Virus record (IMG/VR): IMGVR_UViG_3300028840_002431 | Span: 124,001-188,000 of that record | Direction: 5' to 3' (one strand) | DNA length: 64,000 bases | Part shown: piece by piece, positions 1 to 64,000 of the stretch | Layout of the letters: the number at the start of each line of letters is the position of its first letter | How positions within the stretch are numbered: position 1 is the first letter of the stretch | Made by a program: the position numbers and the translations under genes | Notes under the pieces: generated by a model | Seen by the model: only the letters and a program-made list of their open reading frames with translations | Database searches by the model: none | Told to the model about the DNA's origin: nothing

Positions 1-49
1 ACGAGTTGCCGCGAGGTTCGCAGCCCGGAGCAGTTACCGGGTAGACCGG

Positions 50-643
50 ATGAGAGTCCGCAGGGCACTGAGAATCAATCACCCGGATGCTATAGAAGAC
101 TCCAAGAAATACCACGGCGGCTACTCCGTAGCCCGTTTCGAGCACGTCCCCATATCCAAAATCAAACTGCCGCCAATCTGGAAACCCTCAAGAGCCGTCA
201 GAATCAGAAAGGCGATTAAAGAGGGAAAGGCGTTACCGCCTATACACCTGGGACCCAATTACGAGATCTCCGACGGCATCCATAGAACCAATGTGTCTAA
301 AGAGTTTGGCTTTACCCACGTCCCCGCCATTATCACAGAGTGGGTAGAGACCCCCGATGAAATCGAATTACCCGAGCCTGAGAAACCTCGATTGGATGTT
401 GGAGACTGGGTCAAAACCCGCGAGAAGTGGGACGGACGGGAATACGGTTGGATCGAAGAACAACTCCTCTATGCTTTCGACAGAAGGGTAAAAAGATGGA
501 AGTACGCTGTGGCCTTGGTCAAGCGTGGGGACGACTGGCCCGACATTCTGGACCTGAGAGACTCAGAATTTGATCCGGCGCGAGTACCCTCCTGGGTCAA
601 GAAACATAGGCAGGACTGGATCAAGAAATACAAAGAGAGTTAG
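50..643 (+). CDS. ParB/Srx-like N-terminal domain protein
   Basis: LPPIHLGPNYEISDGIHRT matches the ParB/Srx 'P-I-x-V...DGxHR' motif. Confidence 0.65.
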   Translation: MRVRRALRINHPDAIEDSKKYHGGYSVARFEHVPISKIKLPPIWKPSRAVRIRKAIKEGKALPPIHLGPNYEISDGIHRTNVSKEFGFTHVPAIITEWVETPDEIELPEPEKPRLDVGDWVKTREKWDGREYGWIEEQLLYAFDRRVKRWKYAVALVKRGDDWPDILDLRDSEFDPARVPSWVKKHRQDWIKKYKES

Positions 644-867
644 TCCGGGTACTTACAGCCGTTCTTCTCCTGCCACTCCTCCATATCGTGAGCGAGCTTC
701 AAAGCCTCGTCAATTTTCCGACCGTCGATTCCAAGGTTGGACGCACGGTCGGCCCAGTACCTGATGACTCTGGGGGCCAGCCTGTCTTTGCCCCTGAGGA
801 CGAATACAGGTTCATCGTCGGCTACCCTGGAGAAACACCCGCGTTCGATTTCTTCTCGTTTGATCAT
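640..867 (-). CDS. Conserved phage hypothetical protein (DEPVFVLRGKD type)
   Basis: ORF with motif DDEPVFVLRGKDRLAP, last gene of a minus-strand operon. Confidence 0.6.
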   Translation of the reverse strand: MIKREEIERGCFSRVADDEPVFVLRGKDRLAPRVIRYWADRASNLGIDGRKIDEALKLAHDMEEWQEKNGCKYPD

Positions 868-876
868 AACGCCTTG

Positions 877-1710
877 CTACACCATCCTGTCTTCGTGTTT
901 GGCAGACAATAGATTATACCCTCTGGGCACGCTGTGGTTAAGTTTTATGAGCACCTTGGCCCGCTGTTCCCAGGACTCGTCGCCCCTAGGGTCGTAGCCA
1001 CGTACCCTGGACATCCAGAGTCTTACGGTCGTCCCGTCGATTATCCTGAAAACCCAACCCCAATATGTCCGGCCGTCCGGAGCATCGAGGTTGTGTTTCA
1101 CAGGCTGGCTCCCCTCGTAGTACAGCCAGTCAGACCCTATGTGCGGCAACTTGGCCGAGCCAATAGCGGCGTTCACATTCGTCTTAATGTTTGTCTTGTT
1201 TGAGACCCCCACGCTAGTGACTACGAACAGGGTTGATTTGTTGACTGTGCTTCGCTTGAAAAAGAAGGGCTTGTGGTAATCCCAAACGCCCTGGACTCTC
1301 TCCACGTAATCGATCAGTTCCTTTTCCAGATCCGTCAGGGTGTCCGGAGCCTCGTCAAACAAGCCTCCCATACTGACATCGTCGTCCATCCACGAAAGGT
1401 CTTCGTCCGATTCCTCTGGCTCTGGTTTGGCGGAACCAGGGTTAACAAAATTCTTGGCCAGCATCCGGTACTCCGTGATCTGGTGTGCGGACGACATGTG
1501 TTGAAGATGGTCCAGAAGACCCTCTACCGTCTCTAGGTAGAAGGTGTCGGCCTTCTTCTCCGTGTCAAAACCCCCGGCTCGAATGTCTTCGTGCAGTGCC
1601 CTTAGCTGCCTCGACACACTGTCGGAACTGAGGTCCTTCCAACTGCACGCGAGCGCCTTTATTAATGTCTTGCCGTACCTCGACCTGGGTCCAGTGTTCT
1701 CCTTCGCCAT
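877..1710 (-). CDS. Hypothetical protein
   Basis: 277-aa ORF with GGAGG-like RBS upstream. Confidence 0.7.
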   Translation of the reverse strand: MAKENTGPRSRYGKTLIKALACSWKDLSSDSVSRQLRALHEDIRAGGFDTEKKADTFYLETVEGLLDHLQHMSSAHQITEYRMLAKNFVNPGSAKPEPEESDEDLSWMDDDVSMGGLFDEAPDTLTDLEKELIDYVERVQGVWDYHKPFFFKRSTVNKSTLFVVTSVGVSNKTNIKTNVNAAIGSAKLPHIGSDWLYYEGSQPVKHNLDAPDGRTYWGWVFRIIDGTTVRLWMSRVRGYDPRGDESWEQRAKVLIKLNHSVPRGYNLLSAKHEDRMV

Positions 1711-1858
1711 TGCTTCCCTCCATTCACAGATTTCATCTTCGCTTTCATTTCGTTCTTCGCTTCTTCCACAACGTCCAAGCTACACCGCATAAGACGGCAA
1801 ACAGAAGCGCCCCTTGGACAGCTAGGAGCACCATGGCGGACATAACAAGTAATTCCAT

Positions 1859-2197
1859 CTATTCTTTTGCCGCGTCTTCCGCTTTCAGGATGTCTAGCCA
1901 CCTCCGGATCTTGGCAAAATGCTCTTCGTCGCCTCCGTGCAACATTAGCTGAAACCTAAAACACAACTCAGCGAACCCGGCCCTTATGACGAACAGATAG
2001 AACTCGTCCTCTGTCACGCCATCAGGCAATCTGACATTAAACCTGCCCACGTGGATTTCATCGGAGGCGTCCTCAAAGATAGCTTCGGGCCACTTTCCAC
2101 GGATCTCCGCCTGTAGCTCCACTCTATGCTCGCCGCCATAGACGAGTTCTTCTATAGCTTTAGGTCCGGGTTCAGTAGTTTCGCATGAGGGGCACAT
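1859..2197 (-). CDS. Hypothetical protein
   Basis: ORF in a minus-strand operon. Confidence 0.55.
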   Translation of the reverse strand: MCPSCETTEPGPKAIEELVYGGEHRVELQAEIRGKWPEAIFEDASDEIHVGRFNVRLPDGVTEDEFYLFVIRAGFAELCFRFQLMLHGGDEEHFAKIRRWLDILKAEDAAKE

Positions 2198-2382
2198 ACT
2201 CGTCCTTTGAAATCCGGGGCTTCAACCTCGTAACTATGTACCTCGCAGAGCGGTGCTCCGCACGTTTGTCCTGCCTTCTCACCCCTGAGGGGGTATTCAC
2301 AACCGATGACCGCCCTGCCGCCACACCGTTTACACGGCGTTGACGGCTTACGGTCACAAGCAAAAATTGTCACCTTGGTCAT
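2152..2382 (-). CDS. Small Cys/His zinc-finger protein
   Basis: CxxC...C...C...CxxH...CxxH pattern. Confidence 0.55.
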   Translation of the reverse strand: MTKVTIFACDRKPSTPCKRCGGRAVIGCEYPLRGEKAGQTCGAPLCEVHSYEVEAPDFKGRVCAPHAKLLNPDLKL

Positions 2383-2619
2383 CTACTCCTCTTTCCGTAC
2401 GTGATCCCACAAGTTCTTATCAGGGCCTGGAGTCTTTTTACGCGACCGTTTCTCTCTTTTTGGGGCGGCCTCTAGGCTTTCGCACTCCCCGGCTGGCCTG
2501 ACGGTGCCGTAAGAGTCCTTGGCCATCAAAACGCCGTCCTCGTCAACGAAGATCACTATGTGCCCAACGTCGGGGGTGGTGACGGAAGCGGCAGACTGTT
2601 TTCGTAATTGTAACGGCAT
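2383..2619 (-). CDS. LWDH-tagged small protein
   Basis: Ends KNLWDHVRKEE. Confidence 0.7.
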   Translation of the reverse strand: MPLQLRKQSAASVTTPDVGHIVIFVDEDGVLMAKDSYGTVRPAGECESLEAAPKREKRSRKKTPGPDKNLWDHVRKEE

Positions 2620-2634
2620 CCGAACCTATTAAAA

Positions 2635-2817
2635 CCCTACACGCCATGTTGCCCCGTGGTCCTCCCAGCTACCAGAACTTAACGACTGGGTAGGGCGACG
2701 TGTAGGGGTGGCTTTCGCCTTGCATATAAGGACATCCGAGCAACGGTCCCACGTGAGCGTTCTTAGGTAGGAATGTTCAGCCTTACATTAGGGAGGAACC
2801 GTCGGAAGGAGCCTTAT
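2635..2817 (+). ncRNA. Candidate structured ncRNA (two nested-stem domains)
   Basis: Nested inverted repeats 2635-2707 and 2726-2817 with G-U pairs on the + strand; no ORF. Confidence 0.45.
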
Positions 2818-2962
2818 CTCCACACTACACCAAAAAAAATTAGAACCCCACGCCACCTAGGCTACCAAAGACAGGGGACGGCGTGGGGGACGAACGTTTG
2901 ACTCTCTGTCCGGGGGAGCCACGCGCTTGTCGTTAAACGCTACACCAAAAATGGAAAACCCG

Positions 2963-3337
2963 TTACCTCACGCTCTTGTTAGATTCCGTTATCGCCCTTG
3001 GCTTACCATCCAACTCTTCCACCTGCTCCGGTGTCCCCCATTCTTTCAGCAACGAATAGCACGAGAACCTAGGCCCGTACGCGCTGTTGATCATCCAATG
3101 AGCAAGTTGATAGTAAGGCACCTGGATATCAGCCGAACATATCTCGACGTGTTTTGGGTGGTGTTCTCGCATGTGGGTGTCCAGCCTGTTGGGGAACAAC
3201 CAATTGACCTCGCCCGAACACTGGTAAGAAGTTGCGTGGTTTTTGAGAAACCACTTGATGAACAATGTTGCGGCCAACCGTATATACCACGGGGCTTTGA
3301 TCCAATCATTGCCGTCGATAACAAGCTCTTGGGCCAT
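2963..3337 (-). CDS. Hypothetical protein
   Basis: ORF starting just downstream of the 3340-3795 stop. Confidence 0.5.
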   Translation of the reverse strand: MAQELVIDGNDWIKAPWYIRLAATLFIKWFLKNHATSYQCSGEVNWLFPNRLDTHMREHHPKHVEICSADIQVPYYQLAHWMINSAYGPRFSCYSLLKEWGTPEQVEELDGKPRAITESNKSVR

Positions 3338-3339
3338 GC

Positions 3340-3795
3340 CTATCCTATTGAGAGATTCCCGCCTGGGTAATCTTCGATGAGTTGATCCATATCTGAGTAA
3401 GCTTTGAGGTCCCACTCTTCGGCGTGCTTTTCCTCGCCGTCGGCCCCGGAACTCTCCCCAGGAATCCGGAATATGACATTACAGGTTTCCAGCCATTCGA
3501 GGTCGAGCGCGGTCCAGAACTCCCGCTCCCTAGGCCGGATGAGGTCCCAGAAGAAGTAGAGGTGTGGGAGAAAGACCAGGAATCCGGCGTCCCGTAACTG
3601 TTCTGCCACCTGAACGGCGTTCCGGATGTTATTGCCCATACTGCCGGACGAAAACATCGGCCCGGCTACGAAAACCTTACACTTATTGTTGAGATCCACC
3701 CGCTGGCGAAGCTTGTCCTTCGTCGTGGTCAAATCCTTTTTGAGCCGTTCGATTTCCTCGATCAGTTCGCTTCTACCTACCGACGCATAGTCCAT
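3340..3795 (-). CDS. Nucleoside 2-deoxyribosyltransferase-like (DUF4406-type) protein
   Basis: KVFVAGPM...FLPHL...LEWLETCNVIFRIPGESSGADGE motifs. Confidence 0.7.
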   Translation of the reverse strand: MDYASVGRSELIEEIERLKKDLTTTKDKLRQRVDLNNKCKVFVAGPMFSSGSMGNNIRNAVQVAEQLRDAGFLVFLPHLYFFWDLIRPREREFWTALDLEWLETCNVIFRIPGESSGADGEEKHAEEWDLKAYSDMDQLIEDYPGGNLSIG

Positions 3796-3838
3796 ACCCT
3801 TGAATACACCGAAATTCCTTCGATTGGTTCCTATGGGT

Positions 3839-4087
3839 ATGAGCTATTCTTACGACCACAGAACCGCCCGCAAGGCCCCCAAGCTGCCCAGAGGGAAATG
3901 GGAGGTCGGGGGTAAAACCGTCGCTAACGAGAAAGCCGCGATCCAAGCGGCTGTCCAACAATCCATGAGCGGGGGTGGTAAGACCGTCAAGATCTACGAA
4001 CAGAGAGATGCGGTCGGCGGTGTGGAAGGCACCCGTGGCTACAGCGTCACAGTTAAAAGTATCTCCAGAAAAGCTCCGAGACGGTGA
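3839..4087 (+). CDS. YSYD-leader protein
   Basis: Starts MSYSYDHRTA. Confidence 0.65.
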   Translation: MSYSYDHRTARKAPKLPRGKWEVGGKTVANEKAAIQAAVQQSMSGGGKTVKIYEQRDAVGGVEGTRGYSVTVKSISRKAPRR

Positions 4088-4350
4088 GCACACGGAAATA
4101 TCAACGGAAGTGGCCCAACCTGAGCCTGAAGGCCAACGCTATCAAAAGCGCCTTGTCGGACGGCCGTACCACCGTTTACGTGAAAGGGCGGACCGACCGT
4201 ATCCGCCCCCAGCTAAGGGCCGTCGGAGCGAAATGGATTGGGGTCCAACGGGCTTGGGCCATGAGTACAGACGCCGCTGACGAACTATTCGAGAAGCTAG
4301 ACACTTTGGAGACCGAGAGGACAGCGGCGTATTCATACGATCGTCGATAA
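4084..4350 (+). CDS. Small protein with C-terminal YSYDRR motif
   Basis: GTGA overlap with the previous gene; ends AAYSYDRR. Confidence 0.6.
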   Translation: MSTRKYQRKWPNLSLKANAIKSALSDGRTTVYVKGRTDRIRPQLRAVGAKWIGVQRAWAMSTDAADELFEKLDTLETERTAAYSYDRR

Positions 4351-4390
4351 CACTCCCAGGTGTAGAGTTTCTATCGGACACCGGTAATGA

Positions 4391-5236
4391 ATGAGGAGGA
4401 ATGTTATGGGCGAGTACCGCTGGAAACAAAAAGGCTCCGAGGTCGTAAAGCTTCAAGACGCTCTCATAGCCAAAGGGTATTCTTTACCCAAGTACGGGGC
4501 CGACGGAGACCTGGGTAAAGAGACGTGGAGTAAGGTTGAAGCCTACGCCAAAGTAGACCAGTTCCCGACGAACAAACCGTTACCGTTAGAGGTGACGGAC
4601 GAGATACTGGGCATCAAGAGTGAGCCGCCCGGAGATTTCGACTACCCCGAAGGCTATGTCAGAGTGGACGGGGACCCCAACGATAACCACGGGACACGCT
4701 CGTGGACTCAAATCAACACCATCATGATCCACCAGACGGGCGTCTGGATGACCGACACCCCAGAGCGTTTCAAGACATTGAATGCTCACGTTGGCATCCT
4801 GAAGAACCACGAAACACCTATCGTTCAGACGCAGCCCCTGACAGCCTACTGCTACCACGGGAATGAAGCCAACAAGTTCACCATCGGCATCGAGATCAAT
4901 GGAGCCTTCCCCGGACTCATAAAGCGCTACGACTCAGAAAAACATTCAGCCGAAGGTCCGTCAGCCGGTCAGATCGAATCGACCCGTAGGTGCCTCCAAT
5001 GGCTCATGGACGAAATCGAGGCCCATGGCGGTAAGATTCAACACATCATACCGCACCGGGTTTCCAACGACACTCGAAGAGGAGATCCCGGAGAGGTTGC
5101 CTGGAAGGCTATCGGTGTTTGGGCGCAACAGGAGTTGGGTCTAACTGATATGGGGCCGGGATGGACGATTGGAGATGGGACTCCGATCCCGTACGAATGG
5201 GACGGCCGACCCGTCTACAAGAAGTACAAGTACTAG
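4391..5236 (+). CDS. Endolysin: peptidoglycan-binding domain + N-acetylmuramoyl-L-alanine amidase (Amidase_2-like)
   Basis: KGSEVVKLQDAL...GADGDLGKET (PG_binding_1); IHQT, HGNEANKFTIGIEING, PHR, DPG amidase motifs. Confidence 0.85.
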   Translation: MRRNVMGEYRWKQKGSEVVKLQDALIAKGYSLPKYGADGDLGKETWSKVEAYAKVDQFPTNKPLPLEVTDEILGIKSEPPGDFDYPEGYVRVDGDPNDNHGTRSWTQINTIMIHQTGVWMTDTPERFKTLNAHVGILKNHETPIVQTQPLTAYCYHGNEANKFTIGIEINGAFPGLIKRYDSEKHSAEGPSAGQIESTRRCLQWLMDEIEAHGGKIQHIIPHRVSNDTRRGDPGEVAWKAIGVWAQQELGLTDMGPGWTIGDGTPIPYEWDGRPVYKKYKY

Positions 5237-5427
5237 ACTTCTTCCCACCCCTTCTTGAGACACGTTCTCTTATGCAGAACATGAAGCTCCTCACGCGGGA
5301 TCTTCATGTCAAGGAGGGCTAACATCAACGCTGTGCTCAGTTCTTCTTTCGACTGACAGGCGTTGAATAAGCGTTCGAGGCCGTCGTACCGGTCCCGGTC
5401 AGATGGTTGATAGTCGTCTCCATACAT
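5233..5427 (-). CDS. Hypothetical protein
   Basis: ORF preceded by a GGTGTA promoter-like motif. Confidence 0.5.
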   Translation of the reverse strand: MYGDDYQPSDRDRYDGLERLFNACQSKEELSTALMLALLDMKIPREELHVLHKRTCLKKGWEEV

Positions 5428-5623
5428 ACAGGAGCACTACACCACCTGTTAGTAGAGCCGGTGTCCGCCAAAAACCTCCTGGCAAACCGGCGACCCAGGA
5501 GCGAAAGGACAGCATGTGAGGTAAAAGAGGTAGCACACGATACCCGAGGCCCCCTCACACGCTAACGCCTTGACGGAAACGCCTTTTACTTAGCCGGGCC
5601 TCTTCGCACGAAGCACAAAGATA

Positions 5624-6376
5624 CTAACCGTTCGCCTTCACGTCAACAGCGACCTTGCTCAACTTTATGGTCGCCGTACAGAACGGCTCTTTTGCGTCAA
5701 GTTTCAACTCGACGACCTCCACACCCGACATCTTTTCGCCATCCGGTCCATACACTTCCGCGTCTACTGCCCGCCCAGTGGGACAAACAACTCGATATGA
5801 TTGGGTCTTTTCTGACACACCCATAACCTCCTTGAAAAGCAAATTGGGGTCTCCCGGCTCGATCTCCTCCTCAGGCTCGTTGGGGTCAGGCCATACCTGT
5901 TCCCCGTGAAGAGTCAGAACGCACCGCAGTTGTTTCAGAACCTTATCGACTCTCTCGTCTTCCAAGGATAGGAGGGCAACCATCGTGCAGAACCCGTAGT
6001 CCACGTACCCCTGGCTCTGCTCGTATTCATACTCTTTGCCTCTGAGAGCGAATCGTACCGGAGGTAACGTGGAGACCCCTACCGGACCGGACCAACTGGT
6101 TGGCCCGGTAGGCCCTACCGGTCCCGTGGGTCCCGTCGAGCCAGTTGCTCCGTCGAAGCCTCGTTCAAAGGAGACCGAGACTCCCGTATCTCCCCCCTCT
6201 TCTTCCACGGTCTGGATCGTCTCTAGAATATCGTTAACTCTCTCCCTAAGCTCTTCTTCGAGGGTCGGCTCGCTAAAGACGGTGTCATCGGGAACTTCTT
6301 CTAGCGGCTCCATCCGCACAAGATCCCGCAAACGATCCAGGGGAGTGTCTTCGTTATTGTCTTCGGGCGGGGGCAT
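5624..6376 (-). CDS. Acidic protein with short collagen-like (G-P-T) stretch
   Basis: GATGSTGPTGPVGPTGPT; GGTGTA motif upstream. Confidence 0.65.
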   Translation of the reverse strand: MPPPEDNNEDTPLDRLRDLVRMEPLEEVPDDTVFSEPTLEEELRERVNDILETIQTVEEEGGDTGVSVSFERGFDGATGSTGPTGPVGPTGPTSWSGPVGVSTLPPVRFALRGKEYEYEQSQGYVDYGFCTMVALLSLEDERVDKVLKQLRCVLTLHGEQVWPDPNEPEEEIEPGDPNLLFKEVMGVSEKTQSYRVVCPTGRAVDAEVYGPDGEKMSGVEVVELKLDAKEPFCTATIKLSKVAVDVKANG

Positions 6377-6419
6377 TTGAGTAACCTACACCAAAAGTAG
6401 TTTCGGTGTACTTTAGAGC

Positions 6420-6650
6420 ATGGGCCGTCCAAGAGCTAACGAAATGGTTGAACTCCGAAAACCGTCATCGCTCTTCCCTGCCGACACCAGATGGAAAGTA
6501 ACGGCCCGGTATACCGTACAAGTCAGCCCGAGAAAGAATCTCGATTGCGTCCGCGTCCACGGTTACTTCGGCAACGGGTACACACTGCACCTGAGCGAGG
6601 CAGAGTTCAAGCGCCTATTCAAGAAAGAACATGCACGTTCTAAAAGGTAA
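6420..6650 (+). CDS. Hypothetical protein
   Basis: CGGTG-TACTTT ends 5 nt before the ATG. Confidence 0.6.
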   Translation: MGRPRANEMVELRKPSSLFPADTRWKVTARYTVQVSPRKNLDCVRVHGYFGNGYTLHLSEAEFKRLFKKEHARSKR

Positions 6651-6921
6651 ATACCGGCACTTCAAAGGTGGAGAGTACCTTGTTATCGGGGAAGCCCGAC
6701 ACTCTGAGACGGGCGAAGACCTCGTAATCTACTGCGAGACCCACGGCCAGGAACGGACATGGGCCAGACCCAAACACATGTTCTTTGAGAAAGTCGAATT
6801 TGACACTCCCAACGGCCGAGCACGGCAACAACGATTCGTCTACGTTGGGGACGATATGAGAAAAGAGTACGACTTCGAGAACATGGAAGGCGAGGCGAAC
6901 CCATTCGCAAGGAAGCGTTAG
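6631..6921 (+). CDS. DUF1653-family protein
   Basis: GKYRHFKGGEYLVIGEARHSETGEDLVIY...WARP signature. Confidence 0.8.
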   Translation: MHVLKGKYRHFKGGEYLVIGEARHSETGEDLVIYCETHGQERTWARPKHMFFEKVEFDTPNGRARQQRFVYVGDDMRKEYDFENMEGEANPFARKR

Positions 6922-6947
6922 GAACCTTTTAATGGCCCCCCAAGGGT

Positions 6948-7163
6948 ATGGTGTATTCCTACGACCGGCGCGTAGGCTTCTTCCCTCCCCCACGAGACGT
7001 ACGGGAGTGGTGGAGAAAACTCCCTCGACGCCTTCAAAGAACCGTGGTCCGGGAACTACGGCTTAGCTCCCACGACATGGATGACTGGGACGAGGTGGAC
7101 TGGGAGACCCTCACGGATTATTACACCCGCACGGAAGTAGGAACTCGCGGCCGACAACGCTAA
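6948..7163 (+). CDS. YSYD-leader protein
   Basis: Starts MVYSYDRR. Confidence 0.65.
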   Translation: MVYSYDRRVGFFPPPRDVREWWRKLPRRLQRTVVRELRLSSHDMDDWDEVDWETLTDYYTRTEVGTRGRQR

Positions 7164-7660
7164 CTGTCCTTGAGACAGTCGTACAGAGTTATCTGCACCG
7201 CTGGGACTTCAATCCCACGGATGAAATTCAGACAGTTGCCGAAGTTGTTAGCGTCGGTCGTATTTGTATAAGGGTAGTGGTTCTTAAACCACTCCCGCAC
7301 CATGCTATGGTCCACGATCAAACTCGTGGCTTCGAAAAAAGCAACGAGAAGCCCGTTGAGCCTCACGAACTCGAACTCGACCATAATGGCAGTCTTGGAC
7401 TTCCGAAGGCTTAGCTGCCCGACCTGGATGAAGAAACCAGGAAGTTTCGCCTCTTCCCACTCGACGTACCCCTGTCTCTTATTCTCTTGCCACAGAAGAT
7501 GCCGCTCGCACCTCGTGGCCTCCACGAAATAGACAACGTCGTCGAGCACAGAAGTGTCAACATCGACCAGCGATACTGTAACGTTGTCTACAGGCATTGA
7601 TTTACCGGTGTCCGCCAATTGCCCTGGCAGACCGGCGATCCAGGGTTGAGGTTTGTACAC
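7160..7660 (-). CDS. Hypothetical protein with variant tag (TLYDCL)
   Basis: Ends ITLYDCLKDS. Confidence 0.6.
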   Translation of the reverse strand: MYKPQPWIAGLPGQLADTGKSMPVDNVTVSLVDVDTSVLDDVVYFVEATRCERHLLWQENKRQGYVEWEEAKLPGFFIQVGQLSLRKSKTAIMVEFEFVRLNGLLVAFFEATSLIVDHSMVREWFKNHYPYTNTTDANNFGNCLNFIRGIEVPAVQITLYDCLKDS

Positions 7661-7812
7661 GGTGTCACAAACAGGGGGTGACTAACCCTTGAGGCCCACC
7701 GGTACGAACGCATCAGCGGAAACGTCAAATCGCACGGCCTCGTCAATATATTACACCGCTTGGCGGAATAGGCAATTAGGAGTATCCTCGCTGAGCGGTG
7801 TAATAATACAGG

Positions 7813-10285
7813 ATGCTAACAATCTCTGACGCTTTCAAAGCTGGACACATGCGGCTCCGCAGGGAACCCTGGAACCCCTTTGCCCATATCGAACTAATCC
7901 GTGCCGGGGACGGTCACGCCATTTGGGTCAAGCTCCACGATGTTACCCAGATGGTGGAAAGCACGGAACCCCAACAGGTGCCGCTCATGCCTCCCTACGA
8001 CGACGGGACCGCTGTCTGGGAGCCGTGGACGCCCACAGACGAGATCAAGAAACTCCAACCGGGCGTTGACTGGGCTTATTACGAAAAAGACATCTAACAT
8101 GACTCTCGACCACATACAGTCCGTAGCAGAGTATTACTGCACCTTGTTCCGCAAGAACAACATCAAGGCCGTCAACCGCAACGAAGAACTAGGCACATAC
8201 TTCGACGGTGATGTTAGATTCGACCCGGCTTTCGAGCACGCACACTGGATGTGCCAACAACTGTCCCGGATGACGGACTTCGAGAAAGCCAACCGCTGGC
8301 TAGGATTCGTCCAAGGTGTTCTGTGGACCGGCTCGTTCCGGTCCATAACACAAATGAGAGAGGACAACCGTACCGTATGACTCAAGACTTACAGCAACAA
8401 TTCAGCGAAGCGGCCATGGAGTTGAACCTTCAACTCGACAAGGCGTTCACCGTCATAAGAGAACACAAGCTGGGAGTACCGGCGCTGATCAACGCGGACG
8501 GTTATGAGGTCGGCCTCGATAAAGTCCGGGGCCAGTGGCAGTTCTACTACGCGGAAGATGGGATGAAAAAAGCCATGCACTCAGCCCCCATCCTGGCTCG
8601 AATTGCTCTCGCCAATAATCTAGAAGCACTGTGGGGGCAGATTTTACTCAACTACGGGGCAAAACGAGAGGCTATTATAGAGGCGGCCCGCAAAGCCGCA
8701 GATTTCTGCTCCGCCATGGAGGCACAAGATGACAGTGTATGAGTTAGAAAGGCATATGATCCCATGGGACGGGAACAACCCTCCTGAGGTCCCGCAGATT
8801 GTAATAGACGCTCTGGGAGAACCTTTAGAACAGGCCGTGAAGTCAGGCCCTATCGGTGTCGGACACACGGAAGAGACTGGTTGGTTTATCCTGATGTCTG
8901 GCCAAGGCCCCTTCATATTCTGGATGGAAAAAGAGGACGAAGGCCAGTACAGTCAGGCCAACGACGGCCGACGCGATGCCTGGGTTCGCGCACGCCCGTG
9001 AAGAAGAAGCAAACACTAGCTAAACTCCACAACGAGTTCGTGGTCCATGTGAACCGCGACCGTGGAATGAACACCATCTCAGTCCCGCTCTGCGGTCTAT
9101 GTGGTAACAACGGTATTATTAAGACCAAATGGCACCCACCGTGGACGGAGATGGAAACCGACTACGACTCTTACGAGTTAGAAGGCTACTGCATCTGTAA
9201 GAACGGTCGCGAGATGCGAAAAAAGGCGGTAGGGTCAAGATGGGGAGGCACCTCGATCACGAGAGTTCCTCTGGGGTGTAGCCCGCAAGAAGAAGTAGAA
9301 GAGCCAGAGAAAGAAGACGAAAACCCCAAAGATTTCTGGGACCACGTGAAGACGGAAGACTGATGGTAACAAAAGACCAATTGGAAGACTTGAAAAAGAA
9401 GCTCTCGAAGAAACTACCGTGGTGGCAGCCATTCGTGTCCCGCGAGAGGTTCGAGGCGACCCGACACATAGCCCGGCTTCTAGTCATGGAACTGGAAGAC
9501 GAGAGGAGCGGCGTCTGGAAGGACGTTGAGTAGTGCCGAAGGTGTGCAAACCTGACTGCCGGTTTCTATCACCAACGGAGGCAGAGCAAGAAATGATGAT
9601 AAAGCCGTGGCCGCCCCACATGTGCCGAAAATACAACCAACGGGTGCGGCACGTGGGGTACTTATACCCTGGAGAGGGAACCCATCCGGATTTGCTCGCT
9701 CTCCCTGAGTGCGACGGTATCGAGAACACGCTATGGGATCATCTGATGGAAAACTAAGGCTCTGGTGGTGCGGTTGGAACGTCCCCTTCAACATCCCACC
9801 TGAGGACATGCTCGAAGACTGGCCTTACGACATGCAAGGCTGGCACACGGGAGAAGGAAACGACTACTCGACATGGACCGGTGCCGTCTGGGCAGAAACC
9901 GACTCCGCAGCCACTGAGACCGTCTTGTCTTGTTATGGGGCGTCCAGTGATCAAATAACCTTACGCTGGCCACCCCGGCTCCAAGATGACGACTTCACAC
10001 CCGGCGACCGCTTCCCTGACTTCACCCTTAAGAAGCCCACTGGGCCGCCGCCTGAACCAATCAATCTATGGGACCACCTACAAAATGAGTGACAAACCAA
10101 AAGCTGGCCACATGACGCTGCCCAACCGGTTCGTCGGTCATTTGCTTCGAGATTTCGTGGACATCCGACGAGGCGTCGGCATGGACGACGCCGATATACA
10201 AGGGCAATTAGAGGCCCTGACCAACCACACGAAGGTGCCGACCACACTGTTACCCGCGATTCTCAAGATGGCGTTCAAAGAGTAA
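7813..10285 (+). other. Operon of about 9 small hypothetical ORFs (7813-8097, 8099-8380, 8377-8742, 8729-9001, 8998-9363, 9363-9533, 9533-9757, ~9709-10092, 10085-10285), three LWDH-tagged
   Basis: Stop/start overlaps; tags DFWDHV, TLWDHL, NLWDHL. Confidence 0.65.
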
Positions 10286-10321
10286 AGATTTAGTATGGCT
10301 CTCTTGATTATAGGAGACGCC

Positions 10322-10618
10322 ATGAGCAACCCCAGGAAAGCTTACGAAGAGGCTATCAAAACCGGCCGTGAGTTGAACTTCAAAATCGTAGAGCACGCGG
10401 CCCGAGCAATAAAAGACTACGCCAAGGACCTGGACACCGCCGCGACCTTCGAGGATCACGCCAAGGTCTATATGACCATGGCTCGCATCTGCGACAACTT
10501 GGAATCAGCGGCCAAGGCGTCATCCGTGAGCGAGAAACCAGCCCGCCTTTTGGCCAACGCCAGCGCTACCCTTGATGCGTTGGCCAAGCTGCGTAAAAGG
10601 GAAGAAGGCATCCTATGA
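10322..10618 (+). CDS. NPRKA-leader protein
   Basis: Starts MSNPRKAYEEA; AGGAG RBS. Confidence 0.7.
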   Translation: MSNPRKAYEEAIKTGRELNFKIVEHAARAIKDYAKDLDTAATFEDHAKVYMTMARICDNLESAAKASSVSEKPARLLANASATLDALAKLRKREEGIL

Positions 10619-10902
10619 GTAACCCCAGGAAAGCGTTCGAAGAGGCTGTCACCCGTGAAGCGTTCATGGCCGGGGTTGACTGGAACCGGGTACAGAAGAC
10701 TTTTAACGCCATGATGCACGAGGCGATCAACGGTAAGAAACATGCGAAAGAAGGGGTCGAACAGGATGTGCTCTACGACCTCTCGTACATTGCCTGGGGT
10801 TTGAAAGAAGCAGCGAAGCAATTGGATATGGGTTCGTCAGAGCGCCACGCGGACGCTTTGTACAAACAACTCACGCGGGACGCTCAGTCGGCAGGAGAGT
10901 GA
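10615..10902 (+). CDS. NPRKA-leader protein
   Basis: Starts MSNPRKAFEEA. Confidence 0.7.
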   Translation: MSNPRKAFEEAVTREAFMAGVDWNRVQKTFNAMMHEAINGKKHAKEGVEQDVLYDLSYIAWGLKEAAKQLDMGSSERHADALYKQLTRDAQSAGE

Positions 10903-10932
10903 ACGTCTGAGACGGTGTAATTATATAGACCC

Positions 10933-11739
10933 ATGAGGTCCCACCGTCTCAAAGGCGCATCCTTCCAACCTTCGAGTTGCAACGACAAGCTGAGCAAGGT
11001 ATCGCGCAAGCTCCAATACAACGGCCGCTACGCGAGTCACCCAAAGCCTCCTTACGTCTGCTCCACCTACGTATCCATCGAGGCCACGTGTCCCAAGACG
11101 TGCCGGTTCAAGGACACCGGGTGTTATCCTCAGGTCGGGAACGCGGCTTCGTCGGTCCGGTCCCTGGACGAAGACGCCATGTACGAAGGGCTGACTGGCC
11201 CCGACGTGGCCAAGGCAGAGGCCGAGTTAATCAATCAGGCGTGGCCCAAGGGAGTCCCACAGGACGGCGCTCAAGGAGGCCGGGACCTACGGCTCCACGT
11301 GTCAGGAGAGACGGCGGACACCGCGTCGGCCTGGGCGTTGGGTATAGCCGCCAGCCGTTGGAAAGGTCGCGGGGGAGGTGATGTTTGGACCTACACACAC
11401 AACTGGCGGACCATAGAACCATACGACTTCGGCCCCATATCGGCGTTGGCGTCGGTCGAGACCCAAGAAGAGGCGGAAGAAGCCATCGAGCGTGGGTATA
11501 CCCCAGCCATGGTTGTAACAAAGTTCCCGGCAGACAAGGCTTTTCTGATCCCCGGCACGGGTATGAAGGTCGTCCCGTGTCCAGCCCAGATCCGGACATC
11601 CAAATGTATAACGTGCCGTCTGTGCTTCAAGCCGATGCCGAAGGGTAAGCTTATCGGCTTCCAGTTGCACGGGTTCGGGGCAAACAGGATGGTGAAGAAG
11701 CTTCCCACACTGGGCCAGATGACGATGCCTTGGGCTTGA
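10933..11739 (+). CDS. Cys-rich phage protein (Gp88/DUF7227-like, possibly Fe-S binding)
   Basis: TCPxxCxxxxxGCY, RLHVSG, WTYTH, ASVET, CPAQ, CxxCxLC motifs. Confidence 0.6.
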   Translation: MRSHRLKGASFQPSSCNDKLSKVSRKLQYNGRYASHPKPPYVCSTYVSIEATCPKTCRFKDTGCYPQVGNAASSVRSLDEDAMYEGLTGPDVAKAEAELINQAWPKGVPQDGAQGGRDLRLHVSGETADTASAWALGIAASRWKGRGGGDVWTYTHNWRTIEPYDFGPISALASVETQEEAEEAIERGYTPAMVVTKFPADKAFLIPGTGMKVVPCPAQIRTSKCITCRLCFKPMPKGKLIGFQLHGFGANRMVKKLPTLGQMTMPWA

Positions 11740-11757
11740 TCCGGTGTAAGCTAGGGT

Positions 11758-12012
11758 ATGGCGTCCAAACGCTATTCTAGGTGTACCCGGTGCGGCTCCA
11801 AATTTGATAGGTGGTTGGCGTGCTCCCATATCTACTGCCTCGACTGCCAACCACAGAATAGAAACAAGAACCTCTGGGACCACCTCAAAGACGACTGGCA
11901 GAATTACCTGACGTATACCGAAGAGGAACGAGCCAGAGATGTCCTACTAGATGAAGTCCCTACCCCGGACCTAGGTCCGGGGAGCCGTGTCCAGATTTCC
12001 GGTGTAATTTAG
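11758..12012 (+). CDS. Zn-finger protein with internal LWDHL tag
   Basis: Two CxxC pairs, then KNLWDHL. Confidence 0.6.
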   Translation: MASKRYSRCTRCGSKFDRWLACSHIYCLDCQPQNRNKNLWDHLKDDWQNYLTYTEEERARDVLLDEVPTPDLGPGSRVQISGVI

Positions 12013-12015
12013 ACC

Positions 12016-12414
12016 ATGCTGCCGCAAATACATGAACGTATGCACATGAGCAACGCCTACGCTTTCCTGGCGGAACTCTCAAAAGAGGCCACGCGAGAGA
12101 TGGTGGGGTCGAGTAAGTACCCGATCGAGATGACCGGACAGGGGCCAAGTGCCGGGATGCGTCTGGTCGTTTGCTCCGTCAAAGAACTCGACGACTACTG
12201 TTCCTTTTTGAAAGCGTATGTTGACTCCGAGGTAAACGGAGCGGTTCCGTTGGTCAGGTATTACCAGGGGAAACTAGCGTCCCTGCAAACCGAGATTGAC
12301 GAGGCGTTGGAAAAAGAGGACTGGAACAAAGCTTCACACAGGTTGTGGGACCTGCAAACGACCGGCCAACGGCTACAAGAAAACCTCGACAAGCTCTACA
12401 GCGCTCCAGGATAA
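12016..12414 (+). CDS. Hypothetical protein
   Basis: CGGTG-TAATTT upstream. Confidence 0.6.
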   Translation: MLPQIHERMHMSNAYAFLAELSKEATREMVGSSKYPIEMTGQGPSAGMRLVVCSVKELDDYCSFLKAYVDSEVNGAVPLVRYYQGKLASLQTEIDEALEKEDWNKASHRLWDLQTTGQRLQENLDKLYSAPG

Positions 12415-12415
12415 C

Positions 12416-12988
12416 GTGGTCAAAAAGAAGGACATACCGTTTTACCTAACATGCTTCATTGTCGGGGTTAGTGCCCCTCACACATTCAATTACGGTGTGG
12501 AGCACCCATGGAGAGCGATTCTCATCCTGTCCGGAGTCTTATTGATTTATGCCTTGATCGTCTACAGCCGGACGCTGTCAAAACAAGGGTTGGACGAAGA
12601 ACAAAAGTCGGAGGAGGAAACGGAGTCTGAAAACTATGCGACAGGGGAGGGAACCAGACGGGCAATCGATGAAGAATTTATGAGGGTTGCCGACAACACC
12701 TTGGGTCAACTCGCCGCCCTCGCGGAAGCCTCCGGGCGTTCAGAACCACACAGCGCCATCGGACCCACAGGGCCGGTAGGGCACCCAAACTACTCAGGTC
12801 TGGTGCCACTACAAGGTAGCGTTAGTGCCAGGGAATTGGGTTGCATCTGCCCGCACCCGAACGCCGCTGGTATCGGTCAAACCTTACCCAACCCTAGCTG
12901 CCCGATACACGGATCGAAAGAGCCGGAACCAAAACCAGAACCAGAGCCGGAACCAGAGAAAGATCTCTGGGACCATTTAAGAGGCTAA
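12416..12988 (+). CDS. Membrane protein with GCxCP...CPxHG domain and LWDHL tag
   Basis: Two hydrophobic segments; PE repeats; ends KDLWDHLRG. Confidence 0.65.
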   Translation: MVKKKDIPFYLTCFIVGVSAPHTFNYGVEHPWRAILILSGVLLIYALIVYSRTLSKQGLDEEQKSEEETESENYATGEGTRRAIDEEFMRVADNTLGQLAALAEASGRSEPHSAIGPTGPVGHPNYSGLVPLQGSVSARELGCICPHPNAAGIGQTLPNPSCPIHGSKEPEPKPEPEPEPEKDLWDHLRG

Positions 12989-13058
12989 GGCCGCCACCTT
13001 CCGGAGACGACCTCGTAACTCCTTCTACGCAGATGAGCTACCCAAGGATAACACAGAT

Positions 13059-13511
13059 ATGAAGACAAGCGAGCTATACCTAAAAACCAAAGGGTTTTTC
13101 GTCCACTTGTGTAACATTACAGGTATGCCCGTTCCACGTATCAGGGAACCCGAAGCCCCGGATACCTGTGATTTCACGAGCCATGAAGAAGTGCGGCTCA
13201 ACGTCGTGGGAGCCTACAACGTCACACCGGAACGTCACGCTGCCCACGTCTTTGGCCACTACCTGTGCGACCTTCACGAGTGGGGCAATAAAGAAGATCA
13301 CCCGATCTGCGATGAAATAGCTGACGCCATTGCCGACTTGTTAGACGGCCCGGAGGGGAAAGGCAGTTGTCCTTGTGAATGGACAGAACCATGTGACCCA
13401 CGGTGTACGTGTGTCCATCCGGTCTCAAGCGTCGGTTGTAAGCGATGCTGTCGCTACGGGAGTGACGAGCAACGGAAAGCCCAGGCCGAGCACCTAGTTA
13501 AACATGAATAA
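13059..13511 (+). CDS. Cys/His-rich hypothetical protein
   Basis: HxxxHxxxH and multiple Cys pairs. Confidence 0.6.
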   Translation: MKTSELYLKTKGFFVHLCNITGMPVPRIREPEAPDTCDFTSHEEVRLNVVGAYNVTPERHAAHVFGHYLCDLHEWGNKEDHPICDEIADAIADLLDGPEGKGSCPCEWTEPCDPRCTCVHPVSSVGCKRCCRYGSDEQRKAQAEHLVKHE

Positions 13512-13773
13512 AGACGAAGGACCCAAACTATCTGATGACCCTACCCCCGAAGAACTCAGGGCGTGGGTAGAATACTGGACCCGATGCCCGGCGTGTAAGA
13601 GTAAGCTATCGATGGCCGACGCGGCACTGGGGTATTGCTTCTGGTGCGGGGAGAGTCTGGAATGAGCAAAGTAACGCGGGAAGAACAGGAACGCCAGCGA
13701 CGGATGGAGCATATAGAGAAGCTGGCCAACCGGCGTGAAGAGTCCTATAGCTGGTCCAGATACCAGGAACTGA

Positions 13774-14247
13774 CATGGACGTGAAGAGGTGTATACTTCG
13801 GGCGTGAAAAGATCATGGACGTGAAGGTGTTTCAGGACGGCCGACTGCTTAGGGGTCAAGAAGAGGAAGTTGATTATTTACACAGAGATTCATGGACGTG
13901 AAGATAGAGCTTCATTTCGCCTTACAGATCATGGACGTGAAGGGAGTCCAGGTCCATCGAGATTACTGCCTTAAACAGAGTCGTCCGGGGATAAACGGGT
14001 TGACTTCACATCCCGAAAGCGAGCAAGACTACGGTCACTCGCTAAACTCCCCACGTGGGGAGAGTCCATGATCGAACCGGACGACTCTGTTTAGGGTAGT
14101 AAGAGCAGATCATGGATGTGAAGATCGGGATGACAACCGTAAGAGGGCCAACAGATCATGGGCGTGAAGAAAGACATAGGAATAGGGCCACACGAGATCA
14201 TGGGCGTGAAGGGTAACTTGATAAACTAACAAATCATGGGCGTGAAG
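13774..14247 (+). repeat. CRISPR-like repeat-spacer array, 8 x AGATCATGG[A/G][C/T]GTGAAG, no cas genes in window
   Basis: Copies at 13774-13786 (partial), 13810-13826, 13886-13903, 13926-13942, 14107-14123, 14153-14169, 14195-14211, 14231-14247; non-identical spacers of 23, 59, 22, 29, 25 and 19 bp. Confidence 0.85.
13963..14102 (+). ncRNA. Structured anti-repeat RNA embedded in the array
   Basis: 26-bp closing stem (13963-13988/14077-14102, two G-U), cUACGg tetraloop, split anti-repeat CTTCAC (14004-14009) + GTCCATGATC (14064-14073). Confidence 0.75.
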
Positions 14248-14281
14248 GGGTTACGAGGTTGGTAACTGTTAACAGTTTCGA

Positions 14282-14515
14282 GTGAGGGACCCGGCGATCG
14301 ACTGGACCAAGATCAAGGAACGACAGGACAATAGTCCTGAATGCCGCGACCACGAGGGCGTCTACCGACTGCTCAGCGGGCATCTGTATTACGACAGAGC
14401 GGGCAACCGGTCCCGTATCCTTAGCTTCTGTCTGGATGACCCGGAGCAAGGACCGGTTGTTATCGTGCCGATATTCCCGATCGGGGTAACGCTCTGGGAC
14501 TGTCTGACGACCTAA
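14282..14515 (+). CDS. Small protein with variant tag (TLWDCL)
   Basis: Ends VTLWDCLTT. Confidence 0.55.
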   Translation: MRDPAIDWTKIKERQDNSPECRDHEGVYRLLSGHLYYDRAGNRSRILSFCLDDPEQGPVVIVPIFPIGVTLWDCLTT

Positions 14516-14953
14516 CCCTTCTTGTCGTTCCGAGACAGTAGGATTCAGACCCACACGCCTACGAACGTTGGCGATGGGAATCCTTCCCTATAAAACCCGG
14601 TTTGTGCGGCAAACACGGCCACCATGGCCGTAAAGGCCGTTGTGGAACAACGAACAAACCGATCTCACTAAACACGCTCCGCTATCCCCGTCAACGTGGA
14701 TACGCAATAACCCTTCTGAAGCTTCTAGAGTAGCGTTTTCGCAGAAGAATACGCAGAAGAAAGATATAACCGAGCGATTCGATCGAACCCAAAGCAATGC
14801 AATCCGCCAATATGGTATTTATAGAACGCTTAAACACTTGCAACGACTCAAAGGAGCGTCCTATAGAGTTTAAATGCTGAGAGGTCGAACCAAAGCCGTG
14901 CAAAGCAATCGGTCCAACCTCTCGATTAACCACCCAACAGAAAGGTGATAACC

Positions 14954-15742
14954 ATGAAGGAAGATACCACCCAACCCGCTGTAGATCAAGACGAAGACGC
15001 TACAGAGAGCCAAGACGCCGCTGAAGAACAAAGCACCCCCGGCACCAAGAAGGTGCGCCATCAAGTGCTCAGTCTCCCGGAAGCTGTCGCGGCCATAAAG
15101 CTGCTAGTCAACTCGGGAGGGCCAGACTACAGCCTACAGGACGCTGCCGGTACTCTCGGGGGCAGTATCAATTCCGGCACCAACAAACAGAGGATGGCCA
15201 CCCTCGTGAGGTTCGGTTTTCTCGAAAGGTTGAAGGGGGGTGGTTGGAGGCTCACGAATAAGGGGCGCGTCGTCGCTGAGCGGCCTAACACCCCGGAGTT
15301 TTTCCACATTTGCCAAGAGGCTTTCGAAAAGGCCCCCCACTTCTCTGATATCGGCGCTCGTTTTAGCTGCCGTAAATACGGAGAGGACAACATGCTGCTT
15401 AGGAACTTTGTCCGTATTGACCTCAAGGTTCCTACTAAGAAGACCGTCTCCAAGATCGTCAATACGTACCTGGACTCCCGCAGGTTCTTGGACGGGCTTG
15501 GGGCCGAGCCTGAACACGCCGAAGAGCCAGAACAGCCACGCGAAACTCAAAGCGTGCCGGACGAAACCCCCCTTGTCCCATCCAACGGGAGCCACGCCGT
15601 GTTCCAAGCGGTGGTGGACGGCGCTGTCATAAAGAAGACAGCCGAGACCAAGGACGACCTCCCTCGCTCCGTTCACACCTTCATAGAAATGCTGCGTCTG
15701 GAATTCGCTGACGAACTGAGGGCGTACGCCGAGAGGGCGTAG
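14954..15742 (+). CDS. Winged-helix DNA-binding protein (DUF5343-like)
   Basis: SLPEAV...AAGTLG...NSG...MATLVRFGFLE...WRLTNKGR wHTH pattern. Confidence 0.55.
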   Translation: MKEDTTQPAVDQDEDATESQDAAEEQSTPGTKKVRHQVLSLPEAVAAIKLLVNSGGPDYSLQDAAGTLGGSINSGTNKQRMATLVRFGFLERLKGGGWRLTNKGRVVAERPNTPEFFHICQEAFEKAPHFSDIGARFSCRKYGEDNMLLRNFVRIDLKVPTKKTVSKIVNTYLDSRRFLDGLGAEPEHAEEPEQPRETQSVPDETPLVPSNGSHAVFQAVVDGAVIKKTAETKDDLPRSVHTFIEMLRLEFADELRAYAERA

Positions 15743-15758
15743 CCATTCTAACACGGTT

Positions 15759-15787
15759 CGACCCACCCGGTTGTTTCGGGTGGGTCG
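15759..15787. terminator. Perfect 11-bp hairpin, probable terminator
   Basis: CGACCCACCCG-gttgttt-CGGGTGGGTCG just after a stop codon. Confidence 0.5.
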
Positions 15788-15840
15788 TCGCGTACGCGAT
15801 CGGTGTACGAAATCCAGAAGCCTTGCGCACCGGAGGGAGA

Positions 15841-16356
15841 ATGCCTATTCCAAAGCCAAAGGACACGATCCTCACAGAAGAACAATGGGAGTCGGTTCGT
15901 CGTTTGTCTACTTTAGAACAGGAGATTGCCAGGGACTACTACCGTAACGATTTAACTCAAGCCCAGATAGGGCTACGGCATGGCATGACGCAAGCGGCAG
16001 TATCGACCCGACTGTCAAAAATTAACGAACGTTTGGAGTGGGTACAGCACCTGCCGCCCATACCCACAAGCGACCTCACAGAATTGCTAACGCCCGAATT
16101 CAATTCTTCCACACCGATACTGACAACCTTGTACGAAACGACGTGCCAAAGTGAAACGGCTGTCAGGATGGGTTGCTCGCAGGGGAAAGTCCGGCACCAA
16201 CTCCACAAGGCGGTGGACAAACTCGAAACCCTCGTTGAATCAGGCCGCACTGACCTCGAAGAGGTGCTACGAGGGTTGAGAACGATCCGAGATAGGGACG
16301 GAACACTCCACACCTTCGACCACCCGTCGAGGCGAGTTGATGAAATAAACCCTTAG
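15841..16356 (+). CDS. Sigma-70 region-4-like tandem HTH protein
   Basis: LSTLEQEI...LTQAQIGLRHGMTQAAVSTRL and a second HTH QSETAVRMGCSQGKVRHQL. Confidence 0.7.
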   Translation: MPIPKPKDTILTEEQWESVRRLSTLEQEIARDYYRNDLTQAQIGLRHGMTQAAVSTRLSKINERLEWVQHLPPIPTSDLTELLTPEFNSSTPILTTLYETTCQSETAVRMGCSQGKVRHQLHKAVDKLETLVESGRTDLEEVLRGLRTIRDRDGTLHTFDHPSRRVDEINP

Positions 16357-16404
16357 GTTTTACCCCGTAGCCGGTGTAGTATCTGGGTAAGAGGAGGTAA
16401 AGCC

Positions 16405-17733
16405 TTGGGTTCATTTAACGCTACCTGTGCCATATCCGGACTGCCTATCGGGCCAGGAGACCCCGTCCGGTACCTGCTACTGTCCGGAAATTACAGCGAA
16501 AGAGGGCCGGTCTGTATGCCCTTCGATAAGTGGGAACCAAGGACCTTCCCGATCCGGGCCGAGTATAACGACTACGGTTCGATCGAGAACCCCGAAGAGG
16601 GTATCGGCCCTCAGTTATGGCTCGACGGCCTGAAACGGGACCTCGTCCCACAGGGGTGGGGTGATAACAGTTGCCATGACGTGCCGACCGACCCCGACAT
16701 GACGTGGGGCCAATTGTTAGAAGCCCTGTGGGAGGGCCGGGTATTAATCGACCCCAAGAAAGCCAGGGGCATGTCACTCTTGGACCGGGTCCTGGAAGCA
16801 AGCGACAAGATTCTGCTCGAAAAGGCCCGCAAGAAACGGTTGGACCCGGAGGTGCCGGAAGGCGTGCCGACACTGGAACGGATTAAGAACGTCCTGTCAG
16901 GGCACCCGGCGTTCAACGGCTGGGGTAATGACGGCTTCATGGTGGACGAGACCGAACGAGCCGTGGTCCGGGTACGCTGGCACGGCCAGGATCGTATCGA
17001 CCACCTGGAGACGGCCAGAGACCTACTGAACGAAGGCTACGCGGCCCTGTTAGTCTCAGGGAGCGGCAACTATTCCGACGAGGCAGAGGTGTTGGTCTTT
17101 GCCAAACCGGGCGTACGTTGTGGCCGTGGGATGCACCACGAGGCTTATTACGCACCCCGGCCGGTCGCGCCCATGATGATCCGCGAGGACGTGTGGCAAG
17201 CCCTCCTCAAGCTGGACACCGTGGAACGAAGTCTTTGGGGCAGCGAGGAGATGGGTTCCAAAACAGACCGGAGTCTGGGCGCTTACAAGAAAGCGGTCCG
17301 TGATCTGTACGGTCGAAGGCTGAAACAACAAGAGGTCCTCGAAGCTACCGCAAAGAGCGACCTTGAGGTCGCCATCGAGGCCGTGAAAACCAGCGGTGTG
17401 TACCCGAAACCTAATAGCCTGACCCACGCCCTGGAAGATCCGCTGACCCTGAGTTTCGGGTGGGGAGGCCACTGGGAACTGTTAGTTGACAAGGCGCTCC
17501 CCGCCGAAGAGATAAGCGACACCCTCGACGCCGTAGCCGAGTCACTCTACGTGTGTACGGCTCTGATGTGGGTCCGATACCTGTGGCAGCCGTCGCATAC
17601 GGTAGGGCCTCAGTTTGGTTCCTTCAACATGCACGAGGCTTACCACAAGGCCATGGCCCAGATAGCCTACGAACGGCACGAAGAAGACCGAAAGCAGTAC
17701 GAGGACGAGATAGACGAGGAGGACGCGGAGTAA
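16405..17733 (+). CDS. Phage hypothetical protein (MGSFNxTCxxSGL type)
   Basis: 442-aa ORF; GAGGAGG RBS; YNDYG motif. Confidence 0.75.
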   Translation: MGSFNATCAISGLPIGPGDPVRYLLLSGNYSERGPVCMPFDKWEPRTFPIRAEYNDYGSIENPEEGIGPQLWLDGLKRDLVPQGWGDNSCHDVPTDPDMTWGQLLEALWEGRVLIDPKKARGMSLLDRVLEASDKILLEKARKKRLDPEVPEGVPTLERIKNVLSGHPAFNGWGNDGFMVDETERAVVRVRWHGQDRIDHLETARDLLNEGYAALLVSGSGNYSDEAEVLVFAKPGVRCGRGMHHEAYYAPRPVAPMMIREDVWQALLKLDTVERSLWGSEEMGSKTDRSLGAYKKAVRDLYGRRLKQQEVLEATAKSDLEVAIEAVKTSGVYPKPNSLTHALEDPLTLSFGWGGHWELLVDKALPAEEISDTLDAVAESLYVCTALMWVRYLWQPSHTVGPQFGSFNMHEAYHKAMAQIAYERHEEDRKQYEDEIDEEDAE

Positions 17734-18458
17734 TGCTCGACGCAAAACTGAGACACGTCTACGACAACGGGCTTGACTTGGCTTCCTGGGGTGAGGCTAA
17801 CGCTCCTGACGAACGGCTGATTTACCGTAATGGTGTTGACTCCCAGCTTCGTAAAATCGCGGCCGTTGCGACCCTCCTGCACGACTTCGGCGCTTACGAC
17901 TTACCCCCGCTGGTCGTGGGGAGCCACACGAGCAAATCAGTCAAGCTCCCGGTGACGTGCTTCCGGTTCGCGCCCTACGAACAAGTCGAAGCCTACGTCT
18001 TCGTCCGCGACAACTTCCACAACATCAAGGCCGTGGTGGTTTCTGACTCCCCGATCCACATGCCGTATCACGTGGTCCACATGGAGTGGAGTCCGGAACG
18101 GTACGAAGAAGAACTCAAACGCTACAGCAAATACCACGAGAACGACACGCCAGAAGAAGCTCAGAAACGGCGAGTGTTGATGGCCACAGACGACTGGTTC
18201 AAGGATTGGTCCAGTGGAGTCCTTCTGAGAAAGGACGGGCGCATCTACCGGACCGGCAGTTACCAATCCGTGTACTGCGAAGGCATTGATACGCCGCTAA
18301 TGGCCGAAAACGCCGTGTTCAAGCCATACGAGGACGGTGACAAGAGCTTCGTGTGTGAGGTTGATTCTTACACTATCGTTGCGCGGATCTTGGAGCATGT
18401 TATCGACTCCCTCGAACGAGAACGCTACAAGAGGAACCAGGAAAGCTCCGACGCCTAG
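17733..18458 (+). CDS. Hypothetical protein
   Basis: TAATG overlap; VVGSHTSKSVKLPV...VRDNFH motif. Confidence 0.7.
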   Translation: MLDAKLRHVYDNGLDLASWGEANAPDERLIYRNGVDSQLRKIAAVATLLHDFGAYDLPPLVVGSHTSKSVKLPVTCFRFAPYEQVEAYVFVRDNFHNIKAVVVSDSPIHMPYHVVHMEWSPERYEEELKRYSKYHENDTPEEAQKRRVLMATDDWFKDWSSGVLLRKDGRIYRTGSYQSVYCEGIDTPLMAENAVFKPYEDGDKSFVCEVDSYTIVARILEHVIDSLERERYKRNQESSDA

Positions 18459-18481
18459 ACTTTTGATAAGCCAGTAGGGGT

Positions 18482-18958
18482 ATGAACCCCCGAAAAGCAT
18501 TTGTGAACAGTCTGCTAAAAGAAGCCGCCCGGCGAAAGACCGCCAGCACCCCGGCAGAGGACATCGGAGAGGCGATCAGCCTACTCGATTACTTACCGAA
18601 CGCGGCGGCGGCTTGGCACGAGGCCCACGCGAAAAACCGAGAACTCGCCAAGGCGAACGCCAAGAAGGTTCGACAAGCCGTTGACCTTCTCAGCAATGTT
18701 CTCTCTTCCATGCCAAAGTCCATGCAATATATGGTCGTCGGCCTCGACAACAAGACCTATACCTTCAAGGACGTGGATGACCTCATCGAGGAACTGAAAT
18801 CCCGTGGCATCCGTCATACAGGGTTTCAGGAGGGGAGGCACCTCAGGCCGGAACTGCAAGGGCAGCCGAAGTTCGACAAGCTTCTAGGTCCCATGCATGG
18901 CGGTGGTGGTAAGGTTCGATACGAGACCCAGAAAGTCTACGACGTGCTGAGTCGCTGA
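18482..18958 (+). CDS. NPRKA-leader protein
   Basis: Starts MNPRKAFVNSLLKEA. Confidence 0.7.
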   Translation: MNPRKAFVNSLLKEAARRKTASTPAEDIGEAISLLDYLPNAAAAWHEAHAKNRELAKANAKKVRQAVDLLSNVLSSMPKSMQYMVVGLDNKTYTFKDVDDLIEELKSRGIRHTGFQEGRHLRPELQGQPKFDKLLGPMHGGGGKVRYETQKVYDVLSR

Positions 18959-18976
18959 TCTGGTGTAACCCAAGGC

Positions 18977-19417
18977 ATGACGACAGAAGAAGAAACACCC
19001 ACGATAGCCTGTGATTTCGACGGGGTCCTCAATTCTTACACTTCGGGATGGACCGGGGACACGCTACCCGACCCACCTGTGCCGGGGGCCATCGAGTGGC
19101 TCGAAGACGTCACCAACGAGTGTGACGTTATCATCCACACAGCGCGGATCAAGGAAAGCCAGCCGGGGCAGACAGAACTAATCAAGGCGTGGTTGTTAGA
19201 ACACGGGTTGTCTCCGGAAGCCCTGGCCCGGCTCTCGTTCGAGGGTAAGGTTACGGCTACCATCTACCTGGACGACCGGGGTGTTAGATTCACCGGGGAA
19301 AACTTCCCGACGGCCGAAGAAGTCAAGAACCACAAGGCGTGGAATAAACAAGGGAAGCGGGCCAAGGAAATCAAGAAGGCGTGGGACGACCTGGACGACC
19401 GCTGGAAGTGCAGATGA
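18977..19417 (+). CDS. HAD-superfamily phosphatase/nucleotidase
   Basis: DFDGV motif I, HTAR motif II, YLDDR motif IV. Confidence 0.8.
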   Translation: MTTEEETPTIACDFDGVLNSYTSGWTGDTLPDPPVPGAIEWLEDVTNECDVIIHTARIKESQPGQTELIKAWLLEHGLSPEALARLSFEGKVTATIYLDDRGVRFTGENFPTAEEVKNHKAWNKQGKRAKEIKKAWDDLDDRWKCR

Positions 19418-19643
19418 CAATACCTAACAACTTACGTCAGATGACCGAAGACCAGTTGTGGCAAAGGCTCAAGGACATCGAAGCCGAACAAGGGTATATC
19501 CGGGAGGAAATCCGGAGACGGCTCGACGAACAGCACCCAATTCTATCCCCGGCCATACGGGAAGCGACCCGCAAAGCTCTCTCTACTTAAAGCCATAAAC
19601 GGTGTAGCCTGTACCCGGACCCAAAATATTTCCGGGTAAGCCG

Positions 19644-20162
19644 ATGGCAGAAAAGTTCCTAGATGTGGTAGGCGCGGTAGGAGACGACTGGTCCGACCGG
19701 GAGCCGGACGCCCTGTGTCGTTGCGACCACGAGCTACAAGAGCACGGGCCTTACGGAGGCGCGTGTACGCGATGCCCGTGCGAGGCGTTTGGAACCATTG
19801 GGCCGATTCCGAAGTATATAAGGGAGATGACCATAGAGACGCTGGGAGACCCCCTCACGATAAAGGAGGCGGACGAGACCGGCGACAAACTGGGCTACTT
19901 CGACGAACGGAACGGTGAGATACGGGTAAACAAGAACCAGCCTTGGGTCGGCAAAAACATCGTCCTGCTACATGAATTGTTACACGTGGTAGATATCATG
20001 CTCGTGCAGAGCGGAGCCAAAAAGAGACGAATGAACCACGGGGAATTACACAACCTCGCGCCAAACCTGTTGGCCGTCCTGGTCGCCGCTGGCCTGTGGA
20101 AGCTCGATGTCACCATGGAAGAGGTCACGGAGTTCTGGGAAGCCCAGGAGCCAGAGGAATGA
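19644..20162 (+). CDS. HEXXH zinc metallopeptidase-like protein
   Basis: LGYF...IRVN...VLLHELLH. Confidence 0.6.
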   Translation: MAEKFLDVVGAVGDDWSDREPDALCRCDHELQEHGPYGGACTRCPCEAFGTIGPIPKYIREMTIETLGDPLTIKEADETGDKLGYFDERNGEIRVNKNQPWVGKNIVLLHELLHVVDIMLVQSGAKKRRMNHGELHNLAPNLLAVLVAAGLWKLDVTMEEVTEFWEAQEPEE

Positions 20163-20661
20163 GCCTACCGCGTGGACGAGTCATCGTAGTTGATAAAAAG
20201 CCCTACGAGTGGTTGGTGAAGCCACTGTCGAAGGACCGGTACGGCCTCAAGTGGACAGCGCCCTCGCTGTCACTGACCATAAAGCCGGAAGGCGAGAAGG
20301 TGGTCCAGTACCTGTGTCGCTCGAAACACTGGACCGACGCGCACGAGGAGTGTTACTTCGACGACCCGTCGCTCCACGCGGTGGAGCCACACAAGGTAGC
20401 CTTTGGCCCAACGGAGGTTAAAGAGGTTATCCAGGGGAACATGGAGTTAGAAGATTGGACCGTGGCTCTTTCCGCAAAACAACGGAAGTCAAAAAGTTGA
20501 CACCCCTTGAGAAATATCTGCAACTGTGCCGACAACTGAGCAAGGTCAAAACGTCGGACGAGGAACGCCGTGTTGTAGAGTATATGGACTATTGGTGGGA
20601 ACGGATGTCAGAAGTTGATAAGATAGAGGCGTCCATCCGAGAAGAAGCTCTGTGCTACTAA

Positions 20662-22408
20662 ATGGCCTACCAGTACACATACACGGTTTATGACAGTTTC
20701 CCGAACCGTAAGGTCGATGTCACTTTATTGACGTTCGAGATCGACGCTTCGTCGATTGTCCCGACGGTCGAGCAAGTCACGCTCATCAAGCACATCAACC
20801 GTCCTGACGCTTGTCGTATCCAGTTTAACAACCCTCTCCTTAGTCAGGAGGAGGCCGTGCTCGAAGGTGTTATAGCGTCGCACGAGGGGGAGGCGAAACG
20901 CGAACCCCAAGAGAGCACACCACCGACGCCAAAGACTTTGTGGGATCATCTGACTGACAACGGCTGACTTCGGTGTAAGATAGGGTGTGTACATACGCGA
21001 CGACTACGATCGTGAAGAACCCATGACCGTGGAGGAATATTATGACTCCATGTCTGTCGAGGAATATTACGCGAACGAGACGCTCCTCAACGATGTCCTT
21101 TTCAAACGTAACCTGTGGGAGCACCTGAGAGACAGGTCCTTTCTACGACATGAAGGTGTTCAGAGCAAAATTCACCACCGATGACGGGAAGTGGCATATA
21201 CCGGGGAACAAGAGACGAAGGACCTCCTGGAGATACTCGCTATGCGGCATACACCTCTACGACCCCACAGAGTGTCAGGAGACCGACGACGACAAATTAT
21301 CAAGTTCGGAAGTCTGCGTTCTCTGTAAGGAACGCCATGGCGGGGTCGAAGAGGACAGGAACCTCTGGGATTATCTGACCACCTAGGAAACGCCCGATGT
21401 GGAGACAGTTCTTACAAAAGAAGTGCCCAGCCGATAACTACCATTGGAAGTGGGACCGGCTGTGCTTCTGTCACGGAGGCAGGATATTGGATCTCAAGAC
21501 CGGCGTGGAATATCGTCGGCACGTGAACCGGACCGACGCCAAGGCAGCCATGTTCGGGCTGTTGTATGGGGCCAGCCCGAACGCGAATGGCGATAGCTTC
21601 TCCAACCTCGAACAACGGTTGCTGGCCCAACGGAGCCGGGTTCCGCCGATCCACCGGGACATCTTCCCACGGAGGGTTAGCTTTCTGGACAACGATACGC
21701 GGTTCATCGGGCCGGACGACGAGGCCGAAGAAGCCGTCCTCGAAGTGGTTGAAAAGCAAGAGGCCGAGAAACGAGCCAAGGAACCGGGTAAGGACCTCTG
21801 GGACCACTTGAAGGGAAGTAAAGAATGACGGTCTGTCCTGACATAGAAACAATCGACAGGCGTATAGTGGAGAAGATCCAGAGCCTGAAGGACGACTCGA
21901 AGCTTCACGGTTGGTCCTTACATAGGGCCTGTGTGGCCCACGGGCTAATCGAAGCGCTATGGGTTGTACGCGGTTACGAGGATGTGCCGGAAGAGGTCGG
22001 TGTGCCATCGCCCCTGGACTTCGAAGGAGACGCTTCAAGACGGCTACAGGTCTAATGTCCCCGCTGCCGCTGACATGCCGGATCTGCGGGAAAACTTGCC
22101 CCACTGAGTTGGAGAGCTTTTCGTACCCCATTATCAACGTGTGTTCAGAATCTTGTGCCGATGTGTTCGAGGAAAGTGAGGGCTGGCGGCCTGGATCAAA
22201 ACCCGCCCGTTTTAGAATGACCCTCTGGAGCTATCTGAGAAGCGAAGACTGTGGGCACGGGAACACCTACGTGGTCCGGGACTCGTCAGATTTTATGAAA
22301 CGGGCGGTCAAACACGAGGTTTGCCGGGACTGCGAACACCTGATTATTACAGTCGATGGGGAGGTCCGCCACGTGTTGTCGAAGCGCAACGAGCGTGACG
22401 TGGCTTAA
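20662..22408 (+). other. Cluster of LWDH-tagged small ORFs (20662-20967, 20987-21184, 21150-21386, 21397-21828, 22055-22408) plus untagged 21825-22055
   Basis: Tags TLWDHL, NLWEHL, NLWDYL, DLWDHL, TLWSYL. Confidence 0.7.
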
Positions 22409-22726
22409 TTATCTGTTAGCAAATTCGTTATAATCTTGCAGCATCTCTAGCGCTTGGGCGGAAAGCTTCTCGGCCTCCTGCACCTTTTCTATGATGTCTT
22501 TTCGCCGCTGTTTCATCTCACGGTTATGTTGTCGAGTTTCAGCGGTGTCGTCGAGTGCGGGAGGGTTGTCCAGGAACGTCACGAAAGCGTGCGGCTTCGA
22601 CATCGACCTGCCCAATTCGTAAAGATTCTCGGAAGCTGCAACCAGAAGGTTCGACCACTTGAGCGCATCCCGGCCCCATCCGGCTTGGCGTAAAGATCGC
22701 TCGAAAGCTTTTCTCGGATTGCCCAT
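22409..22726 (-). CDS. NPRKA-leader protein
   Basis: Starts MGNPRKAFERSLRQA. Confidence 0.7.
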   Translation of the reverse strand: MGNPRKAFERSLRQAGWGRDALKWSNLLVAASENLYELGRSMSKPHAFVTFLDNPPALDDTAETRQHNREMKQRRKDIIEKVQEAEKLSAQALEMLQDYNEFANR

Positions 22727-22783
22727 ATCCCAGAGAGTGTATAAATATAAACGACCAATTTTTCCTTATGACCACGCTGGGAT

Positions 22784-23059
22784 ATGGACGACGCTACCCG
22801 TTGGAAGACATCCGCGCTCCCGCCTGGAGCCAGCCCCAGCGCTTCGGCTGAAAAAGCCGCGAGAGCGCTGCAAGAAGGATTGAACCATCTCGACGAGACC
22901 ATCGAGAATTTCGAGGTGGTTCGTAGTAACCTGGGTTGGAGAGATCTCGACCCGCTCCTCAAGAAGGCCCACGGGATTGTCGAATTATTACACAAGGCGG
23001 GGCGGGAAGGCATTGAGCTATCAAACGAACTCAAAAGAGCCGTCCGCAAGTTACGGTGA
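22784..23059 (+). CDS. Hypothetical helical protein
   Basis: T-rich TAT motif upstream. Confidence 0.55.
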   Translation: MDDATRWKTSALPPGASPSASAEKAARALQEGLNHLDETIENFEVVRSNLGWRDLDPLLKKAHGIVELLHKAGREGIELSNELKRAVRKLR

Positions 23060-23064
23060 ACCAT

Positions 23065-23691
23065 ATGCCTTATAGTTATGACAACCGGAAGCGGAACGCG
23101 GCGGGAAAATCTTGGGGTGAGGCGATCGGCAAGTTCGAGAAGACCTTCCGCAACCTTCTGACAGACGATGTCCCACGCGCCCTCGCGCCCAAGGTCGAAA
23201 AGGCTCTCAAGGAGTTACAAAAGGACCTGGGGCCGAACTGGGAGTATGTCAGGAGCACCCCAAAGGAAATCGCCGGAAAGCTTCTGAGGAACGTCCTCGA
23301 TGCCGTGGTCAACAGTGACTCCGACTTCTCCTGGGCGTTGGACAACACCATTGCGAACTACCTGCCCCTGGAGCAGATGGACCTTGGGGACCTGACCGAG
23401 GAACTGGAACCGGTCATGGAGAAGGAACTCAAGGACTTTCTCCGCAAACACGTACGTGGCGCGACCGTGACCAAAGAAGACACCTGGGCCGGGAGAATCA
23501 CCTTCCGCGTCAAGTTCCCCGAAGACGCCAAACCCTCAAGGGATGTCGATGAGGACGTGGAACAAGCCCTACGCCCTGCAATAGCCGCGTGGTGTAAGAA
23601 GAAGGACATCCCTGCGGGCATGGCCAGGGCGAGCCTGACCTTCTCTGATCCGAATACCGCGAACGGCATGGTTATCGACATAGAACTGTAG
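23065..23691 (+). CDS. YSYD-leader protein
   Basis: Starts MPYSYDNRKRNAA. Confidence 0.7.
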   Translation: MPYSYDNRKRNAAGKSWGEAIGKFEKTFRNLLTDDVPRALAPKVEKALKELQKDLGPNWEYVRSTPKEIAGKLLRNVLDAVVNSDSDFSWALDNTIANYLPLEQMDLGDLTEELEPVMEKELKDFLRKHVRGATVTKEDTWAGRITFRVKFPEDAKPSRDVDEDVEQALRPAIAAWCKKKDIPAGMARASLTFSDPNTANGMVIDIEL

Positions 23692-23703
23692 AAAAGACGA
23701 CCT

Positions 23704-23913
23704 ATGAGCAACAAAGTCACATTGGTGGGCGACGCCGTCGAGGTAGTCGAGAGGCTGAAAGAGTCAACGGGCCAGAGCACAAGCGGTGTTATCAGGGACG
23801 CCCTTGGATTCTACGACTTCGCACGGGTCCAGGCAGAGGAGGGGAAGCAAATATGTACCCTCCGGGACGGGGAGCCAGTGGCAGAGGTCGTCACCCGTTT
23901 CAGGCGGAAATAG
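23704..23913 (+). CDS. Ribbon-helix-helix (CopG-like) protein
   Basis: Beta strand, then ERLKESTGQSTSGVIRDAL. Confidence 0.5.
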   Translation: MSNKVTLVGDAVEVVERLKESTGQSTSGVIRDALGFYDFARVQAEEGKQICTLRDGEPVAEVVTRFRRK

Positions 23914-24023
23914 GGCCGTTTTTTCTTATGGCGTCGCTGGGGTATGATTACAGGGCTGGCCAAGGCTTTTGACCGGTTCTGCAACGATCACACGCTCTCG
24001 ACGGGCGTTTGATGGAGAACAAC

Positions 24024-24332
24024 ATGTCTAATCCGAGAAAAGCCTTTGAGCAAAGCCTACGCACAGCGACCAACGTTGATATCACCGATGTGGACGCTGT
24101 GTTAGAAAGGTTGAGTCAACTCATAAACGTTGGTTACGAAAACGTCAACGAGGGTTGGCTGCTTGCCAAACAGTTCAAAGACGAACACAAGGGACTTCGC
24201 CGCGAACAAATGTGGCAAGAACGGTCTGAGATTCGAGAAGTGGCCGACGATATCGAGGATATTCAGGCGATACTCTTCAAAGCCGACCAGCTATTACATA
24301 AAGCCCACGTGAAAATCTCAAGAGCAGGGTAA
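24024..24332 (+). CDS. NPRKA-leader protein
   Basis: Starts MSNPRKAFEQSLRTA; GGAG RBS. Confidence 0.7.
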   Translation: MSNPRKAFEQSLRTATNVDITDVDAVLERLSQLINVGYENVNEGWLLAKQFKDEHKGLRREQMWQERSEIREVADDIEDIQAILFKADQLLHKAHVKISRAG

Positions 24333-24453
24333 ACGACTAGATGTATTAAAAAACCCGGCCTCGTTAGAAGCCGGGTCACGTCGTACTGCTAGGGTAGGCA
24401 AGCAGCATGGCAGAAAGCCCGCCCGGTTGCAAGTGGCGGTGTATAATATTGCC

Positions 24454-24708
24454 ATGAAGGTGTTCAGACAAGAAGGTATGCCCCGTGCTGCCAAATGGCA
24501 TATCAAGGGGAGGAAAAAACGGGACCAGCACTATACGTGGTCGCTCTGTGGCTTGGCTATGTTTAACAGCAACACTGAGAAGGTAGATTCAAGCAAACTA
24601 GAGGAGAAGGAAATCTGCGGCCTCTGTAGCCGACGTGCCGGTGGTGTGGCGAAAAAGCCAAAGGATACCGGCAAGAACAAGAACCTCTGGGACCACCTGA
24701 TGGGATGA
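24454..24708 (+). CDS. WHI...LCG...CxxC zinc-finger protein, LWDHL-tagged; paralog of 21150-21386
   Basis: MKVFR...KWHI...SLCG...CxLC...NLWD in both. Confidence 0.7.
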   Translation: MKVFRQEGMPRAAKWHIKGRKKRDQHYTWSLCGLAMFNSNTEKVDSSKLEEKEICGLCSRRAGGVAKKPKDTGKNKNLWDHLMG

Positions 24709-25193
24709 GAAAGCTCTTACAATTCCTGTGCTCCCTGACGACACACCGGCTGCCTTTGTACTACGAGGAACCGTGGGCCTATGCGATCGATAACCCTGAC
24801 GCCCCGGACGCCTTCCAAAGGGTTATCACGTGTACCCGGTGCGGATGGTACGACGAGTCCTTCGTGGGTCAGGTGGCCAGGGCCAAATACAAGGTCCGGT
24901 GGGAAGCCGACGAGGCACGTATGAAAAGGAGCTTGAGATGAGCGAAACTTCGTTACAAACATGGCCACCGGAACCGGGCGACATGGTATCGCTTGGCGTG
25001 GGGTTCGGCATAGTCGATACCGTGGACCCCAGAGGGGCCATGGTCCGAATCGCATCAACAACACGGCCGGACGAATGGCCGAATACCTATCAACTCGAAC
25101 GCTGGCCCAGAACCCGCTGGGACGACCGGAAGGTCTATAAGACCGGCGAGTATTTCATCTGACTGCCAAAACCCTTTTGTATTTTCGTAGGGT

Positions 25194-25682
25194 GTGGGCT
25201 ACTCATACGACCATCGCAAGAGGACAGCCGGACACTTCCACGAGACCGTCCGTGGCCAGGGGTACACAGAACAAGAGGCCCTACGGGACGCCCTGAGCGA
25301 AAACGTGACCGGGTTTGCCGACGAAGAGTACCGAGAGGTCCTCAAGTCGAAGCGATTGCGTGCCCCAAAGCCTCCACGCCGGGTCAAGATCGAGAAACAG
25401 AAGCTCCAAAGAGGTAAGGTCGAAAGGGCCTTCGTCCTGGAAACACGTTGGATGTCCCAGTTGGAGAGGAATCCGGGTCTCGCCGGGGACCGTCAATACC
25501 AGGAGCGCTACAAGACCCAAGGTGCGGCCCTGAAAGCCGCCAAGGAGGTCGCGCTCAAATACGACGTGGAGCTAAATATCTACTTGGCTGCCTTCTGCCA
25601 GGGCGACACACATCTGGCGACCGTGACACCCGAAGCCGGAAAACCGGGCGTGTGGGAGTTCGTGATAGATTTCCACGCCTAA
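25194..25682 (+). CDS. YSYD-leader protein
   Basis: Starts (G/M)GYSYDHRKRTA with a GTG start codon. Confidence 0.7.
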   Translation: MGYSYDHRKRTAGHFHETVRGQGYTEQEALRDALSENVTGFADEEYREVLKSKRLRAPKPPRRVKIEKQKLQRGKVERAFVLETRWMSQLERNPGLAGDRQYQERYKTQGAALKAAKEVALKYDVELNIYLAAFCQGDTHLATVTPEAGKPGVWEFVIDFHA

Positions 25683-25977
25683 TCTAAATAGGCTGGCCTC
25701 GTCACTGAGTGCTCGCCTAGAATTACCCCTAGCTAAAATTTCTAACTCACGCCCTCCCCTGAACGGTGTAAATAAAAAGGGTGAAGCAATACCGTTGCCG
25801 ACAAGTGGACGAGAAGGCGTGGAACTGGGTTGAAGCCAATGACGCCCAGGAGGCCGCCGAGACCTTCGTGGAAGAGTATGGCATCGAGGACGGGGCAGTC
25901 GTCCAGGTGTGTAGACATGGCACCTACCGGGTATCCGTCGTGGTCGAGCACATATGCACGGCCAGGAAGGTCTGAAT

Positions 25978-26334
25978 ATGGCCATGGAAGATGGCATAAA
26001 TCTGGACCTGACCGGCATGTCCGAAGACGACCTGTTGGTCCTCAAGGACGAGTTGGACGGTGAGATAACCGCCATCCGGATTCAGATTGAGGGAGCCAAG
26101 GTCAAAGCCGCAGACGGAGAATACTCAGACCGGACATGGTGGTTCAAGGCCAATGCCGCCTTGAAGATAAAGGGTCGCCAGAGCCAGCAAATCCAAAACA
26201 CACTGGGCCGCCTGAGACGTGAGAAAAACAGGGAGTTAGAAAAATGCTTCGTCGATGTGGCCAGGACACAACTTTCCCAGGCACAGTTCGAGGAGATAAT
26301 GGATGAGGCCAAGGCAACCCAGGAGGCCAAATGA
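25978..26334 (+). CDS. Coiled-coil hypothetical protein
   Basis: ORF in operon with ATGA overlap to the next gene. Confidence 0.6.
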   Translation: MAMEDGINLDLTGMSEDDLLVLKDELDGEITAIRIQIEGAKVKAADGEYSDRTWWFKANAALKIKGRQSQQIQNTLGRLRREKNRELEKCFVDVARTQLSQAQFEEIMDEAKATQEAK

Positions 26335-26567
26335 GAGTTAGTATTATTGTATCTGGCCAGAAGGTGGAACTTCCCGTCAGTAAGGACCAAAAGATAGGAC
26401 GCCTTTGCAAAGAGGCCCTCGCCAAGGTCGGGTTCCCAACAGATGAGGATTGGGAGATGCGAGACTCCGACGGAAAGCTCCTGGAGCATGATGTACGGAT
26501 CTACGCCTACCAAATAAAGGGTGGGCAAACACTGTACCTGAGTCCCAAGGCAGGAGTGGGAGCCTGA
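26331..26567 (+). CDS. Ubiquitin-like beta-grasp protein (DUF2604-like)
   Basis: IIVSGQ...EAL...EDWEMRDSDGKLL...TLYLSPKAGVGA resembles DUF2604 proteins (WELRD...LFLxLKAGVGG). Confidence 0.7.
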   Translation: MRVSIIVSGQKVELPVSKDQKIGRLCKEALAKVGFPTDEDWEMRDSDGKLLEHDVRIYAYQIKGGQTLYLSPKAGVGA

Positions 26568-27456
26568 TGACGGCCATCCATAAGGTCAGGTGCAACCCCA
26601 TAGCGGATTGGAGACTCCCAGCCGGGAAGAACCCCCTACTGGAAGGCGTCTTTGCGCCCGTCAAGACCTACTGCGGCATCATGAAAGAACCCGTGCCAGG
26701 ACACGGAGGGCCACCCAAACCAAAGGATAGCGGAATGTCGTCTCACGACAGGGATGTCACCTGTAAGAGGTGCAAACAGAGGATGAAAAGGATAAGGGCC
26801 GCTGAGCGTATCCTTCAACCCCAGGACGAGGCCGTGAAGGCATGGCAAGAGGTGGCCAAAAGGAACCCACAGCGGGTCAACCGGATACTCACCAAATGGT
26901 CGGAGTACGCCCATTGGGGCCTTGGCCGGGATATTCATATTGCACAGGCTGATGGGGAAATAATGCTGGCCGCCGTCAAGCTCCTGGGGAGCATGACGGA
27001 AAACCAACCACACGAAAGGCAATCATGAAAACCAGAGCACTGTCAGTCAACATTTCCAACGAACTACTGGCTAAACTCGACGCCTTAGTTAGTAGGTACC
27101 CATTTGCCAAAAGACACGCTGTCCACCTGATAGCTCTGCGTATTGGGCTTGATGAGTTGACGAGAAACCCAGAGCGGGTCAGAGAAGAAGAGCCGGAAGC
27201 AGCGGAGGCTGAAGCTACTGGCAGGGGGTGGCTTGATATGGCTTTGGAGGCTTGCGAGTATCTAGAGGATTTGCGGGCACTCGATCATTTCGTTTTTCAC
27301 CAGAGGTATAACGGGGCCTCTAACACGTGCCTTCTCTGCCAATACGGTGTTGACTGGGAGCACAAGGAGTCAGGGCACCATCCGGATTGTGTTTACCCAA
27401 AGGTTTGGGGTGAGGTAAAAGACCGCAAACTAGAGGACTGGGCCAGAAAGCAGTAG
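26567..27456 (+). other. Two hypothetical ORFs (26567-27028 Zn-binding; 27025-27456 with RHH-like N-terminus)
   Basis: Overlapping stops/starts; CG...CxxC; SVNISNELLAKLD. Confidence 0.55.
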
Positions 27457-27459
27457 GGA

Positions 27460-28250
27460 ACCGTGAGGCAGAAGAGCAAATGAAGCGCCTGAAACAAGAA
27501 TGTGCTCTGCTCTGGTGTTGATGGGGTTTTCGCCCAAAAATTGACCGGGGCTAAAATTTTGAGGGTACACCCCCTCTTCCCGGTGTAAATAAAAGGGTAC
27601 CCCATGGCAAGGCTAGGCTGACATACCCGGCCCATGGCTGTGCCCAGGATGGGTGGTGTAGGTGTAGCACTACCTTGTTCCAGGCATGGCCCGCCATGGG
27701 GTCTTTTAGTTGATAAAATCAACTTTTTCTTATAGATTTCCATACCTAACCGATCGCTGACCGTGCGCAAGATGGACGAGCCAATTCCGCGAATTAGCGA
27801 GTCGAAAAAAGATAAGCAAGCGGTTTTAACTTTTCCCCAGTTTATATAATCTATCCCCACCCCCTCCCCCTAGGGGGGTCGGCAACCGCCATGCCTTCAA
27901 GGGTTGCCCCTCCGAGTTACATGACATCGGACATTGGTGTCGTTGTTAGTTTGATCAACTTATCTCACCTATAAGATCAACTATCGCGCCATGCCTTCAA
28001 GGGCGTTGACCTCGTCCTCTGGCTCAGTGGTGTAGTTTATTTTATCAACAACTACACGAGTTGATTATTTGATGTTGCTATCTCACACCTGGGTAGAGTG
28101 GGCCGCCATGCTTGTGAGGGGTACCCCCTCCCCTCCCCCTCCCACCCGGTGTTTATTTTATCAACTGTGAAATGGGTGCAGCGTAAGGCTGTGGCCACAG
28201 GAAAATAATCAACTCTGCGACTACTGGTGTAGGGGTACCCCACAGGGAGG
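27460..28250. promoter_or_regulatory. Long non-coding control region with repeated motifs
   Basis: AT-rich patches, palindrome AGTTGATAAAATCAACT (27708-27724), CGCCATGCCTTCAAGGG x2, several ATCAACT half-sites. Confidence 0.55.
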
Positions 28251-28254
28251 CGTT

Positions 28255-29022
28255 ATGACCACAGCTAATGAGAAGATAGCCGAGAGGCTTGCGCAGTACA
28301 CACAACTGACTGAGAACATCACCAAGCTCGAAGGTGCTATAGAGCAGGTCAAGGCCATGCGTAGCGATGTGGCCAAGGCGCTACGTGAGGAGAATGGAAA
28401 AGATCAACTCTACGACCTGGGTGACGGCATACCCCTATTCGTCTCTGCCACCAAGATAGGGACCTTCTTCTTGGCCCCGAAGAGGCGGTCCGGTACCCGT
28501 AAGAAGAAGAAAAAGGTCAAGAAGGAGATCAAGGACGGTAAGGTTGTCGAGGTAGGGGAGGAGGGTCCGGCCCCTACCAAGAAGCCTATCGAGATCGAGG
28601 CCACCCTGACCGGCCGGGGTGCTGTAGCGGCCCCTGAACCGGAGGCGTCCCATACGGCCGATACCGTCGTACCCGCCCCCTCCGAACCGCCCCCTGAACC
28701 AGAGCCGGTCGTTACCCCGCCTCCTGAGCCTGAGGGAACCCCTATCGAGATCGATCGCTACGAAGAGGAGGAGCCTCTCCCCAACGTTGACGATTTGCCT
28801 CCGCCCGTGAACGCCGAAGAGTTGGCCGCGATGGAGCCTGACGTGGTCGAGCCGTCTCCCATGGACAAACTGATTGCCGAAGCTGGCGCTGATTTGCCCC
28901 CGGATGACCCGGAGCCTGTCGAAGACGTTGCGGAGCCGTCAGCGGCCTCTGAGGACGAGGAATTGGAGGAATTCGACCCTGTCATGGCCGCCCTGGCTGA
29001 GATCGAAGAAGAGGGTAAATAA
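28255..29022 (+). CDS. Acidic Pro/Glu-rich protein with Lys-rich segment
   Basis: 255-aa ORF; GGGAGG RBS. Confidence 0.75.
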   Translation: MTTANEKIAERLAQYTQLTENITKLEGAIEQVKAMRSDVAKALREENGKDQLYDLGDGIPLFVSATKIGTFFLAPKRRSGTRKKKKKVKKEIKDGKVVEVGEEGPAPTKKPIEIEATLTGRGAVAAPEPEASHTADTVVPAPSEPPPEPEPVVTPPPEPEGTPIEIDRYEEEEPLPNVDDLPPPVNAEELAAMEPDVVEPSPMDKLIAEAGADLPPDDPEPVEDVAEPSAASEDEELEEFDPVMAALAEIEEEGK

Positions 29023-29195
29023 TTTTGTGATCGTACAAATTTCTTTATGATCGGCTCCGCCCGTGCGTAGACCGGGTAACAAAGGAGAGTTGCTCAATCT
29101 AACTGTTATCGCGTGAACATAGGCCAGGGAGTTTTTAGAGTTTTCTCCCTCATTGACCGCAACCCAGGTGCGTGGAAGAAGCCGAAAGGAACCTG

Positions 29196-29220
29196 AAAAA
29201 GCCTCCGTAAGGGGGCTTTT
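29196..29220 (+). terminator. Intrinsic, possibly bidirectional terminator
   Basis: AAAAGCCTCC-GTAA-GGGGGCTTTT. Confidence 0.65.
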
Positions 29221-29258
29221 AAACTTTAGATCCGCCCGGCGTCAGGGGTAAGCCGGAT

Positions 29259-29591
29259 ATGGACGACGATAACAGCTACCTTCAAGAGAGCGACACCCTG
29301 AAAGACGAGTACGTGCCCTTCGACCTCGTGGACGAGAAAGGCCGAACCATCGGCGCTCGGGTCCATATCGACAGGGACGTGTACATACCGCACACGGACG
29401 AGACCCGGAAGTCTGCCACCTGGAGCGTCAAGCCCGGCACCTACTACGTAGCCTGGGTGTGGCCGACTCGGAACACGAAGCGTTTCCGCAACCGGAGCGA
29501 GAAGTGGTTCCCGACCTACGAAGAGGCCGACGAGTACATCAACAAGACCCTGGCCCGAAGCCGGAAGCGCTCCGAAGAGAAATATGCATAA
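29259..29591 (+). CDS. Hypothetical protein
   Basis: TTTAGA...GGGGTAAG promoter-like motif just upstream. Confidence 0.6.
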   Translation: MDDDNSYLQESDTLKDEYVPFDLVDEKGRTIGARVHIDRDVYIPHTDETRKSATWSVKPGTYYVAWVWPTRNTKRFRNRSEKWFPTYEEADEYINKTLARSRKRSEEKYA

Positions 29592-29623
29592 AATTCTTTA
29601 TGTCCGGCCCGGCGTAGACGTAG

Positions 29624-29755
29624 GAGGGGTAAGCTAACGGTCCTGGTGGTCCGGTCTTATCACAGCCCTGACTCGGAGTCGGCTCTAGCTGTGGGGCCAA
29701 AACGAAGAAGGAAGGCCGGTAGGGCGGGTTCGATTCCCGCCCGCCTTTGCTCCTC
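29624..29755 (+). ncRNA. tRNA-like RNA with expanded anticodon-position domain
   Basis: T-arm GGGCGGG-TTCGATT-CCCGCCC; D-loop-like TGGT; closing stem 29624-29633/29746-29755. Confidence 0.5.
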
Positions 29756-31032
29756 AAGGTTTCGGGCTGGCTCACGAGTCCCCTCCCTCGAAGTAGCGCC
29801 ATTCGTGACGTGAACGGGGGCGGGGGCCAGCCCGATGTGATCAGACCTCGATGCGAAACTTCGGCTCTTTGTCCCTGACCACCAACTCGTCGGGATCGTA
29901 CGCGGCGATGAAGCTCGCGCCCTCCTCTGCCCCGCTGCGAAAGTGGGCGACCTCGTAGCACAGGCCGTGCGAATCGTGATGACCGATCACGATCCCCGGA
30001 ATACCGAACGTTCGCTTTGCCTGTGCGTCGGCCGTCCAGTCGGTTGAGGGATTGTCGGACTTGACGGTAACGACCTCAGTTCCTGGCCGTAAAAGCGCTT
30101 TTTTGTATACCACGGCTCTCCTTTCAAGCTGGAATCAGAAGCTCCCGGTCGAGCATGAACCAGATCGATGACCAGATGGATCGGTCGTCCGGTGGCTCAA
30201 AGAACTTGCACTTGACGCGCCAGTTTCCAAGGGGCGAGAGGTAGCCGAACGGGTTGTCGTCTGTCAGTTCGATAAGCGTGAACTCGTCACCCGGATGGTA
30301 TTCCTTCCCGGCGTCCGTGACGACCCGCTTCGTCAGGACGAACACGTCTCCTGGTTTGGGGGTAATCATAGCTTGTTCCCGTCGGCGTCATACCGGGCGT
30401 CCCTTCCGTCCGGCACGTAGCGGTAGTAGTTGTTCTGCCACCAAAAGGCGGCTGCCGACCGCTTCTTGATCCGGATGAGCCTCGCCTTGCCGAAAGCCTT
30501 GGTGAGTTCGTCTCCGGTAGCCTGGGTGTCAGGCATACCCATCCGCTTGGCGATCGTCCCAAGCTTCATGGTCTTGAAGCCGCCCTTCGGCGTACGCGCT
30601 TTGGAGAGAATCAACTCGGCCTTCGTGATGAGTTCGTCCTCTCGTTGAGTCGTGTCGTCCCAGCGTGCCATCTCACTCCTGGCAGGGCGTTGTGTTCGTG
30701 ACCGGGAAACTGTCGCCCTGGATCTGCCCGCAGTCCAGGCAGTAATCAAACTCGACGAAGTCACCGCCGCCGATTCCGATTTCGCGGGGGACGTAGCCGT
30801 TGTAAGACGCGCCCAACAGTGTGGCGCTGAAAAGGTCAGAGCACTTGGCGCTGACGCTCATGATTCTCTCGCTACCGCATTTACACTTCATGTTACCTCG
30901 ATGCCGTCCTTTCGGTGTTGGGTGTTACGCCGGTCTCTCCCGGCTGTCACCCTTTGCGTTTACCGCCGCTTGAAGGGTGCGACGGCTTTCCCCGTGTCTG
31001 GATGGGGCCAGAACCCCGCACGGGGTATCACC

Positions 31033-31623
31033 TTATTTGCGGATCTTGACGGACGCCTTGTACTGGGCCGGGCGAACGTCATCGGGCAGATCAAACTGCT
31101 TTCGATCCATGTCGGCCTTGGCCACGATCGAGACCTTGATCTCGAAGATGCGACGGAACTCGTCCTGACCCAGCTTCTCCAACAGTAGCTGGATGGTCTC
31201 GTCCGACGTGTCCACGAGCGACAGGTCCCGCTTCTCTTCGAAGTACGTATCGAAGCGGTCTCCCAGCTTCTCCTGGAGTTCGTCCTTCTCCTCGATGGGA
31301 ATCGCGGAGAAAGCGTCCTTGTAGCTGACCTGGACGCCGGGGGTCGCCACGCCCTGGACGTTGAAGGTCTTGGAGAAGTCGCCGCTCTGGGCCATGGCCT
31401 CGTACTCTTCGGCCGTGATGTCCAGAATCTGGGCTTCGAGCGCCTTGTAAGACGCCGTGGCGTCCTTCATTTCCGTATTCGCCTTGTAGGCTCGGTCCGC
31501 AAGTTCCTCCTGGCCTTCGACCACGGGAATCGCGCCCTTCTTACCCTTTTTCGGGGCCGCCCCGGCGTTTCCGGCCAGAAAATCGCTGACGTTACCTACG
31601 TTCTTTGATGCCTTTTTTGCCAT
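31033..31623 (-). CDS. Phage hypothetical protein
   Basis: Strong codon bias; GAGAGGG RBS. Confidence 0.7.
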   Translation of the reverse strand: MAKKASKNVGNVSDFLAGNAGAAPKKGKKGAIPVVEGQEELADRAYKANTEMKDATASYKALEAQILDITAEEYEAMAQSGDFSKTFNVQGVATPGVQVSYKDAFSAIPIEEKDELQEKLGDRFDTYFEEKRDLSLVDTSDETIQLLLEKLGQDEFRRIFEIKVSIVAKADMDRKQFDLPDDVRPAQYKASVKIRK

Positions 31624-32473
31624 AATACCCTCTCTACCCCTGTGGTTTGTGGTGTGTAAGGTTTTAGTTGAGAAAAAATCTCCGTTTGGCCCACCTGATG
31701 CCATGTTCCTGTGCGCGTGTAAGGTTCGAGAACCATGCATAGCGCCTTGAACCGGGGTGTCGGCCGCCCTGGAACTCGACAGTGTAAGAATCGGGGCCTT
31801 CTTCCGTGATGGTGTAATAAGGCTGCCACGTCACGGGCTGGCCGCTCTGTTCGTCGATGGTGTTATGAACGGCCAGAAGACGGCCCTCCCAGCGCGGGCG
31901 ATCGAACGTGCCTTCTTCTTTGAACACCAACTCGGCTCTGTGCTTTCTCATTTGACTCTCCCGGCGCACTTGCCGACCGTCACGGGCGGCTTGTTGTAGA
32001 TGTAAGGTTTGTATGGGTGCTCGTGTTTGCTCTGTGCGGGGAACACGATGACGCATCCATCCTTGTCCTCGCAGACGCATTTGTTCGGGCCATGTGCCGT
32101 GTGCCGTCCCTTGACGGTCTTGCAACTCAGCTTGCAATGGCGCTTGCCTTTTTCGCTGGCCGCCCTGGCTGCGAGGACCTTCTCGCTTGCCCTGGCGCGT
32201 TTGTATTCCTTGTCAGCCGCGTCACAGGCACGCCAAGCAAAGGGAGCGCCGACACCCAAAGCGGTGATGACGATAGCCAGTGCGATGCGTTTGTGTTGTT
32301 CGGTCATTACCCGGCTCCCATGAGGTACCCAACCGTGGCAGAAATCGCCATGAGCGCGATGATATGCCGCCACCTGACGGTTTCGAGCAAACCGTCCCGC
32401 ACTTCTTCGAATCCCCACCAGAAGGACCAGAGCGGCAGAACGATGTAGTGCCACCACCTAAGTCGAGGTTGGT

Positions 32474-33064
32474 TCATTGTAGTAGACTCAACTGGTCGCC
32501 TTCGACTGACGACCGGCGACGGTTGCGGGTGGCCTTGAACTGCTCGATGTGCTTACAGGTACGATCCTTGGGATGCTTGCGCTGGTATTTCCACGCTTTG
32601 CATGTGCAGTAGAGCGACCCGTCATCCTGGGCCTCGTAGATCCCGTAGACCTCGTCCGAAGAGTAAGATTGGAACTCGGCAACCGGCCGTCGCTGGGTCG
32701 CGGTTGACGGGCGCTTCCGGATACTCGTGGTCGCCTCACCGTGTAGGTCCGACCGCGATTGTGACTTGCGCCGACGGATGCCACGGACCTTTTCGAGACG
32801 CGCCCTGGCACGCTTGCCCATGGTTTCGAGAAGCTGTAGCTCGGCCTTGAGGTGATAGGCACGCTTGCCGGAAGCCGTCTCCAGCGCTGTCTTTCGGGCC
32901 TTGTACTCCTTGCGAGCCTTTACAAGCCATGCCTCAATCTCGTCGGGGGTGTAAGGCTCTATCCCGGCACCCCAACACCTAAAACAAATACCGCCCATGA
33001 CATGGCGGTACTGGGTCAATTCGCCGGTTCCCTCACAGCGTCGGCATGTTTGTCCTTGTCCCAT
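32474..33064 (-). CDS. SWIM zinc-finger protein with N-terminal CxxCxGxG finger
   Basis: CRRCEGTG...CFRCWGAG; YCTCKAW...CKHI; ends QLSLLQ. Confidence 0.7.
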   Translation of the reverse strand: MGQGQTCRRCEGTGELTQYRHVMGGICFRCWGAGIEPYTPDEIEAWLVKARKEYKARKTALETASGKRAYHLKAELQLLETMGKRARARLEKVRGIRRRKSQSRSDLHGEATTSIRKRPSTATQRRPVAEFQSYSSDEVYGIYEAQDDGSLYCTCKAWKYQRKHPKDRTCKHIEQFKATRNRRRSSVEGDQLSLLQ

Positions 33065-33990
33065 ATTACTACTACACCGGGGAAGGCCCAATTCAAAGAT
33101 TATTTGTCCTAAAATTGGGCAAATTTGGAGATTTTTGCGCCTAAAGCTCCAAAATTCGCAGTAATTCGGGCAAACAGATGAGAATTCGGCCGGATTTGTC
33201 CATTTGGACCTCGACTCGGCCGTCCTCGTAGGTCGATGCGACCACTCCGTAGCGGTCGCCTTGCATCCAGGCGTCGGTTCCGGGGTGTAGCTCGACACGG
33301 TCCCCGCCACGGAACGTGGTGTCAGGATCGAACGCGGGGATGGTCAGTTCTTCTTTTGGTTGCACTCGGCCTCCTGTTAGAATGTGTCCCTGGCTGCCAC
33401 GTCGGCCGGACAGGTGCATAGCTGTTCGAGAAACACCCAACGGCCGTGCTCCCAGACGTACCCGGCCGTGGAGCCGCCCGGCCACTTGAGTAAAACAGCG
33501 TCGGGGTTGTCGGAATGGGGGACGATTATGGCGTCGCCCTCAGGCTCCGACGTGGCGATCTTCCACAGTTGTGCCCACCTATCTTCCATCGTCTACCCTC
33601 GTGAGCTTCGCCTTGTAGTAGAGCGTGCCGCGCTTGAGGGGGCTGTCCCACTCGGCCGCGAAGCCCTGTTCCTTGATGATTTCGTTGGCACGCTCCATGA
33701 CGGCCTTCTTGCCCCCGGACTTCACACTCACATCGTGGGTGTGATAATCGTCGATGGAGATACTGATCAGGAGAGCGCCCTGGTTGTCCAGGACGTTGAG
33801 TAACGCCGACATCTCGTTCGACACCCTCTCGACTCCGCTTTTCATCTGGTCTCCGTTTCCTTTCCCCGTCGGTAGCCGCCCGGCTCGCCTTCACACTGGA
33901 CTGACAGATAGGCCAGTGACCCGGCCGTGGTGATGACCAGCAACTGGGTCGCCAAAACCGTCCACCACCGTTTGTGCTCTTCCCAGTTCA

Positions 33991-34257
33991 TCAGCCGGTG
34001 GCTCCGCGCTTCGACTGGTACGCCTCGCACATGTTCTTGGCTTCGTCGAGGAGACAGCCGGTGCGTTTCCAGTAGGACCGGACGGCTGCCAGGAAATCGC
34101 TGGCCACGAGTTGCTTTTCCTCGTCGGTCAGATCGGGTTCGTCGTACTGATTGACGCTGGTGACGATGTCGCCATGCTGGTCACAGCGGACCTGGAGCGA
34201 CTGCCCGCTGGGCGACGTGATGGTGAACTGCTCGTTGTGGGCCAACTTGATCTTCAT
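33991..34257 (-). CDS. Protein with ribosomal L7/L12 C-terminal-like motif
   Basis: LAAVRSYWKRTGCLLDEAKNMCE. Confidence 0.55.
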   Translation of the reverse strand: MKIKLAHNEQFTITSPSGQSLQVRCDQHGDIVTSVNQYDEPDLTDEEKQLVASDFLAAVRSYWKRTGCLLDEAKNMCEAYQSKRGATG

Positions 34258-34298
34258 TTCGTACCCTCCGTTGAAGGTTTCCTCGTTTACTGAAATCC

Positions 34299-34583
34299 TT
34301 AGCCCTGGACACCCCGGAGAGCCGACCGGTAAGCCTCGCACACGTCCTTGGACTGAACCAGGGACTGGCCGCTGCGGTTCCGGTAGCTCTTGATGGCGGA
34401 GATCATCTCGTTCCGCTCGACCATGCCCTTCTCCGCGTCGGTGAGGTTCGGGGTTGTATTGAAGGCGTGAAGGTCGCCCTCACCGTCACAGTAGAGGCGG
34501 TAGGACTCGCCGTTGGGACCGGTGACGGTCAGTTTTTCGTTGGCCGAGAGATCGACCTTTGAGACGGTAGCGTGGATCTTCAT
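34299..34583 (-). CDS. Protein with L7/L12 C-terminal-like motif (tandem paralog)
   Basis: ISAIKSYRNRSGQSLVQSKDVCE. Confidence 0.6.
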   Translation of the reverse strand: MKIHATVSKVDLSANEKLTVTGPNGESYRLYCDGEGDLHAFNTTPNLTDAEKGMVERNEMISAIKSYRNRSGQSLVQSKDVCEAYRSALRGVQG

Positions 34584-35472
34584 ACGGCTGCCTCCGCGAG
34601 TCGAAGGGTCTCCTTGTAGGCCGCGTGCTGATAGCGGTCCAGAATGGCGTCCGCAAAGTACACGGTCCTGGGAAGGCCCTGAACTGAAACAAGGCGATCG
34701 AAAACCTCACCGTTGAAGTTGATACCGAAGCCGGTCGCCTTCTTGGTGAGTCTCTGTTTTTCGCCGTTGTGCGTCATAATAGGTGTACCCGCCATGGCGG
34801 GCGAATCTAAAGATTGTTTTCTAGTGAACCCAGCCGGTCGTAGCTTCCCATCCGTTGCCATTCCAGAGGCATGGCGAGTGGCCATCCTTGGGGACCCGGC
34901 GACGGCGCTCGAACTGAGGCTTGCCGTTGTTCGCCCGGCCGTAGAAGGTGAAGGTGCGATTCTCGAAAAGCAGCGTCCAGAAATGGTAGTTGTTGAGCAT
35001 CGTCACGCCGTCTCCCGGTGTAGATTGGTCCACTTTTTTGACGCCATGGTTCTATTCGGCCTACACTTGGGCACATACCAATTCAAAGATTATTTTCTGG
35101 AGCATATCCCACATGGCACGACACCGAATCGCAACCAAGCTCGCTCTGTTAGCAGAGCGGATCAGGCACACCCCGGAGCTACAAGAGGACATCGAGCGGA
35201 TACTCGACGGCTCCGTCATCCCCGCCCTGGAGCACCTACTAAACGATCGCATCGACTACTTCGGGGTCATGGCCTTGGGCGAAGACGTGACCATCCAGGA
35301 CTGGTCCGCCACTCGGAACGCTCCCTTCTATGAGGTCGGTGGACGCCTACGCCGTTGGGGTGATCGCATGGGTCAACTCGGTGAGCGTCAAGACCATGGC
35401 GACATCGACTGCGACTCATGCCCTGACTGTGATGACGCGAACGTCAAGTCGAGACCACCCTGGCTCAACTGA

Positions 35473-35844
35473 TCGCGGAAACACTACTATATAAGGCTCT
35501 CCGCGCCTTATCGTATCTAAGAGCCTACGTTTTCGGAAATTATTTTTTCGTGAGTTGATAAAATCAACTGGCGGATAGATAGGATAAATTTATATTATCT
35601 ATCCGTTCGAGCGAAAGCCGCAAAGGCATGGCAAATATACAATATAAATACACCTCCGTGTCCCCACAAAAATGCCGTTATATGTGTAATCCAAGTCCGT
35701 GGAATCATGGCGGATTTCTCTCAAAAACCGTGCCATTCCTGTCCGTCCGATTTCCCAGATATTTCCAATTGAACGCTTGATTTCTGACGAGAACTCCTAC
35801 ACCGGTTTTTCTTACAGTTTCCTGGTTTGAGGAGTAGACTAGAT
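35473..35844. promoter_or_regulatory. AT-rich non-coding region with palindrome
   Basis: AGTTGATAAAATCAACT at 35553-35569; lies near the switch between divergent gene blocks. Confidence 0.5.
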
Positions 35845-37059
35845 ATGGGCAAGGCGAAACTCACGAAGGTTCAGCAAGAGCTTCTTGAGAGACTCAAGGC
35901 GTTCGGCCGTCCTTACACCCGGACTGTAACAAGGGAGAAAGACCGCAAGCCTACCCGGAAGAACCCCGCTGAGAGACGGCTGGCCGGTTACTGGAAAGAG
36001 GAGGAAATCTGGCGCAACGGGCTAGAGCGGTACAGAGAAGAGCACAGCCACCCCAGCGTCCACGAACAGGTTTTGAGGGCGCTCGTGGAGAAGGGGTACC
36101 TGGAGTACGAGCACACGGGCGGCGGCACCTGGATTCTGTCGGTTGGCGAGTCATTCATCCAGACCTGGAAGGTAAAGGAGTCGATATGAAGAACACCCGA
36201 ATGATGCTGGGTTCCAAAAAGGATTCAGCCGAACGAAGACTCCGGAGTAACATCGAGGAGTGGCAGGTTCGACTTCCCAGGCTTCTGAAAGCTCTGAACA
36301 ACGGTTCAGAGGCCGACGTGTCGTTCCTACAGCACGCAGCCTCCATGGCCGAAGACGCTGCGACCTACAACGCCATCCGTGATGCCATGGCCATGATGGA
36401 CGCCGAAACCCGGCTCGAAGAGAAGGCCGACCGATGAGACAACCGCCATACAAACGTCAGCCGAAGATTCGCTGGCGCAAGAAAAAGCTGAAAGTTGGGG
36501 AGCGGGTCTGCGGCTGTACCCGGCCGGATGCGTGGGGCGTTGTCACTGCCATCAACCAAGAACTCCCGGACCCGGCCTTCTGTACGGTCGTGTGGGATGC
36601 CGACCCCAAACAGAAGCCGCGAGAGGAGCATTGTCAGAGCCTCAGAACCCACGGCGAGCCGTTCAACGAGTTCCAAGAAGCGACGTTCGGCAAGGGCGGT
36701 AAATACCTGGACCCGAAAGCGGTGTAGCCTAACCCATGTCCAAACTTTCCTTCGAAGTGACCGAGCAAGGGCGTCAACTCGTCCTCAAGCAAGACATCGA
36801 GCCATTCATGGAGTGGGTTCGTACCAACCTCCCGTACCTGGACCACGAAGAAGTCGAGAAATCCTTTCGGATGGTCTTCACCGTCGGGGACGTGGGCCGT
36901 GCCCTCAAGCTCTACAAGGCCATGGTCGATGGCTATGACCCGGCCGCTCCGGTCAAGGCGTTAGCCGGGTGTACATTTACGTTACTATGGAAGACGGCCA
37001 TCCTTGTCGGGGCCATAGGCGGATGCGTCTATCTCTACCACGTCCTGACCGGGCAATGA
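35845..37059 (+). other. Four hypothetical ORFs (35845-36189, 36186-36437, 36434-36727, 36736-37059)
   Basis: ATGA overlaps; 36736-37059 has a C-terminal TM segment. Confidence 0.6.
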
Positions 37060-37062
37060 CGC

Positions 37063-37287
37063 ATGGCGCTGGACCAACGGATACCTGCCCCTGGCTACAT
37101 CGTTTGCGTCAAATGCGACCACCTCTGGGTCACGTACTATACGAGTCCGACTCTCCTTTGCGAGCGTTGCAAGACCAATCCCCTGTGTTGGGCCTGTCCC
37201 TCTGATACCCTCATATGCCCTGGCTCGTGTGAGCATCAACGGGAGCCGGGGACCTCTCCTCTAACCCTCTGGGACCACGTGAGGTAG
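37063..37287 (+). CDS. NPLCWxCP zinc-finger family, LWDH-tagged
   Basis: CxxC..W..CxRCxxNPLCWACP..ICPGxCxH..TLWDHV. Confidence 0.7.
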   Translation: MALDQRIPAPGYIVCVKCDHLWVTYYTSPTLLCERCKTNPLCWACPSDTLICPGSCEHQREPGTSPLTLWDHVR

Positions 37288-37639
37288 CCATTTGGACCAT
37301 CTAGAAGCCATCCTCCGTAGGCTCCACTCCCTGGAACGTGCCAACAAGCGTCTGACACGGCGCGTCTCGACGCTGGAGAATCAAGTAGCCGTGGCCCCTC
37401 CCTGTCCAGGCCCTACCGCTTTTGACTCCTCCATCGAGGTTGTCTGCCCTACCTGCAAGGCCAAGCCCTTCGAGCCATGTGTCACTGCCTCTGGTTCCAA
37501 GCCGGGCACTGTCCTTCATTACATTCATTCTCCCCGTGGCGATTTGTTCCGGCGTGCCAAGCGGGCTAAACGTAAGAAGTGATACTAAATCCGGCGCGTG
37601 CTCGACGCTTCCCGGCCGTTCGGTGTAACATTTGATAAT

Positions 37640-37882
37640 ATGCTCCCTCCCGTTTGTTTCGAATGCGGTCGTGTCCATGTCGCTGTGAGAAAAGCTCCCC
37701 GTGACAGCATGGGTCTTTGCCAGCGTTGTCTTGGTAATCCTCATTGCTGGGACTGCCCTGACGATGCTCTGGCCACGGGTATTATTTGCCCCGGTCCCGG
37801 CCCTGGTGTGTGCGACCACGTACGGAGTAGCTTCACTCTATGGCGGGCCTTAAAATCAACTTCCGACGCGGGGCGGCCATGA
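37640..37882 (+). CDS. NPLCWxCP zinc-finger family
   Basis: CQRCLGNPHCWDCP; TLWRAL; SDAGRP end. Confidence 0.7.
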   Translation: MLPPVCFECGRVHVAVRKAPRDSMGLCQRCLGNPHCWDCPDDALATGIICPGPGPGVCDHVRSSFTLWRALKSTSDAGRP

Positions 37883-38258
37883 GTAACCGTTCTCCCATCC
37901 CCTATTGCCTTCACTGCAAGGAATGGCTCCGTCCGGAACAACTCGTGGAGCATTACCCAGACACTCCGGGGACCGAATATCTTTGCGCCCTTTGTTTCAA
38001 GCGGCTCCCTTTGGCCAGTAAGCGTCCCAGTGTCCTGGGGCACGTCAGGTGCCCTCGATGTGGGTCCATGGCGTCCGAACAGTGGAGGAATGCTACCGTC
38101 GATATCGGCGGTAGCAATACCCTGACCTTTTTCGAGTGCGGCACGAGGGTTCTCGACTTCCCTCTGGGCCTGAACCATCCACATGCGGTTCATCATGGCA
38201 GCGGTTGTATCAGCACCACTCTCTGGGACCATATTACTAACTCCGACGGGGGTCCCTG

Positions 38259-38516
38259 ATGTCTCTTTGCGCACAATGCGGCCAAGTCTGGACCACCCCC
38301 GCTCATTGGAGAGGTCTCCATGTCTGGGCAGACGCTCCGGTGAAAGGCGAGCGTCGATGCTGGCGATGTCAGGGCGACCCCTTGTGTCTGGACTGCCCCG
38401 CCGCAATCCTGATATCCACAATCTCCCACACCTGTCCGTCCGAACCTGAGGAGTGTTTCCACCGGGCCAAGCCATTGACATTATGGGGTGCCATTTCCGA
38501 CGCGGGGCGGCTATGA
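38259..38516 (+). CDS. NPLCWxCP zinc-finger family
   Basis: CWRCQGDPLCLDCP; TLWGAI. Confidence 0.7.
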   Translation: MSLCAQCGQVWTTPAHWRGLHVWADAPVKGERRCWRCQGDPLCLDCPAAILISTISHTCPSEPEECFHRAKPLTLWGAISDAGRL

Positions 38517-38688
38517 AACTATACGTACGTGAAGGTTGGTTGACTGGCTTCGTAACCGGGGCCTTCATAGTTGCTGCCACCACACTCATGAGTGAAAAGC
38601 ATTGGGTCCCGGCGACCGTCTTCATGGTCCTCTCCCTTGGGATAATGGCCCTCGAACTCTATGTAGCTAACTCCGACGCGGGGCGGCC

Positions 38689-39108
38689 ATGAAGTCTCCT
38701 CACTCATATTGGTCATGCCTCAGTGAGGACGAGAAGAAGTTCATCCTCTCTTTGGCCGCTAATCTCTCCAAGACGCTTGGCATCGAGCACCCTCCCGGAG
38801 TTAATATTATCAAGTACGCCATGACCTCACTTATCCAGGACGTTCACTCCCACCGGGACATCAAGACTCAAAAGCCTCCCGCTCCGGATGGTGTTCTCGC
38901 CTGTCTCAAGTGCTCCCAGGTTTGGGTCCCGGCCGGGACTCTCTACTGCCAGCGGTGTGAGGGTAATCCCCTGTGTTGGGACTGCCCTGCCCAAAACCCT
39001 GACTGGCGGACCGGGCATTCCCTCGTGTGCCGTGGCTCATGCGACGACCAGAAGAAAACTATTTGGGAGCACTTGATAAAATCAACTACCGACTTGGAAT
39101 CGGTTTAA
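38689..39108 (+). CDS. NPLCWxCP zinc-finger family with extra N-terminal domain
   Basis: CQRCEGNPLCWDCP; TIWEHL. Confidence 0.7.
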   Translation: MKSPHSYWSCLSEDEKKFILSLAANLSKTLGIEHPPGVNIIKYAMTSLIQDVHSHRDIKTQKPPAPDGVLACLKCSQVWVPAGTLYCQRCEGNPLCWDCPAQNPDWRTGHSLVCRGSCDDQKKTIWEHLIKSTTDLESV

Positions 39109-39574
39109 CCCAGAGAGTGATTAATGGCTTGTTCCCTCTGTAACGGCACCAAGCGTATCAAGATGCAGTTCTCCTTACCTACCGAGAGTGAGGCGGCCCG
39201 GCTTGCCGAACTCGACCCCGACACTCCCATATACCGTGACCCCGTGGCCATGGGCCTTACCCTTCCCAAGCCGTTACGCGAGGACTTGGAGCAAGGTTGG
39301 GACAGGGAGTGCCCCCGTTGCTCTTCCGACGCGGGGCGGCCATGACCATCTATTGCTACAACCGGTTCAAGGAGGATGGCGTTGGTCCTAATATTTACCA
39401 CGCTCTGAAAGCGACCTTCATGAGCACGGGCGACAGTAATCGAACCCACTGTGGCGTGGATCTCCCGTCTTCCGTTATCCGTGTTACCGAGTGGCCGCCC
39501 AAGGGGATGCGTAAGTGCAAGCGATGTTTCCGTGACCTTTGGGACCATATTATCAACTCCGAAGCGGGGCGATC

Positions 39575-39841
39575 ATGACCGGTATCGTTTGGCAAGACAT
39601 GGTAGTCGCGGGCGCTAACCTGCTATTCGCCTACTCCATTCTCACTCAAGTCGTCCATGGCTTCCGGGAGAAGAAGGGCTTCATCCTCCTACGTACCTCA
39701 GGGCCGACCACTCTGGGTTTGTACGCCATGGCTGTCGCTTTCTTCACCATCCCCCTCTTCTACTCCGCCTCAGTGGCCGCGTTCAATGCGACCCTCTGGC
39801 TTCTCCTCTTCATCCAACGGCTCATTTACGAGAAGGCGTAG
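39575..39841 (+). CDS. Three-TM membrane protein (PQ-loop/SemiSWEET-like)
   Basis: Three hydrophobic helices; 'SILTQV' at the PQ position. Confidence 0.5.
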   Translation: MTGIVWQDMVVAGANLLFAYSILTQVVHGFREKKGFILLRTSGPTTLGLYAMAVAFFTIPLFYSASVAAFNATLWLLLFIQRLIYEKA

Positions 39842-39849
39842 TTGATAAA

Positions 39850-40068
39850 ATGCCTCTGTGTTCTCGTTGCGAACGTATCTGGGTCCCCAAGAGGGCCGTG
39901 ACCGAACACGGCGATTACGTTTGCCTCCGTTGCAAGAGCGACCCCTGGTGTTGGGACTGCCCTGCCAAGTCGGTCCCGCCTTTCCAAACCGGGCACATCT
40001 GTAAGGACGGCTGTGTTCACCGCCGCCCGCCCCTGACCCTCTGGGCCGCCCTTTCGGGGGGCGACTGA
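39850..40068 (+). CDS. NPLCWxCP zinc-finger family
   Basis: CLRCKSDPWCWDCP; TLWAAL. Confidence 0.7.
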   Translation: MPLCSRCERIWVPKRAVTEHGDYVCLRCKSDPWCWDCPAKSVPPFQTGHICKDGCVHRRPPLTLWAALSGGD

Positions 40069-42875
40069 TGGCTTGGGTCGAAGTCGATGGTCCCACCAGC
40101 ACCTTTCCAAAGGAGGACATCCTTGGTTTCTGCGACATTTGCAGACGTAAGATTACCCGCACCTCCGGTCAACTCCGAGGTGTCGCCTTTATGGGCCGCA
40201 CGGGTGTCGTTTGCTCCGACGAGTGTCACAACAAGTGGCAGAAGAGCTTTGGCCCCAAGGACCTCTGGGACCATCTTTTGGAGGACGATTAGTGGACTGG
40301 TGGACATCAGAATCCCAGAGGCTCCGTAAGTCGTGGAACCGAGCCAGATACAAGCCTCGTTGCCGTGTCTGCGGTGCCGTCTGGACCACCGTGGAGAAGG
40401 CCAAGGGTTGCGAACGTAGCCACGGATACGGACACTATTCCGTGGTGAGCGGGGTGACTGCCCTTTGCCCTCTATGTAAACAGTCGTTCACCCCTGAGTT
40501 CGCCGGTCAACAATACTGTGCTCACGATTGTGGTCACTACCCACCCCTGACATTATGGAGAGCGTTGAGAGTTGATTTTATCAACTAAGGGTCCCGGTGT
40601 AAGAATACCTAGAAGCGATAGCTTTTTCGGATAATGAAGCTAGACGATCACAAGTTCAGACGGACTTCGAGTCCCATCCTCCGGAAGCGGTACTCGTGGC
40701 ATATTATGGAACGAGACGACAACATTCCCGTGTGCAAGCGGTACTTCGTGCCCGTTGGCGACCAAAAGTACGAAGAGGAGGTGAACACTCTCGAAGGGAT
40801 CAAGGGCAAAGTTTGCAAGAAGTGTTCTCAGATAGTCTCCCAGCGTATGTCTCTCTGGGACCATTTGGCGCGAGGCGAGACATGAAAGGCTATGCGTTCA
40901 AAGACGGCCCGGTCGTCAGAGTCGTTATCACAGCCGACATGGACAAGGCCCTCCGGAGGCTCGAAGAGATCACGGGCGAGCGGATTAACCGTCACGAGAT
41001 AGTCATCCTCGATGAAGACTCCGTCCTGACGATTGAGTACCACGTAGACTTCGACGGGCTTCTGGCCCCGCTTTGCCCCGACAACGTCACCATCACCGAT
41101 GACAAGACCCGAGTCCTTTGGGACCACGTCTCCGAGACGGGAGGCGACGAATGAGGGCCTACATCTGGCAAGACGCCATGGAGACCGTGGTTGTTATGGC
41201 CTCAAGTGGGATAGAGGCCGCCGTTCACGTTTGCGAGGTCATCAAAGCACCTGTCAAGCCCTCCGATCTCGTCTCCGTGTGTGTGGACCAGACCGTGACA
41301 ATTCCTTACAACAAGAAACGAGACCCCGTATACACAAGGCATAGAAGACGTTCGAGTAAGCCACTCCTCTGGGATCACTTGACGGACGGCAAATGAGTAA
41401 ACGGTATTACAAGATTCAGATCTTCCAGAGGGACGTTAATCACCCGGACCAGGGTACGTGGGCAGACTTCCCGTTAGCCGGGACAATGGGCTACGACGTG
41501 ATCCCGTCCTCTTTTACCACCCACAACGCGGCTAAAGACATCGTGCGACGATGGGCGCTGAAGCCAGAGGACGGCTACCGGATAATCGAGTGTGAGGGGG
41601 CGGACCTCTTCGATCACCTGAGGTGCGACAATGCCTAAGTTAGACATAAAAGTCATCCACATGCCCTCCCCTGGCATGACCCGTTGCATCACCTGTGGCG
41701 AGGAGGTTCCCGTCTCCGAGGCCGCCATGAATATCCCGGTGCCCAACGGGGGCGGCTACGGCCTTTGCTCACAAGCCTGTGAAGAGGTCGATTTCCGGAC
41801 GGCCATGCATGAAGACGTTCCCCGTAAGCTCAACCTTTATGACTCTCTCCGCGAACCCGTCTTTGCTATTTGCGGCCACTGCCGACAACCCATCGAGGGC
41901 GACCCACCCGTCTGCCAGTGTTATGATGGTAAGAAGACATTCCACGACAAGAACCTCTGGGATCACCTGAAATGAACTGTCAGGTTTGCAACACCCCTTT
42001 GCCGGAAAGGATACTCCCCGGCTTCGTTAACGGCTTTCGGGTCTATGTGTGCTCTAGGGAATGCCTCTTTGAGCGGCAACGTAGGGCGAACTTTATGAGA
42101 GTGCGTCTCCGGATGGTGACGGTCAAAACCCTCTGGGATCACTTGAGAGATGAGAGATGAATATCCTTAGTCAAATCGCGGTGGTACTTCTCCTGGCCCT
42201 GGCTATCACTGGCCTCTGGGGTCTCGTTCTATTCCTGGGGTATCGGCGGGAACTGAAACGCTGGCTCAAGATCGGTAAGCCAAAACCCAAGAGCGAACTG
42301 ACCCTCTCTCAAAGCTGGAAGGACGAAGGCTGGGAGATTCGAGAGGAGAACGGCGTCTCGTACAAGGTCCTTCCCGAAGAGAAGTTTCTGGGCCGACCGG
42401 GTATCCTACGATTTGACACCCCAAAGAAGCTACAGCGCCGTGAGTGAGCCGAAACGTTACAGAGTGCGTATCTGGAACACGGACCAGCAAAACTGGGTAT
42501 ACAACGTGCTCTCTTTTGCCTCTCTGGGCGACGCCCTGACTGAAAGCCGTCGGTGGTATGGGTCCAAGTGGGACCGTTACTGGAACAAAGAGTATTTTCA
42601 GATCGTCCGAACCGACACTCGAATCCCTGTGCGCCCCGCCATGTTGGCCGGACCATGCACCCTCTGGGACCACCTGAAAGAAATATGAGTCAAATCCCCC
42701 AACCATGGGCACACAATCAGTGTTCTGTCTGCGATAAGCCCCTTAAAGCCGCCGTGTGGCACCAGGATGTGAAGACGGCCTTGGTCATCTGCTCCAAGCG
42801 GTGTTATGAATATTACCTCCGAGAGTCCAGGTGCGGGAACTTCCCGCTGACTCTGTGGAGGTGTTTGGAGAACAC

Positions 42876-43721
42876 GTGACATTATCCGAGATTGTGCCTT
42901 TATACGAGACTCAGGAAGAGCGGACGCCGCCGCCTCCGTGGGACAACTGCGAGAGCGCCGTTATTCCCGATCTGGTTAACGTCTACTTCCCGACCGGCGA
43001 TGCTTTCCGTTGGTATGCCTTGGAGCGCGAGGGTGATGGACTCTGTATCGAAGAAGTCTACGTCGATGAAATAGGCACTGTGAGCCAGCGGCTAGGATAC
43101 GAGATTGAACAAGCCGACTGGACCGACATGATGGATCTTCCATGGACCACTGATGAGAAAATCCAATGGGCTGTGGAAGAGGGTATTGCTCCAGGGCAAC
43201 CCTTTCTGATTCGTTTCGGGGAGCCAGACCATTATCAGACCGGTGGTTGGGACGGCCCTGTTGAGTACGACGTTAACTACGACACTGAACTTGTCCGGGT
43301 CATCCCGTGGCCAGCCGAACGTGCCGCCTCTGTTTGGGAGGAATTTTTCGCCGCACGTAAACGGATGCTTGACTACAGGGCCGAGTGCCAAGCGCGTTTT
43401 GACGGGCAGATCGGGCACCATCCGGAGGTAATGAACCTTCGCAGAACCCGGTATTACGGCGCGAGTTGTTATGACGAGATGTGCCCACCTAACGGTGTTC
43501 GTTACACTCTGTACTCCGAGTATGAAATTGAGGCCACCCTCTTTGACCACCTCAGGGGCCTCGTTCCCTATTATATGAAGGGCAAGGCCATCTGTTCTGG
43601 CGAGAGCGACCAGGGGGACGAAAAGGCTGCCAAAGAAGCGCTCGTTAAAAAGGTCTTGGGGATGTATCCTCATATGACCAGGGAACAGGTTCTGGGTTTC
43701 CCGGTGAAGGATCATCTCTAA
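42876..43721 (+). CDS. Acidic hypothetical protein with internal TLFDHL
   Basis: 281-aa ORF; GTGA overlap. Confidence 0.7.
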   Translation: MTLSEIVPLYETQEERTPPPPWDNCESAVIPDLVNVYFPTGDAFRWYALEREGDGLCIEEVYVDEIGTVSQRLGYEIEQADWTDMMDLPWTTDEKIQWAVEEGIAPGQPFLIRFGEPDHYQTGGWDGPVEYDVNYDTELVRVIPWPAERAASVWEEFFAARKRMLDYRAECQARFDGQIGHHPEVMNLRRTRYYGASCYDEMCPPNGVRYTLYSEYEIEATLFDHLRGLVPYYMKGKAICSGESDQGDEKAAKEALVKKVLGMYPHMTREQVLGFPVKDHL

Positions 43722-44964
43722 TGAAGTGTAGGATTTGTTACACTCCTCTGAGAATGGGTATGGTCCCTGTCGAGGTAGGCCATGTCGCGATCCACGTATG
43801 CTCCGAGGGGTGCCTTGACGAAGCTCAGAAGCGGAAAGCCGCTTTGGGAGAACAATTCGAGGAACTTGTCCGAAACGCCAACTGCCTCTATTGCAAGACG
43901 CCCTTCGTTCCCTGGAAGCCGGAACAGATCTGGTGCTCCATGGTGTGTAAGGATCTTCTCCGGACGGAGGGCGTTCCCCGGTCTCTCTGGGACCACCTGA
44001 CGGCCGACTTCTGACACTTTTCTCGACTTTCGGCCCAACTACTATTGACAAAAATGCCTAAAAAGCGCACACGATCATAGGAGGCGGGGAACTCGCCTCC
44101 CAGATGTAAATGGAGGTGGGTATGAAATACAAGTTGTATTGGATCATGGCGTTGTTGGCCATGCAGGGCTGCCACATCTACAGTAACGGTCGGAAGGCCG
44201 ACGATGGGAAAGCCATTCTCTGTATGATTCTGGGCGCTCTCTGTCTGGCTGGCGCGGGCAACGAGCATATGGGTGGCGCTATCATCGTCATCTTCGGTTG
44301 CGCTCTCATCCTCTACGGGTGTCTGCCATGATCTTTGGAGATGACCCCAAGAGCAAGGCCGACTTCTTCGAGGCCAGTGAGGGTGAGGTAGACCGGCGCA
44401 AGCTGTATCTCTGGAAAGACGGTAAAGGGACCCACGCCTGTTTGGCGAATACCTTGAGCGAAGTGATAAAGAAGGCCAAGGCGATGGACCGCTCTTTCCC
44501 GATGTCAAACTACATGGTCGTCTCGCACGAGACGTTGTTGAAGATCTGCGGTTCCCTCAAACACCACATCGTGGCCATGGGCGAACACGACCTCTGGGAC
44601 CACCTGATGGAAGAGCAAACTTCGGAGAAGAGCATCAAGGATCAGATAACGGCCGCCTTTGTCGAATATAACGACTGCCGGTTCGACGGTTACGAGATCC
44701 GGCTAGGCGCTGATTATTACCGGGGTCAAACGGTGGGCCGTATCGGTTTGGTGGACTGTACAGCACCGAACGGTGCCAAGTGGTTCATCATAAGAACCGA
44801 CGACGGCCACATAAGATTCGAGCCGACCCTGGTTTGAAAAGGTCCCGACGCCCGCCCTCCGTACCGTCCAAAGCAGGAGGCTCCCACGGAGCGCCGGGAC
44901 CAACCGTATTATTACACCAAATTTCCTCTTCACACCAGAGCTTCTCCGGTGTAATATCTGACCC

Positions 44965-45114
44965 ATGGGCAATAAAGTAGAAGTTTACGACTTGGAGTGC
45001 GAGCTTGAGTACATGAAAGAGACCATGTACAAGGCGCTGGCACTGCCTCCCGAGATGCTCGAAGCCCCTCCTCCTAAAAACAAGACCCTCTGGGACCATC
45101 TCCGGGAGACCTAG
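44965..45114 (+). CDS. 49-aa LWDHL-tagged microprotein (not in ORF track)
   Basis: MGNKVEVY...KNKTLWDHLRET; CGGTGTAATAT upstream. Confidence 0.65.
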   Translation: MGNKVEVYDLECELEYMKETMYKALALPPEMLEAPPPKNKTLWDHLRET

Positions 45115-46568
45115 ATGGAATACTACTGGACAGCGGCGGCCGTCTTTATTGTCATGTTCTCATCGGCCTACGCGATCATCTCCAATATGGCCCGTGGCCA
45201 TAGGATGGAGATGGCTAAAAAAGAGGAGCGTTTGAGAGAACTCAACAGAGAGCTTCTCAAACAACAAGACGTTCTCTCGTCAGTCCGACACAAACTAGCG
45301 GCAACGGAACGAGACAACAAGTATTGGAGGTCGCGTTTCTTCGAGATCGTCAGACCGAACAACTCGAAAAAGGGCGACACGGAGCAACCTGAGGTGAGTC
45401 TCTGGGACCATCTAACGGGGTGAACATGGGCGATCTCAAAAAGGTGTTAGATTCGTGCCCGACCAACGTGGCGTTGGGTTACGCACGCTCACGGCCGAAC
45501 GAAACTGACGAACTCGCGCCGCCCGAAGAGGTGGTCGTCGTCCTAGCGTTCACGGAGAAGGGCTTTGGTTTCGGGGAGGTGTCTATCCACCAGACCCAAG
45601 AGGGCGTCTTTCTCGACACGGAGTGCATGTCCCTTGATCGGGTGAAGCGTTACTTCAACTCTCTCTTGGACAAAGCGATCCTGGACACCGACGAAGATCC
45701 TGAGCGCCACAAACTATACAATCGAGTAATGGGTCGTCATTGCGGCGACGGCTGCCCTGTATGTAACAATGGATAAGACTCAAACGGCACAGATAGACCT
45801 GGATTTCGAGAAAGCCGACGGGTGCTGCCGTTGCGGGCGTACACAGAACGATGACGATGGCTCTCAAGTCGAGTGGGAGTGTCAGATTTGCGATCGGCTC
45901 GTTTGCCGACATTGCACAATGACGATTCCCCACAGCGTTCCTAGGGAGTACTACGAGATGACCCTGTGCTCGCCTGAGTGTTGGGAGAAGGCCGGGCGTC
46001 CTGATGAGTGACGAGTTTTACTATTATTGTTGTGCCAGGGGGACCCGCTACCCCGGCACCAACGTTTACCACGCCCTGAACGAAGCCGGGGATGGTCCTG
46101 TTTGCGGTACCCCTATCGAGGAGTCCAACTTCGCCATAATGGATTTACCTCCCAAATATGGCCGGAAGTGCAAACGCTGTTTCAGAGACCTATGGGAGCA
46201 TTTGAAGTAACCATGGCATTCTGTACCAACTGCGGCGCACCATTCGGCTCCGACAACCAGCGGCTCGAAGACGGCTGTCGTAAGTGTTCCTGTATGCATT
46301 CCCATGTCGCCAAGTGGTTGGACCGATACAAACACGAGATGATCAACCCCTACAAGGCCGGGTTGTCAGCCGCCCCACTGTTGAGGCAGCTACGCTCCGA
46401 GGGTCAAGTCATCTACTGCCCTCGTTGCGCCAAGGAGATTGATACGATAGACCCCTTGGCCCAACCGACAACCGACAACGAGGGGCGGCGTCCTTACGCT
46501 GTCTACTGCGACTGTGGCTCACCTGTGATCGCCACCAAACCTCAAACCCTCTGGGACCATCTTAACGA

Positions 46569-46853
46569 ATGACCGACCCGAGAATACTATCCCCCGAGAC
46601 AATCGAGGCCGGTCGTATGTTAATGCTGCGCGGCAGCCGAAAGGCTTTCCTTTACTGGGCCGCACAGAACTTGCGGCATATAAGCTACAAAGACATCCGC
46701 CGTATACTCGATCGGGACCCCATTTGGGAAAAGGCAGCACTAGCGTCAGAGCGCGATGTAATCTTCACTACCCTGATCGACCACTACCACAAACTACTGA
46801 CCGAGAACCCGGTAGGCAAAAACAGAAACCTCTGGGACCACCTGAAAGACTGA
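46569..46853 (+). CDS. 'GR..F..W' helical family protein, LWDHL-tagged
   Basis: Similar to 51771-52058, 54109-54780 and 55673-55933. Confidence 0.65.
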   Translation: MTDPRILSPETIEAGRMLMLRGSRKAFLYWAAQNLRHISYKDIRRILDRDPIWEKAALASERDVIFTTLIDHYHKLLTENPVGKNRNLWDHLKD

Positions 46854-49800
46854 TATGCCCCGGTGTATCGCATGTGAAAAGGATTTCGAGAGCGACACCC
46901 GTGACGGGTGGGCATGGTGTTATGATTGTCTCCCCGAGAGCGCCATGACTGAACAGGAATGCTCGTGGCCACAGCCAGATCGACTTCATCGGGTTCGTTC
47001 GCTGCTTTCACGATAACGAGGTCGGAGAAACCATGATCGTTGTCCTCAAGGTAGCCACTGCCCTGTTGGCCCTGTTCGGCCTGATATGCCTGTTGGACGC
47101 TGCCCGTATAATCGTCCGACACTTTTGGAGACGGATGCGTAATGGCTGAGTTACATTCACACCTGGACCTGGAGTACCACGAGGAGCGGCTGAACCTCGA
47201 CAAAGAATACACCAAGGCACGTCACTGGAAAGAAGAGTACATCACGAAGTTAGAGAAGGAGCCTCTCCACGTTGACTTGGCCCGTCGTGTTAAAAAGAAG
47301 ATGGCCGAGATAAGGCGGCCACTGACCCTCTGGGATCATCTGAAAGATGAGTCCTTTCTGGCGGTGTAATATATCTGAAAGGCAAATCATGGCGAAGAAA
47401 GACGAGAATTCACGAGAGTTAAAACCGGGCGAGATCGACGAAGCGCTCAACTTTGTCCAGGGCTTGTTACAAGGCGGCTCCCCCGATGCGAATATGGACA
47501 ACCCCATGGTTGCCGGTGTTGTCCGCACAATCGCCCCCAAGCCCAACCCCGGCTTCACAAAAGGTGAGCCGATGAACCGAGCCGAGTTCCGGAGCCTCAA
47601 GCCGGGCGACTGGTTCTGGGTCTACTGGGCCAAGGACGATAACCCGGAAGATGTTCGGTTTAATAACCCGGAACAAGTCCTGGAGTTCGTGCCGGGTGTT
47701 GGTAGAAAAAAGGGCTACGTCCGTACAGAGGACGCCGACTGGGAAGAACCAATCGACGAAACCGGCAACGACGCCGACACGAGCCGGGGTTACGCCTACT
47801 ATTACCACGTGGAGAAATAGGAGTTAGAAATGGTCTACTACTTTCTGAGTGTGCTGGAGAGCCTAGACTCAGCCTTGGACATCGTGGTCGGTGTCGGCTT
47901 TCTGGGTATTATTGCCTACGTCGTCGGGGGTGTCATCAAAGCCAGCGAGGAGAGCGCTTTCCTCCAACGTATCGGCCGGATCGCCGCCATAACCGGGATG
48001 GTTGCTCTTGGGGTTGACGCCTTGGTCCCCACCCAGGAACGGCTTCTCCGAGCCTATCTCATGGTCCATGGGGCAGAAGCGCTCGAATCCAACAACTCGA
48101 AACGGGCTGTCGAAGACTTCACCGAACGGGTGGATGCGATCGTTACCGCCGTGCAAGCGTCCAACCGGGCACTCGAAGGAAAGACATACTGATGGCTCTG
48201 AAGGATGAGTACTACAACTTCGTCCTGGACGAAGAGCCTCCGGACCCACCCGTCGAGAAGCGGATTCTCTTTGCCATTGTTCAAGACTTCACTGACCGTC
48301 GGGGTCTCCGTCAGGAGTGGGAGCAAACCGACGAAGATATCCAAGACGAGATGTTGGAGACGTGGCTTCAACTCATAAAAGATAACCTGGGGAGTTAGAA
48401 TTATGCTTCCCTGTGACCACGGCCGGTGTGAGGTATGCGAGAAGGTCTACTGGATTCCAGCCGGGGTCGGGCCAAGGTTTTGCTCCTCTGGGTGTTGGGA
48501 GTACATGGCCATGGAGTCGTTCCTTAAGGAGTTCCACTACCTCTCGAACATGAAACTATCTCTCTGGGACCACCTCAGGATAAGTTAGAATGATCAACTT
48601 TCTCTGTAAGCTGGGTTTGCACCGATGGGTTCCGAGCACCTACCACGACTGGTGTTTTTTTGGGATCAATATCACTTGCGCCCGCTGCCACGAACCACAC
48701 CCGGCTTATATCACCAGACCTGAGGACGAATGCTCCGAGTAAATAAAATACTCAAAGACGCCATAGCGGCCGACACAGATAGTCTTAAAAAGGTTATCCG
48801 CGACTACAAGGATCAAGACGATCTTGACGACACAGAGATTGACATCCTTGTCCTCGTTTGCGCTCTGCACCAAGCCAGAGTTGATATGTTCAAGGCTCTG
48901 GATGGAAAATTTGCTCTCCACAAGCGGTTAGCCAAGATCGATGTTTCACGTGAAACGCCGGACGGGGCCGCTATCGAGACCGTGTACCTCCCGGCCAATT
49001 GTGCCCACATGCGGACAGACGGTGCTCACAGTTATTGCGGTATCCAGAAGGGTGAGCACTTCTGGCCCTCCGAGAAACCACACGATCGCCAGTGGTGCCC
49101 CTTCTGTGTGGAAGTGGCCGAGCACCGTGTGCCGCCCCAATTTCTCCGAGAGACTAAGATTGTTTGGGGCATTTAACTAACTTGAGGCAGACATGTCAGG
49201 GAACAAGAAAGACCACGTTGAATTTAACTACTACCCAAAAGACGCCAGCCCTGGTGACGGGACTTTGCGCCGTACTGTGCTCTTAAAAGATATCGCATCC
49301 GTTGACGAAAGAGACAAAAGGACGTGCGTCGTTACCATTGGGCGCAGAGACAGTACTAATATTTTGGTCAACGAGCCGTACGACTTTGTTATTAAAAGAC
49401 TTGGTTGGACCAAAAGGATACGGCGTAAGAGGGAGAAGAAGGGGAAGGAGAACGGGAACCAATGATTTATGTCGCTTTCATGGGATTGGCTGTCATTGCT
49501 ATTTTAACAACTGTGGCGGCCCACTACTACTCCAAGGCTTCCAAGTCCGAGGCCGCGCTGAGTGGTATCAAGGCTCAACTAGAACAGGCCGAGAACCAAA
49601 GAAAGATCTTCGCGGAGTCCAACCGCCGGATCATCGAACAACTCGAAAAGGTCCGTAACATGCTCAAGGAGGGTAAGACCATGAGCACCATCGAATCCGA
49701 GTTGGAGCGTATGGAGGAACCGGAAAAGACTCTGTACGATCATCTACAAGAGGAACGCCCTCAAGAGGAGCCTTCTTAGTTTTATCAACTATGCCTCTCA

Positions 49801-51226
49801 ACGTCTCTAATATAGAAGCTCAATGGGAAGAGATAAGCGCCAAGATAAAAAAGCTAGAGGAGACGCACGGGCAGATCAAAATAAACCATGAACGCATCAC
49901 TGCCCTAGTTGAAAAAATGGCTGCCGAAGAGGCGGCCAAGCCTAAAAAGACCCTTTGGGACCACCTGAGAGGCAGTTAGTTTTAATGGAGTTCCGGGCTA
50001 AAAAATCAACTGCTAAACCTGTCGTTCATATGGCGGGGCCGGTTCGTGAGACAGAGGGTAAGAGAGTCCAATTATGCCGGTGGTGTTATAAAGTGCTCGC
50101 TACCGAACATCGAGACCGATGGGGGCAGATAGTCAGCGTGGTGGGTGTATTTCAAGAAGGCGCTTTGATCCGTGAGCGCTCCGTAGCATCTTTCAAACTA
50201 AAGAATCCAAACGGCCCCCCAGACCCTTTCTGCTACCAGGACCCAGCGACAGATAGAAACCTCTGGGGACACCTGATGGAGTGACGGCCGTTTTATCTTG
50301 AGCGTCGGTGTAATACTTGATAAATTGACAAACGATGGTGAGCGTAGGTGACATAATTACACGTGGGGTTGAGCGCTTCGCGGTCATGGATGTCCGCCGC
50401 TCGCCACACCACATCCCTCCCGAGACTACCCACGCCACGATGTACGCGATGGGACAGGATATTGTGATCAACTGGACGGCCGCCAAAGGGATATTTAGCG
50501 CCGGGGACCGAGAGGCTAATCTTCTAGACATCGACGGAACTGTTGTCACCGTGTCCTTGAAGCCCATACCCAAGTTTCGCCTTCCGGGCAGCCAAGAAGC
50601 CAAGCTTGAGGGGTGCAACTGCCCTGTCGCGGACAATGCGTTTGAAGCACCAACGTCTGAAGCCCCGGCCTCCATATCCAGTTTCCGGTTCGTGTTCCGA
50701 AACGATTGCCCGGTGCATGGGACGGACCTCACCCCCGACGAACCCTTCTCCCTACGAACCCTCTGGGATCACGTAAAGGAAACATGACCAACGCTGAAAA
50801 GAAACTGACAAGCGCCCTACTCCGACTCGCCTCCGAATCTTACTCCAACCACGGGTGTAATGATTTCAACGTCTGTGAGGAGGCTGGACTCACCCCTGAG
50901 GAGGCCGACGATCTCTGGCATCAGCTAGGCGCGTGGGACGATCCGGAGCTTGGCAACAGGTCAGGCCCCATTCACACGGATTGGCTTCTCATGCGGTATC
51001 TGGCCGACTCTCTGGATATGGAAACAGCACCTTGACCACCTACCCTCACAAGTGTGCCATGTGTCAGGAACCGTTCTGGCACAAACCTATCAAGCGTGAG
51101 GGTAAGAAGCTCTGGTGTTCCTGGGATTGCTGGGACTGGGACACGAACGAGTGTGCCCCGACCATGGACCTCTGGCACTTCGTAATGGAAGGGGAGTAAT
51201 GTTGCCGCCCCGGTGTAATATATGGT

Positions 51227-51499
51227 ATGAAGTGGTTCTACAAAAACGTGCCGTATTTTGGCATCGTGGCTCTCAGCCAACAGGCCCAGCGTCAGGCCCG
51301 AAAACGTAGTATCAGCGACAAGGAGATTGCCGACGCTCTATATTTCGGCAAGCAACGGCGTATCGACTACGGTAGAGCCGTCGAGTTCGACGGCGTCCAA
51401 CTTAAGATCATCAGACCCAAGGGGAAAGCTATCGACCTCGTCTCTAACGTAAAGCGTGTCAATTTCTACTCCCTTTGGCACGCCGTGATGGAAGCATGA
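51227..51499 (+). CDS. DUF4258-like (RNase toxin fold) protein with variant tag
   Basis: LSQQAQRQARKRSISDKEIADALYFG; ends SLWHAV. Confidence 0.5.
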   Translation: MKWFYKNVPYFGIVALSQQAQRQARKRSISDKEIADALYFGKQRRIDYGRAVEFDGVQLKIIRPKGKAIDLVSNVKRVNFYSLWHAVMEA

Positions 51500-53681
51500 A
51501 GGAGTGTAAGGGGGTTATGATGCGCAAGTTGGAGCCGAAACACATCATTTTCCTAGCCGCCATTGCGGCTATCGTGCTCATAAACGCTATCAACGCTATA
51601 ACTAAGAAGCCCCGAGAGTCCGCCTGTGCTGTTTGCGTGAGAAACAACGCGCCTGTGGAGTGTGAAAAGATCTGTGCCATCGAGAACTCTGTTTCCGAGG
51701 GAGCGAGACTCAGGCTTCTAAGAGAACCCAAAAACCCAAAAGCTAAGTCCGACGGCTGGTTGGGGGAGTAGTGGCAAAGCTAAGCCCCAAAACCATCCAG
51801 GATGGCCGAGACCGTCTAGCCGCGTATGGGCCGACTGACCTCTTCTTCCGCTGGATGAAGGAGAACTTTCCAAAGCTCAACCACCGGGCCTTACGAACAA
51901 CGTTTGAAAAGATCCCACCTAACGACACCGAACGCCTCTTTACCCTTTACGACATGATAGCCCAACACTACGATACCAAGGGTCGGGCCAAGGCGTGGGC
52001 CACACTTATTGTTGCTATCCTCTGGGGGATCGCCAGCCTCTGGGTTCTAATGAAATGACCATCTCGTTTCCCGCCAAAGCAGACCGCCTGTGTAAGATAT
52101 GCGGTGGCCAATGGCACTCCAAGCGTTCGAAGGAGTGCCCGGCGTGCGTTACCGACTGCCCTACGTGTGGGAAACGCTACAGCCTACGCTACAAGAGGTG
52201 CCCCAAGTGTAACCGCAAAGAGAACCGCAAACACCCGTTCCTACGAGGGGTCAAAGACCTTTGGGACCACCTGAGGATCACCTGATGTCCGACACCGACG
52301 ACGAAAGAGCCATGAACTGGTTGAGGGCACACCATCCCGACGCCCTGGAAGTGGAGCACCGGCCCTTCTATCTTTCCCGGCTCGTCCCTTGCACCATCCG
52401 GTGTTGGCGCGTCGGCGGCCCAGTTACTCTCTCGAATGACGGCGTCTGCCCGGAGTGCGGAGCCACGTGGCACACGACGCTCTGGGAGCACCTGGAAGTG
52501 GAGCCTTGATATGCCCAACCTGAAGACAAAGATGCCTCTTTTTTATGAACTCCCGAAGGAGGCTACCGTCGAAATTGTCTCCACGACGGGGAGCATACCG
52601 CTCACACAAAAGTTCGCGTACCATTACGCCCGAAGTTCCCGCAACTTTGTGCCTGTCGTCAGCGCAAAACCCTCCAACAAGAACCTCTGGGACCACCTCC
52701 AAGAAACATGACACCCCAACAGAAACTCCAGTGTTGTATGTGTGACGAGGATCTGAGCGGACGTTTTAAAGTCCAGGACCGGGGCTACTACTTCTGTGCA
52801 ACATGTTACGACGCTCTCCCTCTCTGCAAGACTTGTAAGCGTGTGATTTTACCCGGAGAAGATGCTCTGGAAGGACTTTGCGACGAGTGTTATGTGACCA
52901 TCTTGCACAACGGCAAGGAGCCGCGTCCGAATCGTCCACGCCCCAACCGAGATCTGTGGGACCATTTGACGGAGGAGTCTTGATATGCCCCTGAACCTCT
53001 ATGACTGCGTCTCTGACGAAGCTAACGTGTCCGTGTGTAAGAAGTGTAAGAAAGCTCCGGAGATACTGATCCCATGGCGTACAAGCCCAAGGGAAAAGAA
53101 CCCGCTCATCTGCGTTAAATGCCTCGAAAAAGAGTTCGGGAGACTCCAGAAGATCGTCAAAGCTGTGGCGTCGATGCTCGACCTGCCGAAGACCGCCAAG
53201 CTGAGCGACTTTACGGACCACCTGTCCAGGTTGAAGAACGAGCGTGACGAGTACCGACGGTGGCACGACGAGTTAGCGAGTCAATTTGAAGAGGCTATCC
53301 AGACGTTACGTGAAGCCATGGTCCAAGCGCCCTCTAGGTTCATAGGCACGATGGTTGTAGCGGCGGAGAAGGCCGAACCCAAAAATAAACGGCGAAAGAA
53401 GAAAGCGAAACCAAAACAGGACATGAAAGTATATACCGCCGTGAAGGACGACGTGGACATTGCCCTTGGCATTTTCGATGACATATAACAAACAAGGGTA
53501 CCCCCTGTGCGACGCAGGGCACCAGAGAAAGGAAAAGAAGACGTTTCTGGCCATGGACCCCGGCGTGGGTTCTGACAGTACGGCCATTTGCTTCTTTACA
53601 CTCGATACCGAAAAGCCTATATTGAGGTTTACCCTTAGAACGGCCCGCAAAACCCTCTGGGATCACATAAGGGAGAGTTAG

Positions 53682-53858
53682 ATGCCCAAAAACAAAGACC
53701 TAAAAGACCTCTGGGACCACCTCTCTGAACCCAAACCTGACATGACCTCCTGTCTCCTTTGCCTCCAAGGGGACAAGCCTTATTGTGACCCGTGTCCCAT
53801 GAAACACACCGAAAAACAGCAACTCTGGGACCACCTAAGGGGCGATTTAGGTGTATAG
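53682..53858 (+). CDS. 58-aa microprotein with two LWDHL tags (not in ORF track)
   Basis: MPKNKDLKDLWDHL...CLLC...CDPC...QQLWDHLRGDLGV. Confidence 0.65.
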   Translation: MPKNKDLKDLWDHLSEPKPDMTSCLLCLQGDKPYCDPCPMKHTEKQQLWDHLRGDLGV

Positions 53859-54812
53859 ATACTAAGGAGTTAGAATGGAAACCCTGACAAGATACTTTGT
53901 CGGCCTGAGCATCTTTCTCGCGGTGGGTATCACCGTGTTCGCTTTTGCGCCGGAAGAAGACTCCAGCCACTATGTCGGCTTCGGTTGTGCCCTCGTGGGT
54001 GTGATAATAGTTACCACGGCCTTCTTTGAATTCTACGTCAGAGAGATGAAGACTAAAGAAAAAGAGAAGGAGGCAAGGCGACGTTGATGCCTGTCTGTTT
54101 GGTGTTAGATGCCAACTTGCCAACAGTGTGCCGGGTGGTTCCCCGTCCAGAATAGATCCTTTGAGCAGTTCTTGTGCCCCGCGTGTTACCAGGATGTGTT
54201 GCGTCATCTGGCGGAACGCGCCCGGCAGATCATGGACGTAAGGCATTGTAGGGTTTGCGGGCGCACTTTGACGGAGTCGTCTCATGTGTGCTCCGCCGAC
54301 TGTGCTCTAACACTACGCAGAATTATTGCTGACGGTCGTCAGTTGGTTCAGTACGGCACGCGCACGGACTTTCTTCTCTGGGCCAGAGAACAGGGTGGAT
54401 GGAGTGAGGACGAAATTACACCTTTCGATCACCCGAGGGTTTGGGAACAAGACAGAACTGAGGCTCACCGCCTCTTCGATGACTGGGCCGGACGCACCGA
54501 AACGAACCCGATCACTCCGGATGTGCGCGTAGAAGAATGGCCTAACGTCAACATCTGCCACATCTGCCCGGCCCAGAACACGGACATGTGCTCTGCCGAG
54601 TGTGAGCACCGGAATCAGATCTTCCAACGTGTAGGCCCTGTGCCCCCGTCAGGGCCGACCTATCCAGGGGGCCGACCCGACGACAGTCGGCCAACAGACG
54701 AACAGGCCGAACTTCTCAAGGCTTTTGAGGATTTGGACAAACCCGACAAAGACCTCTGGGACCACCTCAAGAAGGAGTGACCCAGCGGTGTAGTATCTGG
54801 TAGGGTGTTAGG

Positions 54813-55070
54813 ATGCAGCACCGTTATGATGACGTTCCCGGCCACGGTAGAGTAGTCTTGAGCCACCACGCTCAGGATCGAGCCGAAGAACAACAGATCA
54901 CTGACCGTCAAATCGAGGACGTTCTGTTCGAGGGACACGACATCCCGGACGGCGACTCTACCTTGAGAGAGTTCAAGGGAATCAGGGTCGTGATCATCAC
55001 ACCGTCCCCATGGAAAGGGGCTAAACTGGTCAAAACCATATACAAGGTCTTGCCAGCGAGGATTCATTGA
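54813..55070 (+). CDS. DUF4258-like (RelE/BrnT-type fold) protein
   Basis: LSHHAQDRAEEQQITDRQIEDVLFEG...IRVVI...LVKTIY. Confidence 0.65.
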   Translation: MQHRYDDVPGHGRVVLSHHAQDRAEEQQITDRQIEDVLFEGHDIPDGDSTLREFKGIRVVIITPSPWKGAKLVKTIYKVLPARIH

Positions 55071-56253
55071 GTAAATTAGGCCCAACAGATAAACACCCCA
55101 ACGGCAAGCTCAACAAGGACGACGAAGGAGAGATTCGTTTCGCCGTTGGTTCTCACGATGGTAATGTCATCCTGGACTTCGGTTCACCGGTCGCGTGGGT
55201 GGGGATGCCGCCACCGTTGGCCCGCCAACTGGCCGCGATGTTGATTCGACACGCCAATGCTATTGAAGGACATTGATGCCAGACAAGCCGCTTTTGAGTA
55301 GGAGGGACGCTTACAGAATCCTTGGGTTCGACGAAAACGAGCGTTTCCGTAACTACGAGCTTGAGCACGAGCTTGAGAGTCAATGCGATCTGGAAGAAGG
55401 CGAGATTATTATAGGCGAATGGTGCCCGTTCAACGGTATATACTGCAAGTTCTTCGACGTAGCTCCGATCAAGGCCCTGGAAGAAGCGAAAAGAAACAGA
55501 GAGGGCCGACCCCAAGGAAATTAACATCCCCGCCATGGTCAAGAAGATCGACAAAGAGATCGACAGACGAAAGCCTCTGGACCTTTGGGATCATCTACGA
55601 GAAAGCCCCGATGAAGGTAAGATCTTCACATCACGTCAAATCCGGATGGCCAAGGGGGTACCACAATAAAACATGTTCTCCGATGCCGTTGTAAAAGAGG
55701 GCCGTCTACTTTTAGAGGCTAAGAACCTCCCTGGTTTTTACTCGTGGTGCAAGGCGCATCTCCCACGTTTGAATCAGGCCAAGATCCGGGAGATATTCGA
55801 CGACCCTCGATTGTGGGAGAAGCAGACAGGGAGTATAGATAACCGTCCTCTCAGGTACTACTACGACCTCCTACGCCGGTACAAACGGCTCGTGGAAGCA
55901 AAGAACCTCTGGGACCACCTGAGAGGGAACTGATGCCCTTCTGCTACGAGTGTGGGAGAGAATTCGCGGACGGCGGGGGTGTCGTGGTCAACGCGCTCCC
56001 CGGAGTCGTTTTTTGCTCAGCTACCTGTGTGGCTGAAAACACCCGACCATGGCCCAAATGCGAGGTGTGTGAACAACGGTTTCCCCCAACCACAGGTGTG
56101 GGTGGCGACATATGCGACCGATGCTACTCCCGAATTAATGTGAGAATAAAGCCCAAGGGCGCTAAGAAGCGCAAAGTGGACAAAAACCTCTGGGACCACC
56201 TGAAAGACTCTTAGGTTTCTCGAAGCTGGTTCGTACACCTAACGGAGAAGACG

Positions 56254-56577
56254 ATGAAGTACACGCTTTGGCTAGACGACAAGCGGTCCCCCACGTTCTA
56301 CCCCGAAGTTCCGGTAGAGCTTAAGGCGTACCCGCTTGTCTGGGCCAGGGACACAGAACAAGCCCAGACGACCGTCCAGGAGTTAGGTTTCCCGATCTTC
56401 ATGTTCCTGGACCACGACCTGGGAGGCGACGACATCTCGACGACGTTTCTCAAGTGGCTCGCCAACGAGTATCCGGAGCCGCCCGTACTCGCGTACATCG
56501 TCCTGTCGAGCAACATCCCCGGCAGCAAGAACATAATTTCGTTCATGGAGAGTTGGAAAAAGGTACAGCCGGTGTAA
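56254..56577 (+). CDS. Cyclic-phosphate-processing receiver domain protein
   Basis: LWLDDKR...FLDHDLG...WL...SSNIPG. Confidence 0.75.
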   Translation: MKYTLWLDDKRSPTFYPEVPVELKAYPLVWARDTEQAQTTVQELGFPIFMFLDHDLGGDDISTTFLKWLANEYPEPPVLAYIVLSSNIPGSKNIISFMESWKKVQPV

Positions 56578-56875
56578 TATACCGTGTGCCTTCTTATTAC
56601 CTCCTATTCCGGTCGAGCCGGGGTGACGGCGAAGCTGTCATGCTTGCGGAATCCAAGAGCGCCGCGAGAGAGAAGCTCAACAACTACCTACAAGAACCGG
56701 CGAAGTGTGCAGACATACGAGATCTCGAAGAGTCCGGAGGGGTACTCTTCTGGAACTCGCCAAAGCTTCCGCGCCGTCGCAACCTGAGTTTGGCAGAACC
56801 CGGACGCGGTGTAGACATGAGCATAGAGCCGCCCCCTTGGGGGCTTTTTCAGTGTGTTCAAGAAACGGAGGACTG

Positions 56876-57073
56876 ATGCCTAACGACCTGAAAGTAGGGG
56901 ATGTGGTAAAACTCAAGAGCGGTGGACCGTCCATGACCGTCATGTCCAAAGATGTCAGGACCGAGTTAGACGAACTTCGGTGTGGCTGGTTCGTCGAGGA
57001 GATCGAGTTCCACTCAGAGAAGTTCCCTTCCCTGGCTCTAAACAAGACAAAACGAGAAATCGATCAACCCTGA
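56876..57073 (+). CDS. YodC/DUF2158 family protein
   Basis: LKVGDVVKLKSGGPSMTV...CGWF. Confidence 0.8.
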   Translation: MPNDLKVGDVVKLKSGGPSMTVMSKDVRTELDELRCGWFVEEIEFHSEKFPSLALNKTKREIDQP

Positions 57074-57471
57074 TCGAGTTTCGCAACCCCTGTTAGAAAG
57101 CCTTCCCTGAGCTTTCGGCAAGCGGCGTCCCCACGTTTCACGCTGGTCTTGCATGAAGAGGGTCGCTTTTTGTAGATCTTACACTTCACCGAGTGCATTG
57201 GGCTGCCTTCCAGGGCCGCACATAAGAGAACCGTGTAACCTTTCACCGGGCCAGCCTGGATCTCGCGTGATTCTGACTTGATCGCCCCTACCATGTCGCT
57301 TTCCAGCGTTGCGGTCATGGGTGAGATCAGTTCTAACACATTGAAAACCTTAACGTTACGCTTCCCCCAGGAGCCGAGCCGTTTCAGTTCCCTTTGGGTC
57401 ACTTCGGCGTAGCAATCCTGTTCTTTGTGGACCCAGCAACAAAGGCCGCATTTCAGACAGTCAAACTCCAT
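57064..57471 (-). CDS. YkgJ-family CxxCxxCC cysteine-cluster protein
   Basis: CLKCGLCC...CAAL...CKIYKKRPSSC. Confidence 0.8.
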   Translation of the reverse strand: MEFDCLKCGLCCWVHKEQDCYAEVTQRELKRLGSWGKRNVKVFNVLELISPMTATLESDMVGAIKSESREIQAGPVKGYTVLLCAALEGSPMHSVKCKIYKKRPSSCKTSVKRGDAACRKLREGFLTGVAKLDQG

Positions 57472-57528
57472 AGCGTTCCTTACACACGGCCCTTGAAAAC
57501 TTCAAGGATTCCCGGTGTAATATCTAAC

Positions 57529-58077
57529 ATGTCCAGAACGTACCGCAATCTAATACTTGGCCTGGGTACCTACGAAGGGTCCCTGATGCCCACCCTCTCA
57601 GTTGCTTTCCTGGACGGTGAGTTTGAGACCCCACGTGAAATCCTACAGGCGTTTCGGGACTGTCTCATGGCACTCGTGACGGAGACCTTCAAGGACGCCC
57701 ACGCTGACACCTGTCCCCATTGTGAGCACAAGACCCGGACACTCACTGCTAACTTCTGTGAGTTCTGCGGGAAGCCGTTGAAAGACGGAGAACTCGACCT
57801 TAACGAACAGGCGTCGCTCCGTTTTGACCGGTGGTTCAAACAGGAGTTGAACGAGTTCACCGATTGGGACTTCTTCGCCATGAACGGGTGGAACGTTACC
57901 TGGACAGTCTCAGGTGGTTACGTTTCCTTGGCCGGGTTCGACCAACTTCTAGAAGAGTGGGACCCTGAGGACTGGGAGGACAACTTGGGGGAAGGCCGCT
58001 CTTGGTGGGACAACGTTTTGAGCAACGTCGAAACGGGCGAACTAAAAGTGGATGTAGACGAAGAGGACGAAGAATGA
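57529..58077 (+). CDS. Double zinc-ribbon acidic protein
   Basis: CPHC...NFCEFCGKPL; CGGTG-TAATAT ends 5 nt before the ATG. Confidence 0.65.
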   Translation: MSRTYRNLILGLGTYEGSLMPTLSVAFLDGEFETPREILQAFRDCLMALVTETFKDAHADTCPHCEHKTRTLTANFCEFCGKPLKDGELDLNEQASLRFDRWFKQELNEFTDWDFFAMNGWNVTWTVSGGYVSLAGFDQLLEEWDPEDWEDNLGEGRSWWDNVLSNVETGELKVDVDEEDEE

Positions 58078-58703
58078 TCATTCTCATATGGTTTATCAAC
58101 TTCGGGATCTCGTGGTTCAACGCATGGTCGTGCGGTCGTAGTTGGAACGAGACCAAACACTTCGGCGGCTTTCTCCATTTCATGAACTGGATGGGAGCCG
58201 TCATGAGCGCCAGCGGCTTCACGTGGTGTTATCTTGTTATCGCCGTCACGCTGGGCGGTCAGATACCCATGGAACAAGACGATGGAACCATGGCCCCGGC
58301 ACTGACCCCGGAGATGATCCAGGCCACGGCCGACCTGGGTTTCATCTTGATATACTTCCCGATCGTCGGCAGCGGAATCGTTATTACCGTACAAGCGTGG
58401 GCCGCTGCCTGGAAACGTCGGACCGCCCTCAACATGGGTGTGGCGGCCTGGGATACGTTCGCCATGGTCTACAACATCCGTCAGGGCTTTGTTCATATCC
58501 CGAGCATGTGGGGCCGTCTGGGAGACTTCTTCGGTAGCAAGGGTAGCAGTAGCTCCGACAGCAAGAGTTCCCAGACCATCGTGGTATTCATCGTGATCGC
58601 GGTAGCGCTGGCCGGTATCCTCACAACGTACGCGATAATCACGACGGTGGCCGGGCGGGTACGGCAGAAAGCCATGTGGGAACACCGGCTGGCCAGGAGT
58701 TAA
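58074..58703 (+). CDS. Multi-pass membrane protein
   Basis: About five hydrophobic segments. Confidence 0.7.
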   Translation: MIILIWFINFGISWFNAWSCGRSWNETKHFGGFLHFMNWMGAVMSASGFTWCYLVIAVTLGGQIPMEQDDGTMAPALTPEMIQATADLGFILIYFPIVGSGIVITVQAWAAAWKRRTALNMGVAAWDTFAMVYNIRQGFVHIPSMWGRLGDFFGSKGSSSSDSKSSQTIVVFIVIAVALAGILTTYAIITTVAGRVRQKAMWEHRLARS

Positions 58704-60147
58704 GTCTTAGGTTTCCGGGGCTGGGGTGTAGAGACGGTATGGGAGAGCATCAAGAGTTCAAGGCAATCCTGGCCGACATGGGTTGTGTATTCCAGAGGGC
58801 CGCTGCCGAACGTAAAAAACGCCCTGATTTCAAGGATGACGACGGGATCAAGGTGCCGGAATGGGTCCTGTTCGAACGTGAAAATGTGGTGCGGGAGGAA
58901 AGGGGCCTAGATCCAGTCTCAGCGGAAGCTGTAGCCAAGGTCGAGCAGATGGCTTGCGGGCACGTGGACTACTCCACCAAATACCCCCTCTACTGTGCCG
59001 AGTTGGCCGTTGGCCGGAATGTGGTGCCATGAATCTAAAATTGTACATAGTGAGCCGAATAGGCGGGGCGGAATACGATGAATACGACTCGTTCGCCGTC
59101 GTAGCCGATTCCGCTAAAGCCGCCCGTAAATTGGCGAGTAAGGCAGACCCGGACCCCGAAGAAAAAGGGGACTGGTTAGACCCGAGAATAACCAACTGCC
59201 GACAAGTGAAATTCGACAAGCCAGGGGTCGTGTGTGAGTCGTTCCGCTCTGGGTAGGAGGCTACCGTTGTCAAATCTAGAGATAACTGGTTTTCACTTTC
59301 GGGTCCAAGTTCTCTTCAAGATCACGATCGAAGAGCTTGAGCACATGATCCGGTGCTCCGAGATGCACTACGACTACAAATGCAAGGCCGCGTCGCAACG
59401 GGGAGGTTTCCTCTACGGCTGGCGCAACATGCTCACACACTACAATGAGGACGGAAAGCCCGAAGGGTACGAACCTTTCGTTGAGGTGCAATCGTCCTTC
59501 CGTGAGATGGATACACTCTGCAAGATCCTGGAACAAGAGAGCAGCCTGGACTCGCTCGACAGGTTAGCGGTCAGGCACGGGGAAGAACCTCGCGGCGGGC
59601 CTCGTTTACACGGCAGAGTTTACGACATGCTCAAGGCAATGCGAGAACAATCCGATCGCGTCAACGAGGAGGAGTAACATGGGTAAGTGGCCGGAAGGTA
59701 AACAAGAAACAATCATCTCGATCATCGATTCCGCCGTGACCACCACGGAGGGCAAGAACCGGTTTGCCGGGAAGCACGGCAAGGGCAACATCCTTATCCT
59801 GTCCAACGAGGACCTGGACGATGTGGTCGTTATCGTGCCGGTACCGAACAACGTCGGCGGCGACAGCGAGACTGAGGTCCAGGTCGTTATCCCCAAGGCC
59901 CACCTCAAGGCGTACGTCCGGGATATCCGATGAAAAGCGATCTATACGGTGCTTTCGGAATGGGCCTTGGCAGCGGCGGAGCGTTGGGCCTTGGCTTGGG
60001 GGCTTTCTTCCACGGAGGCTTCGAGATCGGCCTGATAGGCATTGCGGTGGGTGGAATTTGTGCCGTTCTGGGCCTCCTGGCTGTCAGTAGTCGGACCGAC
60101 GGATCGTCTAACCCTTAGATTCCACACAAACCTGGAGTAAGAACAGT

Positions 60148-60675
60148 ATGCTCAAGATCACAATCAGCCCAGACAACCTGGAGTTTTCCTACGATCCCGA
60201 GTGTCAAAAGCAGGTCCTGGTCCTGAGGGGGCTACCCGGTTCCGGGAAGAGTTTCATAGCCGACTCGTTCAGGGGCAGAGCGATCCGCAAAAACGACGAC
60301 CAAACGGTCGTCTGCTCGACCGATGACTTTTTCATGGTCGATGGTCTCTACCGGTTCGACCCGACTCAGCTAACTGAGGCCCACCACACGTGTTTCCGGA
60401 AGTTCACACAGGCGGTAGACAGGGACGTGGAGATCGTCGTCGTTGACAACACGAACATCTACGCGGCCGAGTTCGCGCCGTACGTCACCTACGCGGCGTC
60501 TCGTGAATACGAGGTCAAGATCCTGACCGTCTGGTGCGGCCTGGAAACGGCCTTCGAGCGTCAGAGCCACAACGTTCCGATCGAGGTCCTGATCAAGATG
60601 TACGCGGCACTACTCAAGAACGATGTTGTGCCTCCTTACTTCCAGCACGAGGTCTTGTACAACGGGTGGCGTTGA
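60148..60675 (+). CDS. P-loop polynucleotide kinase-like protein (AAA_33/N4BP2-like)
   Basis: VLRGLPGSGKS Walker A; CSTDDFF; VVVDNTN. Confidence 0.8.
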   Translation: MLKITISPDNLEFSYDPECQKQVLVLRGLPGSGKSFIADSFRGRAIRKNDDQTVVCSTDDFFMVDGLYRFDPTQLTEAHHTCFRKFTQAVDRDVEIVVVDNTNIYAAEFAPYVTYAASREYEVKILTVWCGLETAFERQSHNVPIEVLIKMYAALLKNDVVPPYFQHEVLYNGWR

Positions 60676-60700
60676 CAGCCGCAGTTGACCCATGTATCGT
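60672..60700 (+). promoter_or_regulatory. Sigma70-type promoter
   Basis: TTGACA-N17-TATCGT. Confidence 0.55.
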
Positions 60701-60710
60701 CCGGCTTTCC

Positions 60711-60804
60711 GCAACCGGTCGGGGGCGCACTCATCAAGGCCCTGACGAGAGTCTTGGTGCCCGCCATCTTAATCGGAGCGACCCGACAAGACCCGGCCGG
60801 TTGC
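60711..60804 (+). ncRNA. Candidate small structured RNA
   Basis: 13-bp closing stem with U-G pair, internal 9-bp stem, downstream of the promoter. Confidence 0.5.
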
Positions 60805-60845
60805 ATTAAATCTTAGGAACGGGGGCGGCCGATGGTAGGTATGGT

Positions 60846-61343
60846 ATGCCCACAGCTAAAGAAGTAGCTTTCGAGATTCATCGGGACGCGATGTACGGCG
60901 ACCAGCCGTACTCAGTCCACCTGGATGAGGTTGTTACCGTGATGTCCCGTTACGGTGTCCGCGAGCACGACCTCCTGGACGCCGGTTATCTGCACGACAG
61001 CATCGAGGACACGCCGACCACGAAAGAGGACCTGGAGCGCCTCGTGGGGCCAACAGTGGCCCGGATCGTGGACGCTGTGACCGACGGCAAAGGTAAGAAC
61101 CGGGAAGAGCGTAAGGAGCGTCCCTATCGTCTTATCCCCAAGGTCTATGGTGCCCTGACTGTGAAGCTGGCCGACCGCGTCGCGAACGTGGAAGCCACGA
61201 TCAAGAACGGCAAAACCGGACTGTTCGAGATGTACAAGAAGGAACAACCCGAGTTCCGGCGTCGGCTTCGTGCCGCTCCTGGAAAAATAGAGTCGTCTCC
61301 GGAACGGCGGATGTGGAACCGGCTGGCCGAGCTTCTAGGCTAA
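60846..61343 (+). CDS. HD-domain protein, RelA/SpoT small alarmone hydrolase-like
   Basis: H...PYSVHL...AGYLHDSIEDT...VKLADRVAN. Confidence 0.8.
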   Translation: MPTAKEVAFEIHRDAMYGDQPYSVHLDEVVTVMSRYGVREHDLLDAGYLHDSIEDTPTTKEDLERLVGPTVARIVDAVTDGKGKNREERKERPYRLIPKVYGALTVKLADRVANVEATIKNGKTGLFEMYKKEQPEFRRRLRAAPGKIESSPERRMWNRLAELLG

Positions 61344-63043
61344 CGTCTGACCGGGATTACGTCCTTACCCCGGAACTTGATTCGATACCCTCTGTCGAGT
61401 TTGACAGCTTCTTCGATCTCTTCGGGTTCAACGTCAAGAAGCTCTGCTAATTCCGCAGCGTCGGCGGGGGAGCGTTTCACGGCACGGACGATGTCCTGGA
61501 CCAGGATGTCAATATCACGTAAGCGGCGGATTGCGTCTTTGTCCATACCTACGTCGCGTATAAAAACAAGCGGGATGCCTTGTGGTTGGCATCCCGCTTG
61601 AGAAGTGGCCTCGTAACCCAGCGCCCTTTCGAGGCCAACCTAAGCAAGGTGGGCCTGGGTCTCGTGTCTTACAGTTCTCCGTACTTGGCAGCGTCACGGG
61701 CAGCGTCGGCCCGCATGATGGCCCGGTCCTGGTCCTCGCACTCTTCGGAGCAGTAGTCCTCATCCCAACAGTGAAGGTCCTCATCCAGCTTGAAAGCGTG
61801 GCCGCACATGGCGCACACGGTCAGCTTCTCGACGCCGTCCGTCTCACCACCGAGCCAGGACTTGGTCCCGTTCACGGGCGGGTAGAAGGGGCCTTCTTCG
61901 GCCTCGACCTCTTTGCCCCCGAACACGCGCCGGGTGGCCTCGATTACGTAACGCTCGCAGCCCTCAATACGCTCGAAGCCAGTCACAATACCTTCGACGT
62001 AACAGGCACGCTCGCCGGACTCGTCCTTGCCGTGGAAGGGGAAGTCGTGGGAGCGGACCGTGTCACCAACTTTGATTTCGTTATTTCCGTTGTTGTTCAT
62101 ATACGGTCTACCCCCATGGTCAGGTGAATCTAAAGTTTAAATTGCCGCTTCCGTGAGTTTTCTGAACTCTCCCATCCAGGAGCGGTCCAGCCGACGGCGC
62201 TTCTTCTGGACCGTGTGAGGCTCACCGTCCTCGTCGATCTCGGTCTTGAAAATCGGATTCGCCTCACGCCATGCGGTTTGGGAAGCCACGAACTCAGCCT
62301 TGTTCTGTTTGGCTTGGGCCACGAGGGCGTCGAAGTCCACGTCGGGAACCTTGCCTGTGTCCAGCCAAGCGTGGATCAGGTAAAAGAAGCGGTCCCGTGG
62401 CTCGAACTCGTAGTCCGACTTCTTGTAGAACTTGACGCTGTTGACGGCGTGGCCGCCCGCAGTCGGCTCCATGCTGATCCGGCCAAGCTGGACACCCTCG
62501 TGCTGGACGAATATTCTCACCCAGCCGCGACCGGCCCGGACCGGTTTAAACCGGTACTCCGGAAAGGCAGACTCTAACGCGGTTTTGAAGGTTTCGATTG
62601 TCGTCATGTTATCGCCCCTGGTAGGAGTAGGCTTCGCCCTCGCTCACCCTGCGGCCCATCTCGCGCTCCAACTCACGAAGCTTTCGGTTCAGGGAGGCAG
62701 CCCGTTTGCGCACCTGAGCGGGCGGCAGTTCGCCGTCGCAACTGAGGTTTTCCGGACTCAGGCAGCAATAGACGCTCAGGATGTCGTCCATGATTTCCGC
62801 TTCGGAACGCTTCGGCTTGGGAGCCTCCGGAGCGGGAGCCGACGACCCGTTGGCCGGGCGGCACAGGCTCTTGGCCACCTTCCATTCGGTGCCGATCGCG
62901 TAGTCCTTCTGGGTGCCCCTGGACTCGTCCTGACGCACCTTCACGGTCTTGCGGTTGACCTTGACCACCGTGCCGTGGGTTTGCTCACCGTTGGGCCGCC
63001 CGAAGACGACCTTCATGCCTTTGTGGAATTCTTGTGTCATCAT
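61340..63043 (-). other. Four minus-strand hypothetical ORFs (61340-61546 HTH-like, 61669-62100, 62137-62607, 62609-63043)
   Basis: ORFs with TTTAGA...GGGGTAGA motifs just upstream of 62100 and 63043. Confidence 0.65.
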
Positions 63044-63145
63044 ACCCGGTCTACCCCTCAGGCCGGGCCAATCTAAAACTTAAATTCAGGAATTTAACCT
63101 TTGAATTCACCCTTCCCTGGCAGTAGTCCAGGAAAGGAGACAATC

Positions 63146-63610
63146 ATGCACGAATCGATAATTGACCCCACCTTCGGCATTTCGAGTGCGGCCAGAGCCG
63201 TAATGGCTCTTCTGGACATCCACCCCCTCAACGTCGTGGACGAAGGCCCGGACGAAAAGGACGTGCGTTTCACGACCTACACGTTCTACCATGGCCGCGA
63301 GAAGGGCATCACCGTCCTCGTGGGCTTCGCGTGCCACAAGAAGGTCCTCGTGGTGTCGTTCGGTGAGTGCGCGAGTAGCGACTCCATCTACCTGGACTCC
63401 TGGACGACCAACATGTCGGTGTACGATCCGCCGACGTGGAGAGACCGGCCCGACGAAGCGGAAGACGAGAGATATACGAGCCGCAACCCTCAGAAAGTGG
63501 CGGACAAGGCCATAACCAAGATGCGGGCCTTCTACAAGGAGTTCAAGCGGTTCAAGCGGGCCAAAGCCAAGACGCGGGCCAAGAGGGCAGAAAATCGTAG
63601 GGCGGCGTAA
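63146..63610 (+). CDS. Hypothetical protein
   Basis: AAGGAG RBS; strong codon bias. Confidence 0.65.
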   Translation: MHESIIDPTFGISSAARAVMALLDIHPLNVVDEGPDEKDVRFTTYTFYHGREKGITVLVGFACHKKVLVVSFGECASSDSIYLDSWTTNMSVYDPPTWRDRPDEAEDERYTSRNPQKVADKAITKMRAFYKEFKRFKRAKAKTRAKRAENRRAA

Positions 63611-64000
63611 AAAAGTTTTTAGGTTCCGGTCGCCCGTCTGTAAGGGGCGTAAGAGGTCTTTGACAAGTCGGTTGTTTGACAGGGGCGTAGCTTAAGGACA
63701 AGCACGGAAAAGCCCGGCTTGGGGCGTACGACCCGAGACGAGAAGTTCACATTAGGCCAATGTGGACGCCGTGTTTGAAAGCGCTCAGCTAATACCTGAG
63801 AGATTTCGGTAGCGCGTAAGCAATCCCGTCCGCCCCTGTGAGACAACCGGCAAAGAAACCAAATGAAATACTCCACAAGATTGGCAAACGAACTCAGGGT
63901 GGCCTTGTTTGACCGGGATGACCAGTCGTTCAAAGACAAAGGGGACCCGGTCTTCTACAGGCCCAAGGATGGTCGCCTGACGGAAGCAAAAGAGACATGG

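What the first reader, a model, noticed from the sequence alone, without database searches (positions are those of the whole stretch)
2383..56214. About 58 unrelated small proteins share one short peptide tag, [TNDS]-L-W-D-H-L: a candidate protein-addressing or docking system
Seen: by manual count about 58 ORFs carry the motif or a close variant, about 50 of them within the last ~15 residues. Examples end at 9757, 10092, 12988, 20967, 21828 and 24708, and about 44 lie in 37063-56214. It is in frame in every case noticed, including on minus-strand genes (2383-2619, 7160-7660). Codons vary synonymously (CTC/CTA/TTG/CTT-TGG-GAC/GAT-CAC/CAT) and substitutions are conservative (W>F/Y, D>E, L>V/I), so selection appears to act on the peptide. 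It often follows a Pro/Lys/Glu-rich linker. The cargoes are heterogeneous: Zn fingers, TM proteins, coiled coils and nuclease-like folds. Inference: a short linear motif that docks a large, exchangeable effector library onto one hub. Candidate hubs are a phage sliding clamp (cf. T4 gp45-binding SLDFLF and PIP boxes), a compartment/nucleus shell or import factor, a capsid-loading scaffold, or a protease adaptor. I know of no described phage motif used at this scale.
Basis: partly seen in the sequence, partly recalled or inferred. Interest (0 to 1): 0.92.

Follow-up and report, generated by a model that had tools for sequence, protein, structure and literature searches.

The report
One peptide tag, fifty phage proteins
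In this stretch of a 416-kb uncultured phage, about a third of the genes encode small, mostly unrelated proteins that end in the same six-residue peptide (T/N/D-L-W-D-H-L), which is most likely an address label that plugs them all into one common partner that has not been identified.

Summary
55 of about 172 genes in the window carry [TNDS]-L-W-D-H-[LVI] or a close variant. 51 of them have it 1-10 residues from the C-terminus. 42 lie in 37063-56214, where 65% of genes are tagged. Chance predicts about 0.3 peptide hits and 0.7 DNA hits.

Selection acts on the peptide, not the DNA. Every real DNA match is in the coding frame, and synonymous codons follow genome usage. A related 398-kb phage with different GC content carries the same peptide on at least 43 other, mostly non-orthologous proteins, using its own codons.

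The tag is an appended module. One cargo domain has 67 homologue clusters, and only the copies from the two tag-bearing phages have the Pro/Lys-rich linker plus tag. AlphaFold models a confident body and an unstructured tail.

A distant 485-kb relative has no tags. No paper in the searched library mentions the motif.

My best reading is a portable short linear docking or addressing motif read by one conserved receptor. I could not identify that receptor. Prohead loading (T4 CTS logic), a clamp-like platform and a protease tether all remain open.

DNA/RNA element, translational coupling peptide and paralogue-remnant readings were tested and are disfavoured.

The parts
37063..42879 (+). First block of the dense island: 16 tagged genes. 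Their stops are at 37287, 38259, 38516, 39108, 39578, 40068, 40292, 40588, 40885, 41154, 41396, 41638, 41975, 42160, 42688 and 42879. Many are Cys-rich zinc-ribbon-like proteins. This block includes the PLTLW-x-x-[LI] variant family.
43721..47369 (+). Second block: 7 genes tagged at the C-terminus, with stops at 44014, 45114, 45423, 46210, 46572, 46853 and 47369. 45115-45423 has an N-terminal membrane helix, then a coiled coil, then the tag.
48403..51499 (+). Third block: 7 tagged genes, with stops at 48588, 49779, 49979, 50284, 50787, 51199 and 51499. 49462-49779 is membrane-anchored with TLYDHL. The last two carry the weakest variants, LWHFV and LWHAV.
52055..56214 (+). Fourth block: 10 tagged genes, with stops at 52285, 52509, 52711, 52983, 53681, 53858, 54780, 55669, 55933 and 56214.
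53682..53858 (+). 58-aa protein with two tags: DLWDHL at residue 10 and QLWDHL six residues before the stop.
55535..55669 (+). 44-aa protein with the tag near its N-terminus (residue 17).
44328..44837 (+). 169-aa protein with DLWDHL in the middle, 76 residues before the stop. It may be a tagged gene fused to its downstream neighbour.
   Evidence: the fusion is my inference
42876..43721 (+). 281-aa protein with internal TLFDHL, 55 residues before the stop. It is uncertain whether this is a functional tag.
2383..2619 (-). Tagged minus-strand gene (NLWDHV). Its orthologue in the 398-kb phage ends in TLWEHI.
7160..7597 (-). Minus-strand gene with the variant TLYDCL three residues before the stop.
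8998..9363 (+). 121-aa protein: a conserved zinc-binding body, an acidic/Pro linker and DFWDHV. This is the test case showing the tag is an appended module.
9533..10092 (+). Two overlapping tagged genes: 9533-9757 (TLWDHL) and 9733-10092 (NLWDHL).
11815..12012 (+). 65-aa ORF with NLWDHL at residue 20, 41 residues before the stop.
12416..12988 (+). 190-aa protein with two predicted membrane helices, a long (EP)n/(KP)n linker and DLWDHL. The charge distribution places the tail in the cytoplasm.
   Evidence: topology inferred from the positive-inside rule
14282..14515 (+). Variant TLWDCL, with His replaced by Cys.
20662..21828 (+). Three tagged genes: 20662-20967 (TLWDHL), 21150-21386 (NLWDYL) and 21397-21828 (DLWDHL).
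24454..24708 (+). Tagged gene (NLWDHL), a paralogue of 21150-21386.
56640..56876 (+). Weakest candidate (GLFQCV). Membership is doubtful.

Best explanation
The hexapeptide is a portable short linear docking or addressing motif. It sits at the end of a disordered Pro/Lys-rich spacer, almost always 1-6 residues from the C-terminus. It is recognised as a peptide by one conserved receptor, so that a large and fast-changing set of small accessory proteins is brought to the same place or the same fate. These proteins include many zinc-ribbon-like ones and a few membrane-anchored ones with cytoplasmic tails.

Shown here:
- selection acts on the peptide;
- the position is terminal;
- the tail is predicted to be disordered;
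- the tag has been appended to an otherwise untagged domain family;
- the tag is kept across two diverged phages while the cargo turns over.

Inferred:
- The tag binds a receptor. L, W and the last L would be hydrophobic contacts. T/S/D/N followed by D three residues later fits a helix N-cap and capping box. His is replaced mainly by Cys, which hints at a metal or hydrogen-bond contact.
- There is a single receptor.

What the receptor is remains open. My ranking within this explanation is:
- about 0.3: loading into the prohead or virion for co-injection, following the logic of the T4 capsid targeting sequence and encapsulin cargo-loading peptides;
- about 0.25: a cytoplasmic platform on DNA or RNA polymerase, of sliding-clamp type;
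- about 0.15: a tether or degron for a protease;
- the remainder: another phage or host scaffold or compartment.
For: Frame and chance. There are 45 peptide hits against 0.3 expected. 37 of 38 near-exact DNA matches are in the coding frame, although neither of the other two frames of the 15-mer contains a stop.

Codon usage. Codons for D, H, the last L and the preceding T/N/D/K match genome usage (p>0.1). In the 398-kb phage (48.6% GC) the same peptide is written in that genome's codons, with GAC:GAT at 15:13 and CAC:CAT at 14:17.

Position and context. In the combined set of 94 tags the mode is 3 residues before the stop, and there is never zero. Pro and Lys are enriched about twofold in the linker.

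Module behaviour. The body of 8998-9363 has 67 homologue clusters, and only the clusters from the tag-bearing phages have linker plus tag. AlphaFold gives the body pLDDT 86-97 and the tail 48-70 with no secondary structure. The orthologues differ in linker length but keep the tag.

Cargo diversity and turnover. Only 13 of 55 bodies fall into paralogue families. Only 5 orthologous pairs between the two phages are tagged, all 5 are tagged in both, and no well-covered pair is tagged in only one phage.

Lineage restriction. There are no tags in the 485-kb relative LR745208.1. A third related fragment carries a tag.
Against: - No receptor was found, and no binding was modelled or measured.
- All five core residues are conserved. 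That is more than a one-face amphipathic helix needs, so the bound conformation is unknown.
- The tags are confined to one part of the genome. Only the canonical DNA form was searched across the whole 416-kb contig, which would also fit a purely local evolutionary origin.
- Three membrane-anchored carriers fit poorly with capsid loading.
- No cleavage site that would release cargo is conserved before the tag.
- The tag does not match any known docking consensus.
Confidence: 0.6

Rival explanations
1. The conserved unit is a DNA or RNA element at gene ends, such as a promoter, a processing or translational-operator site, a mimic of the 16S rRNA 3' end that masks the next Shine-Dalgarno, or a recombination junction. 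On this reading the peptide is only a by-product.
For: - The motif lies 10-30 nt upstream of the next start codon, and the residues after it often encode purine-rich, SD-like codons.
- 13 sites share an identical 14-mer.
- The first Leu is biased to CTC, at 31 of 43 against 29% expected. In the relative it is biased to CTY.
Against: - The motif is always in one frame, although all three frames of the 15-mer are open.
- All other synonymous sites follow genome usage.
- Two-nucleotide changes preserve the chemistry of the residue: TGG to TTC, TTT or TAC, and CTG to ATT or GTA.
- The related phage writes the same peptide with different codons.
- Copies also occur near the N-terminus or inside proteins.
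- The Leu bias is partly a general preference before TGG: 14 of 30 Leu-Trp pairs outside tags use CTC. It would also avoid creating an out-of-frame ATG or GTG next to the following start codon; that point is my inference.
Confidence: 0.03
2. The peptide acts in cis on the ribosome as a nascent-chain signal at termination, promoting re-initiation or coupling in long arrays of tiny genes.
For: - The tag is always close to the stop, most often 3 residues away.
- 69% of tagged genes overlap or abut the next start codon.
Against: - Untagged genes in the same island are coupled just as tightly: 71% against 65%, Mann-Whitney p=0.48.
- The distance to the stop varies from 1 to 12 residues, whereas known arrest peptides need fixed spacing (general knowledge).
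- Tags occur on isolated minus-strand genes, at N-termini, and before 40-nt gaps.
Confidence: 0.05
3. All carriers descend from one ancestral small gene. On this reading the tail is just the slowest-evolving remnant, with no common partner.
For: - Several small paralogue families exist among the carriers.
- The genes are clustered in tandem in one orientation.
Against: - The bodies include zinc ribbons, Cys-free helical proteins and membrane proteins.
- MAFFT aligns nothing but the tag.
- One body belongs to a wide family whose other members lack the tail, so the tag was added rather than inherited with the domain.
- Near-invariance over 94 copies, with randomised synonymous sites, still requires strong selection on the peptide.
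Confidence: 0.07
4. The tag is a degradation signal, or a tether to a AAA+ protease. It either times the removal of early proteins or makes each carrier an adaptor that delivers its bound target for destruction.
For: - The architecture of a folded body, a long flexible linker and a short terminal peptide is that of adaptor tethers such as the SspB tail (general knowledge).
- It works for soluble proteins and for membrane proteins with cytoplasmic tails.
- A papain-like peptidase conserved at 68% identity lies about 7 kb beyond the window in both phages.
Against: - No AAA+ protease or adaptor was seen in the roughly 110 kb examined.
- The variable residues after the tag argue against recognition of the free C-terminus.
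- The tag does not resemble known degrons.
Confidence: 0.12

Closest known systems
T4 capsid targeting sequence (CTS) of the internal proteins
   Same: [quoted passage not shown] The genes sit in variable loci, and the tag is portable to foreign proteins.
   Different: The CTS is N-terminal, is removed by the prohead protease, and serves a handful of proteins. Here the tag is C-terminal, has no evident cleavage site, sits on about 55 proteins in this window and at least 43 in the relative, and three carriers are membrane proteins. Virion content is untested.
Encapsulin cargo-loading peptides and microcompartment encapsulation peptides
   Same: A short terminal peptide is sufficient for loading into a shell with an HK97-type fold, and it can sit at either end of the cargo (PMC7355545). 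Here the tag is mostly C-terminal, occasionally N-terminal, and follows a flexible spacer.
   Different: The sequence is different. No shell gene lies next to the cargo genes in the regions seen. The number and diversity of cargos here are far larger.
Sliding-clamp interaction motifs: bacterial QL[SD]LF type, PIP box, and the C-terminal tails of T4 gp43, gp33 and gp55
   Same: A five- to six-residue hydrophobic motif at a flexible terminus is used by many unrelated clients of one ring-shaped hub, and small transcription factors are among the clients in T4. This is from my own knowledge and is a lead only.
   Different: There is no Gln anchor, and the order of hydrophobic residues differs. His and Asp are invariant here. 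No clamp gene was found in the accessible DNA. Membrane-anchored and zinc-ribbon clients at this scale are unknown for phage clamps.
Adaptor tethers and degrons of AAA+ proteases: the SspB C-terminal ClpX-binding peptide and the ssrA tag
   Same: The architecture is the same: a folded domain, a long disordered linker and a short C-terminal peptide (my own knowledge).
   Different: There is no sequence resemblance. No protease partner was identified. Known systems tag one or a few proteins per genome by genetic encoding.
Protein import into the phage nucleus (Chimalliviridae, PicA pathway)
   Same: A phage-built compartment must select many proteins.
   Different: [quoted passage not shown] No chimallin or other marker of that family was seen here.

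Membership tests
T4-type capsid targeting sequence | N-terminal leader of about 10 residues | tested here: not met
   51 of 55 tags are within 10 residues of the C-terminus.
T4-type capsid targeting sequence | Removal by the prohead protease at a conserved site between tag and cargo | tested here: not met
   No conserved residue other than Pro and Lys precedes the tag. L-x-E occurs only after it, where cleavage would remove 1-4 residues.
T4-type capsid targeting sequence | Carriers are present inside virions | not testable with these tools
   The phage is uncultured and no proteome is available.
Bacterial beta-clamp binding motif / PIP box | Consensus QL[SD]LF or Qxx[LIM]xx[FY][FY] | tested here: not met
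   The logo of 94 tags is [TNDS]-L-W-D-H-[LVI], with no Gln and no terminal aromatic pair. The consensus patterns are quoted from my own knowledge.
Bacterial beta-clamp binding motif / PIP box | A clamp encoded by the phage or host that binds the peptide | not testable with these tools
   About 110 kb of the 416-kb phage was inspected and showed no clamp family.
Encapsulin cargo-loading peptide | Terminal peptide on cargo encoded next to a shell gene | tested here: not met
   The terminal peptide is present, but no HK97-fold shell or encapsulin family was found among the neighbours with Pfam hits.
Repeated DNA/RNA regulatory element | Conservation independent of reading frame and of codon position | tested here: not met
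   The frame is fixed, and third codon positions follow genome usage in two phages.
Paralogous multigene family | Detectable similarity outside the shared tail | tested here: not met
   42 of 55 bodies have no BLAST relative in the window. The multiple alignment aligns only the tag.
Short linear docking motif (general class) | Short, in a disordered region, conserved while the flanks and cargo vary, and portable between unrelated proteins | tested here: met
Short linear docking motif (general class) | Demonstrated binding to a defined partner domain | not testable with these tools

The most novel reading that the evidence does not exclude
A clade of roughly 400-kb phages uses one genetically encoded C-terminal 'zip code' to route an interchangeable arsenal of at least 40-55 small proteins per genome to a single machine. 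The machine could be the prohead, giving a large library of pre-made proteins injected with the DNA. It could also be a protease or other hub, which would make each carrier a plug-in adaptor that brings a different host target to it. Either case would be protein addressing on a scale not described for any phage, and it would give a simple handle (the tag) for finding and sorting host-directed phage proteins in uncultured viruses.
Probability: 0.3. Interest if true: 0.9.

Novelty: new variant of a known kind. Interest (0 to 1): 0.85.

Why it matters
Huge phages are full of small genes with no recognisable function. Here one hexapeptide groups about a third of the genes in a 64-kb region, and at least 43 more in a relative, into a single functional class by sequence alone. 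It also predicts the existence of one receptor that all of them use.

Finding that receptor would assign a destination or fate to about a hundred orphan proteins at once. It would also show whether terminal addressing peptides, known from T4 internal proteins and encapsulins, have been scaled up in giant phages. And it would provide a portable tag for delivering proteins to that destination.

The tag is also a practical search key for this phage lineage in metagenomes. It picked out a fragment binned with a Pirellulales genome, which gives a first, weak host hint.

Tried and rejected
1. DNA-level element. Rejected on frame, codon usage and the cross-phage comparison.
2. Link to translational coupling. 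Stop-to-start distances are the same for tagged and untagged genes.
3. Sigma-70 promoters or intrinsic terminators in the island. Counts are within shuffle expectation.
4. Census of tagged proteins with a profile of 25 tails against 5.8 billion proteins. Only 159 candidates shared words with the query. Only the window's own proteins passed, because a 6-9-residue match cannot reach significance at that database size.
5. Word-indexed search with 8998-9363. It found only itself.
6. DNA 14-mer scan of viral contigs. The 17-mer scan was clean.
7. LR745208.1 as a comparator for phylogenetic profiling. It shares only 5 of 172 proteins, so it is too distant to be useful.
8. Hub candidates by context or conservation:
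   - The protein with two sigma-70 region 4 domains (15841-16356) also occurs in the tag-free LR745208.1.
   - The most conserved neighbour (82% identity) is a SpoU/TrmL-type RNA methyltransferase.
   - The 438-, 495-, 715-, 405- and 241-aa conserved proteins give no informative PDB match; the 495-aa protein's only hit is a marginal one to the MutL N-terminal region, E = 0.0099.
   - The N-domain of the 28255 family models as one long helix plus a three-stranded sheet, with no significant fold match.
9. Fold search with the body of 8998-9363. No match.
10. P0008, a homologue ending in DLYQEI, as a possible sign of a variant tag system. Its 7.5-kb contig has no other such tails.
11. Bacterial and archaeal genome scan for host proteins carrying the tag. 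16 hits, near the roughly 9 expected by chance on my own rough estimate (not tool-computed), and only the phage fragment L177 is convincing.
Full report
Where the window comes from. The 405-aa protein at 16516-17733 is found at 100% identity on IMG/VR contig IMGVR_UViG_3300028840_002431, which is 416,539 bp. From the coordinates, the window is about 124,001-188,000 of that contig. The same phage was assembled from several related samples. The window has 55% GC, no tRNA genes and no near match in GenBank phages. The only GenBank relative is LR745208.1, an unannotated 485-kb uncultured phage at 29% protein identity. My simple codon-model gene caller gives 172 genes covering 88% of the window, nearly all under 300 aa. 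Public gene calls for the same DNA agree closely. Recognisable functions are few:
- an amidase endolysin (4406-5236);
- DUF7227;
- a protein with two sigma-70 region 4 domains (15841-16356);
- an AAA_33 kinase (60148-60675);
- an HD domain (60846-61343);
- a receiver-like protein (56254-56577).

L[WFY][DE]H[LVIM] occurs 45 times in the six-frame translation, against a mean of 0.3 and a maximum of 2 in 100 Markov simulations. 42 called genes have the strict motif and 13 more carry close variants, giving 55. 51 of the 55 have it 1-10 residues before the stop. 42 lie between 37063 and 56214, where 65% of genes are tagged. The two minus-strand cases are real. The 10 kb to the left of the window has no tag, and the 25 kb to the right has one variant. 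A whole-collection scan for the canonical DNA 17-mer hit the 416-kb contig only inside the window. That scan covers the canonical codon form only.

Peptide or nucleotide? The DNA 14-mer with up to 2 mismatches has 38 matches against 0.68 expected, all on the coding strand. 37 are in the LWDHL frame, although the other two frames of the motif contain no stop. Codon choice for Asp, His, the last Leu and the preceding Thr/Asn/Asp/Lys is indistinguishable from genome usage (all p>0.1). The exception is the first Leu, which is CTC in 31 of 43 tags against 29% expected. Part of that is a general preference before Trp, since 14 of 30 Leu-Trp pairs outside tags use CTC. The related phage prefers CTT/CTC at the same position. 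A pyrimidine there avoids creating ATG or GTG with the following TGG just upstream of the next start codon; that explanation is my inference. Substitutions keep the chemistry at the cost of two nucleotide changes (W to F/Y, L to I/V). I conclude that selection acts on the translated peptide.

A second phage gives the decisive comparison. Contig IMGVR_UViG_3300017991_000048 (398,071 bp, 48.6% GC) shares orthologues with the window at about 35-82% protein identity. In the roughly 74 kb of it that I could fetch, at least 43 ORFs end in the same peptide, on both strands and on proteins of 55-240 aa. Their Asp and His codons follow that genome's near-even usage. Only five orthologous pairs are tagged. 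All five are tagged in both phages, and no well-covered pair is tagged in only one. So the cargo set turns over while the tag is kept. The combined logo of 94 tags is P-P-K-[T/N/D/S]-L-W-D-H-[L/V/I]-[R/K/T]-[E/D/G], followed by a few more residues and never by zero. His is replaced mainly by Cys (5), Ala (4) or Tyr (3). LR745208.1, read in full in 50-kb pieces, has no strict tag and no enriched C-terminal word. A 7.7-kb contig binned with an uncultured Pirellulales genome is a fragment of another relative and carries one tagged ORF.

The tag is an appended module. With the tails removed, only 13 of 55 carriers have a BLAST relative in the window. MAFFT of 25 tails aligns nothing except the motif. 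Carriers are richer in Cys than non-carriers (4.3% against 1.9%, p=4e-6), and 28 have at least one CxxC. Three have N-terminal membrane helices whose charge distribution puts the tail in the cytoplasm (inference). The 18 residues before the tag have about twice the usual Pro and Lys and are depleted in Ala, Leu, Ile, Phe and Trp.

The body of 8998-9363 belongs to a widespread family of small zinc proteins, with 67 representative clusters at E<0.001. All the others end just after the domain. Only the representative from the tag-bearing phages has linker plus tag, and one further homologue ends in a loosely similar DLYQEI. AlphaFold with 41 homologues models the body at pLDDT 86-97 and residues 95-121 at 48-70 with no secondary structure. 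The two orthologues differ in linker length but keep the tag.

What it most likely does. These properties are those of a short linear motif that folds on a partner: short, terminal, in a disordered tail, portable, and conserved far beyond its surroundings. The simplest model is one conserved receptor that reads the tag. I could not identify that receptor. The neighbourhood holds accessory enzymes and DNA-binding proteins rather than clamps, proteases of the AAA+ type, shells or capsid proteins. The candidates I looked at led nowhere; they are listed under Tried and rejected.

The logic closest to a known phage system is the T4 capsid targeting sequence, where diverse internal proteins share only the tag (PMC3012670). 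Heads of giant phages can hold about 50 different proteins (abstract of PMC7411985, listed). However, the position, the lack of a cleavage site and the membrane-anchored carriers differ from T4. A clamp-type platform or a protease tether fits the architecture equally well. Known phage-nucleus import uses no linear signal (PMC11087766).

Rivals. A nucleic-acid element and a paralogue remnant are disfavoured by the tests above. A nascent-peptide role in coupling is not supported: tagged and untagged island genes abut their neighbours equally often (71% against 65%, p=0.48), and the spacing to the stop is variable.

Novelty. No paper in the searched library contains the motif in a relevant context, and targeted searches found no description of such a tag in phages. 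I rate it as a new variant of a known kind, namely terminal addressing or docking peptides. It is remarkable for its scale and for the clean evidence of peptide-level selection. The receptor and the biological outcome remain unknown.

Noticed in passing
window 48,502-48,561 and 62,524-62,695: Two independent assemblies (ENA ERZ27256783, 416 kb, and JGI Ga0180437_10000411, 84 kb) carry about 14 kb (48.56-62.5 kb) inverted relative to the flanks. In the assembly whose junctions I examined (L139) they are mosaics of flipped 28-64-nt pieces. A 173-kb contig from the same sample ends at the left breakpoint. There is no long inverted repeat at the ends. This may be a real invertible segment or an assembly artefact.
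   Followed up: partly
window 28255-29022; L135 13695-14561; L177 6126-6929: This protein family is conserved in three tag-bearing phages and absent from GenBank phages. It has a 75-aa N-domain (one long helix plus a small sheet), a KKKKK patch and a long Pro/Glu-rich disordered region. It also has its own conserved C-terminal motif, D-P-[LV]-x-x-A-L-x-E-[IL]-E, so it is a second terminal motif system.
   Followed up: partly
window 15841-16356; L135 11918-13108: This protein is built of two sigma-70 region 4 domains. The 398-kb phage has a 396-aa version with the unit duplicated again. A homologue exists in LR745208.1.
   Followed up: partly
L177 (CAZTKW010000138.1, 7,688 bp): This contig is binned as an uncultured Pirellulales bacterium, but it encodes homologues of three window proteins and a tagged ORF. 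It is probably a phage fragment, which gives a weak hint that the hosts are Planctomycetota.
   Followed up: partly
L156 about 12480-13125 and about 16850-17345: Two ORFs in the 398-kb phage that end in the tag lie where the public gene calls place genes on the opposite strand. The tag may help correct gene calls in these genomes.
   Followed up: no
L159 10001-10765 and 17203-17760 (about 7 and 14 kb right of the window): Three enzymes lie here: a papain-like cysteine peptidase (68% identical between the two phages), a SpoU/TrmL-type RNA 2'-O-methyltransferase (82% identical, the most conserved protein seen) and a sulfotransferase. In the 398-kb phage the methyltransferase sits directly beside tagged genes.
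   Followed up: partly
first Leu codon of the tags, e.g. window 42662, 43985, 46830: The first Leu is CTC or CTT in 84% of tags here and 71% in the relative. Purine-ending Leu codons, which would create ATG or GTG with the following TGG, are avoided.
   Followed up: partly

Follow-up and report, generated by a model that had tools for sequence, protein, structure and literature searches.

Several systems use short terminal peptides to bring otherwise unrelated proteins to a common partner. Among the closest to the motif described here is the capsid-targeting sequence (CTS) of the phage T4 internal proteins IPI-III and Alt, a peptide of about 10 residues at the N-terminus that is shared by otherwise unrelated and rapidly varying accessory proteins (PMC5694885). 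In T4, the peptide is removed by the prohead protease at a site motif (L/I-x-E) shared with the capsid protein. In phage P1, an N-terminal signal of 30 residues or fewer directs DarB, a large helicase-containing anti-restriction protein, into the capsid (PMC9024508), and encapsulin cargo-loading peptides, which can sit at either end of unrelated cargo, dock to the inside of an HK97-fold shell. Clamp-binding and PIP-type motifs, ClpX degrons and the SspB tail are short motifs on disordered chain ends of many unrelated proteins, which are evolutionarily plastic and usable at either end. In Staphylococcus phage 80alpha, the capsid and scaffold proteins share a short N-terminal Prp-cleavage motif recognised by one enzyme, which copies a host ribosomal protein leader. 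Here, we describe a six-residue peptide, YSYD[R/H]R, which sits at the very ends of dozens of unrelated proteins in a group of uncultured 300-450 kb phages related to Bacillus phage G, and which behaves like a portable address label. Neither this motif nor a second leader with which it is exchanged appears in the literature searched, and the cultured relatives phage G and Tunturi_5 lack both.

The window analysed is a stretch of 64,000 nucleotides (positions 124,001 to 188,000 of IMG/VR record IMGVR_UViG_3300028840_002431) from a 416.5-kb genome, here termed G000; other G numbers denote related huge-phage records. The original prediction had placed the motif, as YSYD[HRN]R, in five unrelated proteins of the window, at four N-termini and one C-terminus, and this observation was confirmed and proved to be understated. 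The five tagged open reading frames (ORFs) are as follows:
3839..4087 (+), ORF of 82 aa with the N-terminal tag MS-YSYDHR-TARKA (tag codons 3845-3862); no Pfam or PHROG family.
4084..4350 (+), ORF of 88 aa whose last six residues are the tag (...ERTAA-YSYDRR-stop; tag codons 4330-4347); no family.
6948..7163 (+), ORF of 71 aa with the N-terminal tag MV-YSYDRR (tag codons 6954-6971); no Pfam or PHROG family.
23065..23691 (+), ORF of 208 aa with the N-terminal tag MP-YSYDNR-KRNAAG (tag codons 23071-23088); no homologue other than itself among 5.8 billion proteins, and an exact-sequence look-up found nothing.
25194..25682 (+), ORF of 162 aa with a GTG start and the N-terminal tag (M)G-YSYDHR-KRTAG (tag codons 25200-25217); homologues at 55-63% identity carry an R-V-type leader (LHK[KR]IAxxW) in its place.

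No other YSYD copies are present in any of the six frames of the window, and, as had been claimed, no tagged ORF carries the LWDHL tag. A genome-wide scan, which had been suggested beforehand as a check, gave 11 matches to Y[ST]YD[RHN]R, five of them in the window, against 0.035 and 0.005 expected from residue frequencies, respectively, and a mean of 0.05 (maximum 2) in 100 codon-shuffled genomes, which excludes chance. The reversed-pattern control gave no hit in G000 or in any relative that carries the tag, with one control hit in G023. The six further copies outside the window have motif starts at G000 66182-, 77668+, 89882-, 189373-, 189448+, and 400018-/399994- in tandem, and a shorter form, [ST]YD[RH]R, is found at further chain ends (114067-, 238416-) and in linkers. 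Scans of related huge-phage records that did not require a start codon gave 43 copies at N-termini, 4 at C-termini and none internal, so that the tag lies at residues 2-8 in 43 of 47 instances. C-terminal copies occur in G000 (three), G007, G020/G021 and on helicase orthologues, and thus recur in at least three independent lineages (G000; G007; G020/G021), which supports the suggestion that the motif can be used at either chain end. The carriers are also unrelated at the BLAST level: none of the nine G000 proteins compared matches another at E<1e-3 once the tag is removed (the C-terminally tagged window protein and a 487-aa protein were not in that set), and 39 tagged proteins from all genomes form 35 families. 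The tag is kept in six homologous families.

Selection acts on the peptide and not on the DNA, as serine is encoded by both TCN (20) and AGY (17) codons and all positions vary synonymously. This argues against an RNA or DNA element, and no upstream motif shared by tagged genes was seen; a DNA- or RNA-level element was rejected. A translation-initiation element, or a processing or modification site (for example, a cut by one of the phage zincin proteases, or tyrosine or arginine modification) in place of a docking signal, seems unlikely to us, although most copies lie directly after the start codon, two carriers are themselves HExxH proteins and alanine is enriched after the tag; C-terminal and linker copies argue against anything specific to initiation. 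A host sorting signal borrowed by the phage, such as a Tat-like twin-arginine export signal or another bacterial secretion signal, is suggested only by the twin arginine near the N-terminus and is very improbable. The residues after RR are polar or charged and no hydrophobic core follows, which largely refutes this reading. In addition, in one genome from each of 185,579 prokaryote species (596 Gb) the pattern occurs 52 times, roughly at background, and none of these hits shows the phage arrangement of a tag opening a substantial ORF. A Lentisphaerae/Victivallaceae family carries ...WQMY[SC]YDRRR inside a conserved C-terminal region, but this is homology and not a tag. A bacterial origin of the tag was rejected on the same evidence.

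Most tagged proteins are fast-evolving and have no known relatives. Pfam and PHROG searches with about 40 of them returned a single hit, to a SprT-like (zincin) protease, and ESM Atlas searches pointed to PARP/DarT-like and to LPD/zincin folds. These assignments, the SprT-like one included, are leads only; they are domain types typical of proteins injected with phage DNA (PMC5512222). The AlphaFold model of a 214-aa tagged protein was unusable (pLDDT 39), whereas the head-module protein described below folded (pLDDT 78) but found nothing with Foldseek against the PDB. The tagged proteins of the window, which is the most variable part of the genome, have no homologue even in the closest complete relative, although the terminase is 83% identical; the tagged proteins turn over rapidly while the tag stays fixed. 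Phyletic profiling of 604 G000 ORFs across six whole relatives identified no family that is present in all tag-bearing genomes and absent from G019 and G022, although G019 later proved to carry the minimal motif. Tagged proteins show no charge bias of the kind seen in the basic internal proteins of T4.

In three protein families, the tag is exchanged with a second, clade-wide N-terminal leader, R-V-A-x-R-F/Y, which clusters just after the major capsid protein (MCP) gene and around a phage ClpX gene. A head-module protein carries SRVAERY in G000, MYSYDHR in G003, and TVLARW, NLVRRF or NVVARF in G019, G022 and G004; the 487-aa HExxH protein differs from its paralogues in the same way, as does the protein encoded at 25194-25682 from its homologues. 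Lack of conservation of the motif in homologues had been named in advance as an outcome that would count against the original prediction, and this is the case in part, but it reflects a swap between two leader classes and not a loss.

The original prediction is partly supported by our analysis: the motif is a shared terminal tag on unrelated proteins, selected at the protein level, whereas loading into the capsid, inferred there by analogy with the T4 CTS, is compatible with the data but unproven. In favour of this reading, an MCP with an HK97-type fold (phrog_2522, 1.9e-49), a very acidic scaffold-like protein (pI 4.2), a prohead protease (phrog_18299), a portal and a terminase were identified, and four consecutive leader genes follow the MCP gene. 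Small motif-bearing genes abut the protease gene in G000, G003 (two) and G019, the shorter form [ST]YD[RH]R marking small proteins encoded next to the protease, and two YSYD genes are inserted in the head module in G003 and two in G004. On the other hand, tagged genes are overall not enriched in structural modules (about 9 of 28, or about 32%, against roughly 30% of genome length, by our count), the clade is uncultured and the cultured relatives lack the tag, no virion data exist and the presence of carriers in proheads or virions was not examined, and use at the C-terminus and in linkers differs from a T4-type propeptide. A cut after (R/K)xA, as had been proposed, was not assayed here; we see only that alanine is enriched 2-4 residues after the tag (13-15 of 42 instances). 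No conserved Glu follows the tag, and the MCP N-terminus contains K-T-A-A-G-R, which by eye resembles the post-tag K-T-A-A, observations that leave removal by the prohead protease undecided. A complex prediction of the MCP with a tagged N-terminus returned a score of 0.00 and no answer, which counts neither for nor against binding; the protease, the scaffold, the clamp and the ClpX N-domain were not modelled. No receptor was found.

The shorter form [ST]YD[RH]R also marks proteins that fit other hubs equally well, and a hub-binding motif of DNA replication or repair, tethering its carriers by a flexible end to a replisome component such as the sliding clamp or a clamp-like hub, is a possible, if doubtful, alternative. 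The motif lies at extreme ends or in linkers, next to Pro/Ser/Gly/Ala-rich stretches, and is gained, lost or moved between orthologues: a 1,100-aa PcrA/UvrD-like helicase, whose nearest cultured-phage relatives are SPO1-type PcrA/UvrD helicases, carries it at both ends in G001 and G005, at the C-end only in G019 and not at all in G000, and a J-domain protein has it in the linker after the J domain in G000, G003 and G019, with a related YDYDRR before that domain in G005. Both proteins fit a replication or chaperone hub at least as well as the capsid. The phage encodes a clamp loader (PF13177) and a possible divergent beta clamp, but the latter is only a weak lead (best PDB sequence match a beta sliding clamp, E = 0.027). 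The column frequencies of 42 instances do not resemble QL[SD]LF, QLxLxL or the PIP consensus Qxx[LIM]xx[FY][FY], and the uracil-DNA glycosylase of the same genome has no tag. The helicase and the SprT-like protease do carry the motif, but most carriers are small proteins of no known function and with no link to DNA metabolism, so that its placement on flexible ends of replication or repair proteins does not settle the matter either way.

A further, less likely alternative is recognition by an AAA+ unfoldase, protease or chaperone (phage or host ClpX with host ClpP, or DnaK/J), in which the tag would act as a degron or adaptor-like tail that times the removal or remodelling of accessory proteins. 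The tag is located at free chain ends, and ClpX-type degrons work at either end. The phage ClpX has the zinc-binding domain, the GYVG pore loop and the IGF loop that docks ClpP, but a replaced RKH loop; it is present in every relative at least 54% complete except G004, and is flanked by genes with the R-V leader in all genomes inspected and, in G002, by a YSYD gene directly upstream. However, the tag does not co-occur with phage ClpX: G004, which appears complete (127-bp terminal repeat), has 5 tags and no ClpX, G022 has ClpX and no tag, and G019 has ClpX and only three minimal motifs. Phage ClpX was therefore rejected as a tag-specific receptor, while host ClpX is not excluded. The phages carry no ClpP, except G001, and the tag does not resemble known ClpX N- or C-motifs.

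Taken together, we are confident that YSYD[R/H]R (minimal form [ST]YD[RH]R, usually followed by K/T-x-A-A and a Pro/Ser/Gly-rich stretch) is a portable short linear motif, which lies on a flexible chain end and docks its carrier to one common receptor. Our analysis demonstrates that the tag is real, selected at the protein level, terminal, modular, shared across a clade and interchangeable with a second leader; that it binds a receptor at all, that this receptor is in the procapsid and that the prohead protease may remove the tag are inferences. Our leading but tentative reading, held at well below even confidence, is that the receptor is part of the assembling procapsid (the scaffold-like protein, the prohead protease or the capsid interior), in which case tagged accessory proteins would be packed into the head and delivered with the DNA, and the tag would work like the T4 CTS, the N-terminal packaging signal of P1 DarB or encapsulin cargo-loading peptides. 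A replication or repair hub and recognition by a Clp-type unfoldase or chaperone are live rivals. More speculatively, and in our view improbably, these phages may run a multi-label protein address system: at least four classes of terminal peptides exist, namely N-terminal YSYDRR, N-terminal R-V-A-x-R-F/Y, N-terminal NPRKAFE and C-terminal LWDHL, which together mark about 80 of roughly 600 proteins in G000. No paper in the literature searched contains YSYDRR, LWDHL, RVAARF/Y or NPRKAFE in a relevant sense. Exchange of labels between orthologues would, in this view, re-route a protein between destinations such as the capsid interior, the replication machinery or a proteolytic or unfolding machine. 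Huge phages are almost entirely uncultured and most of their genes have no known function, and a portable peptide shared by dozens of their fastest-evolving proteins gives a handle on this dark matter, as it groups unrelated proteins into one functional class and points to a receptor that can be fished out with a synthetic peptide. If it loads the capsid, it identifies the set of proteins the phage injects into its host and offers a new packaging tag for engineering, and the swapping of leaders on orthologous proteins is a testable example of proteins being re-addressed during evolution.

In comparison with the known systems, the tag resembles the T4 CTS in being a short, mostly N-terminal peptide shared by unrelated and rapidly varying proteins (35 BLAST families), encoded in a genome with a prohead protease and an acidic scaffold-like protein, although whether its carriers are head-internal was not determined. 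Its consensus, YSYDRR-K/T-x-A-A, has nothing in common with the T4 CTS and no L/I-x-E cleavage motif is present, and it further differs in its use at C-termini and in linkers, its occurrence on core non-virion-type proteins (the helicase and the J-domain protein) and its alternation with a second leader. As with encapsulin cargo-loading peptides, the tag is usable at either end of unrelated proteins and the MCP has an HK97-type fold; binding to the luminal face of the shell was not assessed, the sequence differs from the encapsulin cargo-peptide consensus, and this is a tailed phage with scaffold and protease. Its consensus is also unlike those of the clamp-binding and PIP-type motifs, the ClpX degrons and the SspB tail, with which it shares its position on the chain ends of many unrelated proteins. 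The Prp-cleavage motif of 80alpha is likewise a short N-terminal leader on unrelated phage proteins, but no bacterial counterpart of YSYDRR was found. Finally, the P1 DarB signal, which has no sequence similarity to the tag, also acts on a large helicase-containing protein, as the 1,100-aa helicase carries the tag in some genomes, but it is specific to one protein, whereas YSYDRR is a motif shared by dozens.

The 416,539-bp IMG/VR virus record under study (G000, 55% G+C) encodes a recognizable set of head and housekeeping proteins, although its gene starts were assigned by ORF logic and the gene set is a greedy longest-ORF call. The proteins that could be placed on the genome are as follows:
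12804-13682 (-), HK97-type major capsid protein (phrog_2522, E = 1.9e-49)
14437-15642, a very acidic scaffold-like protein (pI 4.2)
15688-17163, head-maturation (prohead) protease
21041-22834, portal
25124-27166, large terminase
39880-41136, a clamp candidate (a weak lead only)
296503-297768 (-), ClpX, outside the window
380403-383702 (-), UvrD/PcrA-like helicase with a roughly 270-aa N-terminal extension, encoded among tail and structural genes
1-5702 (-), an ORF of 1,900 aa at the contig end with long collagen-like G-x-T / G-P-T repeats

In addition, a sheath-like protein, GroEL, a clamp loader and a J-domain protein were identified. The capsid protein is 84% identical to that of the uncultured huge phage LR745208, 48% identical to that of the Tunturiibacter (Acidobacteriota) phage Tunturi_5 and 40% identical to gp27 of Bacillus phage G. 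The window, bases 124,001-188,000 of the record, is the most variable part of the genome, and only 2-20% of its ORFs have a homologue in the closest complete relative, G003, whose terminase is 83% identical. The ORF at window 4391-5236 (+), directly after the C-terminally tagged gene, looks by eye like a peptidoglycan-binding domain fused to an amidase-type lysin, no family scan having been run on it, and tRNA-like sequences (T-arm GGTTCGATTCC, CCA end; ARAGORN was not run) lie directly upstream of three tagged genes at about 66.2, 77.6 and 89.9 kb of G000, where the tagged genes sit in a tRNA-rich variable island.

The original prediction that a short YSYD-type peptide recurs at the ends of five window proteins holds, and all five copies sit exactly where they had been placed. 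A genome-wide motif scan, which had been put forward as a way to check the observation, was carried out in six frames and finds 11 matches to Y[ST]YD[RHN]R, whereas residue frequencies predict 0.035 and 100 codon-shuffled genomes gave a mean of 0.05. Ten copies lie at residues 2-4 of an ORF or, in one protein, in tandem (M-YTYDRT-TF-YSYDRR), and one forms the last six residues of an ORF. The only other YSYD in the genome (YSYDQG, inside a long ORF) does not fit the full motif. Across 42 instances serine is encoded by TCN (20) and AGY (17), and every other position varies synonymously; selection is therefore on the peptide. No tagged ORF carries LWDHL, a C-terminal tag found at 31 sites in window 9731-56202 (e.g. 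10066-10080, 24685-24699 and 45088-45102) and at 36 sites in G000 as a whole. LWDHL lies 1-9 residues before the stop in 27 of the 31 window copies, and 23-76 residues before it in the other four, on many small ORFs and often after a Lys-rich stretch. Its codons also vary synonymously, and it is shared only with G003 (as LW[DE]H[LV], about 35 copies) and absent from 10 other relatives. A further N-terminal motif, M-x(1-5)-NPRKAFE, occurs on eight G000 proteins of about 100 aa, including those at window 10624 (+), 18488 (+), 22717 (-) and 24033 (+), and is also enriched in G003 (MNPRK).

The YSYD tag is a feature of a clade. Start-anchored DNA patterns recovered it almost only from very large IMG/VR contigs of 73-435 kb and 44-65% G+C; as such instances are biased towards N-termini, they were not used for the positional counts. 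The relatives are IMG/VR records, some of them incomplete. Scans of whole records with a pattern that does not include a start codon gave 43 N-terminal, 4 C-terminal and 0 internal unique instances, while the reversed-pattern control gave no hits in any record of the first two rounds of scanning and one hit among the nine records of a third. The C-terminal copies are the window's own, ...VVAS-YSYDRSK-stop in the related record G007, and ...PET-YSYDSR-stop in the related records G020/G021. Across one genome from each of 185,579 prokaryote species the start-anchored pattern occurs 52 times, which is about background, and no hit shows the phage arrangement. Phage G and Tunturi_5 lack the tag, and no paper in the library searched contains the motif in a relevant sense. 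Among the related records, G019 lacks the full YSYD tag, has three copies of a minimal form of it, and has its own over-represented peptides (FNYRG, VVIDM, FQLQRKNY and ENYSPS; 10-14 ORFs each), which may represent a paralogue family or a DNA repeat read in frame.

The carriers are, as had been claimed, largely unrelated to one another: with the tag removed, 39 tagged proteins fall into 35 BLAST families, some tagged genes having been recognized only through the motif. Pfam and PHROGs recognize one of about 40, a SprT-like zincin. The window's 208-aa protein has no relative other than itself among 5.8 billion proteins, and neither it nor the window's 162-aa protein has a homologue in five related genomes. 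Searches of the ESM Atlas gave weak leads for two carriers, namely a PARP/DarT/Tpt1-like fold for a 214-aa protein and LPD1/LPD23/zincin for a 487-aa HExxH protein; these remain leads only, since TM-scores were below 0.5 and our own model of the 214-aa protein failed. These domain types are typical of effectors delivered with phage DNA (PMC5512222). Conservation of the motif in homologues had been named in advance as a point on which the proposal could fail, and where homologues exist the tag is usually kept. This holds for six families, including the 487-aa protein in G003 (YTYDRR) and an 84%-identical homologue of the 214-aa protein (YSYDFR).

A shorter form, [ST]YD[RH]R, is itself far above chance, with 19 copies observed against 1.5 expected in G000, 12 against 1.0 in G003 and 9 against 1.0 in the relative G004. 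It marks further extreme C-termini in G000 (...TAP-TYDRR-stop at 114067- and ...SE-SYDRR-DPTEGL-stop at 238416-), as well as small proteins encoded directly beside the prohead protease gene, namely G000 17156-17443, two M-TYDRR-Y genes in G003, and a small ORF in G019 with a TYDHR copy near its C-terminus. It also lies in the linker just after the J domain of a conserved J-domain protein in G000, G003 and G019, whereas in the relative G005 a YDYDRR lies before that domain. The UvrD/PcrA-like helicase carries it at both ends in the relative G001 and in G005, at the C-terminus only in G019, and at neither end in G000, and the C-terminal tails of the orthologues share [RK]-T-A-A-x-[YF]-[ED]. Among the whole genomes examined, G022 shows no enrichment of the motif: no match lies in an ORF of 45 aa or more, and its three six-frame matches compare with 1.26 expected. 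Gain, loss and relocation of this kind between orthologues are what one expects of a short linear motif on disordered segments. This plasticity, together with the helicase and the SprT-like protease, fits binding to a replication or repair hub, a reading that we regard as possible but unlikely.

The tag is interchangeable with a second N-terminal leader, M-x(3-8)-R-[VI]-[AV]-x-R-[FY], which is carried by all seven whole genomes, including G019 and G022. This leader is usually followed by x-x-A and occurs on about 15-20 proteins per genome, one of them at window 2-19 (the ORF starts 17 nt before the window); phage G and Tunturi_5 show it only at background level, and it was not found in the literature searched. 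Three independent swaps link the two leaders. First, a head-module protein (phrog_37844) begins M-PTAS-RVAERY in G000, with TVLARW, NLVRRF and NVVARF in G019, G022 and G004, respectively, and M-YSYDHR-KTAY in G003, while the bodies are 46-55% identical. Second, the 487-aa tagged protein has two paralogues that begin M-[DN]LSH-RV[AV]xRY, and all three share the body from AGxFEAPPAM onward. Third, the window's own protein at 25194-25682 has homologues at 55-63% identity that begin with LHK[KR]IAxxW where it has YSYDHR. In an AlphaFold model of the G003 head-module protein (pLDDT 78) the leader is predicted to form a short, low-confidence helix set apart from the folded body. The N-terminus of the G000 capsid protein (Q-V-I-S-E-Y-I-K-T-A-A-G-R) has, as seen by eye only, the same layout as the leaders, a six-residue core ending in an aromatic residue followed by x-x-A-A, and the leaders may imitate the N-arm of the capsid protein.

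In G000, four consecutive genes directly after the capsid gene (10746-12718) carry the R-V leader and four more surround ClpX (295355-298353). G003 has two YSYD genes inserted into the post-capsid cluster, and G004 has two YSYD genes in its head module and one at the slot syntenic with the 487-aa gene. Taken over all genomes, however, tagged genes are not enriched in structural modules (by our count about 9 of 28, against about 30% of genome length). Phage ClpX is an attractive candidate for the receptor, as it has the zinc-binding domain, the GYVG loop and the ClpP-docking IGF loop, although its RKH loop is replaced, and it is conserved in all relatives at least 54% complete except G004; no phage ClpP was found except in G001. 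ClpX does not, however, track the tag: G004 appears complete (127-bp terminal repeat) and has five tags but no ClpX, whereas G022 has ClpX and no tag. Recognition by an unfoldase or chaperone would fit the use of the tag at either chain end and the ClpX neighbourhood, but we consider it the least likely of the three readings weighed here. No phage protein family has a distribution that matches presence of the tag, and a receptor, if phage-encoded, is therefore probably a core protein; roughly 100 proteins are shared by all seven genomes.

What the sequences show directly is a peptide that is selected at the protein level, concentrated at chain ends, shared across a clade and exchanged with a second leader; that it is a modular docking tag at all is an inference, which we hold with high confidence, and the identity of any receptor is inferred far more tentatively. 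No experimental data exist for any tag-bearing phage. The original interpretation of the motif as a capsid-targeting signal is supported only in part. Loading into the procapsid is nevertheless the reading that we tentatively favour over the others, since it best fits the combination of a constant tag with hypervariable cargo, the location of motif-bearing genes next to the protease and capsid genes, the leads on the nature of the cargo, and the precedents set by the capsid-targeting sequence (CTS) of phage T4 and by DarB of phage P1.

What the first reader, a model, noticed from the sequence alone, without database searches (positions are those of the whole stretch)
10322..24332. Third terminal tag: N-terminal M[SG]NPRKA[FY]E in five small helical proteins
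Seen in 10322-10618, 10615-10902, 18482-18958, 22409-22726 (minus) and 24024-24332. Codons differ between copies and the downstream bodies are not obviously alignable. The leader is usually followed by an (R/K)-x-A site (REA, KEA/KTA, RQA, RTA). Inference: a cleavable capsid-targeting leader for proteins injected with the DNA, which would make these candidate anti-defence or host-takeover effectors.
Basis: partly seen in the sequence, partly recalled or inferred. Interest (0 to 1): 0.65.

Follow-up and report, generated by a model that had tools for sequence, protein, structure and literature searches.

The report
Portable N-terminal tag, jumbo phage
Five small genes of an uncultured 416-kb phage begin with the same 12-residue peptide, one of several interchangeable end-tags carried by roughly one in seven of the phage's proteins; these are most likely address labels read by a shared machine, either the phage's own ClpX unfoldase or the assembling capsid.

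Summary
All five ORFs begin M(S/G)NPRKA(F/Y). NPRKA[FY] occurs six times in the six-frame translation of the 416.5-kb phage genome, each time directly after a start Met. Looser matches bring the total to 9, plus 2 degenerate copies. A related 398-kb phage has 13. Codons vary freely and the bodies are unrelated.

The tag is one of at least four N-terminal tag families (A: NPRKAFE; B: YSYDRR; C: DxxRWKT; D: RVxxR[YF]). A C-terminal LWDHL family also exists. Homologous bodies carry different tags in different phages, so the tags are interchangeable modules. Tag A is a lineage-specific derivative of the clade-wide tag D.

Neither the capsid destination nor cleavage at (R/K)xA is shown. Some tagged genes lie in virion modules: next to the head-to-tail adaptor gene and downstream of the capsid gene. 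However, the phage also encodes its own ClpX (zinc-finger N-domain, GYVG, IGF loop) and no ClpP. D-tagged genes flank clpX, and tag D is enriched only in clpX-positive relatives. Its core resembles the SspB peptide that binds the ClpX N-domain.

Verdict: a portable docking or recognition peptide. The receptor is most likely phage ClpX (~0.4). T4-like capsid targeting is the main rival (~0.3).

The parts
10322..10618 (+). T1, 98 aa, tag A variant (..NPRKAYEEAI..); the tag is encoded at about 10322-10363
   Evidence: ORF and N-terminus. Its stop overlaps the T2 start (ATGA). Its body is homologous (E 1e-10) to an internal module of G001 protein h153317 in the clpX locus. There the module is preceded by a tag-D sequence instead.
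10615..10902 (+). T2, 95 aa, tag A (MSNPRKAFEEAV..)
   Evidence: 25.4 bits. Apart from itself, it has no relative of comparable length among 5.8 billion proteins. No Pfam or PHROG family.
18482..18958 (+). T3, 158 aa, tag A variant with V in place of E (MNPRKAFVNSL..)
   Evidence: 22.7 bits. It lies in the operon that follows the promoter-like motif at 16373.
22409..22726 (-). T4, 105 aa, tag A (MGNPRKAFERSL..)
   Evidence: 23.2 bits. It is divergent from a tag-C gene at 22784.
24024..24332 (+). T5, 102 aa, tag A (MSNPRKAFEQSL..)
   Evidence: 24.6 bits.
22784..23059 (+). 91-aa gene with N-terminal tag C (MDDATRWKT..)
   Evidence: It belongs to the same local cluster of tagged genes.
23056..23691 (+). 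211-aa gene with N-terminal tag B (..YSYDNRKR..)
   Evidence: No Pfam family.
25194..25682 (+). 162-aa gene with N-terminal tag B (MGYSYDHRKR..)
   Evidence: No Pfam family.
3800..4087 (+). 95-aa ORF with tag B after an internal Met (..MGMSYSYDHRT..)
1..643 (+). 219-aa gene (starts 16 nt before the window) with N-terminal tag D (..LTLRVAARFA..)
7797..7804 (+). Promoter-like motif (C)CGGTGTA(A/G)TAT, 16 nt before an ATG. It heads the run of + strand genes that ends with T1 and T2.
   Evidence: There are 61 copies in the genome, many lying 15-19 nt before a start codon. Only two fall in the structural blocks (at 10.7 and 53.3 kb). Further window copies are at 10914, 12001 and 16373.
16373..16380 (+). 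The same promoter-like motif, heading the operon that contains T3

Best explanation
The M(x)NPRKAFE.AL leader is a portable docking or recognition peptide. It is a lineage-specific allele of a family of interchangeable N-terminal tags used by a clade of 350-530-kb uncultured phages. Its job is to hand otherwise unrelated proteins to one shared machine.

The most likely receptor is the phage's own ClpX unfoldase. ClpX would bind the tag through its zinc-finger N-domain and/or pore. Working with host ClpP (the phage has none), it would then unfold, remodel or degrade the tagged protein, or whatever that protein holds.

Shown:
- The tag is selected at the protein level.
- It sits at the extreme N-terminus.
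- It is modular and swaps with tags B and D on homologous bodies.
- It derives from tag D.
- The phage ClpX has an N-domain, a GYVG pore loop and an IGF loop.
- Tag-D genes flank clpX, and tag D is enriched only in clpX-positive relatives.

Inferred:
- That tag A, like D, binds ClpX.
- What happens after binding (timed turnover of the tagged protein, or adaptor-like delivery of a bound target).
For: 1. Terminal, portable and under protein-level selection. All 6 exact and 22 strong copies are next to Met. Synonymous codons vary freely.

2. Interchangeable tags.
- One conserved Cys-containing domain, encoded just upstream of the adaptor gene, carries tag A in G000 and G001. It carries tag D in 7 loci and tag B in 4 loci, at the same position.
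- The T1 body carries tag A here and tag D in G001.
- Three further ortholog pairs have swapped tags.
- ClpX is known to read several unrelated motif classes at either terminus (PMC5415555). That fits four N-terminal families plus one C-terminal family.

3. The phage encodes ClpX. Pfam finds zf-C4_ClpX, AAA_2 and ClpB_D2-small. GYVG is at residue 153 and IGF at 272. No ClpP is found, although the control genomes ring.

4. clpX is present in 15 of 18 clade genomes (the window's own genome; the others). A strict tag-D pattern gives 72 hits against 6 control hits in those 15. It gives 1 against 2 in the 3 complete genomes without clpX.

5. In 9 of 15 clpX-positive genomes a strict tag-D hit lies within 2.5 kb of clpX on the same strand. 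ORF maps show D-tagged neighbours in 5 of 6 loci, and they are different proteins in different genomes.

6. The core of tag D, (L)RV(A/V), resembles the SspB XB peptide ...ALRVVK. That peptide binds the ClpX N-domain, the same site used by phage proteins lambda O and MuA (PMC3983244).

7. T1-T3 lie in operons behind a promoter-like motif that occurs only twice (at 10.7 and 53.3 kb) in the structural blocks. Co-expression of T1-T3 with head genes is therefore not indicated.
Against: - No binding or degradation has been tested.
- The similarity to XB is short and holds for tag D. Tag A (PRKAFE) is further from it.
- The clpX/tag-D co-occurrence may be a single evolutionary event, because the three clpX-negative genomes are the most distant relatives. 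One of them still has a degenerate tag-like N-terminus.
- Many tagged genes lie in virion modules. These are upstream of the adaptor gene, downstream of the capsid gene, and at 385-387 kb. ClpX does not predict this.
- The C-terminal LWDHL family is confined to two genomes and does not follow clpX.
- The tag is predicted to be helical, whereas classical degrons are extended.
Confidence: 0.4

Rival explanations
1. T4-like capsid-targeting sequence. The leader binds a prohead core or shell component, so tagged proteins are enclosed during head assembly. The head maturation protease then removes the leader, and the mature proteins are injected with the DNA.
For: - T4 internal proteins and Alt share a 10-20-residue N-terminal CTS on otherwise diverged bodies. 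The CTS is portable (PMC9026906; PMC5694885).
- SPN3US gp53 and gp54 share an identical 15-residue N-terminus containing AXE, although the proteins are only 34% identical overall.
- Tag A contains A-(F/Y)-E in 20 of 21 copies. That matches the A/S/G-x-E type of site.
- In the complete relative G003, tag A occurs only in the locus just upstream of the head-to-tail adaptor gene. That locus holds 8 of the 13 G001 copies. It also encodes a K/E-rich 636/1013-aa protein in which tags sit between modules like processing sites.
- Genes carrying tags B, C and D fill the variable island directly downstream of the capsid gene.
- A head maturation protease (phrog_18299) and an acidic scaffold-like protein are present.
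- The bodies evolve fast. Only 16 of 44 tagged proteins have a G001 body homolog.
Against: - Tags B, C and D substitute for tag A but lack any Glu-type site. The variant in locus L072 has Q in place of E.
- The capsid, scaffold, portal and protease proteins carry no tag.
- No T4 gp21-family match was found, although the control did not ring either.
- T1-T3 lie in operons behind a promoter-like motif found only twice in the structural blocks.
- The island downstream of the capsid gene holds unrelated genes in other clade members, so adjacency may be incidental.
- This reading does not explain the association of tags with clpX.
Confidence: 0.3
2. The tag is a docking helix for some other shared partner. 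Candidates include a neck or portal-proximal assembly, a decoration site on the capsid exterior, or a phage-built compartment. Alternatively it is a self-association helix. No unfoldase or head interior would be involved.
For: - The ancestral locus of tag A abuts the adaptor-like gene. Its helical half matches phage portal adaptors at Z 9-10.6. A phrog_240 'head protein' gene is nearby.
- The tag is modelled as a short amphipathic helix set apart from the body.
- Multi-tag proteins could act as multivalent linkers.
Against: - Enzymes such as a type IB topoisomerase, an SprT-like protease and DUF5662 carry tags of the same family. That does not suit external decoration.
- No candidate receptor has been identified.
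- This reading does not explain why the tags must sit at the extreme terminus.
Confidence: 0.17
3. Ordinary paralogs. One small helical family has diverged beyond recognition except at its N-terminal helix, and the tag has no targeting role.
For: - All five proteins are small and rich in helix formers.
- T1 and T2 are tandem, translationally coupled genes.
Against: - The bodies show no similarity, and lengths range from 57 to 513 aa.
- Several bodies have their own distinct conserved domains and orthologs.
- The same body carries different tags in different phages.
- The tag occurs inside large proteins.
Confidence: 0.05
4. A nucleic-acid-level element at gene starts (translation enhancer, RNA processing site or recombination site) that happens to be translated.
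For: The motif begins at the start codon.
Against: - Every degenerate position varies among synonymous codons.
- The upstream sequence is not conserved.
- Internal in-frame copies exist.
- The backwards control pattern gives 0 hits, against 7, 10 and 5 hits for the real pattern in the three genomes searched.
Confidence: 0.02

Closest known systems
ClpX recognition and tethering signals (N- and C-terminal motif classes; the SspB XB peptide ...ALRVVK; the lambda O and MuA signals that bind the ClpX N-domain)
   Same: - Short, portable signals at the extreme termini.
- Several unrelated sequence classes are read by one machine (PMC5415555).
- Tag D shares the (L)RV(V/A) core with XB.
- A complete ClpX with an N-domain is encoded by the phage.
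   Different: - Here the ClpX is viral and has no ClpP partner gene.
- The tags are sharply conserved words carried by about 44 N-tagged proteins per genome.
- Tag A itself (PRKAFE.AL) has no counterpart among described signals.
- Binding is untested.
Phage T4 capsid targeting sequence (CTS) of IPI, IPII, IPIII and Alt
   Same: - A leader of about 10 residues directly after Met.
- It is shared by otherwise unrelated, fast-evolving small proteins.
- It is portable (PMC9026906).
   Different: - T4 has one CTS type, ending in the gp21 site.
- Here at least four interchangeable tags exist, and only one has a Glu-type site.
- No gp21-family protease was detected.
- Many tagged genes are outside late modules.
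Giant phage SPN3US/phiKZ head-protein propeptides (for example the identical 15-residue N-termini of gp53 and gp54; the AXE and SXE sites)
   Same: - A conserved N-terminal peptide on diverged paralogs in a jumbo phage.
- A-x-E lies within the peptide (PMC5694885).
   Different: - Most of those propeptides are 80-130 residues long and belong to recognisable paralog families with proven virion location.
- Here the bodies are unrelated and their location is unknown.
Encapsulin cargo-loading peptides and N-terminal trafficking modules of polymorphic toxins (from general knowledge, not tested here)
   Same: The logic is a short or modular terminal address joined to a variable cargo. The encapsulin shell has the HK97 fold, as this phage's capsid protein family presumably does.
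   Different: There is no sequence similarity. A complex prediction with the capsid protein gave no verdict.

Membership tests
ClpX recognition/tethering signal | A cognate ClpX with a substrate/adaptor-binding N-domain, a pore loop and a ClpP-docking loop is present | tested here: met
   The gene at genome 296503-297768(-) matches zf-C4_ClpX, AAA_2 and ClpB_D2-small. GYVG is at residue 153 and IGF at 272. There is no phage ClpP.
ClpX recognition/tethering signal | The signal is short, portable and located at a protein terminus | tested here: met
   All 22 strong copies follow a Met, most of them at the ORF's likely start. The tags swap between homologous bodies.
ClpX recognition/tethering signal | Sequence resemblance to a known ClpX-binding motif | tested here: inconclusive
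   The tag D core (L)RV(A/V) compares with XB ...ALRVVK. Tag A aligns with tag D (RVAFEEAL against RIAFRYQEA), but it is further from XB.
ClpX recognition/tethering signal | Tags and ClpX co-occur and are linked in the genome | tested here: met
   The strict pattern gives 72 hits against 6 control hits in 15 clpX-positive genomes. It gives 1 against 2 in 3 clpX-negative genomes. D-tagged neighbours of clpX are shown. This is not phylogenetically independent. It was tested for tag D, not tag A.
ClpX recognition/tethering signal | Physical binding to ClpX and ClpX-dependent unfolding or degradation | not testable with these tools
Biochemistry is needed.
T4-type capsid targeting sequence | A 10-20-residue N-terminal peptide shared by unrelated proteins | tested here: met
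T4-type capsid targeting sequence | The peptide ends in the prohead protease cleavage motif, which is also used in the core head proteins | tested here: inconclusive
   A-(F/Y)-E is present in 20 of 21 tag A copies. It is absent from the interchangeable tags B, C and D. No tag-like site occurs in the capsid, scaffold, portal or protease proteins.
T4-type capsid targeting sequence | A gp21-family (Peptidase_S77) prohead protease | tested here: inconclusive
   PF03420 gave no match, but the control genomes did not ring either. A different 'head maturation protease' (phrog_18299) is present. Its family was not resolved.
T4-type capsid targeting sequence | Tagged proteins are in the virion with the leader removed | not testable with these tools
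   The phage is uncultured, from sediment and seawater metagenomes, and no RNA or proteome data are available.
Ordinary paralog family | Similarity extends over the whole protein | tested here: not met
   Among the six exact-motif proteins the best body-to-body blastp E-value is 0.27. Lengths of the 21 tagged ORFs range from 57 to 513 aa. Distinct body orthologs are shown.
Sec/Tat signal peptide | A hydrophobic core after a basic N-region (and a twin arginine for Tat) | tested here: not met
   The tag and the following 20 residues are charged and amphipathic, with no hydrophobic stretch (sequences).

The most novel reading that the evidence does not exclude
The small, fast-evolving tagged proteins are a programmable degradation arsenal. 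Each variable body grips a different host protein, for example a defence factor. The conserved tag tethers the pair to the phage-encoded ClpX, which feeds the captive to the host's own ClpP. This would be a viral, adaptor-based targeted-proteolysis system with dozens of interchangeable adaptors per genome.
Probability: 0.12. Interest if true: 0.9.

Novelty: new variant of a known kind. Interest (0 to 1): 0.68.

Why it matters
Roughly 90 of about 620 predicted proteins in this phage carry a short conserved word at one end. About 44 carry an N-terminal tag from four families, and about 45 carry the C-terminal LWDHL tag. The words are swapped between homologous proteins like cassettes. That is a protein-sorting code on a scale not described for any phage.

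If the reader of the code is the phage's own ClpX, this would be the first case of a virus bringing both an unfoldase and a matching tag set. It could use them to control the lifetime of its own proteins, or of captured host proteins.

Either way the tags give a cheap sequence handle for picking out the accessory effectors of an uncultured jumbo-phage clade that has hundreds of members in sediments and water.

Tried and rejected
- Family scans of all nine tag-A proteins (Pfam, PHROGs) found nothing above noise.
- A word-index search with T2 against 5.8 billion proteins found only T2 itself.
- A megablast of window 10000-25000 and a tblastn of a neighbouring 487-aa protein against GenBank phages found no match.
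- A tag DNA pattern search of 596 Gb of prokaryote genomes gave 4 hits. All are chance (short or out-of-context ORFs), so there is no host N-terminus being mimicked.
- Complex prediction of the capsid protein, two pieces of the acidic scaffold-like protein and T2 gave no verdict (scores 0.10, 0.49, 0.00). This is not evidence either way.
- I first took the 305-aa conserved gene next to the tag locus for the capsid protein. The fold says otherwise: an Ig-like N-domain plus an adaptor-like helical half. The real capsid gene is at genome 12804-13682.
- I first took the K/E-rich multi-tag protein for the scaffold. A better scaffold candidate, acidic and Q-rich, sits between the protease and capsid genes.
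- The structure model of the tag plus conserved Cys domain was too weak (pLDDT 62) for a fold search.
- The protease family could not be resolved by Pfam or by PDB sequence search.
- A search for a late-promoter motif upstream of structural genes found nothing convincing.
- No RNA runs hold this phage.
- An Atlas look-up of the ClpX-adjacent tagged protein and of the 305-aa protein gave no named relative.
- A literature search for the tag strings found nothing relevant.

Full report
**What the sequence is**

The window is bases 124001-188000 of a single 416,539-bp IMG/VR virus contig with 55% GC. It is a tailed jumbo phage. It has baseplate and tail-fibre proteins, a family-A DNA polymerase, helicases and an NAD ligase. 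It also has a large terminase, a portal, a head maturation protease and a major head protein. It comes from sediment and seawater metagenomes, and no RNA runs hold it.

The contig is circularly permuted relative to a complete relative, G001 (398 kb, terminal repeats, 48% GC), which I fetched whole. Median identity of shared proteins is 65%.

The phage belongs to a large uncultured clade. The capsid protein has 581 relatives in IMG/VR, and the best 80 are at least 91% identical. Another structural protein has 169 relatives at 50-85% identity.

**The observation**

All five ORFs are there and start with the motif. NPRKA[FY] occurs six times in the six-frame translation of the genome, always 0-1 residue after a start Met. 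The sixth copy is at genome 401339(-).

A 14-residue HMM separates 22 strong copies from everything else: 9 in this genome and 13 in G001. The consensus is N-P-R-K-A-F-E-x-A-L-x-K-x-A.

Selection acts on the protein. Pro uses four codons, Arg five and Ala four. Third positions at identical residues agree only 36% of the time within this genome. Upstream DNA is not conserved.

The bodies do not align and match no family. T2 has no relative among 5.8 billion proteins. The pattern is at chance level in 596 Gb of prokaryote genomes. In IMG/VR the seven-residue pattern with an ATG two codons upstream occurs only in G001 and in a near-identical fragment of this phage. Further relatives with slightly different copies turned up later in the neighbourhood scan.

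**The tag is one member of a larger system**

A comparison of the first 32 residues of every ORF in both genomes shows at least four N-terminal tag families on otherwise unrelated proteins:
- A: NPRKAFE
- B: (M)YSYD(R/H)R
- C: MDxxRWK(T/V)
- D: a basic amphipathic R(V/I)(V/A)xR(Y/F), 3-22 residues from the start

Each family is strongly concentrated in the first 30 residues. The counts for this genome are A 10 of 11, B 10 of 12, C 9 of 11 and D 15 of 23, although that zone holds 15% of all residues.

About 44 proteins in this genome are N-tagged, and only 16 of them have a body homolog in G001. A C-terminal LWDHL tag, also selected at the protein level, marks about 48 further small proteins here and 54 in G001. 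It is essentially confined to these two genomes.

Tagged proteins include enzymes: a type IB topoisomerase (D), an SprT-like protease (B) and a DUF5662 protein (D).

**The tags are interchangeable**

The clearest case is a Cys-containing domain of about 110 residues that is always encoded immediately upstream of one conserved 305-aa gene. At the same position in the alignment, the domain is preceded by:
- tag A in this phage and G001;
- tag D in seven other loci;
- tag B in four others.

In that alignment RVAFEEAL lines up with RVAHRY and RIAFRYQEA. Tag A therefore looks like a local derivative of tag D.

The body of T1 (window 10322) is homologous to an internal module of a G001 protein. There the module follows ..SVVRRYEEQ.. 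rather than ..NPRKAYEEA... Three more ortholog pairs carry different tags in the two genomes: D against B, D against C, and C against a longer leader.

In the complete relative G003, the R-x-A-F-[EQ]-x-A word occurs only in the locus upstream of the 305-aa gene. Tag A therefore arose there and spread to scattered genes, including the five in the window, in the lineage of this phage and G001.

The tag also occurs internally. A 636-aa K/E-rich protein here has tag-A-like and tag-B-like words between its modules, and so does its 1013-aa counterpart in G001. In G001, two further tagged genes are fused in frame behind other tagged genes.

These facts exclude ordinary paralogy and a nucleic-acid-level element.

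**Where the tagged genes lie**

The helical half of the 305-aa protein matches phage head-to-tail adaptors (Z 9-10.6, a dozen of the top thirty rows). Its N-terminal half is Ig-like. The ancestral tag-A locus therefore lies in a virion module, near a phrog_240 'head protein' gene.

Genes carrying tags B, C and D also fill the island directly downstream of the capsid gene. In other clade members that island holds unrelated genes.

Against this, T1-T3 sit in operons headed by (C)CGGTGTA(A/G)TAT, which commonly lies 15-19 nt before the first ATG. This motif has 61 copies in the genome, and only two of them (at 10.7 and 53.3 kb) fall in the two structural blocks. The canonical head proteins carry no tag.

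The T4 CTS and the shared N-termini of SPN3US gp53 and gp54 are true precedents. Tag A contains A-(F/Y)-E, the kind of site those proteases cut. But tags B, C and D substitute for A and have no such site. The variant in locus L072 has Gln there. No gp21-family protease was detected, although that search was uninformative. A complex prediction with the capsid protein and scaffold pieces gave no verdict.

**A second receptor**

The phage encodes a complete ClpX. It has the C4 zinc-finger N-domain, the AAA+ module, a GYVG pore loop and an IGF loop for docking on ClpP. It encodes no ClpP.

ClpX reads short signals at either end of proteins, in several unrelated classes. Its N-domain binds adaptors and phage proteins such as lambda O and MuA (PMC5415555; PMC3983244). 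The SspB tethering peptide ends ...ALRVVK, which is close to the (L)RV(A/V) core of tag D.

clpX is flanked by D-tagged genes in five of six loci inspected, and these are different proteins in different genomes.

Across 18 clade genomes, 15 have clpX (the window's own; the rest). In those 15 a strict tag-D pattern gives 72 hits against 6 control hits. In 9 of the 15, one hit lies within 2.5 kb of clpX. The three complete genomes without clpX give 1 hit against 2.

Caveats:
- Those three are the most distant relatives, so this may be a single evolutionary event.
- One of the three keeps a degenerate tag-like N-terminus.
- The link is shown for tag D and extended to tag A through their homology and interchangeability.

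**Verdict**

With high confidence, the motif is a portable N-terminal docking or recognition peptide. It is one allele of a clade-wide set of interchangeable terminal tags.

Which machine reads it is not settled. I rank phage ClpX first (about 0.4), because three independent kinds of evidence point to it: a dedicated unfoldase without a protease partner, gene linkage with phyletic co-occurrence, and motif resemblance. T4-like capsid targeting comes second (about 0.3), because part of the tagged gene set is embedded in virion modules. Another docking partner (about 0.17), ordinary paralogy (0.05) and an RNA or DNA element (0.02) follow.

No alternative genetic code was used.

Noticed in passing
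window 9700-56300 (e.g. 20938-20952, 21796-21810, 24685-24698); genome-wide: A C-terminal tag (K/R)(T/N/D)LWDHL(K/R)(D/E) lies 1-9 residues before the stop of about 48 small proteins, many with CxxC pairs. G001 has 54. Codons follow each genome's GC content, so selection acts on the protein. The tag is essentially confined to this phage and G001: 36 and 29 pattern hits, against 0-2 in 16 other clade genomes.
   Followed up: partly
window 1-643, 3800-4087, 22784-23059, 23056-23691, 25194-25682; genome-wide: There are three further N-terminal tag families, each on 9-19 unrelated proteins per genome and each concentrated in the first 30 residues. They are B (YSYD(R/H)R), C (MDxxRWKT) and D (RVxxR[YF]). 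Orthologs in the two genomes can carry different tags.
   Followed up: yes
genome 296503-297768(-) = L013:8503-9765:-: The phage encodes ClpX (zinc-finger N-domain, GYVG, IGF loop), and no ClpP is found in the genome. clpX is present in 15 of 18 clade genomes. In two relatives (G014, G021) the N-domain and the AAA module lie about 1 kb apart in one open frame of roughly 780 aa. This could be an insertion, possibly an intein.
   Followed up: partly
window 7797, 10914, 12001, 16373, 44948, 50307, 51212, 54787, 57514 (+ strand) and others: A promoter-like motif, (C)CGGTGTA(A/G)TAT, has 61 copies in the genome. Many lie 15-19 nt before an ATG, which would give leaderless or nearly leaderless mRNAs. 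Only two copies (at 10.7 and 53.3 kb) fall in the two structural blocks (about 298-416 kb and 1-62 kb).
   Followed up: partly
genome 12804-13682(-) = L001:12804-13679:-: The major head protein (phrog_2522) is 99.3% identical in protein but only 85.8% identical in DNA between this phage and G001. Of 125 differences, 113 are at third codon positions. It is at least 91% identical in the 80 best clade members, while other structural proteins fall to 50-70%. This is unusually strong purifying selection.
   Followed up: partly
genome 393674-394759(-) = L018:5674-6756:-: An actin-like protein of the Volactin family (PF25216, E 1e-71) is encoded inside the virion gene block. It is 85% identical in G001.
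   Followed up: no
genome 401336-403246(-) and G001 268949-271990(-); clpX-adjacent genes in G001 and G005; loci L069, L070, L072: A second repeated word, FP(S/T)xEA(R/L)xxYLxEHPxADPxxHTV(K)K, often follows tag D. It occurs three times in the 1013-aa multi-tag protein of G001. Its meaning is unknown.
   Followed up: no
genome 285850-287094(-) = L012:17850-19091:-: A type IB (eukaryotic/poxvirus-like) topoisomerase (PF01028, E 4.5e-24) carries N-terminal tag D. In G001 the homologous part lies inside a 955-aa protein that also starts with tag D.
   Followed up: no
genome 400021-400941(-) = L018:12021-12938:-: A conserved 305-aa protein has an Ig/macroglobulin-like N-domain and a helical half that matches phage head-to-tail adaptors (Z 9-10.6). 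It is probably the neck adaptor of this clade.
   Followed up: partly
genome 1-5700 and 415183-416539: The contig ends fall inside a giant gene, which is 2267 aa in G001. The first 5.7 kb consist of short Pro/Val/Gly-rich repeats that are open on both strands. The contig is a circular permutation broken in this repeat.
   Followed up: no

What the first reader, a model, noticed from the sequence alone, without database searches (positions are those of the whole stretch)
13963..14102. Embedded 140-nt RNA with a split anti-repeat: tracr-like scaffold, array-processing ribozyme or RT template
Seen: a 26-bp closing stem whose only two non-Watson-Crick pairs are G-U on the + strand. Inside it, CUUCAC (14004-14009) sits in the loop of a CGGG/CCCG hairpin. 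Next come hairpin AGCGAG/CUCGCU capped by a cUACGg (UNCG) tetraloop, hairpin CUCCCC/GGGGAG, and single-stranded GUCCAUGAUC (14064-14073). Joined, CUUCAC + GUCCAUGAUC is the exact reverse complement of GAUCAUGGAC-GUGAAG. Both core repeat variants (GGGC, GGAU) remain pairable by G-U wobble, which points to RNA-RNA pairing. Inference: two guide arms clamp each repeat around a structured core, like a trans-acting ribozyme or group II EBS1/EBS2. Alternatively, a reverse transcriptase jumping the hairpins would synthesise the repeat (cf. DRT2 template jumping). It lacks the hammerhead, pistol, twister and HDV consensus as far as I can tell by eye.
Basis: partly seen in the sequence, partly recalled or inferred. 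Interest (0 to 1): 0.9.

Follow-up and report, generated by a model that had tools for sequence, protein, structure and literature searches.

The report
Phage antisense RNA among its targets
A huge phage carries a very stable 140-base folded RNA inside a cluster of eight short repeats, with two exposed stretches that together match the repeat exactly; it most resembles the self-regulating antisense RNA of phage P1 but is unrelated to it in sequence.

Summary
Eight same-strand copies of a 16-nt core (GATCATGGRYGTGAAG, 13771-14247) flank a 140-nt element (13963-14102). The element has a 26-bp closing stem and three inner hairpins, and folds far better than shuffles (-78.2 kcal/mol, z -10). CUUCAC in a hairpin loop and GUCCAUGAUC before the closing stem together form the exact split complement of the repeat. 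This occurs in 3 of 300,000 shuffles and in none of 12,664 other windows.

No Rfam family matches. No Cas, reverse transcriptase, transposase or RNA-binding protein is found in 64 kb. The locus exists only as identical copies of one ~416-kb phage, so covariation cannot be tested.

The tracr, ribozyme and RT-template readings have no support. The closest working analogue is the P1/P7 c4 antisense RNA. I checked this on the P1 record: one arm lies in a hairpin loop, the other in the strand before the closing stem, and bipartite targets lie upstream and downstream on the same transcript. The Rfam C4 models do not match this locus, so it is an analogue, not a member.

Best reading (about 0.4): a transcript-embedded antisense regulator with eight targets. 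Rivals are DNA iterons, a protein sponge, a guide for an unknown effector, and an inert insertion.

The parts
13770..13797 (+). Sigma-70-like promoter candidate (CTGACA, 16 nt, TATACT). It overlaps repeat 1 and would start an RNA near 13804.
   Evidence: 10 of 12 consensus positions. This is a consensus match only, not shown to function.
13771..13786 (+). Repeat 1, degenerate at its 5' end (TGACATGGACGTGAAG). The stop codon of the 40-aa ORF 13662-13784 lies inside it.
   Evidence: gene call.
13811..13826 (+). Repeat 2, a perfect 16/16 complement to the two arms.
13887..13903 (+). Repeat 3, with a 1-nt insertion (GATTCATGGACGTGAAG).
13927..13942 (+). Repeat 4, a perfect match. Its UGGAC (13932-13936) can also pair in cis with GUCCA (13946-13950) or GUCCAU (13952-13957) in the spacer that follows.
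13963..14102 (+). 140-nt structured RNA element. Closing stem 13963-13988 / 14077-14102. Hairpin 13996-14015 carries arm 1 (CUUCAC, 14004-14009) in its loop. Hairpin 14018-14043 has a UACG tetraloop. Hairpin 14047-14062 is a perfect 16-bp palindrome at the DNA level. Arm 2 is GUCCAUGAUC (14064-14073).
14108..14123 (+). Repeat 5 (GGAT variant; U-G wobble with arm 2).
14154..14169 (+). Repeat 6 (GGGC variant; G-U wobble).
14196..14211 (+). Repeat 7 (GGGC variant).
14232..14247 (+). Repeat 8 (AATC... GGGC variant). It ends 35 nt before the GTG of the next ORF.
14282..14515 (+). 77-aa ORF directly downstream of the array. It is an orphan and a candidate regulated gene.
   Evidence: Gene call; no family.
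14954..15742 (+). 262-aa orphan protein after a 430-nt non-coding stretch. A helix-helix-helix-strand-strand pattern hints at a winged helix, but the model is unreliable.
   Evidence: no homologue other than itself; pLDDT 43.7.
15841..16356 (+). Protein with a sigma-70 region 4 domain; a candidate downstream regulator of the same phage-specific block.
   Evidence: (PF04545, E 4.4e-11).
54226..54239 (+). Solitary 14-nt copy of the extended repeat (CAGATCATGGACGT) inside gene 54109-54780. It may be a trans target or may be chance.
   Evidence: My own estimate of about 0.002 exact 14-mers expected per strand is not a tool result.

Best explanation
The locus encodes a + strand antisense RNA embedded in the transcript it acts on. 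It works like the c4 RNA of phages P1/P7 and the CI RNA of P4.

Proposed steps:
1. The array region is transcribed rightward, either with the flanking + strand genes or from the promoter-like site at 13770-13797.
2. The 140-nt domain folds on its own.
3. Its 26-bp terminal helix is a plausible RNase III substrate that would release the domain.
4. Its two exposed arms pair with the 3' and 5' halves of any of the eight repeats. The arms are CUUCAC in a hairpin loop and (GUCC)AUGAUC next to the closing stem. Four repeats lie upstream and four downstream. Each pairing forms a bipartite 6+10 bp clamp.
5. Pairing on the same or sister transcripts would then lower expression of the downstream phage-specific block (77-aa ORF, 262-aa protein, sigma-region-4 protein). 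This could happen by termination, cleavage or occlusion. The upstream copies would act as competing sites.

Shown: the structure, arm accessibility, exact and non-random complementarity, the target layout, and topological identity with P1 c4.

Inferred: transcription, processing, pairing in vivo, and the regulatory outcome.
For: - Fold stability and strand asymmetry: -78.2 (z -10) on + versus -66.6 on -. All three non-Watson-Crick pairs are G-U on +.
- All flanking genes are on the + strand.
- The arms are unpaired.
- Arm duplex energies are -5.6 and -15.0 kcal/mol, comparable with P1 b':b at -8.6 and a':a at -7.3.
- The split complement has p of about 1e-5.
- Repeat polymorphisms are wobble-compatible.
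- The array flanks are unusually unstructured, so they are accessible.
- P1 control: the record annotates a1/b1, then c4 (77 nt), then a2/b2, then icd on one strand. In c4, b' sits in a hairpin loop and a' in the single strand before the 3' side of the closing stem. That is the arrangement found here.
- The array, the RNA and the next three genes form a block that is absent in the nearest relatives, which is consistent with a self-contained regulatory module.
Against: - No transcription data.
- No relatives, so there is no covariation.
- The Rfam C4 and c4-a1b1 models do not match.
- The RNA is 140 nt with a 26-bp stem, against 77 nt for c4, whose acceptor-like stem cut by RNase P I cite from the literature.
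- There are eight contiguous targets rather than two gapped pairs.
- The last repeat ends 35 nt before the next start codon and does not cover a ribosome-binding site.
- No clear intrinsic terminator follows the array.
- No antirepressor-like gene is recognisable downstream.
Confidence: 0.4

Rival explanations
1. DNA-level element. The eight repeats are binding sites (iterons) for a phage DNA-binding protein, serving as a replication origin, partition site, packaging site or titration array. The 140-bp palindrome is a central cruciform or bend, and its inverted half-sites are bound in the opposite orientation.
For: - There are 4 + 4 direct repeats around a central palindrome, in a 1.1-kb non-coding stretch.
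- Each repeat contains GATC.
- The variable dinucleotide lies between two constant blocks, as between half-sites.
- The next sizeable gene may encode a winged-helix protein, but the model is weak.
- One inner hairpin is a perfect 16-bp DNA palindrome.
Against: - Spacings of 36-46 bp are not helically phased.
- There is no AT-rich unwinding region.
- No initiator, ParA/ParB or terminase is recognisable nearby.
- An inverted site split by 54 bp of hairpins is awkward for duplex-DNA recognition.
- G-U-only mismatches, a UNCG tetraloop and an 11.6 kcal/mol strand asymmetry point to RNA.
Confidence: 0.17
2. Guide RNA for an unknown effector, or a catalytic RNA. The two arms position each repeat for cleavage, ligation or modification, processing the array into units as tracrRNA with RNase III does. 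Alternatively the RNA is a trans-acting ribozyme.
For: - Two-arm clamp geometry around a structured core.
- The match is exact.
- Split anti-repeats occur in type V tracrRNAs (established knowledge, not tested here).
- The spacers differ from one another, as in guide arrays.
Against: - No Cas, TnpB, IscB, Nop-domain, IS110 or RT protein is present, and no ORF exceeds 442 aa in 64 kb.
- No ribozyme family matches.
- Repeats are short and irregularly spaced.
- The spacers match nothing in about 3 Mb of fetched sequence or in the window.
Confidence: 0.12
3. Protein sponge. The array is a CsrB/RsmZ-like decoy RNA that titrates a host or phage RNA-binding protein. The big hairpin only stabilises or processes the transcript.
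For: - Five of eight repeats (UCAUGGAYGU) fit the published CsrA/RsmE site consensus (A/U)CANGGANG(U/A), cited from memory. The GGA sits in a potential 3-bp hairpin loop (sequence).
- Bacterial arrays with CAUGGAUGUGAAG in covarying hairpin loops turned up in the scans (Colwellia and others).
- The array flanks are unstructured.
Against: - The three best-conserved repeats have GGG instead of the essential GGA.
- By my own count, GGA is not enriched outside the repeats.
- No terminator is present.
- This reading does not explain the exact split anti-repeat.
- The similarity to the Colwellia arrays was imposed by the search pattern.
- No CsrA-like ORF lies in the window.
Confidence: 0.1
4. Inert or selfish insertion. 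The 140-bp element is a MITE-like palindromic element, with 23-bp terminal inverted repeats flanked by TA...TA, that landed in one spacer. The array is a decaying tandem duplication without function.
For: - The gap between repeats 4 and 5 is 181 nt. Subtracting 140 gives 41, which is the array period.
- TA lies at 13964-13965 and at 14100-14101, just outside a 23-bp inverted repeat. This resembles Correia or IS630/Tc1-type MITEs (established knowledge).
Against: - The element is single-copy in the 416-kb genome, and its end sequence is paired nowhere else in IMG/VR.
- No similar element occurs in about 3 Mb of fetched loci.
- A random insertion would not carry the exact split complement of the host array (p about 1e-5).
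Confidence: 0.08

Closest known systems
c4 antisense RNA of phages P1/P7 with its a1/b1 and a2/b2 targets (Rfam RF01695 and RF03163, clan CL00128); CI RNA of satellite phage P4
   Same: - The RNA lies inside the operon transcript it regulates.
- It has a terminal closing stem.
- Its 5' arm is in a hairpin loop and its 3' arm is in the single strand just before the 3' side of the closing stem.
- The two arms are colinear with a bipartite target.
- Target copies lie both upstream and downstream on the same strand.
- One inner hairpin is capped by a UNCG tetraloop.
- A small ORF follows (icd, 73 aa, in P1; 77 aa here).

All of this was verified on the P1 record.
   Different: - No covariance-model match.
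- 140 nt with a 26-bp stem against 77 nt for c4, which has an acceptor-like stem processed by RNase P (literature).
- The arms are 54 nt apart, with two extra hairpins between them, against 6 nt in c4.
- The target halves are contiguous (6+10), against 7 and 8 nt separated by 7-22 nt.
- Eight targets against two pairs.
- The last target does not overlap a ribosome-binding site.
- No ant, icd or kilA homologues.
- The host is a ~416-kb phage.
tracrRNA:repeat pairing in type II/V CRISPR-Cas
   Same: An RNA encoded next to or inside an array carries an anti-repeat. Long duplexes are likely RNase III substrates. Split anti-repeats are known in some type V systems (literature).
   Different: No cas genes. 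Repeats are 16-20 nt and irregularly spaced. The anti-repeat lies inside a closed multi-hairpin domain. No spacer matches.
Correia-type and other TA-flanked MITEs
   Same: The element is about 140 bp, has ~23-26-bp terminal inverted repeats and flanking TA, and forms an RNase III-type hairpin when transcribed.
   Different: It is single-copy, and it carries sequence complementary to the array it sits in.
CsrB/RsmZ protein-sponge RNAs
   Same: Multiple GGA-containing motifs occur on one unstructured transcript, and five repeats fit the binding consensus.
   Different: Three repeats lack GGA. The conserved unit is 16-20 nt. There is no terminator. An embedded anti-repeat has no counterpart in these RNAs.

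Membership tests
C4 antisense RNA family (Rfam RF01695 / clan CL00128) | Match to the family covariance model | tested here: not met
   No C4 or c4-a1b1 hit at E<=10 in 1.5 kb or in 201 nt. Positive control: the P1 locus scores 68.8 and 51.0 bits.
C4 antisense RNA family (Rfam RF01695 / clan CL00128) | Two short exposed arms (one in a hairpin loop, one in the junction strand) colinear with a bipartite target | tested here: met
   for this RNA; for P1 c4.
C4 antisense RNA family (Rfam RF01695 / clan CL00128) | Target copies upstream and downstream of the RNA gene on the same strand | tested here: met
   Four repeats lie on each side. P1 annotation: a1/b1, c4, a2/b2.
C4 antisense RNA family (Rfam RF01695 / clan CL00128) | RNA of about 77-90 nt with an acceptor-like stem, matured by RNase P | tested here: not met
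   This RNA is 140 nt with a 26-bp stem. ARAGORN finds nothing tRNA-like. Processing itself cannot be tested here.
C4 antisense RNA family (Rfam RF01695 / clan CL00128) | Downstream target overlaps the ribosome-binding site of icd, followed by antirepressor genes | tested here: not met
   Repeat 8 ends 35 nt before the GTG at 14282. No Ant, KilA or Icd-like family is found.
CRISPR-Cas tracrRNA | Adjacent cas effector gene | tested here: not met
   The longest ORF in 64 kb is 442 aa. No Cas family appears.
CRISPR-Cas tracrRNA | Regular array of 23-50-nt repeats with spacers of uniform length | tested here: not met
   The core is 16-20 nt, and start-to-start spacings are 40, 77, 39, 181, 46, 42, 36.
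CRISPR-Cas tracrRNA | Anti-repeat complementary to the repeat | tested here: met
   Exact 6+10 split complement.
Small self-cleaving ribozymes (hammerhead, twister, pistol, hatchet, HDV, hairpin) | Match to a family model or catalytic core | tested here: not met
   No Rfam hit at the gathering threshold or at E<=10. Catalysis itself cannot be tested here.
Retron / DRT template RNA | Adjacent reverse transcriptase gene | tested here: not met
   No RVT family among 122 ORFs scanned.
CsrB/RsmZ-type sponge | Many GGA motifs in loops, Rho-independent terminator, cognate CsrA | tested here: inconclusive
   Five of eight repeats carry GGA in a consensus context and three carry GGG. There is no terminator and no CsrA ORF in the window. 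The host is unknown.
MITE (TA-flanked, Correia / IS630-Tc1 type) | Terminal inverted repeats with TA duplication | tested here: met
   A 23-bp inverted repeat is flanked by TA at 13964-13965 and 14100-14101. A TA flank is weak evidence because TA is itself a palindrome.
MITE (TA-flanked, Correia / IS630-Tc1 type) | Multiple dispersed copies | tested here: not met
   The end 15-mer occurs as a pair only at this locus in the 416-kb and 173-kb contigs. There is no other copy in the window or in the fetched loci. Host genomes could not be scanned for it.
Iteron-type origin / centromere | Phased repeats next to an initiator or partition gene, with an AT-rich region | tested here: not met
   Spacing is unphased, GC is about 0.53, and no Rep, ParA or ParB family is found. 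Protein binding cannot be tested here.

The most novel reading that the evidence does not exclude
The 140-nt RNA is a protein-independent, or unknown-protein-dependent, guide or catalyst. It clamps each repeat with two arms and cuts, joins or modifies the array transcript there. That would be a Cas-free array-processing system of a huge phage, with the spacers serving as functional units.
Probability: 0.1. Interest if true: 0.85.

Novelty: new variant of a known kind. Interest (0 to 1): 0.55.

Why it matters
If the c4-like reading holds, an RNA-only regulatory logic would extend beyond P1, P7 and P4-type elements. In that logic, an antisense RNA is cut out of the transcript it controls and has targets on both sides of its gene. 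This locus would be an unrelated, larger, eight-target version in an uncultivated ~416-kb phage, placed upstream of a sigma-factor-like gene. That would suggest convergent evolution of the design, and it would give a handle on gene timing or immunity in huge phages, whose regulation is almost unknown. Its short, exactly defined arm-target pairs could be reprogrammed and tested with compensatory mutants in ordinary E. coli reporter systems.

Tried and rejected
Searches for known families and similar DNA:
- Rfam over the whole window, over 1.5 kb and over 201 nt: nothing.
- ARAGORN: nothing.
- BLAST of the locus and of 15 kb around it against GenBank phages: nothing.

Repeat and element scans:
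- The single-repeat scan of IMG/VR gave only chance single hits plus this phage.
- The two-repeat pattern in IMG/VR found only this phage plus one coding repeat.
- The same pattern in GTDB genomes and JGI metagenomes found this phage (L346, identical) and unrelated tandem or coding repeats.
- A scan for the element's end sequence found no second copy.
- All eight independent contigs compared are 100% identical over 2 kb, so there is no variation to exploit.

Searches for related RNAs and arrays:
- A covariance model of the RNA found nothing in 537 kb of related huge-phage loci.
- k-mer array scans of the window and of 40 related loci found only collagen-like coding repeats.

Protein neighbours:
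- The 262-aa protein has no homologue.
- The 442-aa protein has more than 300 homologues in huge phages, but with no synteny.
- Contigs with relatives of the 150-aa protein lack the block.
- The contig of the closest 442-aa relative also lacks it.
- The AlphaFold model of the 262-aa protein is too poor to search with (pLDDT 43.7), and the PDB sequence search found nothing.

Other readings tested:
- Alternative genetic codes do not explain the short ORFs.
- Reading the repeats as starts of mini-ORFs (ATG GAC GTG AAG) was rejected: the eight ATGs fall in three different frames (my count), and no Shine-Dalgarno-like motif of the kind seen before real genes precedes them.
- Spacer matches are at chance level only.
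- Short anti-repeat fragments are not generally enriched in the locus: 10 observed against about 9 expected.

Full report
**Source.** The window belongs to an uncultivated huge phage. The same sequence lies on IMG/VR contigs of 416,539 and 173,051 bp, and the adjacent gene is carried by 12 contigs in the protein collection. Eight independently fetched loci are 100% identical over 13000-15000. The window is packed with small ORFs of unknown function. The longest is 442 aa, and alternative genetic codes do not change that picture. From about 8 to 30 kb the genes run on the + strand.

**Observation.**
- The arms 13963-13988 and 14077-14102 form a 26-bp helix with 24 Watson-Crick pairs.
- The two exceptions are G-U and U-G on the + strand.
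- The + strand folds to -78.2 kcal/mol (z -10.0), the - strand to -66.6 (z -8.0).
- Inside the helix lie three hairpins. CGGG/CCCG has CUUCAC in its loop. AGCGAG/CUCGCU is capped by a C-UACG-G tetraloop. CUCCCC/GGGGAG is the third.
- They are followed by GUCCAUGAUC.
- One detail needs correcting. GUCC is mostly paired with GGAU at 13989-13992 (unpaired probability about 0.3). AUGAUC and CUUCA are open (0.8-1.0).

**Is it more than chance?**
- The 15-nt repeat pattern has 9 matches in 64 kb against 0.37 expected, and 8 of them form this one cluster, all on the + strand.
- A colinear split complement of the 16-nt core, at any split point, appeared in 3 of 300,000 shuffles of the 88-nt interior. 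It appeared in none of 12,664 real 88-nt windows elsewhere.
- The complementarity stops exactly at the ends of the 16-nt core.
- The only polymorphisms inside the core of well-formed repeats are A to G opposite U and C to U opposite G. Both keep pairing (-14.4 and -13.7 versus -15.0 kcal/mol). I estimate that would happen by chance roughly one time in four to ten, so it is weak support.
- Short anti-repeat fragments are not generally enriched in the locus.

**Anatomy of the array.**
- The core is GATCATGGRYGTGAAG, with a weaker A-CA extension on the 5' side.
- Start-to-start spacings are 40, 77, 39, 181, 46, 42 and 36 nt, with unrelated spacers.
- The 181-nt gap minus the 140-nt element is 41 nt, which is the array period. 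The element therefore occupies one spacer, with four repeats on each side.
- The left four repeats are the GGAC type, an exact match to the arms. The right four are GGAT or GGGC.
- The stop codon of a 40-aa ORF lies in repeat 1. A sigma-70-like promoter (10 of 12) overlaps repeat 1 and would start an RNA near 13804.
- The array flanks fold no better than shuffles (z 0 to +1.6). Only the 140-nt domain is a robust structure within the 531-nt region.

**Searches for relatives and families.**
- No Rfam family matches at any threshold tried. There is no tRNA or tmRNA and no similar DNA in GenBank phages.
- Repeat-pair scans of IMG/VR, GTDB genomes and JGI metagenomes returned only this phage plus unrelated tandem or coding repeats.
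- A covariance model of the RNA found nothing in 537 kb of loci from related huge phages.
- The element's terminal sequence occurs as a pair only here, so it is single-copy in the 416-kb genome.
- The nearest relatives I could reach are contigs carrying homologues of the upstream 150-aa gene or of the downstream 442-aa gene. They lack the block that holds the array, the RNA, the 77-aa ORF, the 262-aa protein and the sigma-region-4 protein.
- Covariation, the decisive test, therefore cannot be run on current data.

**Neighbourhood.** I scanned 122 ORFs: the neighbours with Pfam, PHROGs and NCBIfam, and the rest with Pfam only.
- No Cas, TnpB or IscB.
- No reverse transcriptase, transposase or recombinase.
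- No RNase III, CsrA or Hfq.
- No Rep or Par protein.
- The 262-aa protein downstream has no homologue, and its AlphaFold model is unusable.
- The next gene carries a sigma-70 region 4 domain.

**What it works like.** The layout is an antisense RNA inside a transcript, with short exposed arms and target copies on both sides of its gene. That is the design of the immI region of phage P1. I checked this with tools rather than relying on memory.
- The P1 record annotates a1 (7 nt) and b1 (8 nt), then the 77-nt c4 RNA, then a2 and b2, then icd (73 aa) and ant, all on one strand.
- In c4, the complement of b2 lies in a hairpin loop. The complement of a1/a2 lies in the single strand just before the 3' side of the terminal stem. 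Another hairpin carries a UUCG tetraloop.
- The RNA here has the same topology. Its 5' arm is in a hairpin loop and its 3' arm is next to the closing stem. The arms are colinear with the target, and the arm energies are comparable.
- It is not a member of that family. The Rfam C4 and c4-a1b1 models score 68.8 and 51.0 bits on P1 but give nothing here.
- Other differences: it is about twice as long and has a 26-bp stem, which suits RNase III rather than RNase P (inference). There are two extra hairpins between the arms. The target halves are contiguous. There are eight targets. None overlaps a ribosome-binding site.
- That c4 blocks icd and ant expression is stated in PMC8198154. RNase P maturation of c4 and the P4 CI/seqA/seqC system are cited from my own knowledge of the literature.

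**Best explanation and rivals.** My best reading (about 0.4) is a transcript-embedded antisense regulator that pairs with the flanking repeats and controls the phage-specific block downstream. The rivals are:
- DNA iterons around a central palindrome (0.17). The unphased spacing, the lack of any partner gene and the RNA-type features argue against it.
No effector and no catalytic motif were found.
- A CsrA-type sponge (0.10). Five repeats fit the binding consensus but three have GGG, and this reading leaves the anti-repeat unexplained.
- A TA-flanked MITE-like insertion without function (0.08). It is single-copy, and it carries the complement of the array it sits in.
- An RT template is very unlikely: there is no reverse transcriptase, and the repeats are interspersed.

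**Verdict.** The feature is real and clearly non-random. It is probably an RNA-level regulator, and it is a new variant of a known design rather than a new class. It is known from a single phage lineage, with no expression or comparative data. Interest is moderate (0.55).

Noticed in passing
window 11866-56206 (at least 26 copies, e.g. 12959-12983, 54748-54772, 55901-55925): A dispersed 20-25-nt repeat (CTCTGGGACCACCTGA-like) lies at the 3' ends of many small + strand genes. It encodes a shared C-terminal peptide, (K/N)(D/N)LWDHL(K/R). This could be a common tag or sorting signal of a large gene family in this phage.
   Followed up: partly
window 37159-39964 and 37860-39578: There are five copies of a Cys-rich coding motif (CxRCxxxPxCWxCP type). 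There are also five copies of a 23-nt sequence (CTTCCGACGCGGGGCGGCCATGA) ending in a start codon, which suggests a paralogous gene cluster with a shared 5' region.
   Followed up: no
window 14877-14921 (- strand): A 15-bp hairpin is much more stable on the - strand (131-nt context: -48.2 kcal/mol, z -4.9) than on the + strand (-28.1, z -1.5). It lies just upstream of the 262-aa gene start and may be an antisense RNA or a - strand terminator.
   Followed up: partly
window 54226-54239: A solitary 14-nt copy of the extended repeat (CAGATCATGGACGT) sits in frame inside gene 54109-54780, a zinc-finger-like protein that ends with the LWDHL motif. It may be a trans target of the RNA or may be chance.
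   Followed up: partly
L199:6590-6870, L219, L252, L271 (Colwellia genomes and metagenome contigs); L254, L278, L294, L304, L333: These loci hold tandem ~50-nt units with CAUGGAUGUGAAG in the loop of a hairpin whose stem covaries between lineages (GCUGC/GCAGC, GUCAC/GUGAC, GUCCC/GGGAC). Each unit has a second GGA motif, and the L199 array follows a terminator. They look like CsrB-type sponge RNAs and are not in Rfam.
   Followed up: partly
window 16405-17733: This 442-aa protein has more than 300 homologues, mostly on contigs of 200-470 kb, so it is a marker of huge phages. Its N-terminus is invariant (MGSF..TC..SGLPI) and its function is unknown. Only the N-terminus matches phrog_5960, and some homologues carry PF28363.
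   Followed up: partly
window 13511-18482 compared with L367/L368 and L371: The stretch downstream of the 150-aa gene varies between relatives. In relatives its homologue is followed by a 253-aa gene, by a Dam-like methylase, or by other genes.
   Followed up: yes
window 14047-14062: The third inner hairpin (CTCCCCACGTGGGGAG) is a perfect 16-bp DNA palindrome with a CACGTG core. It could also serve as a binding site for a dimeric protein.
   Followed up: no
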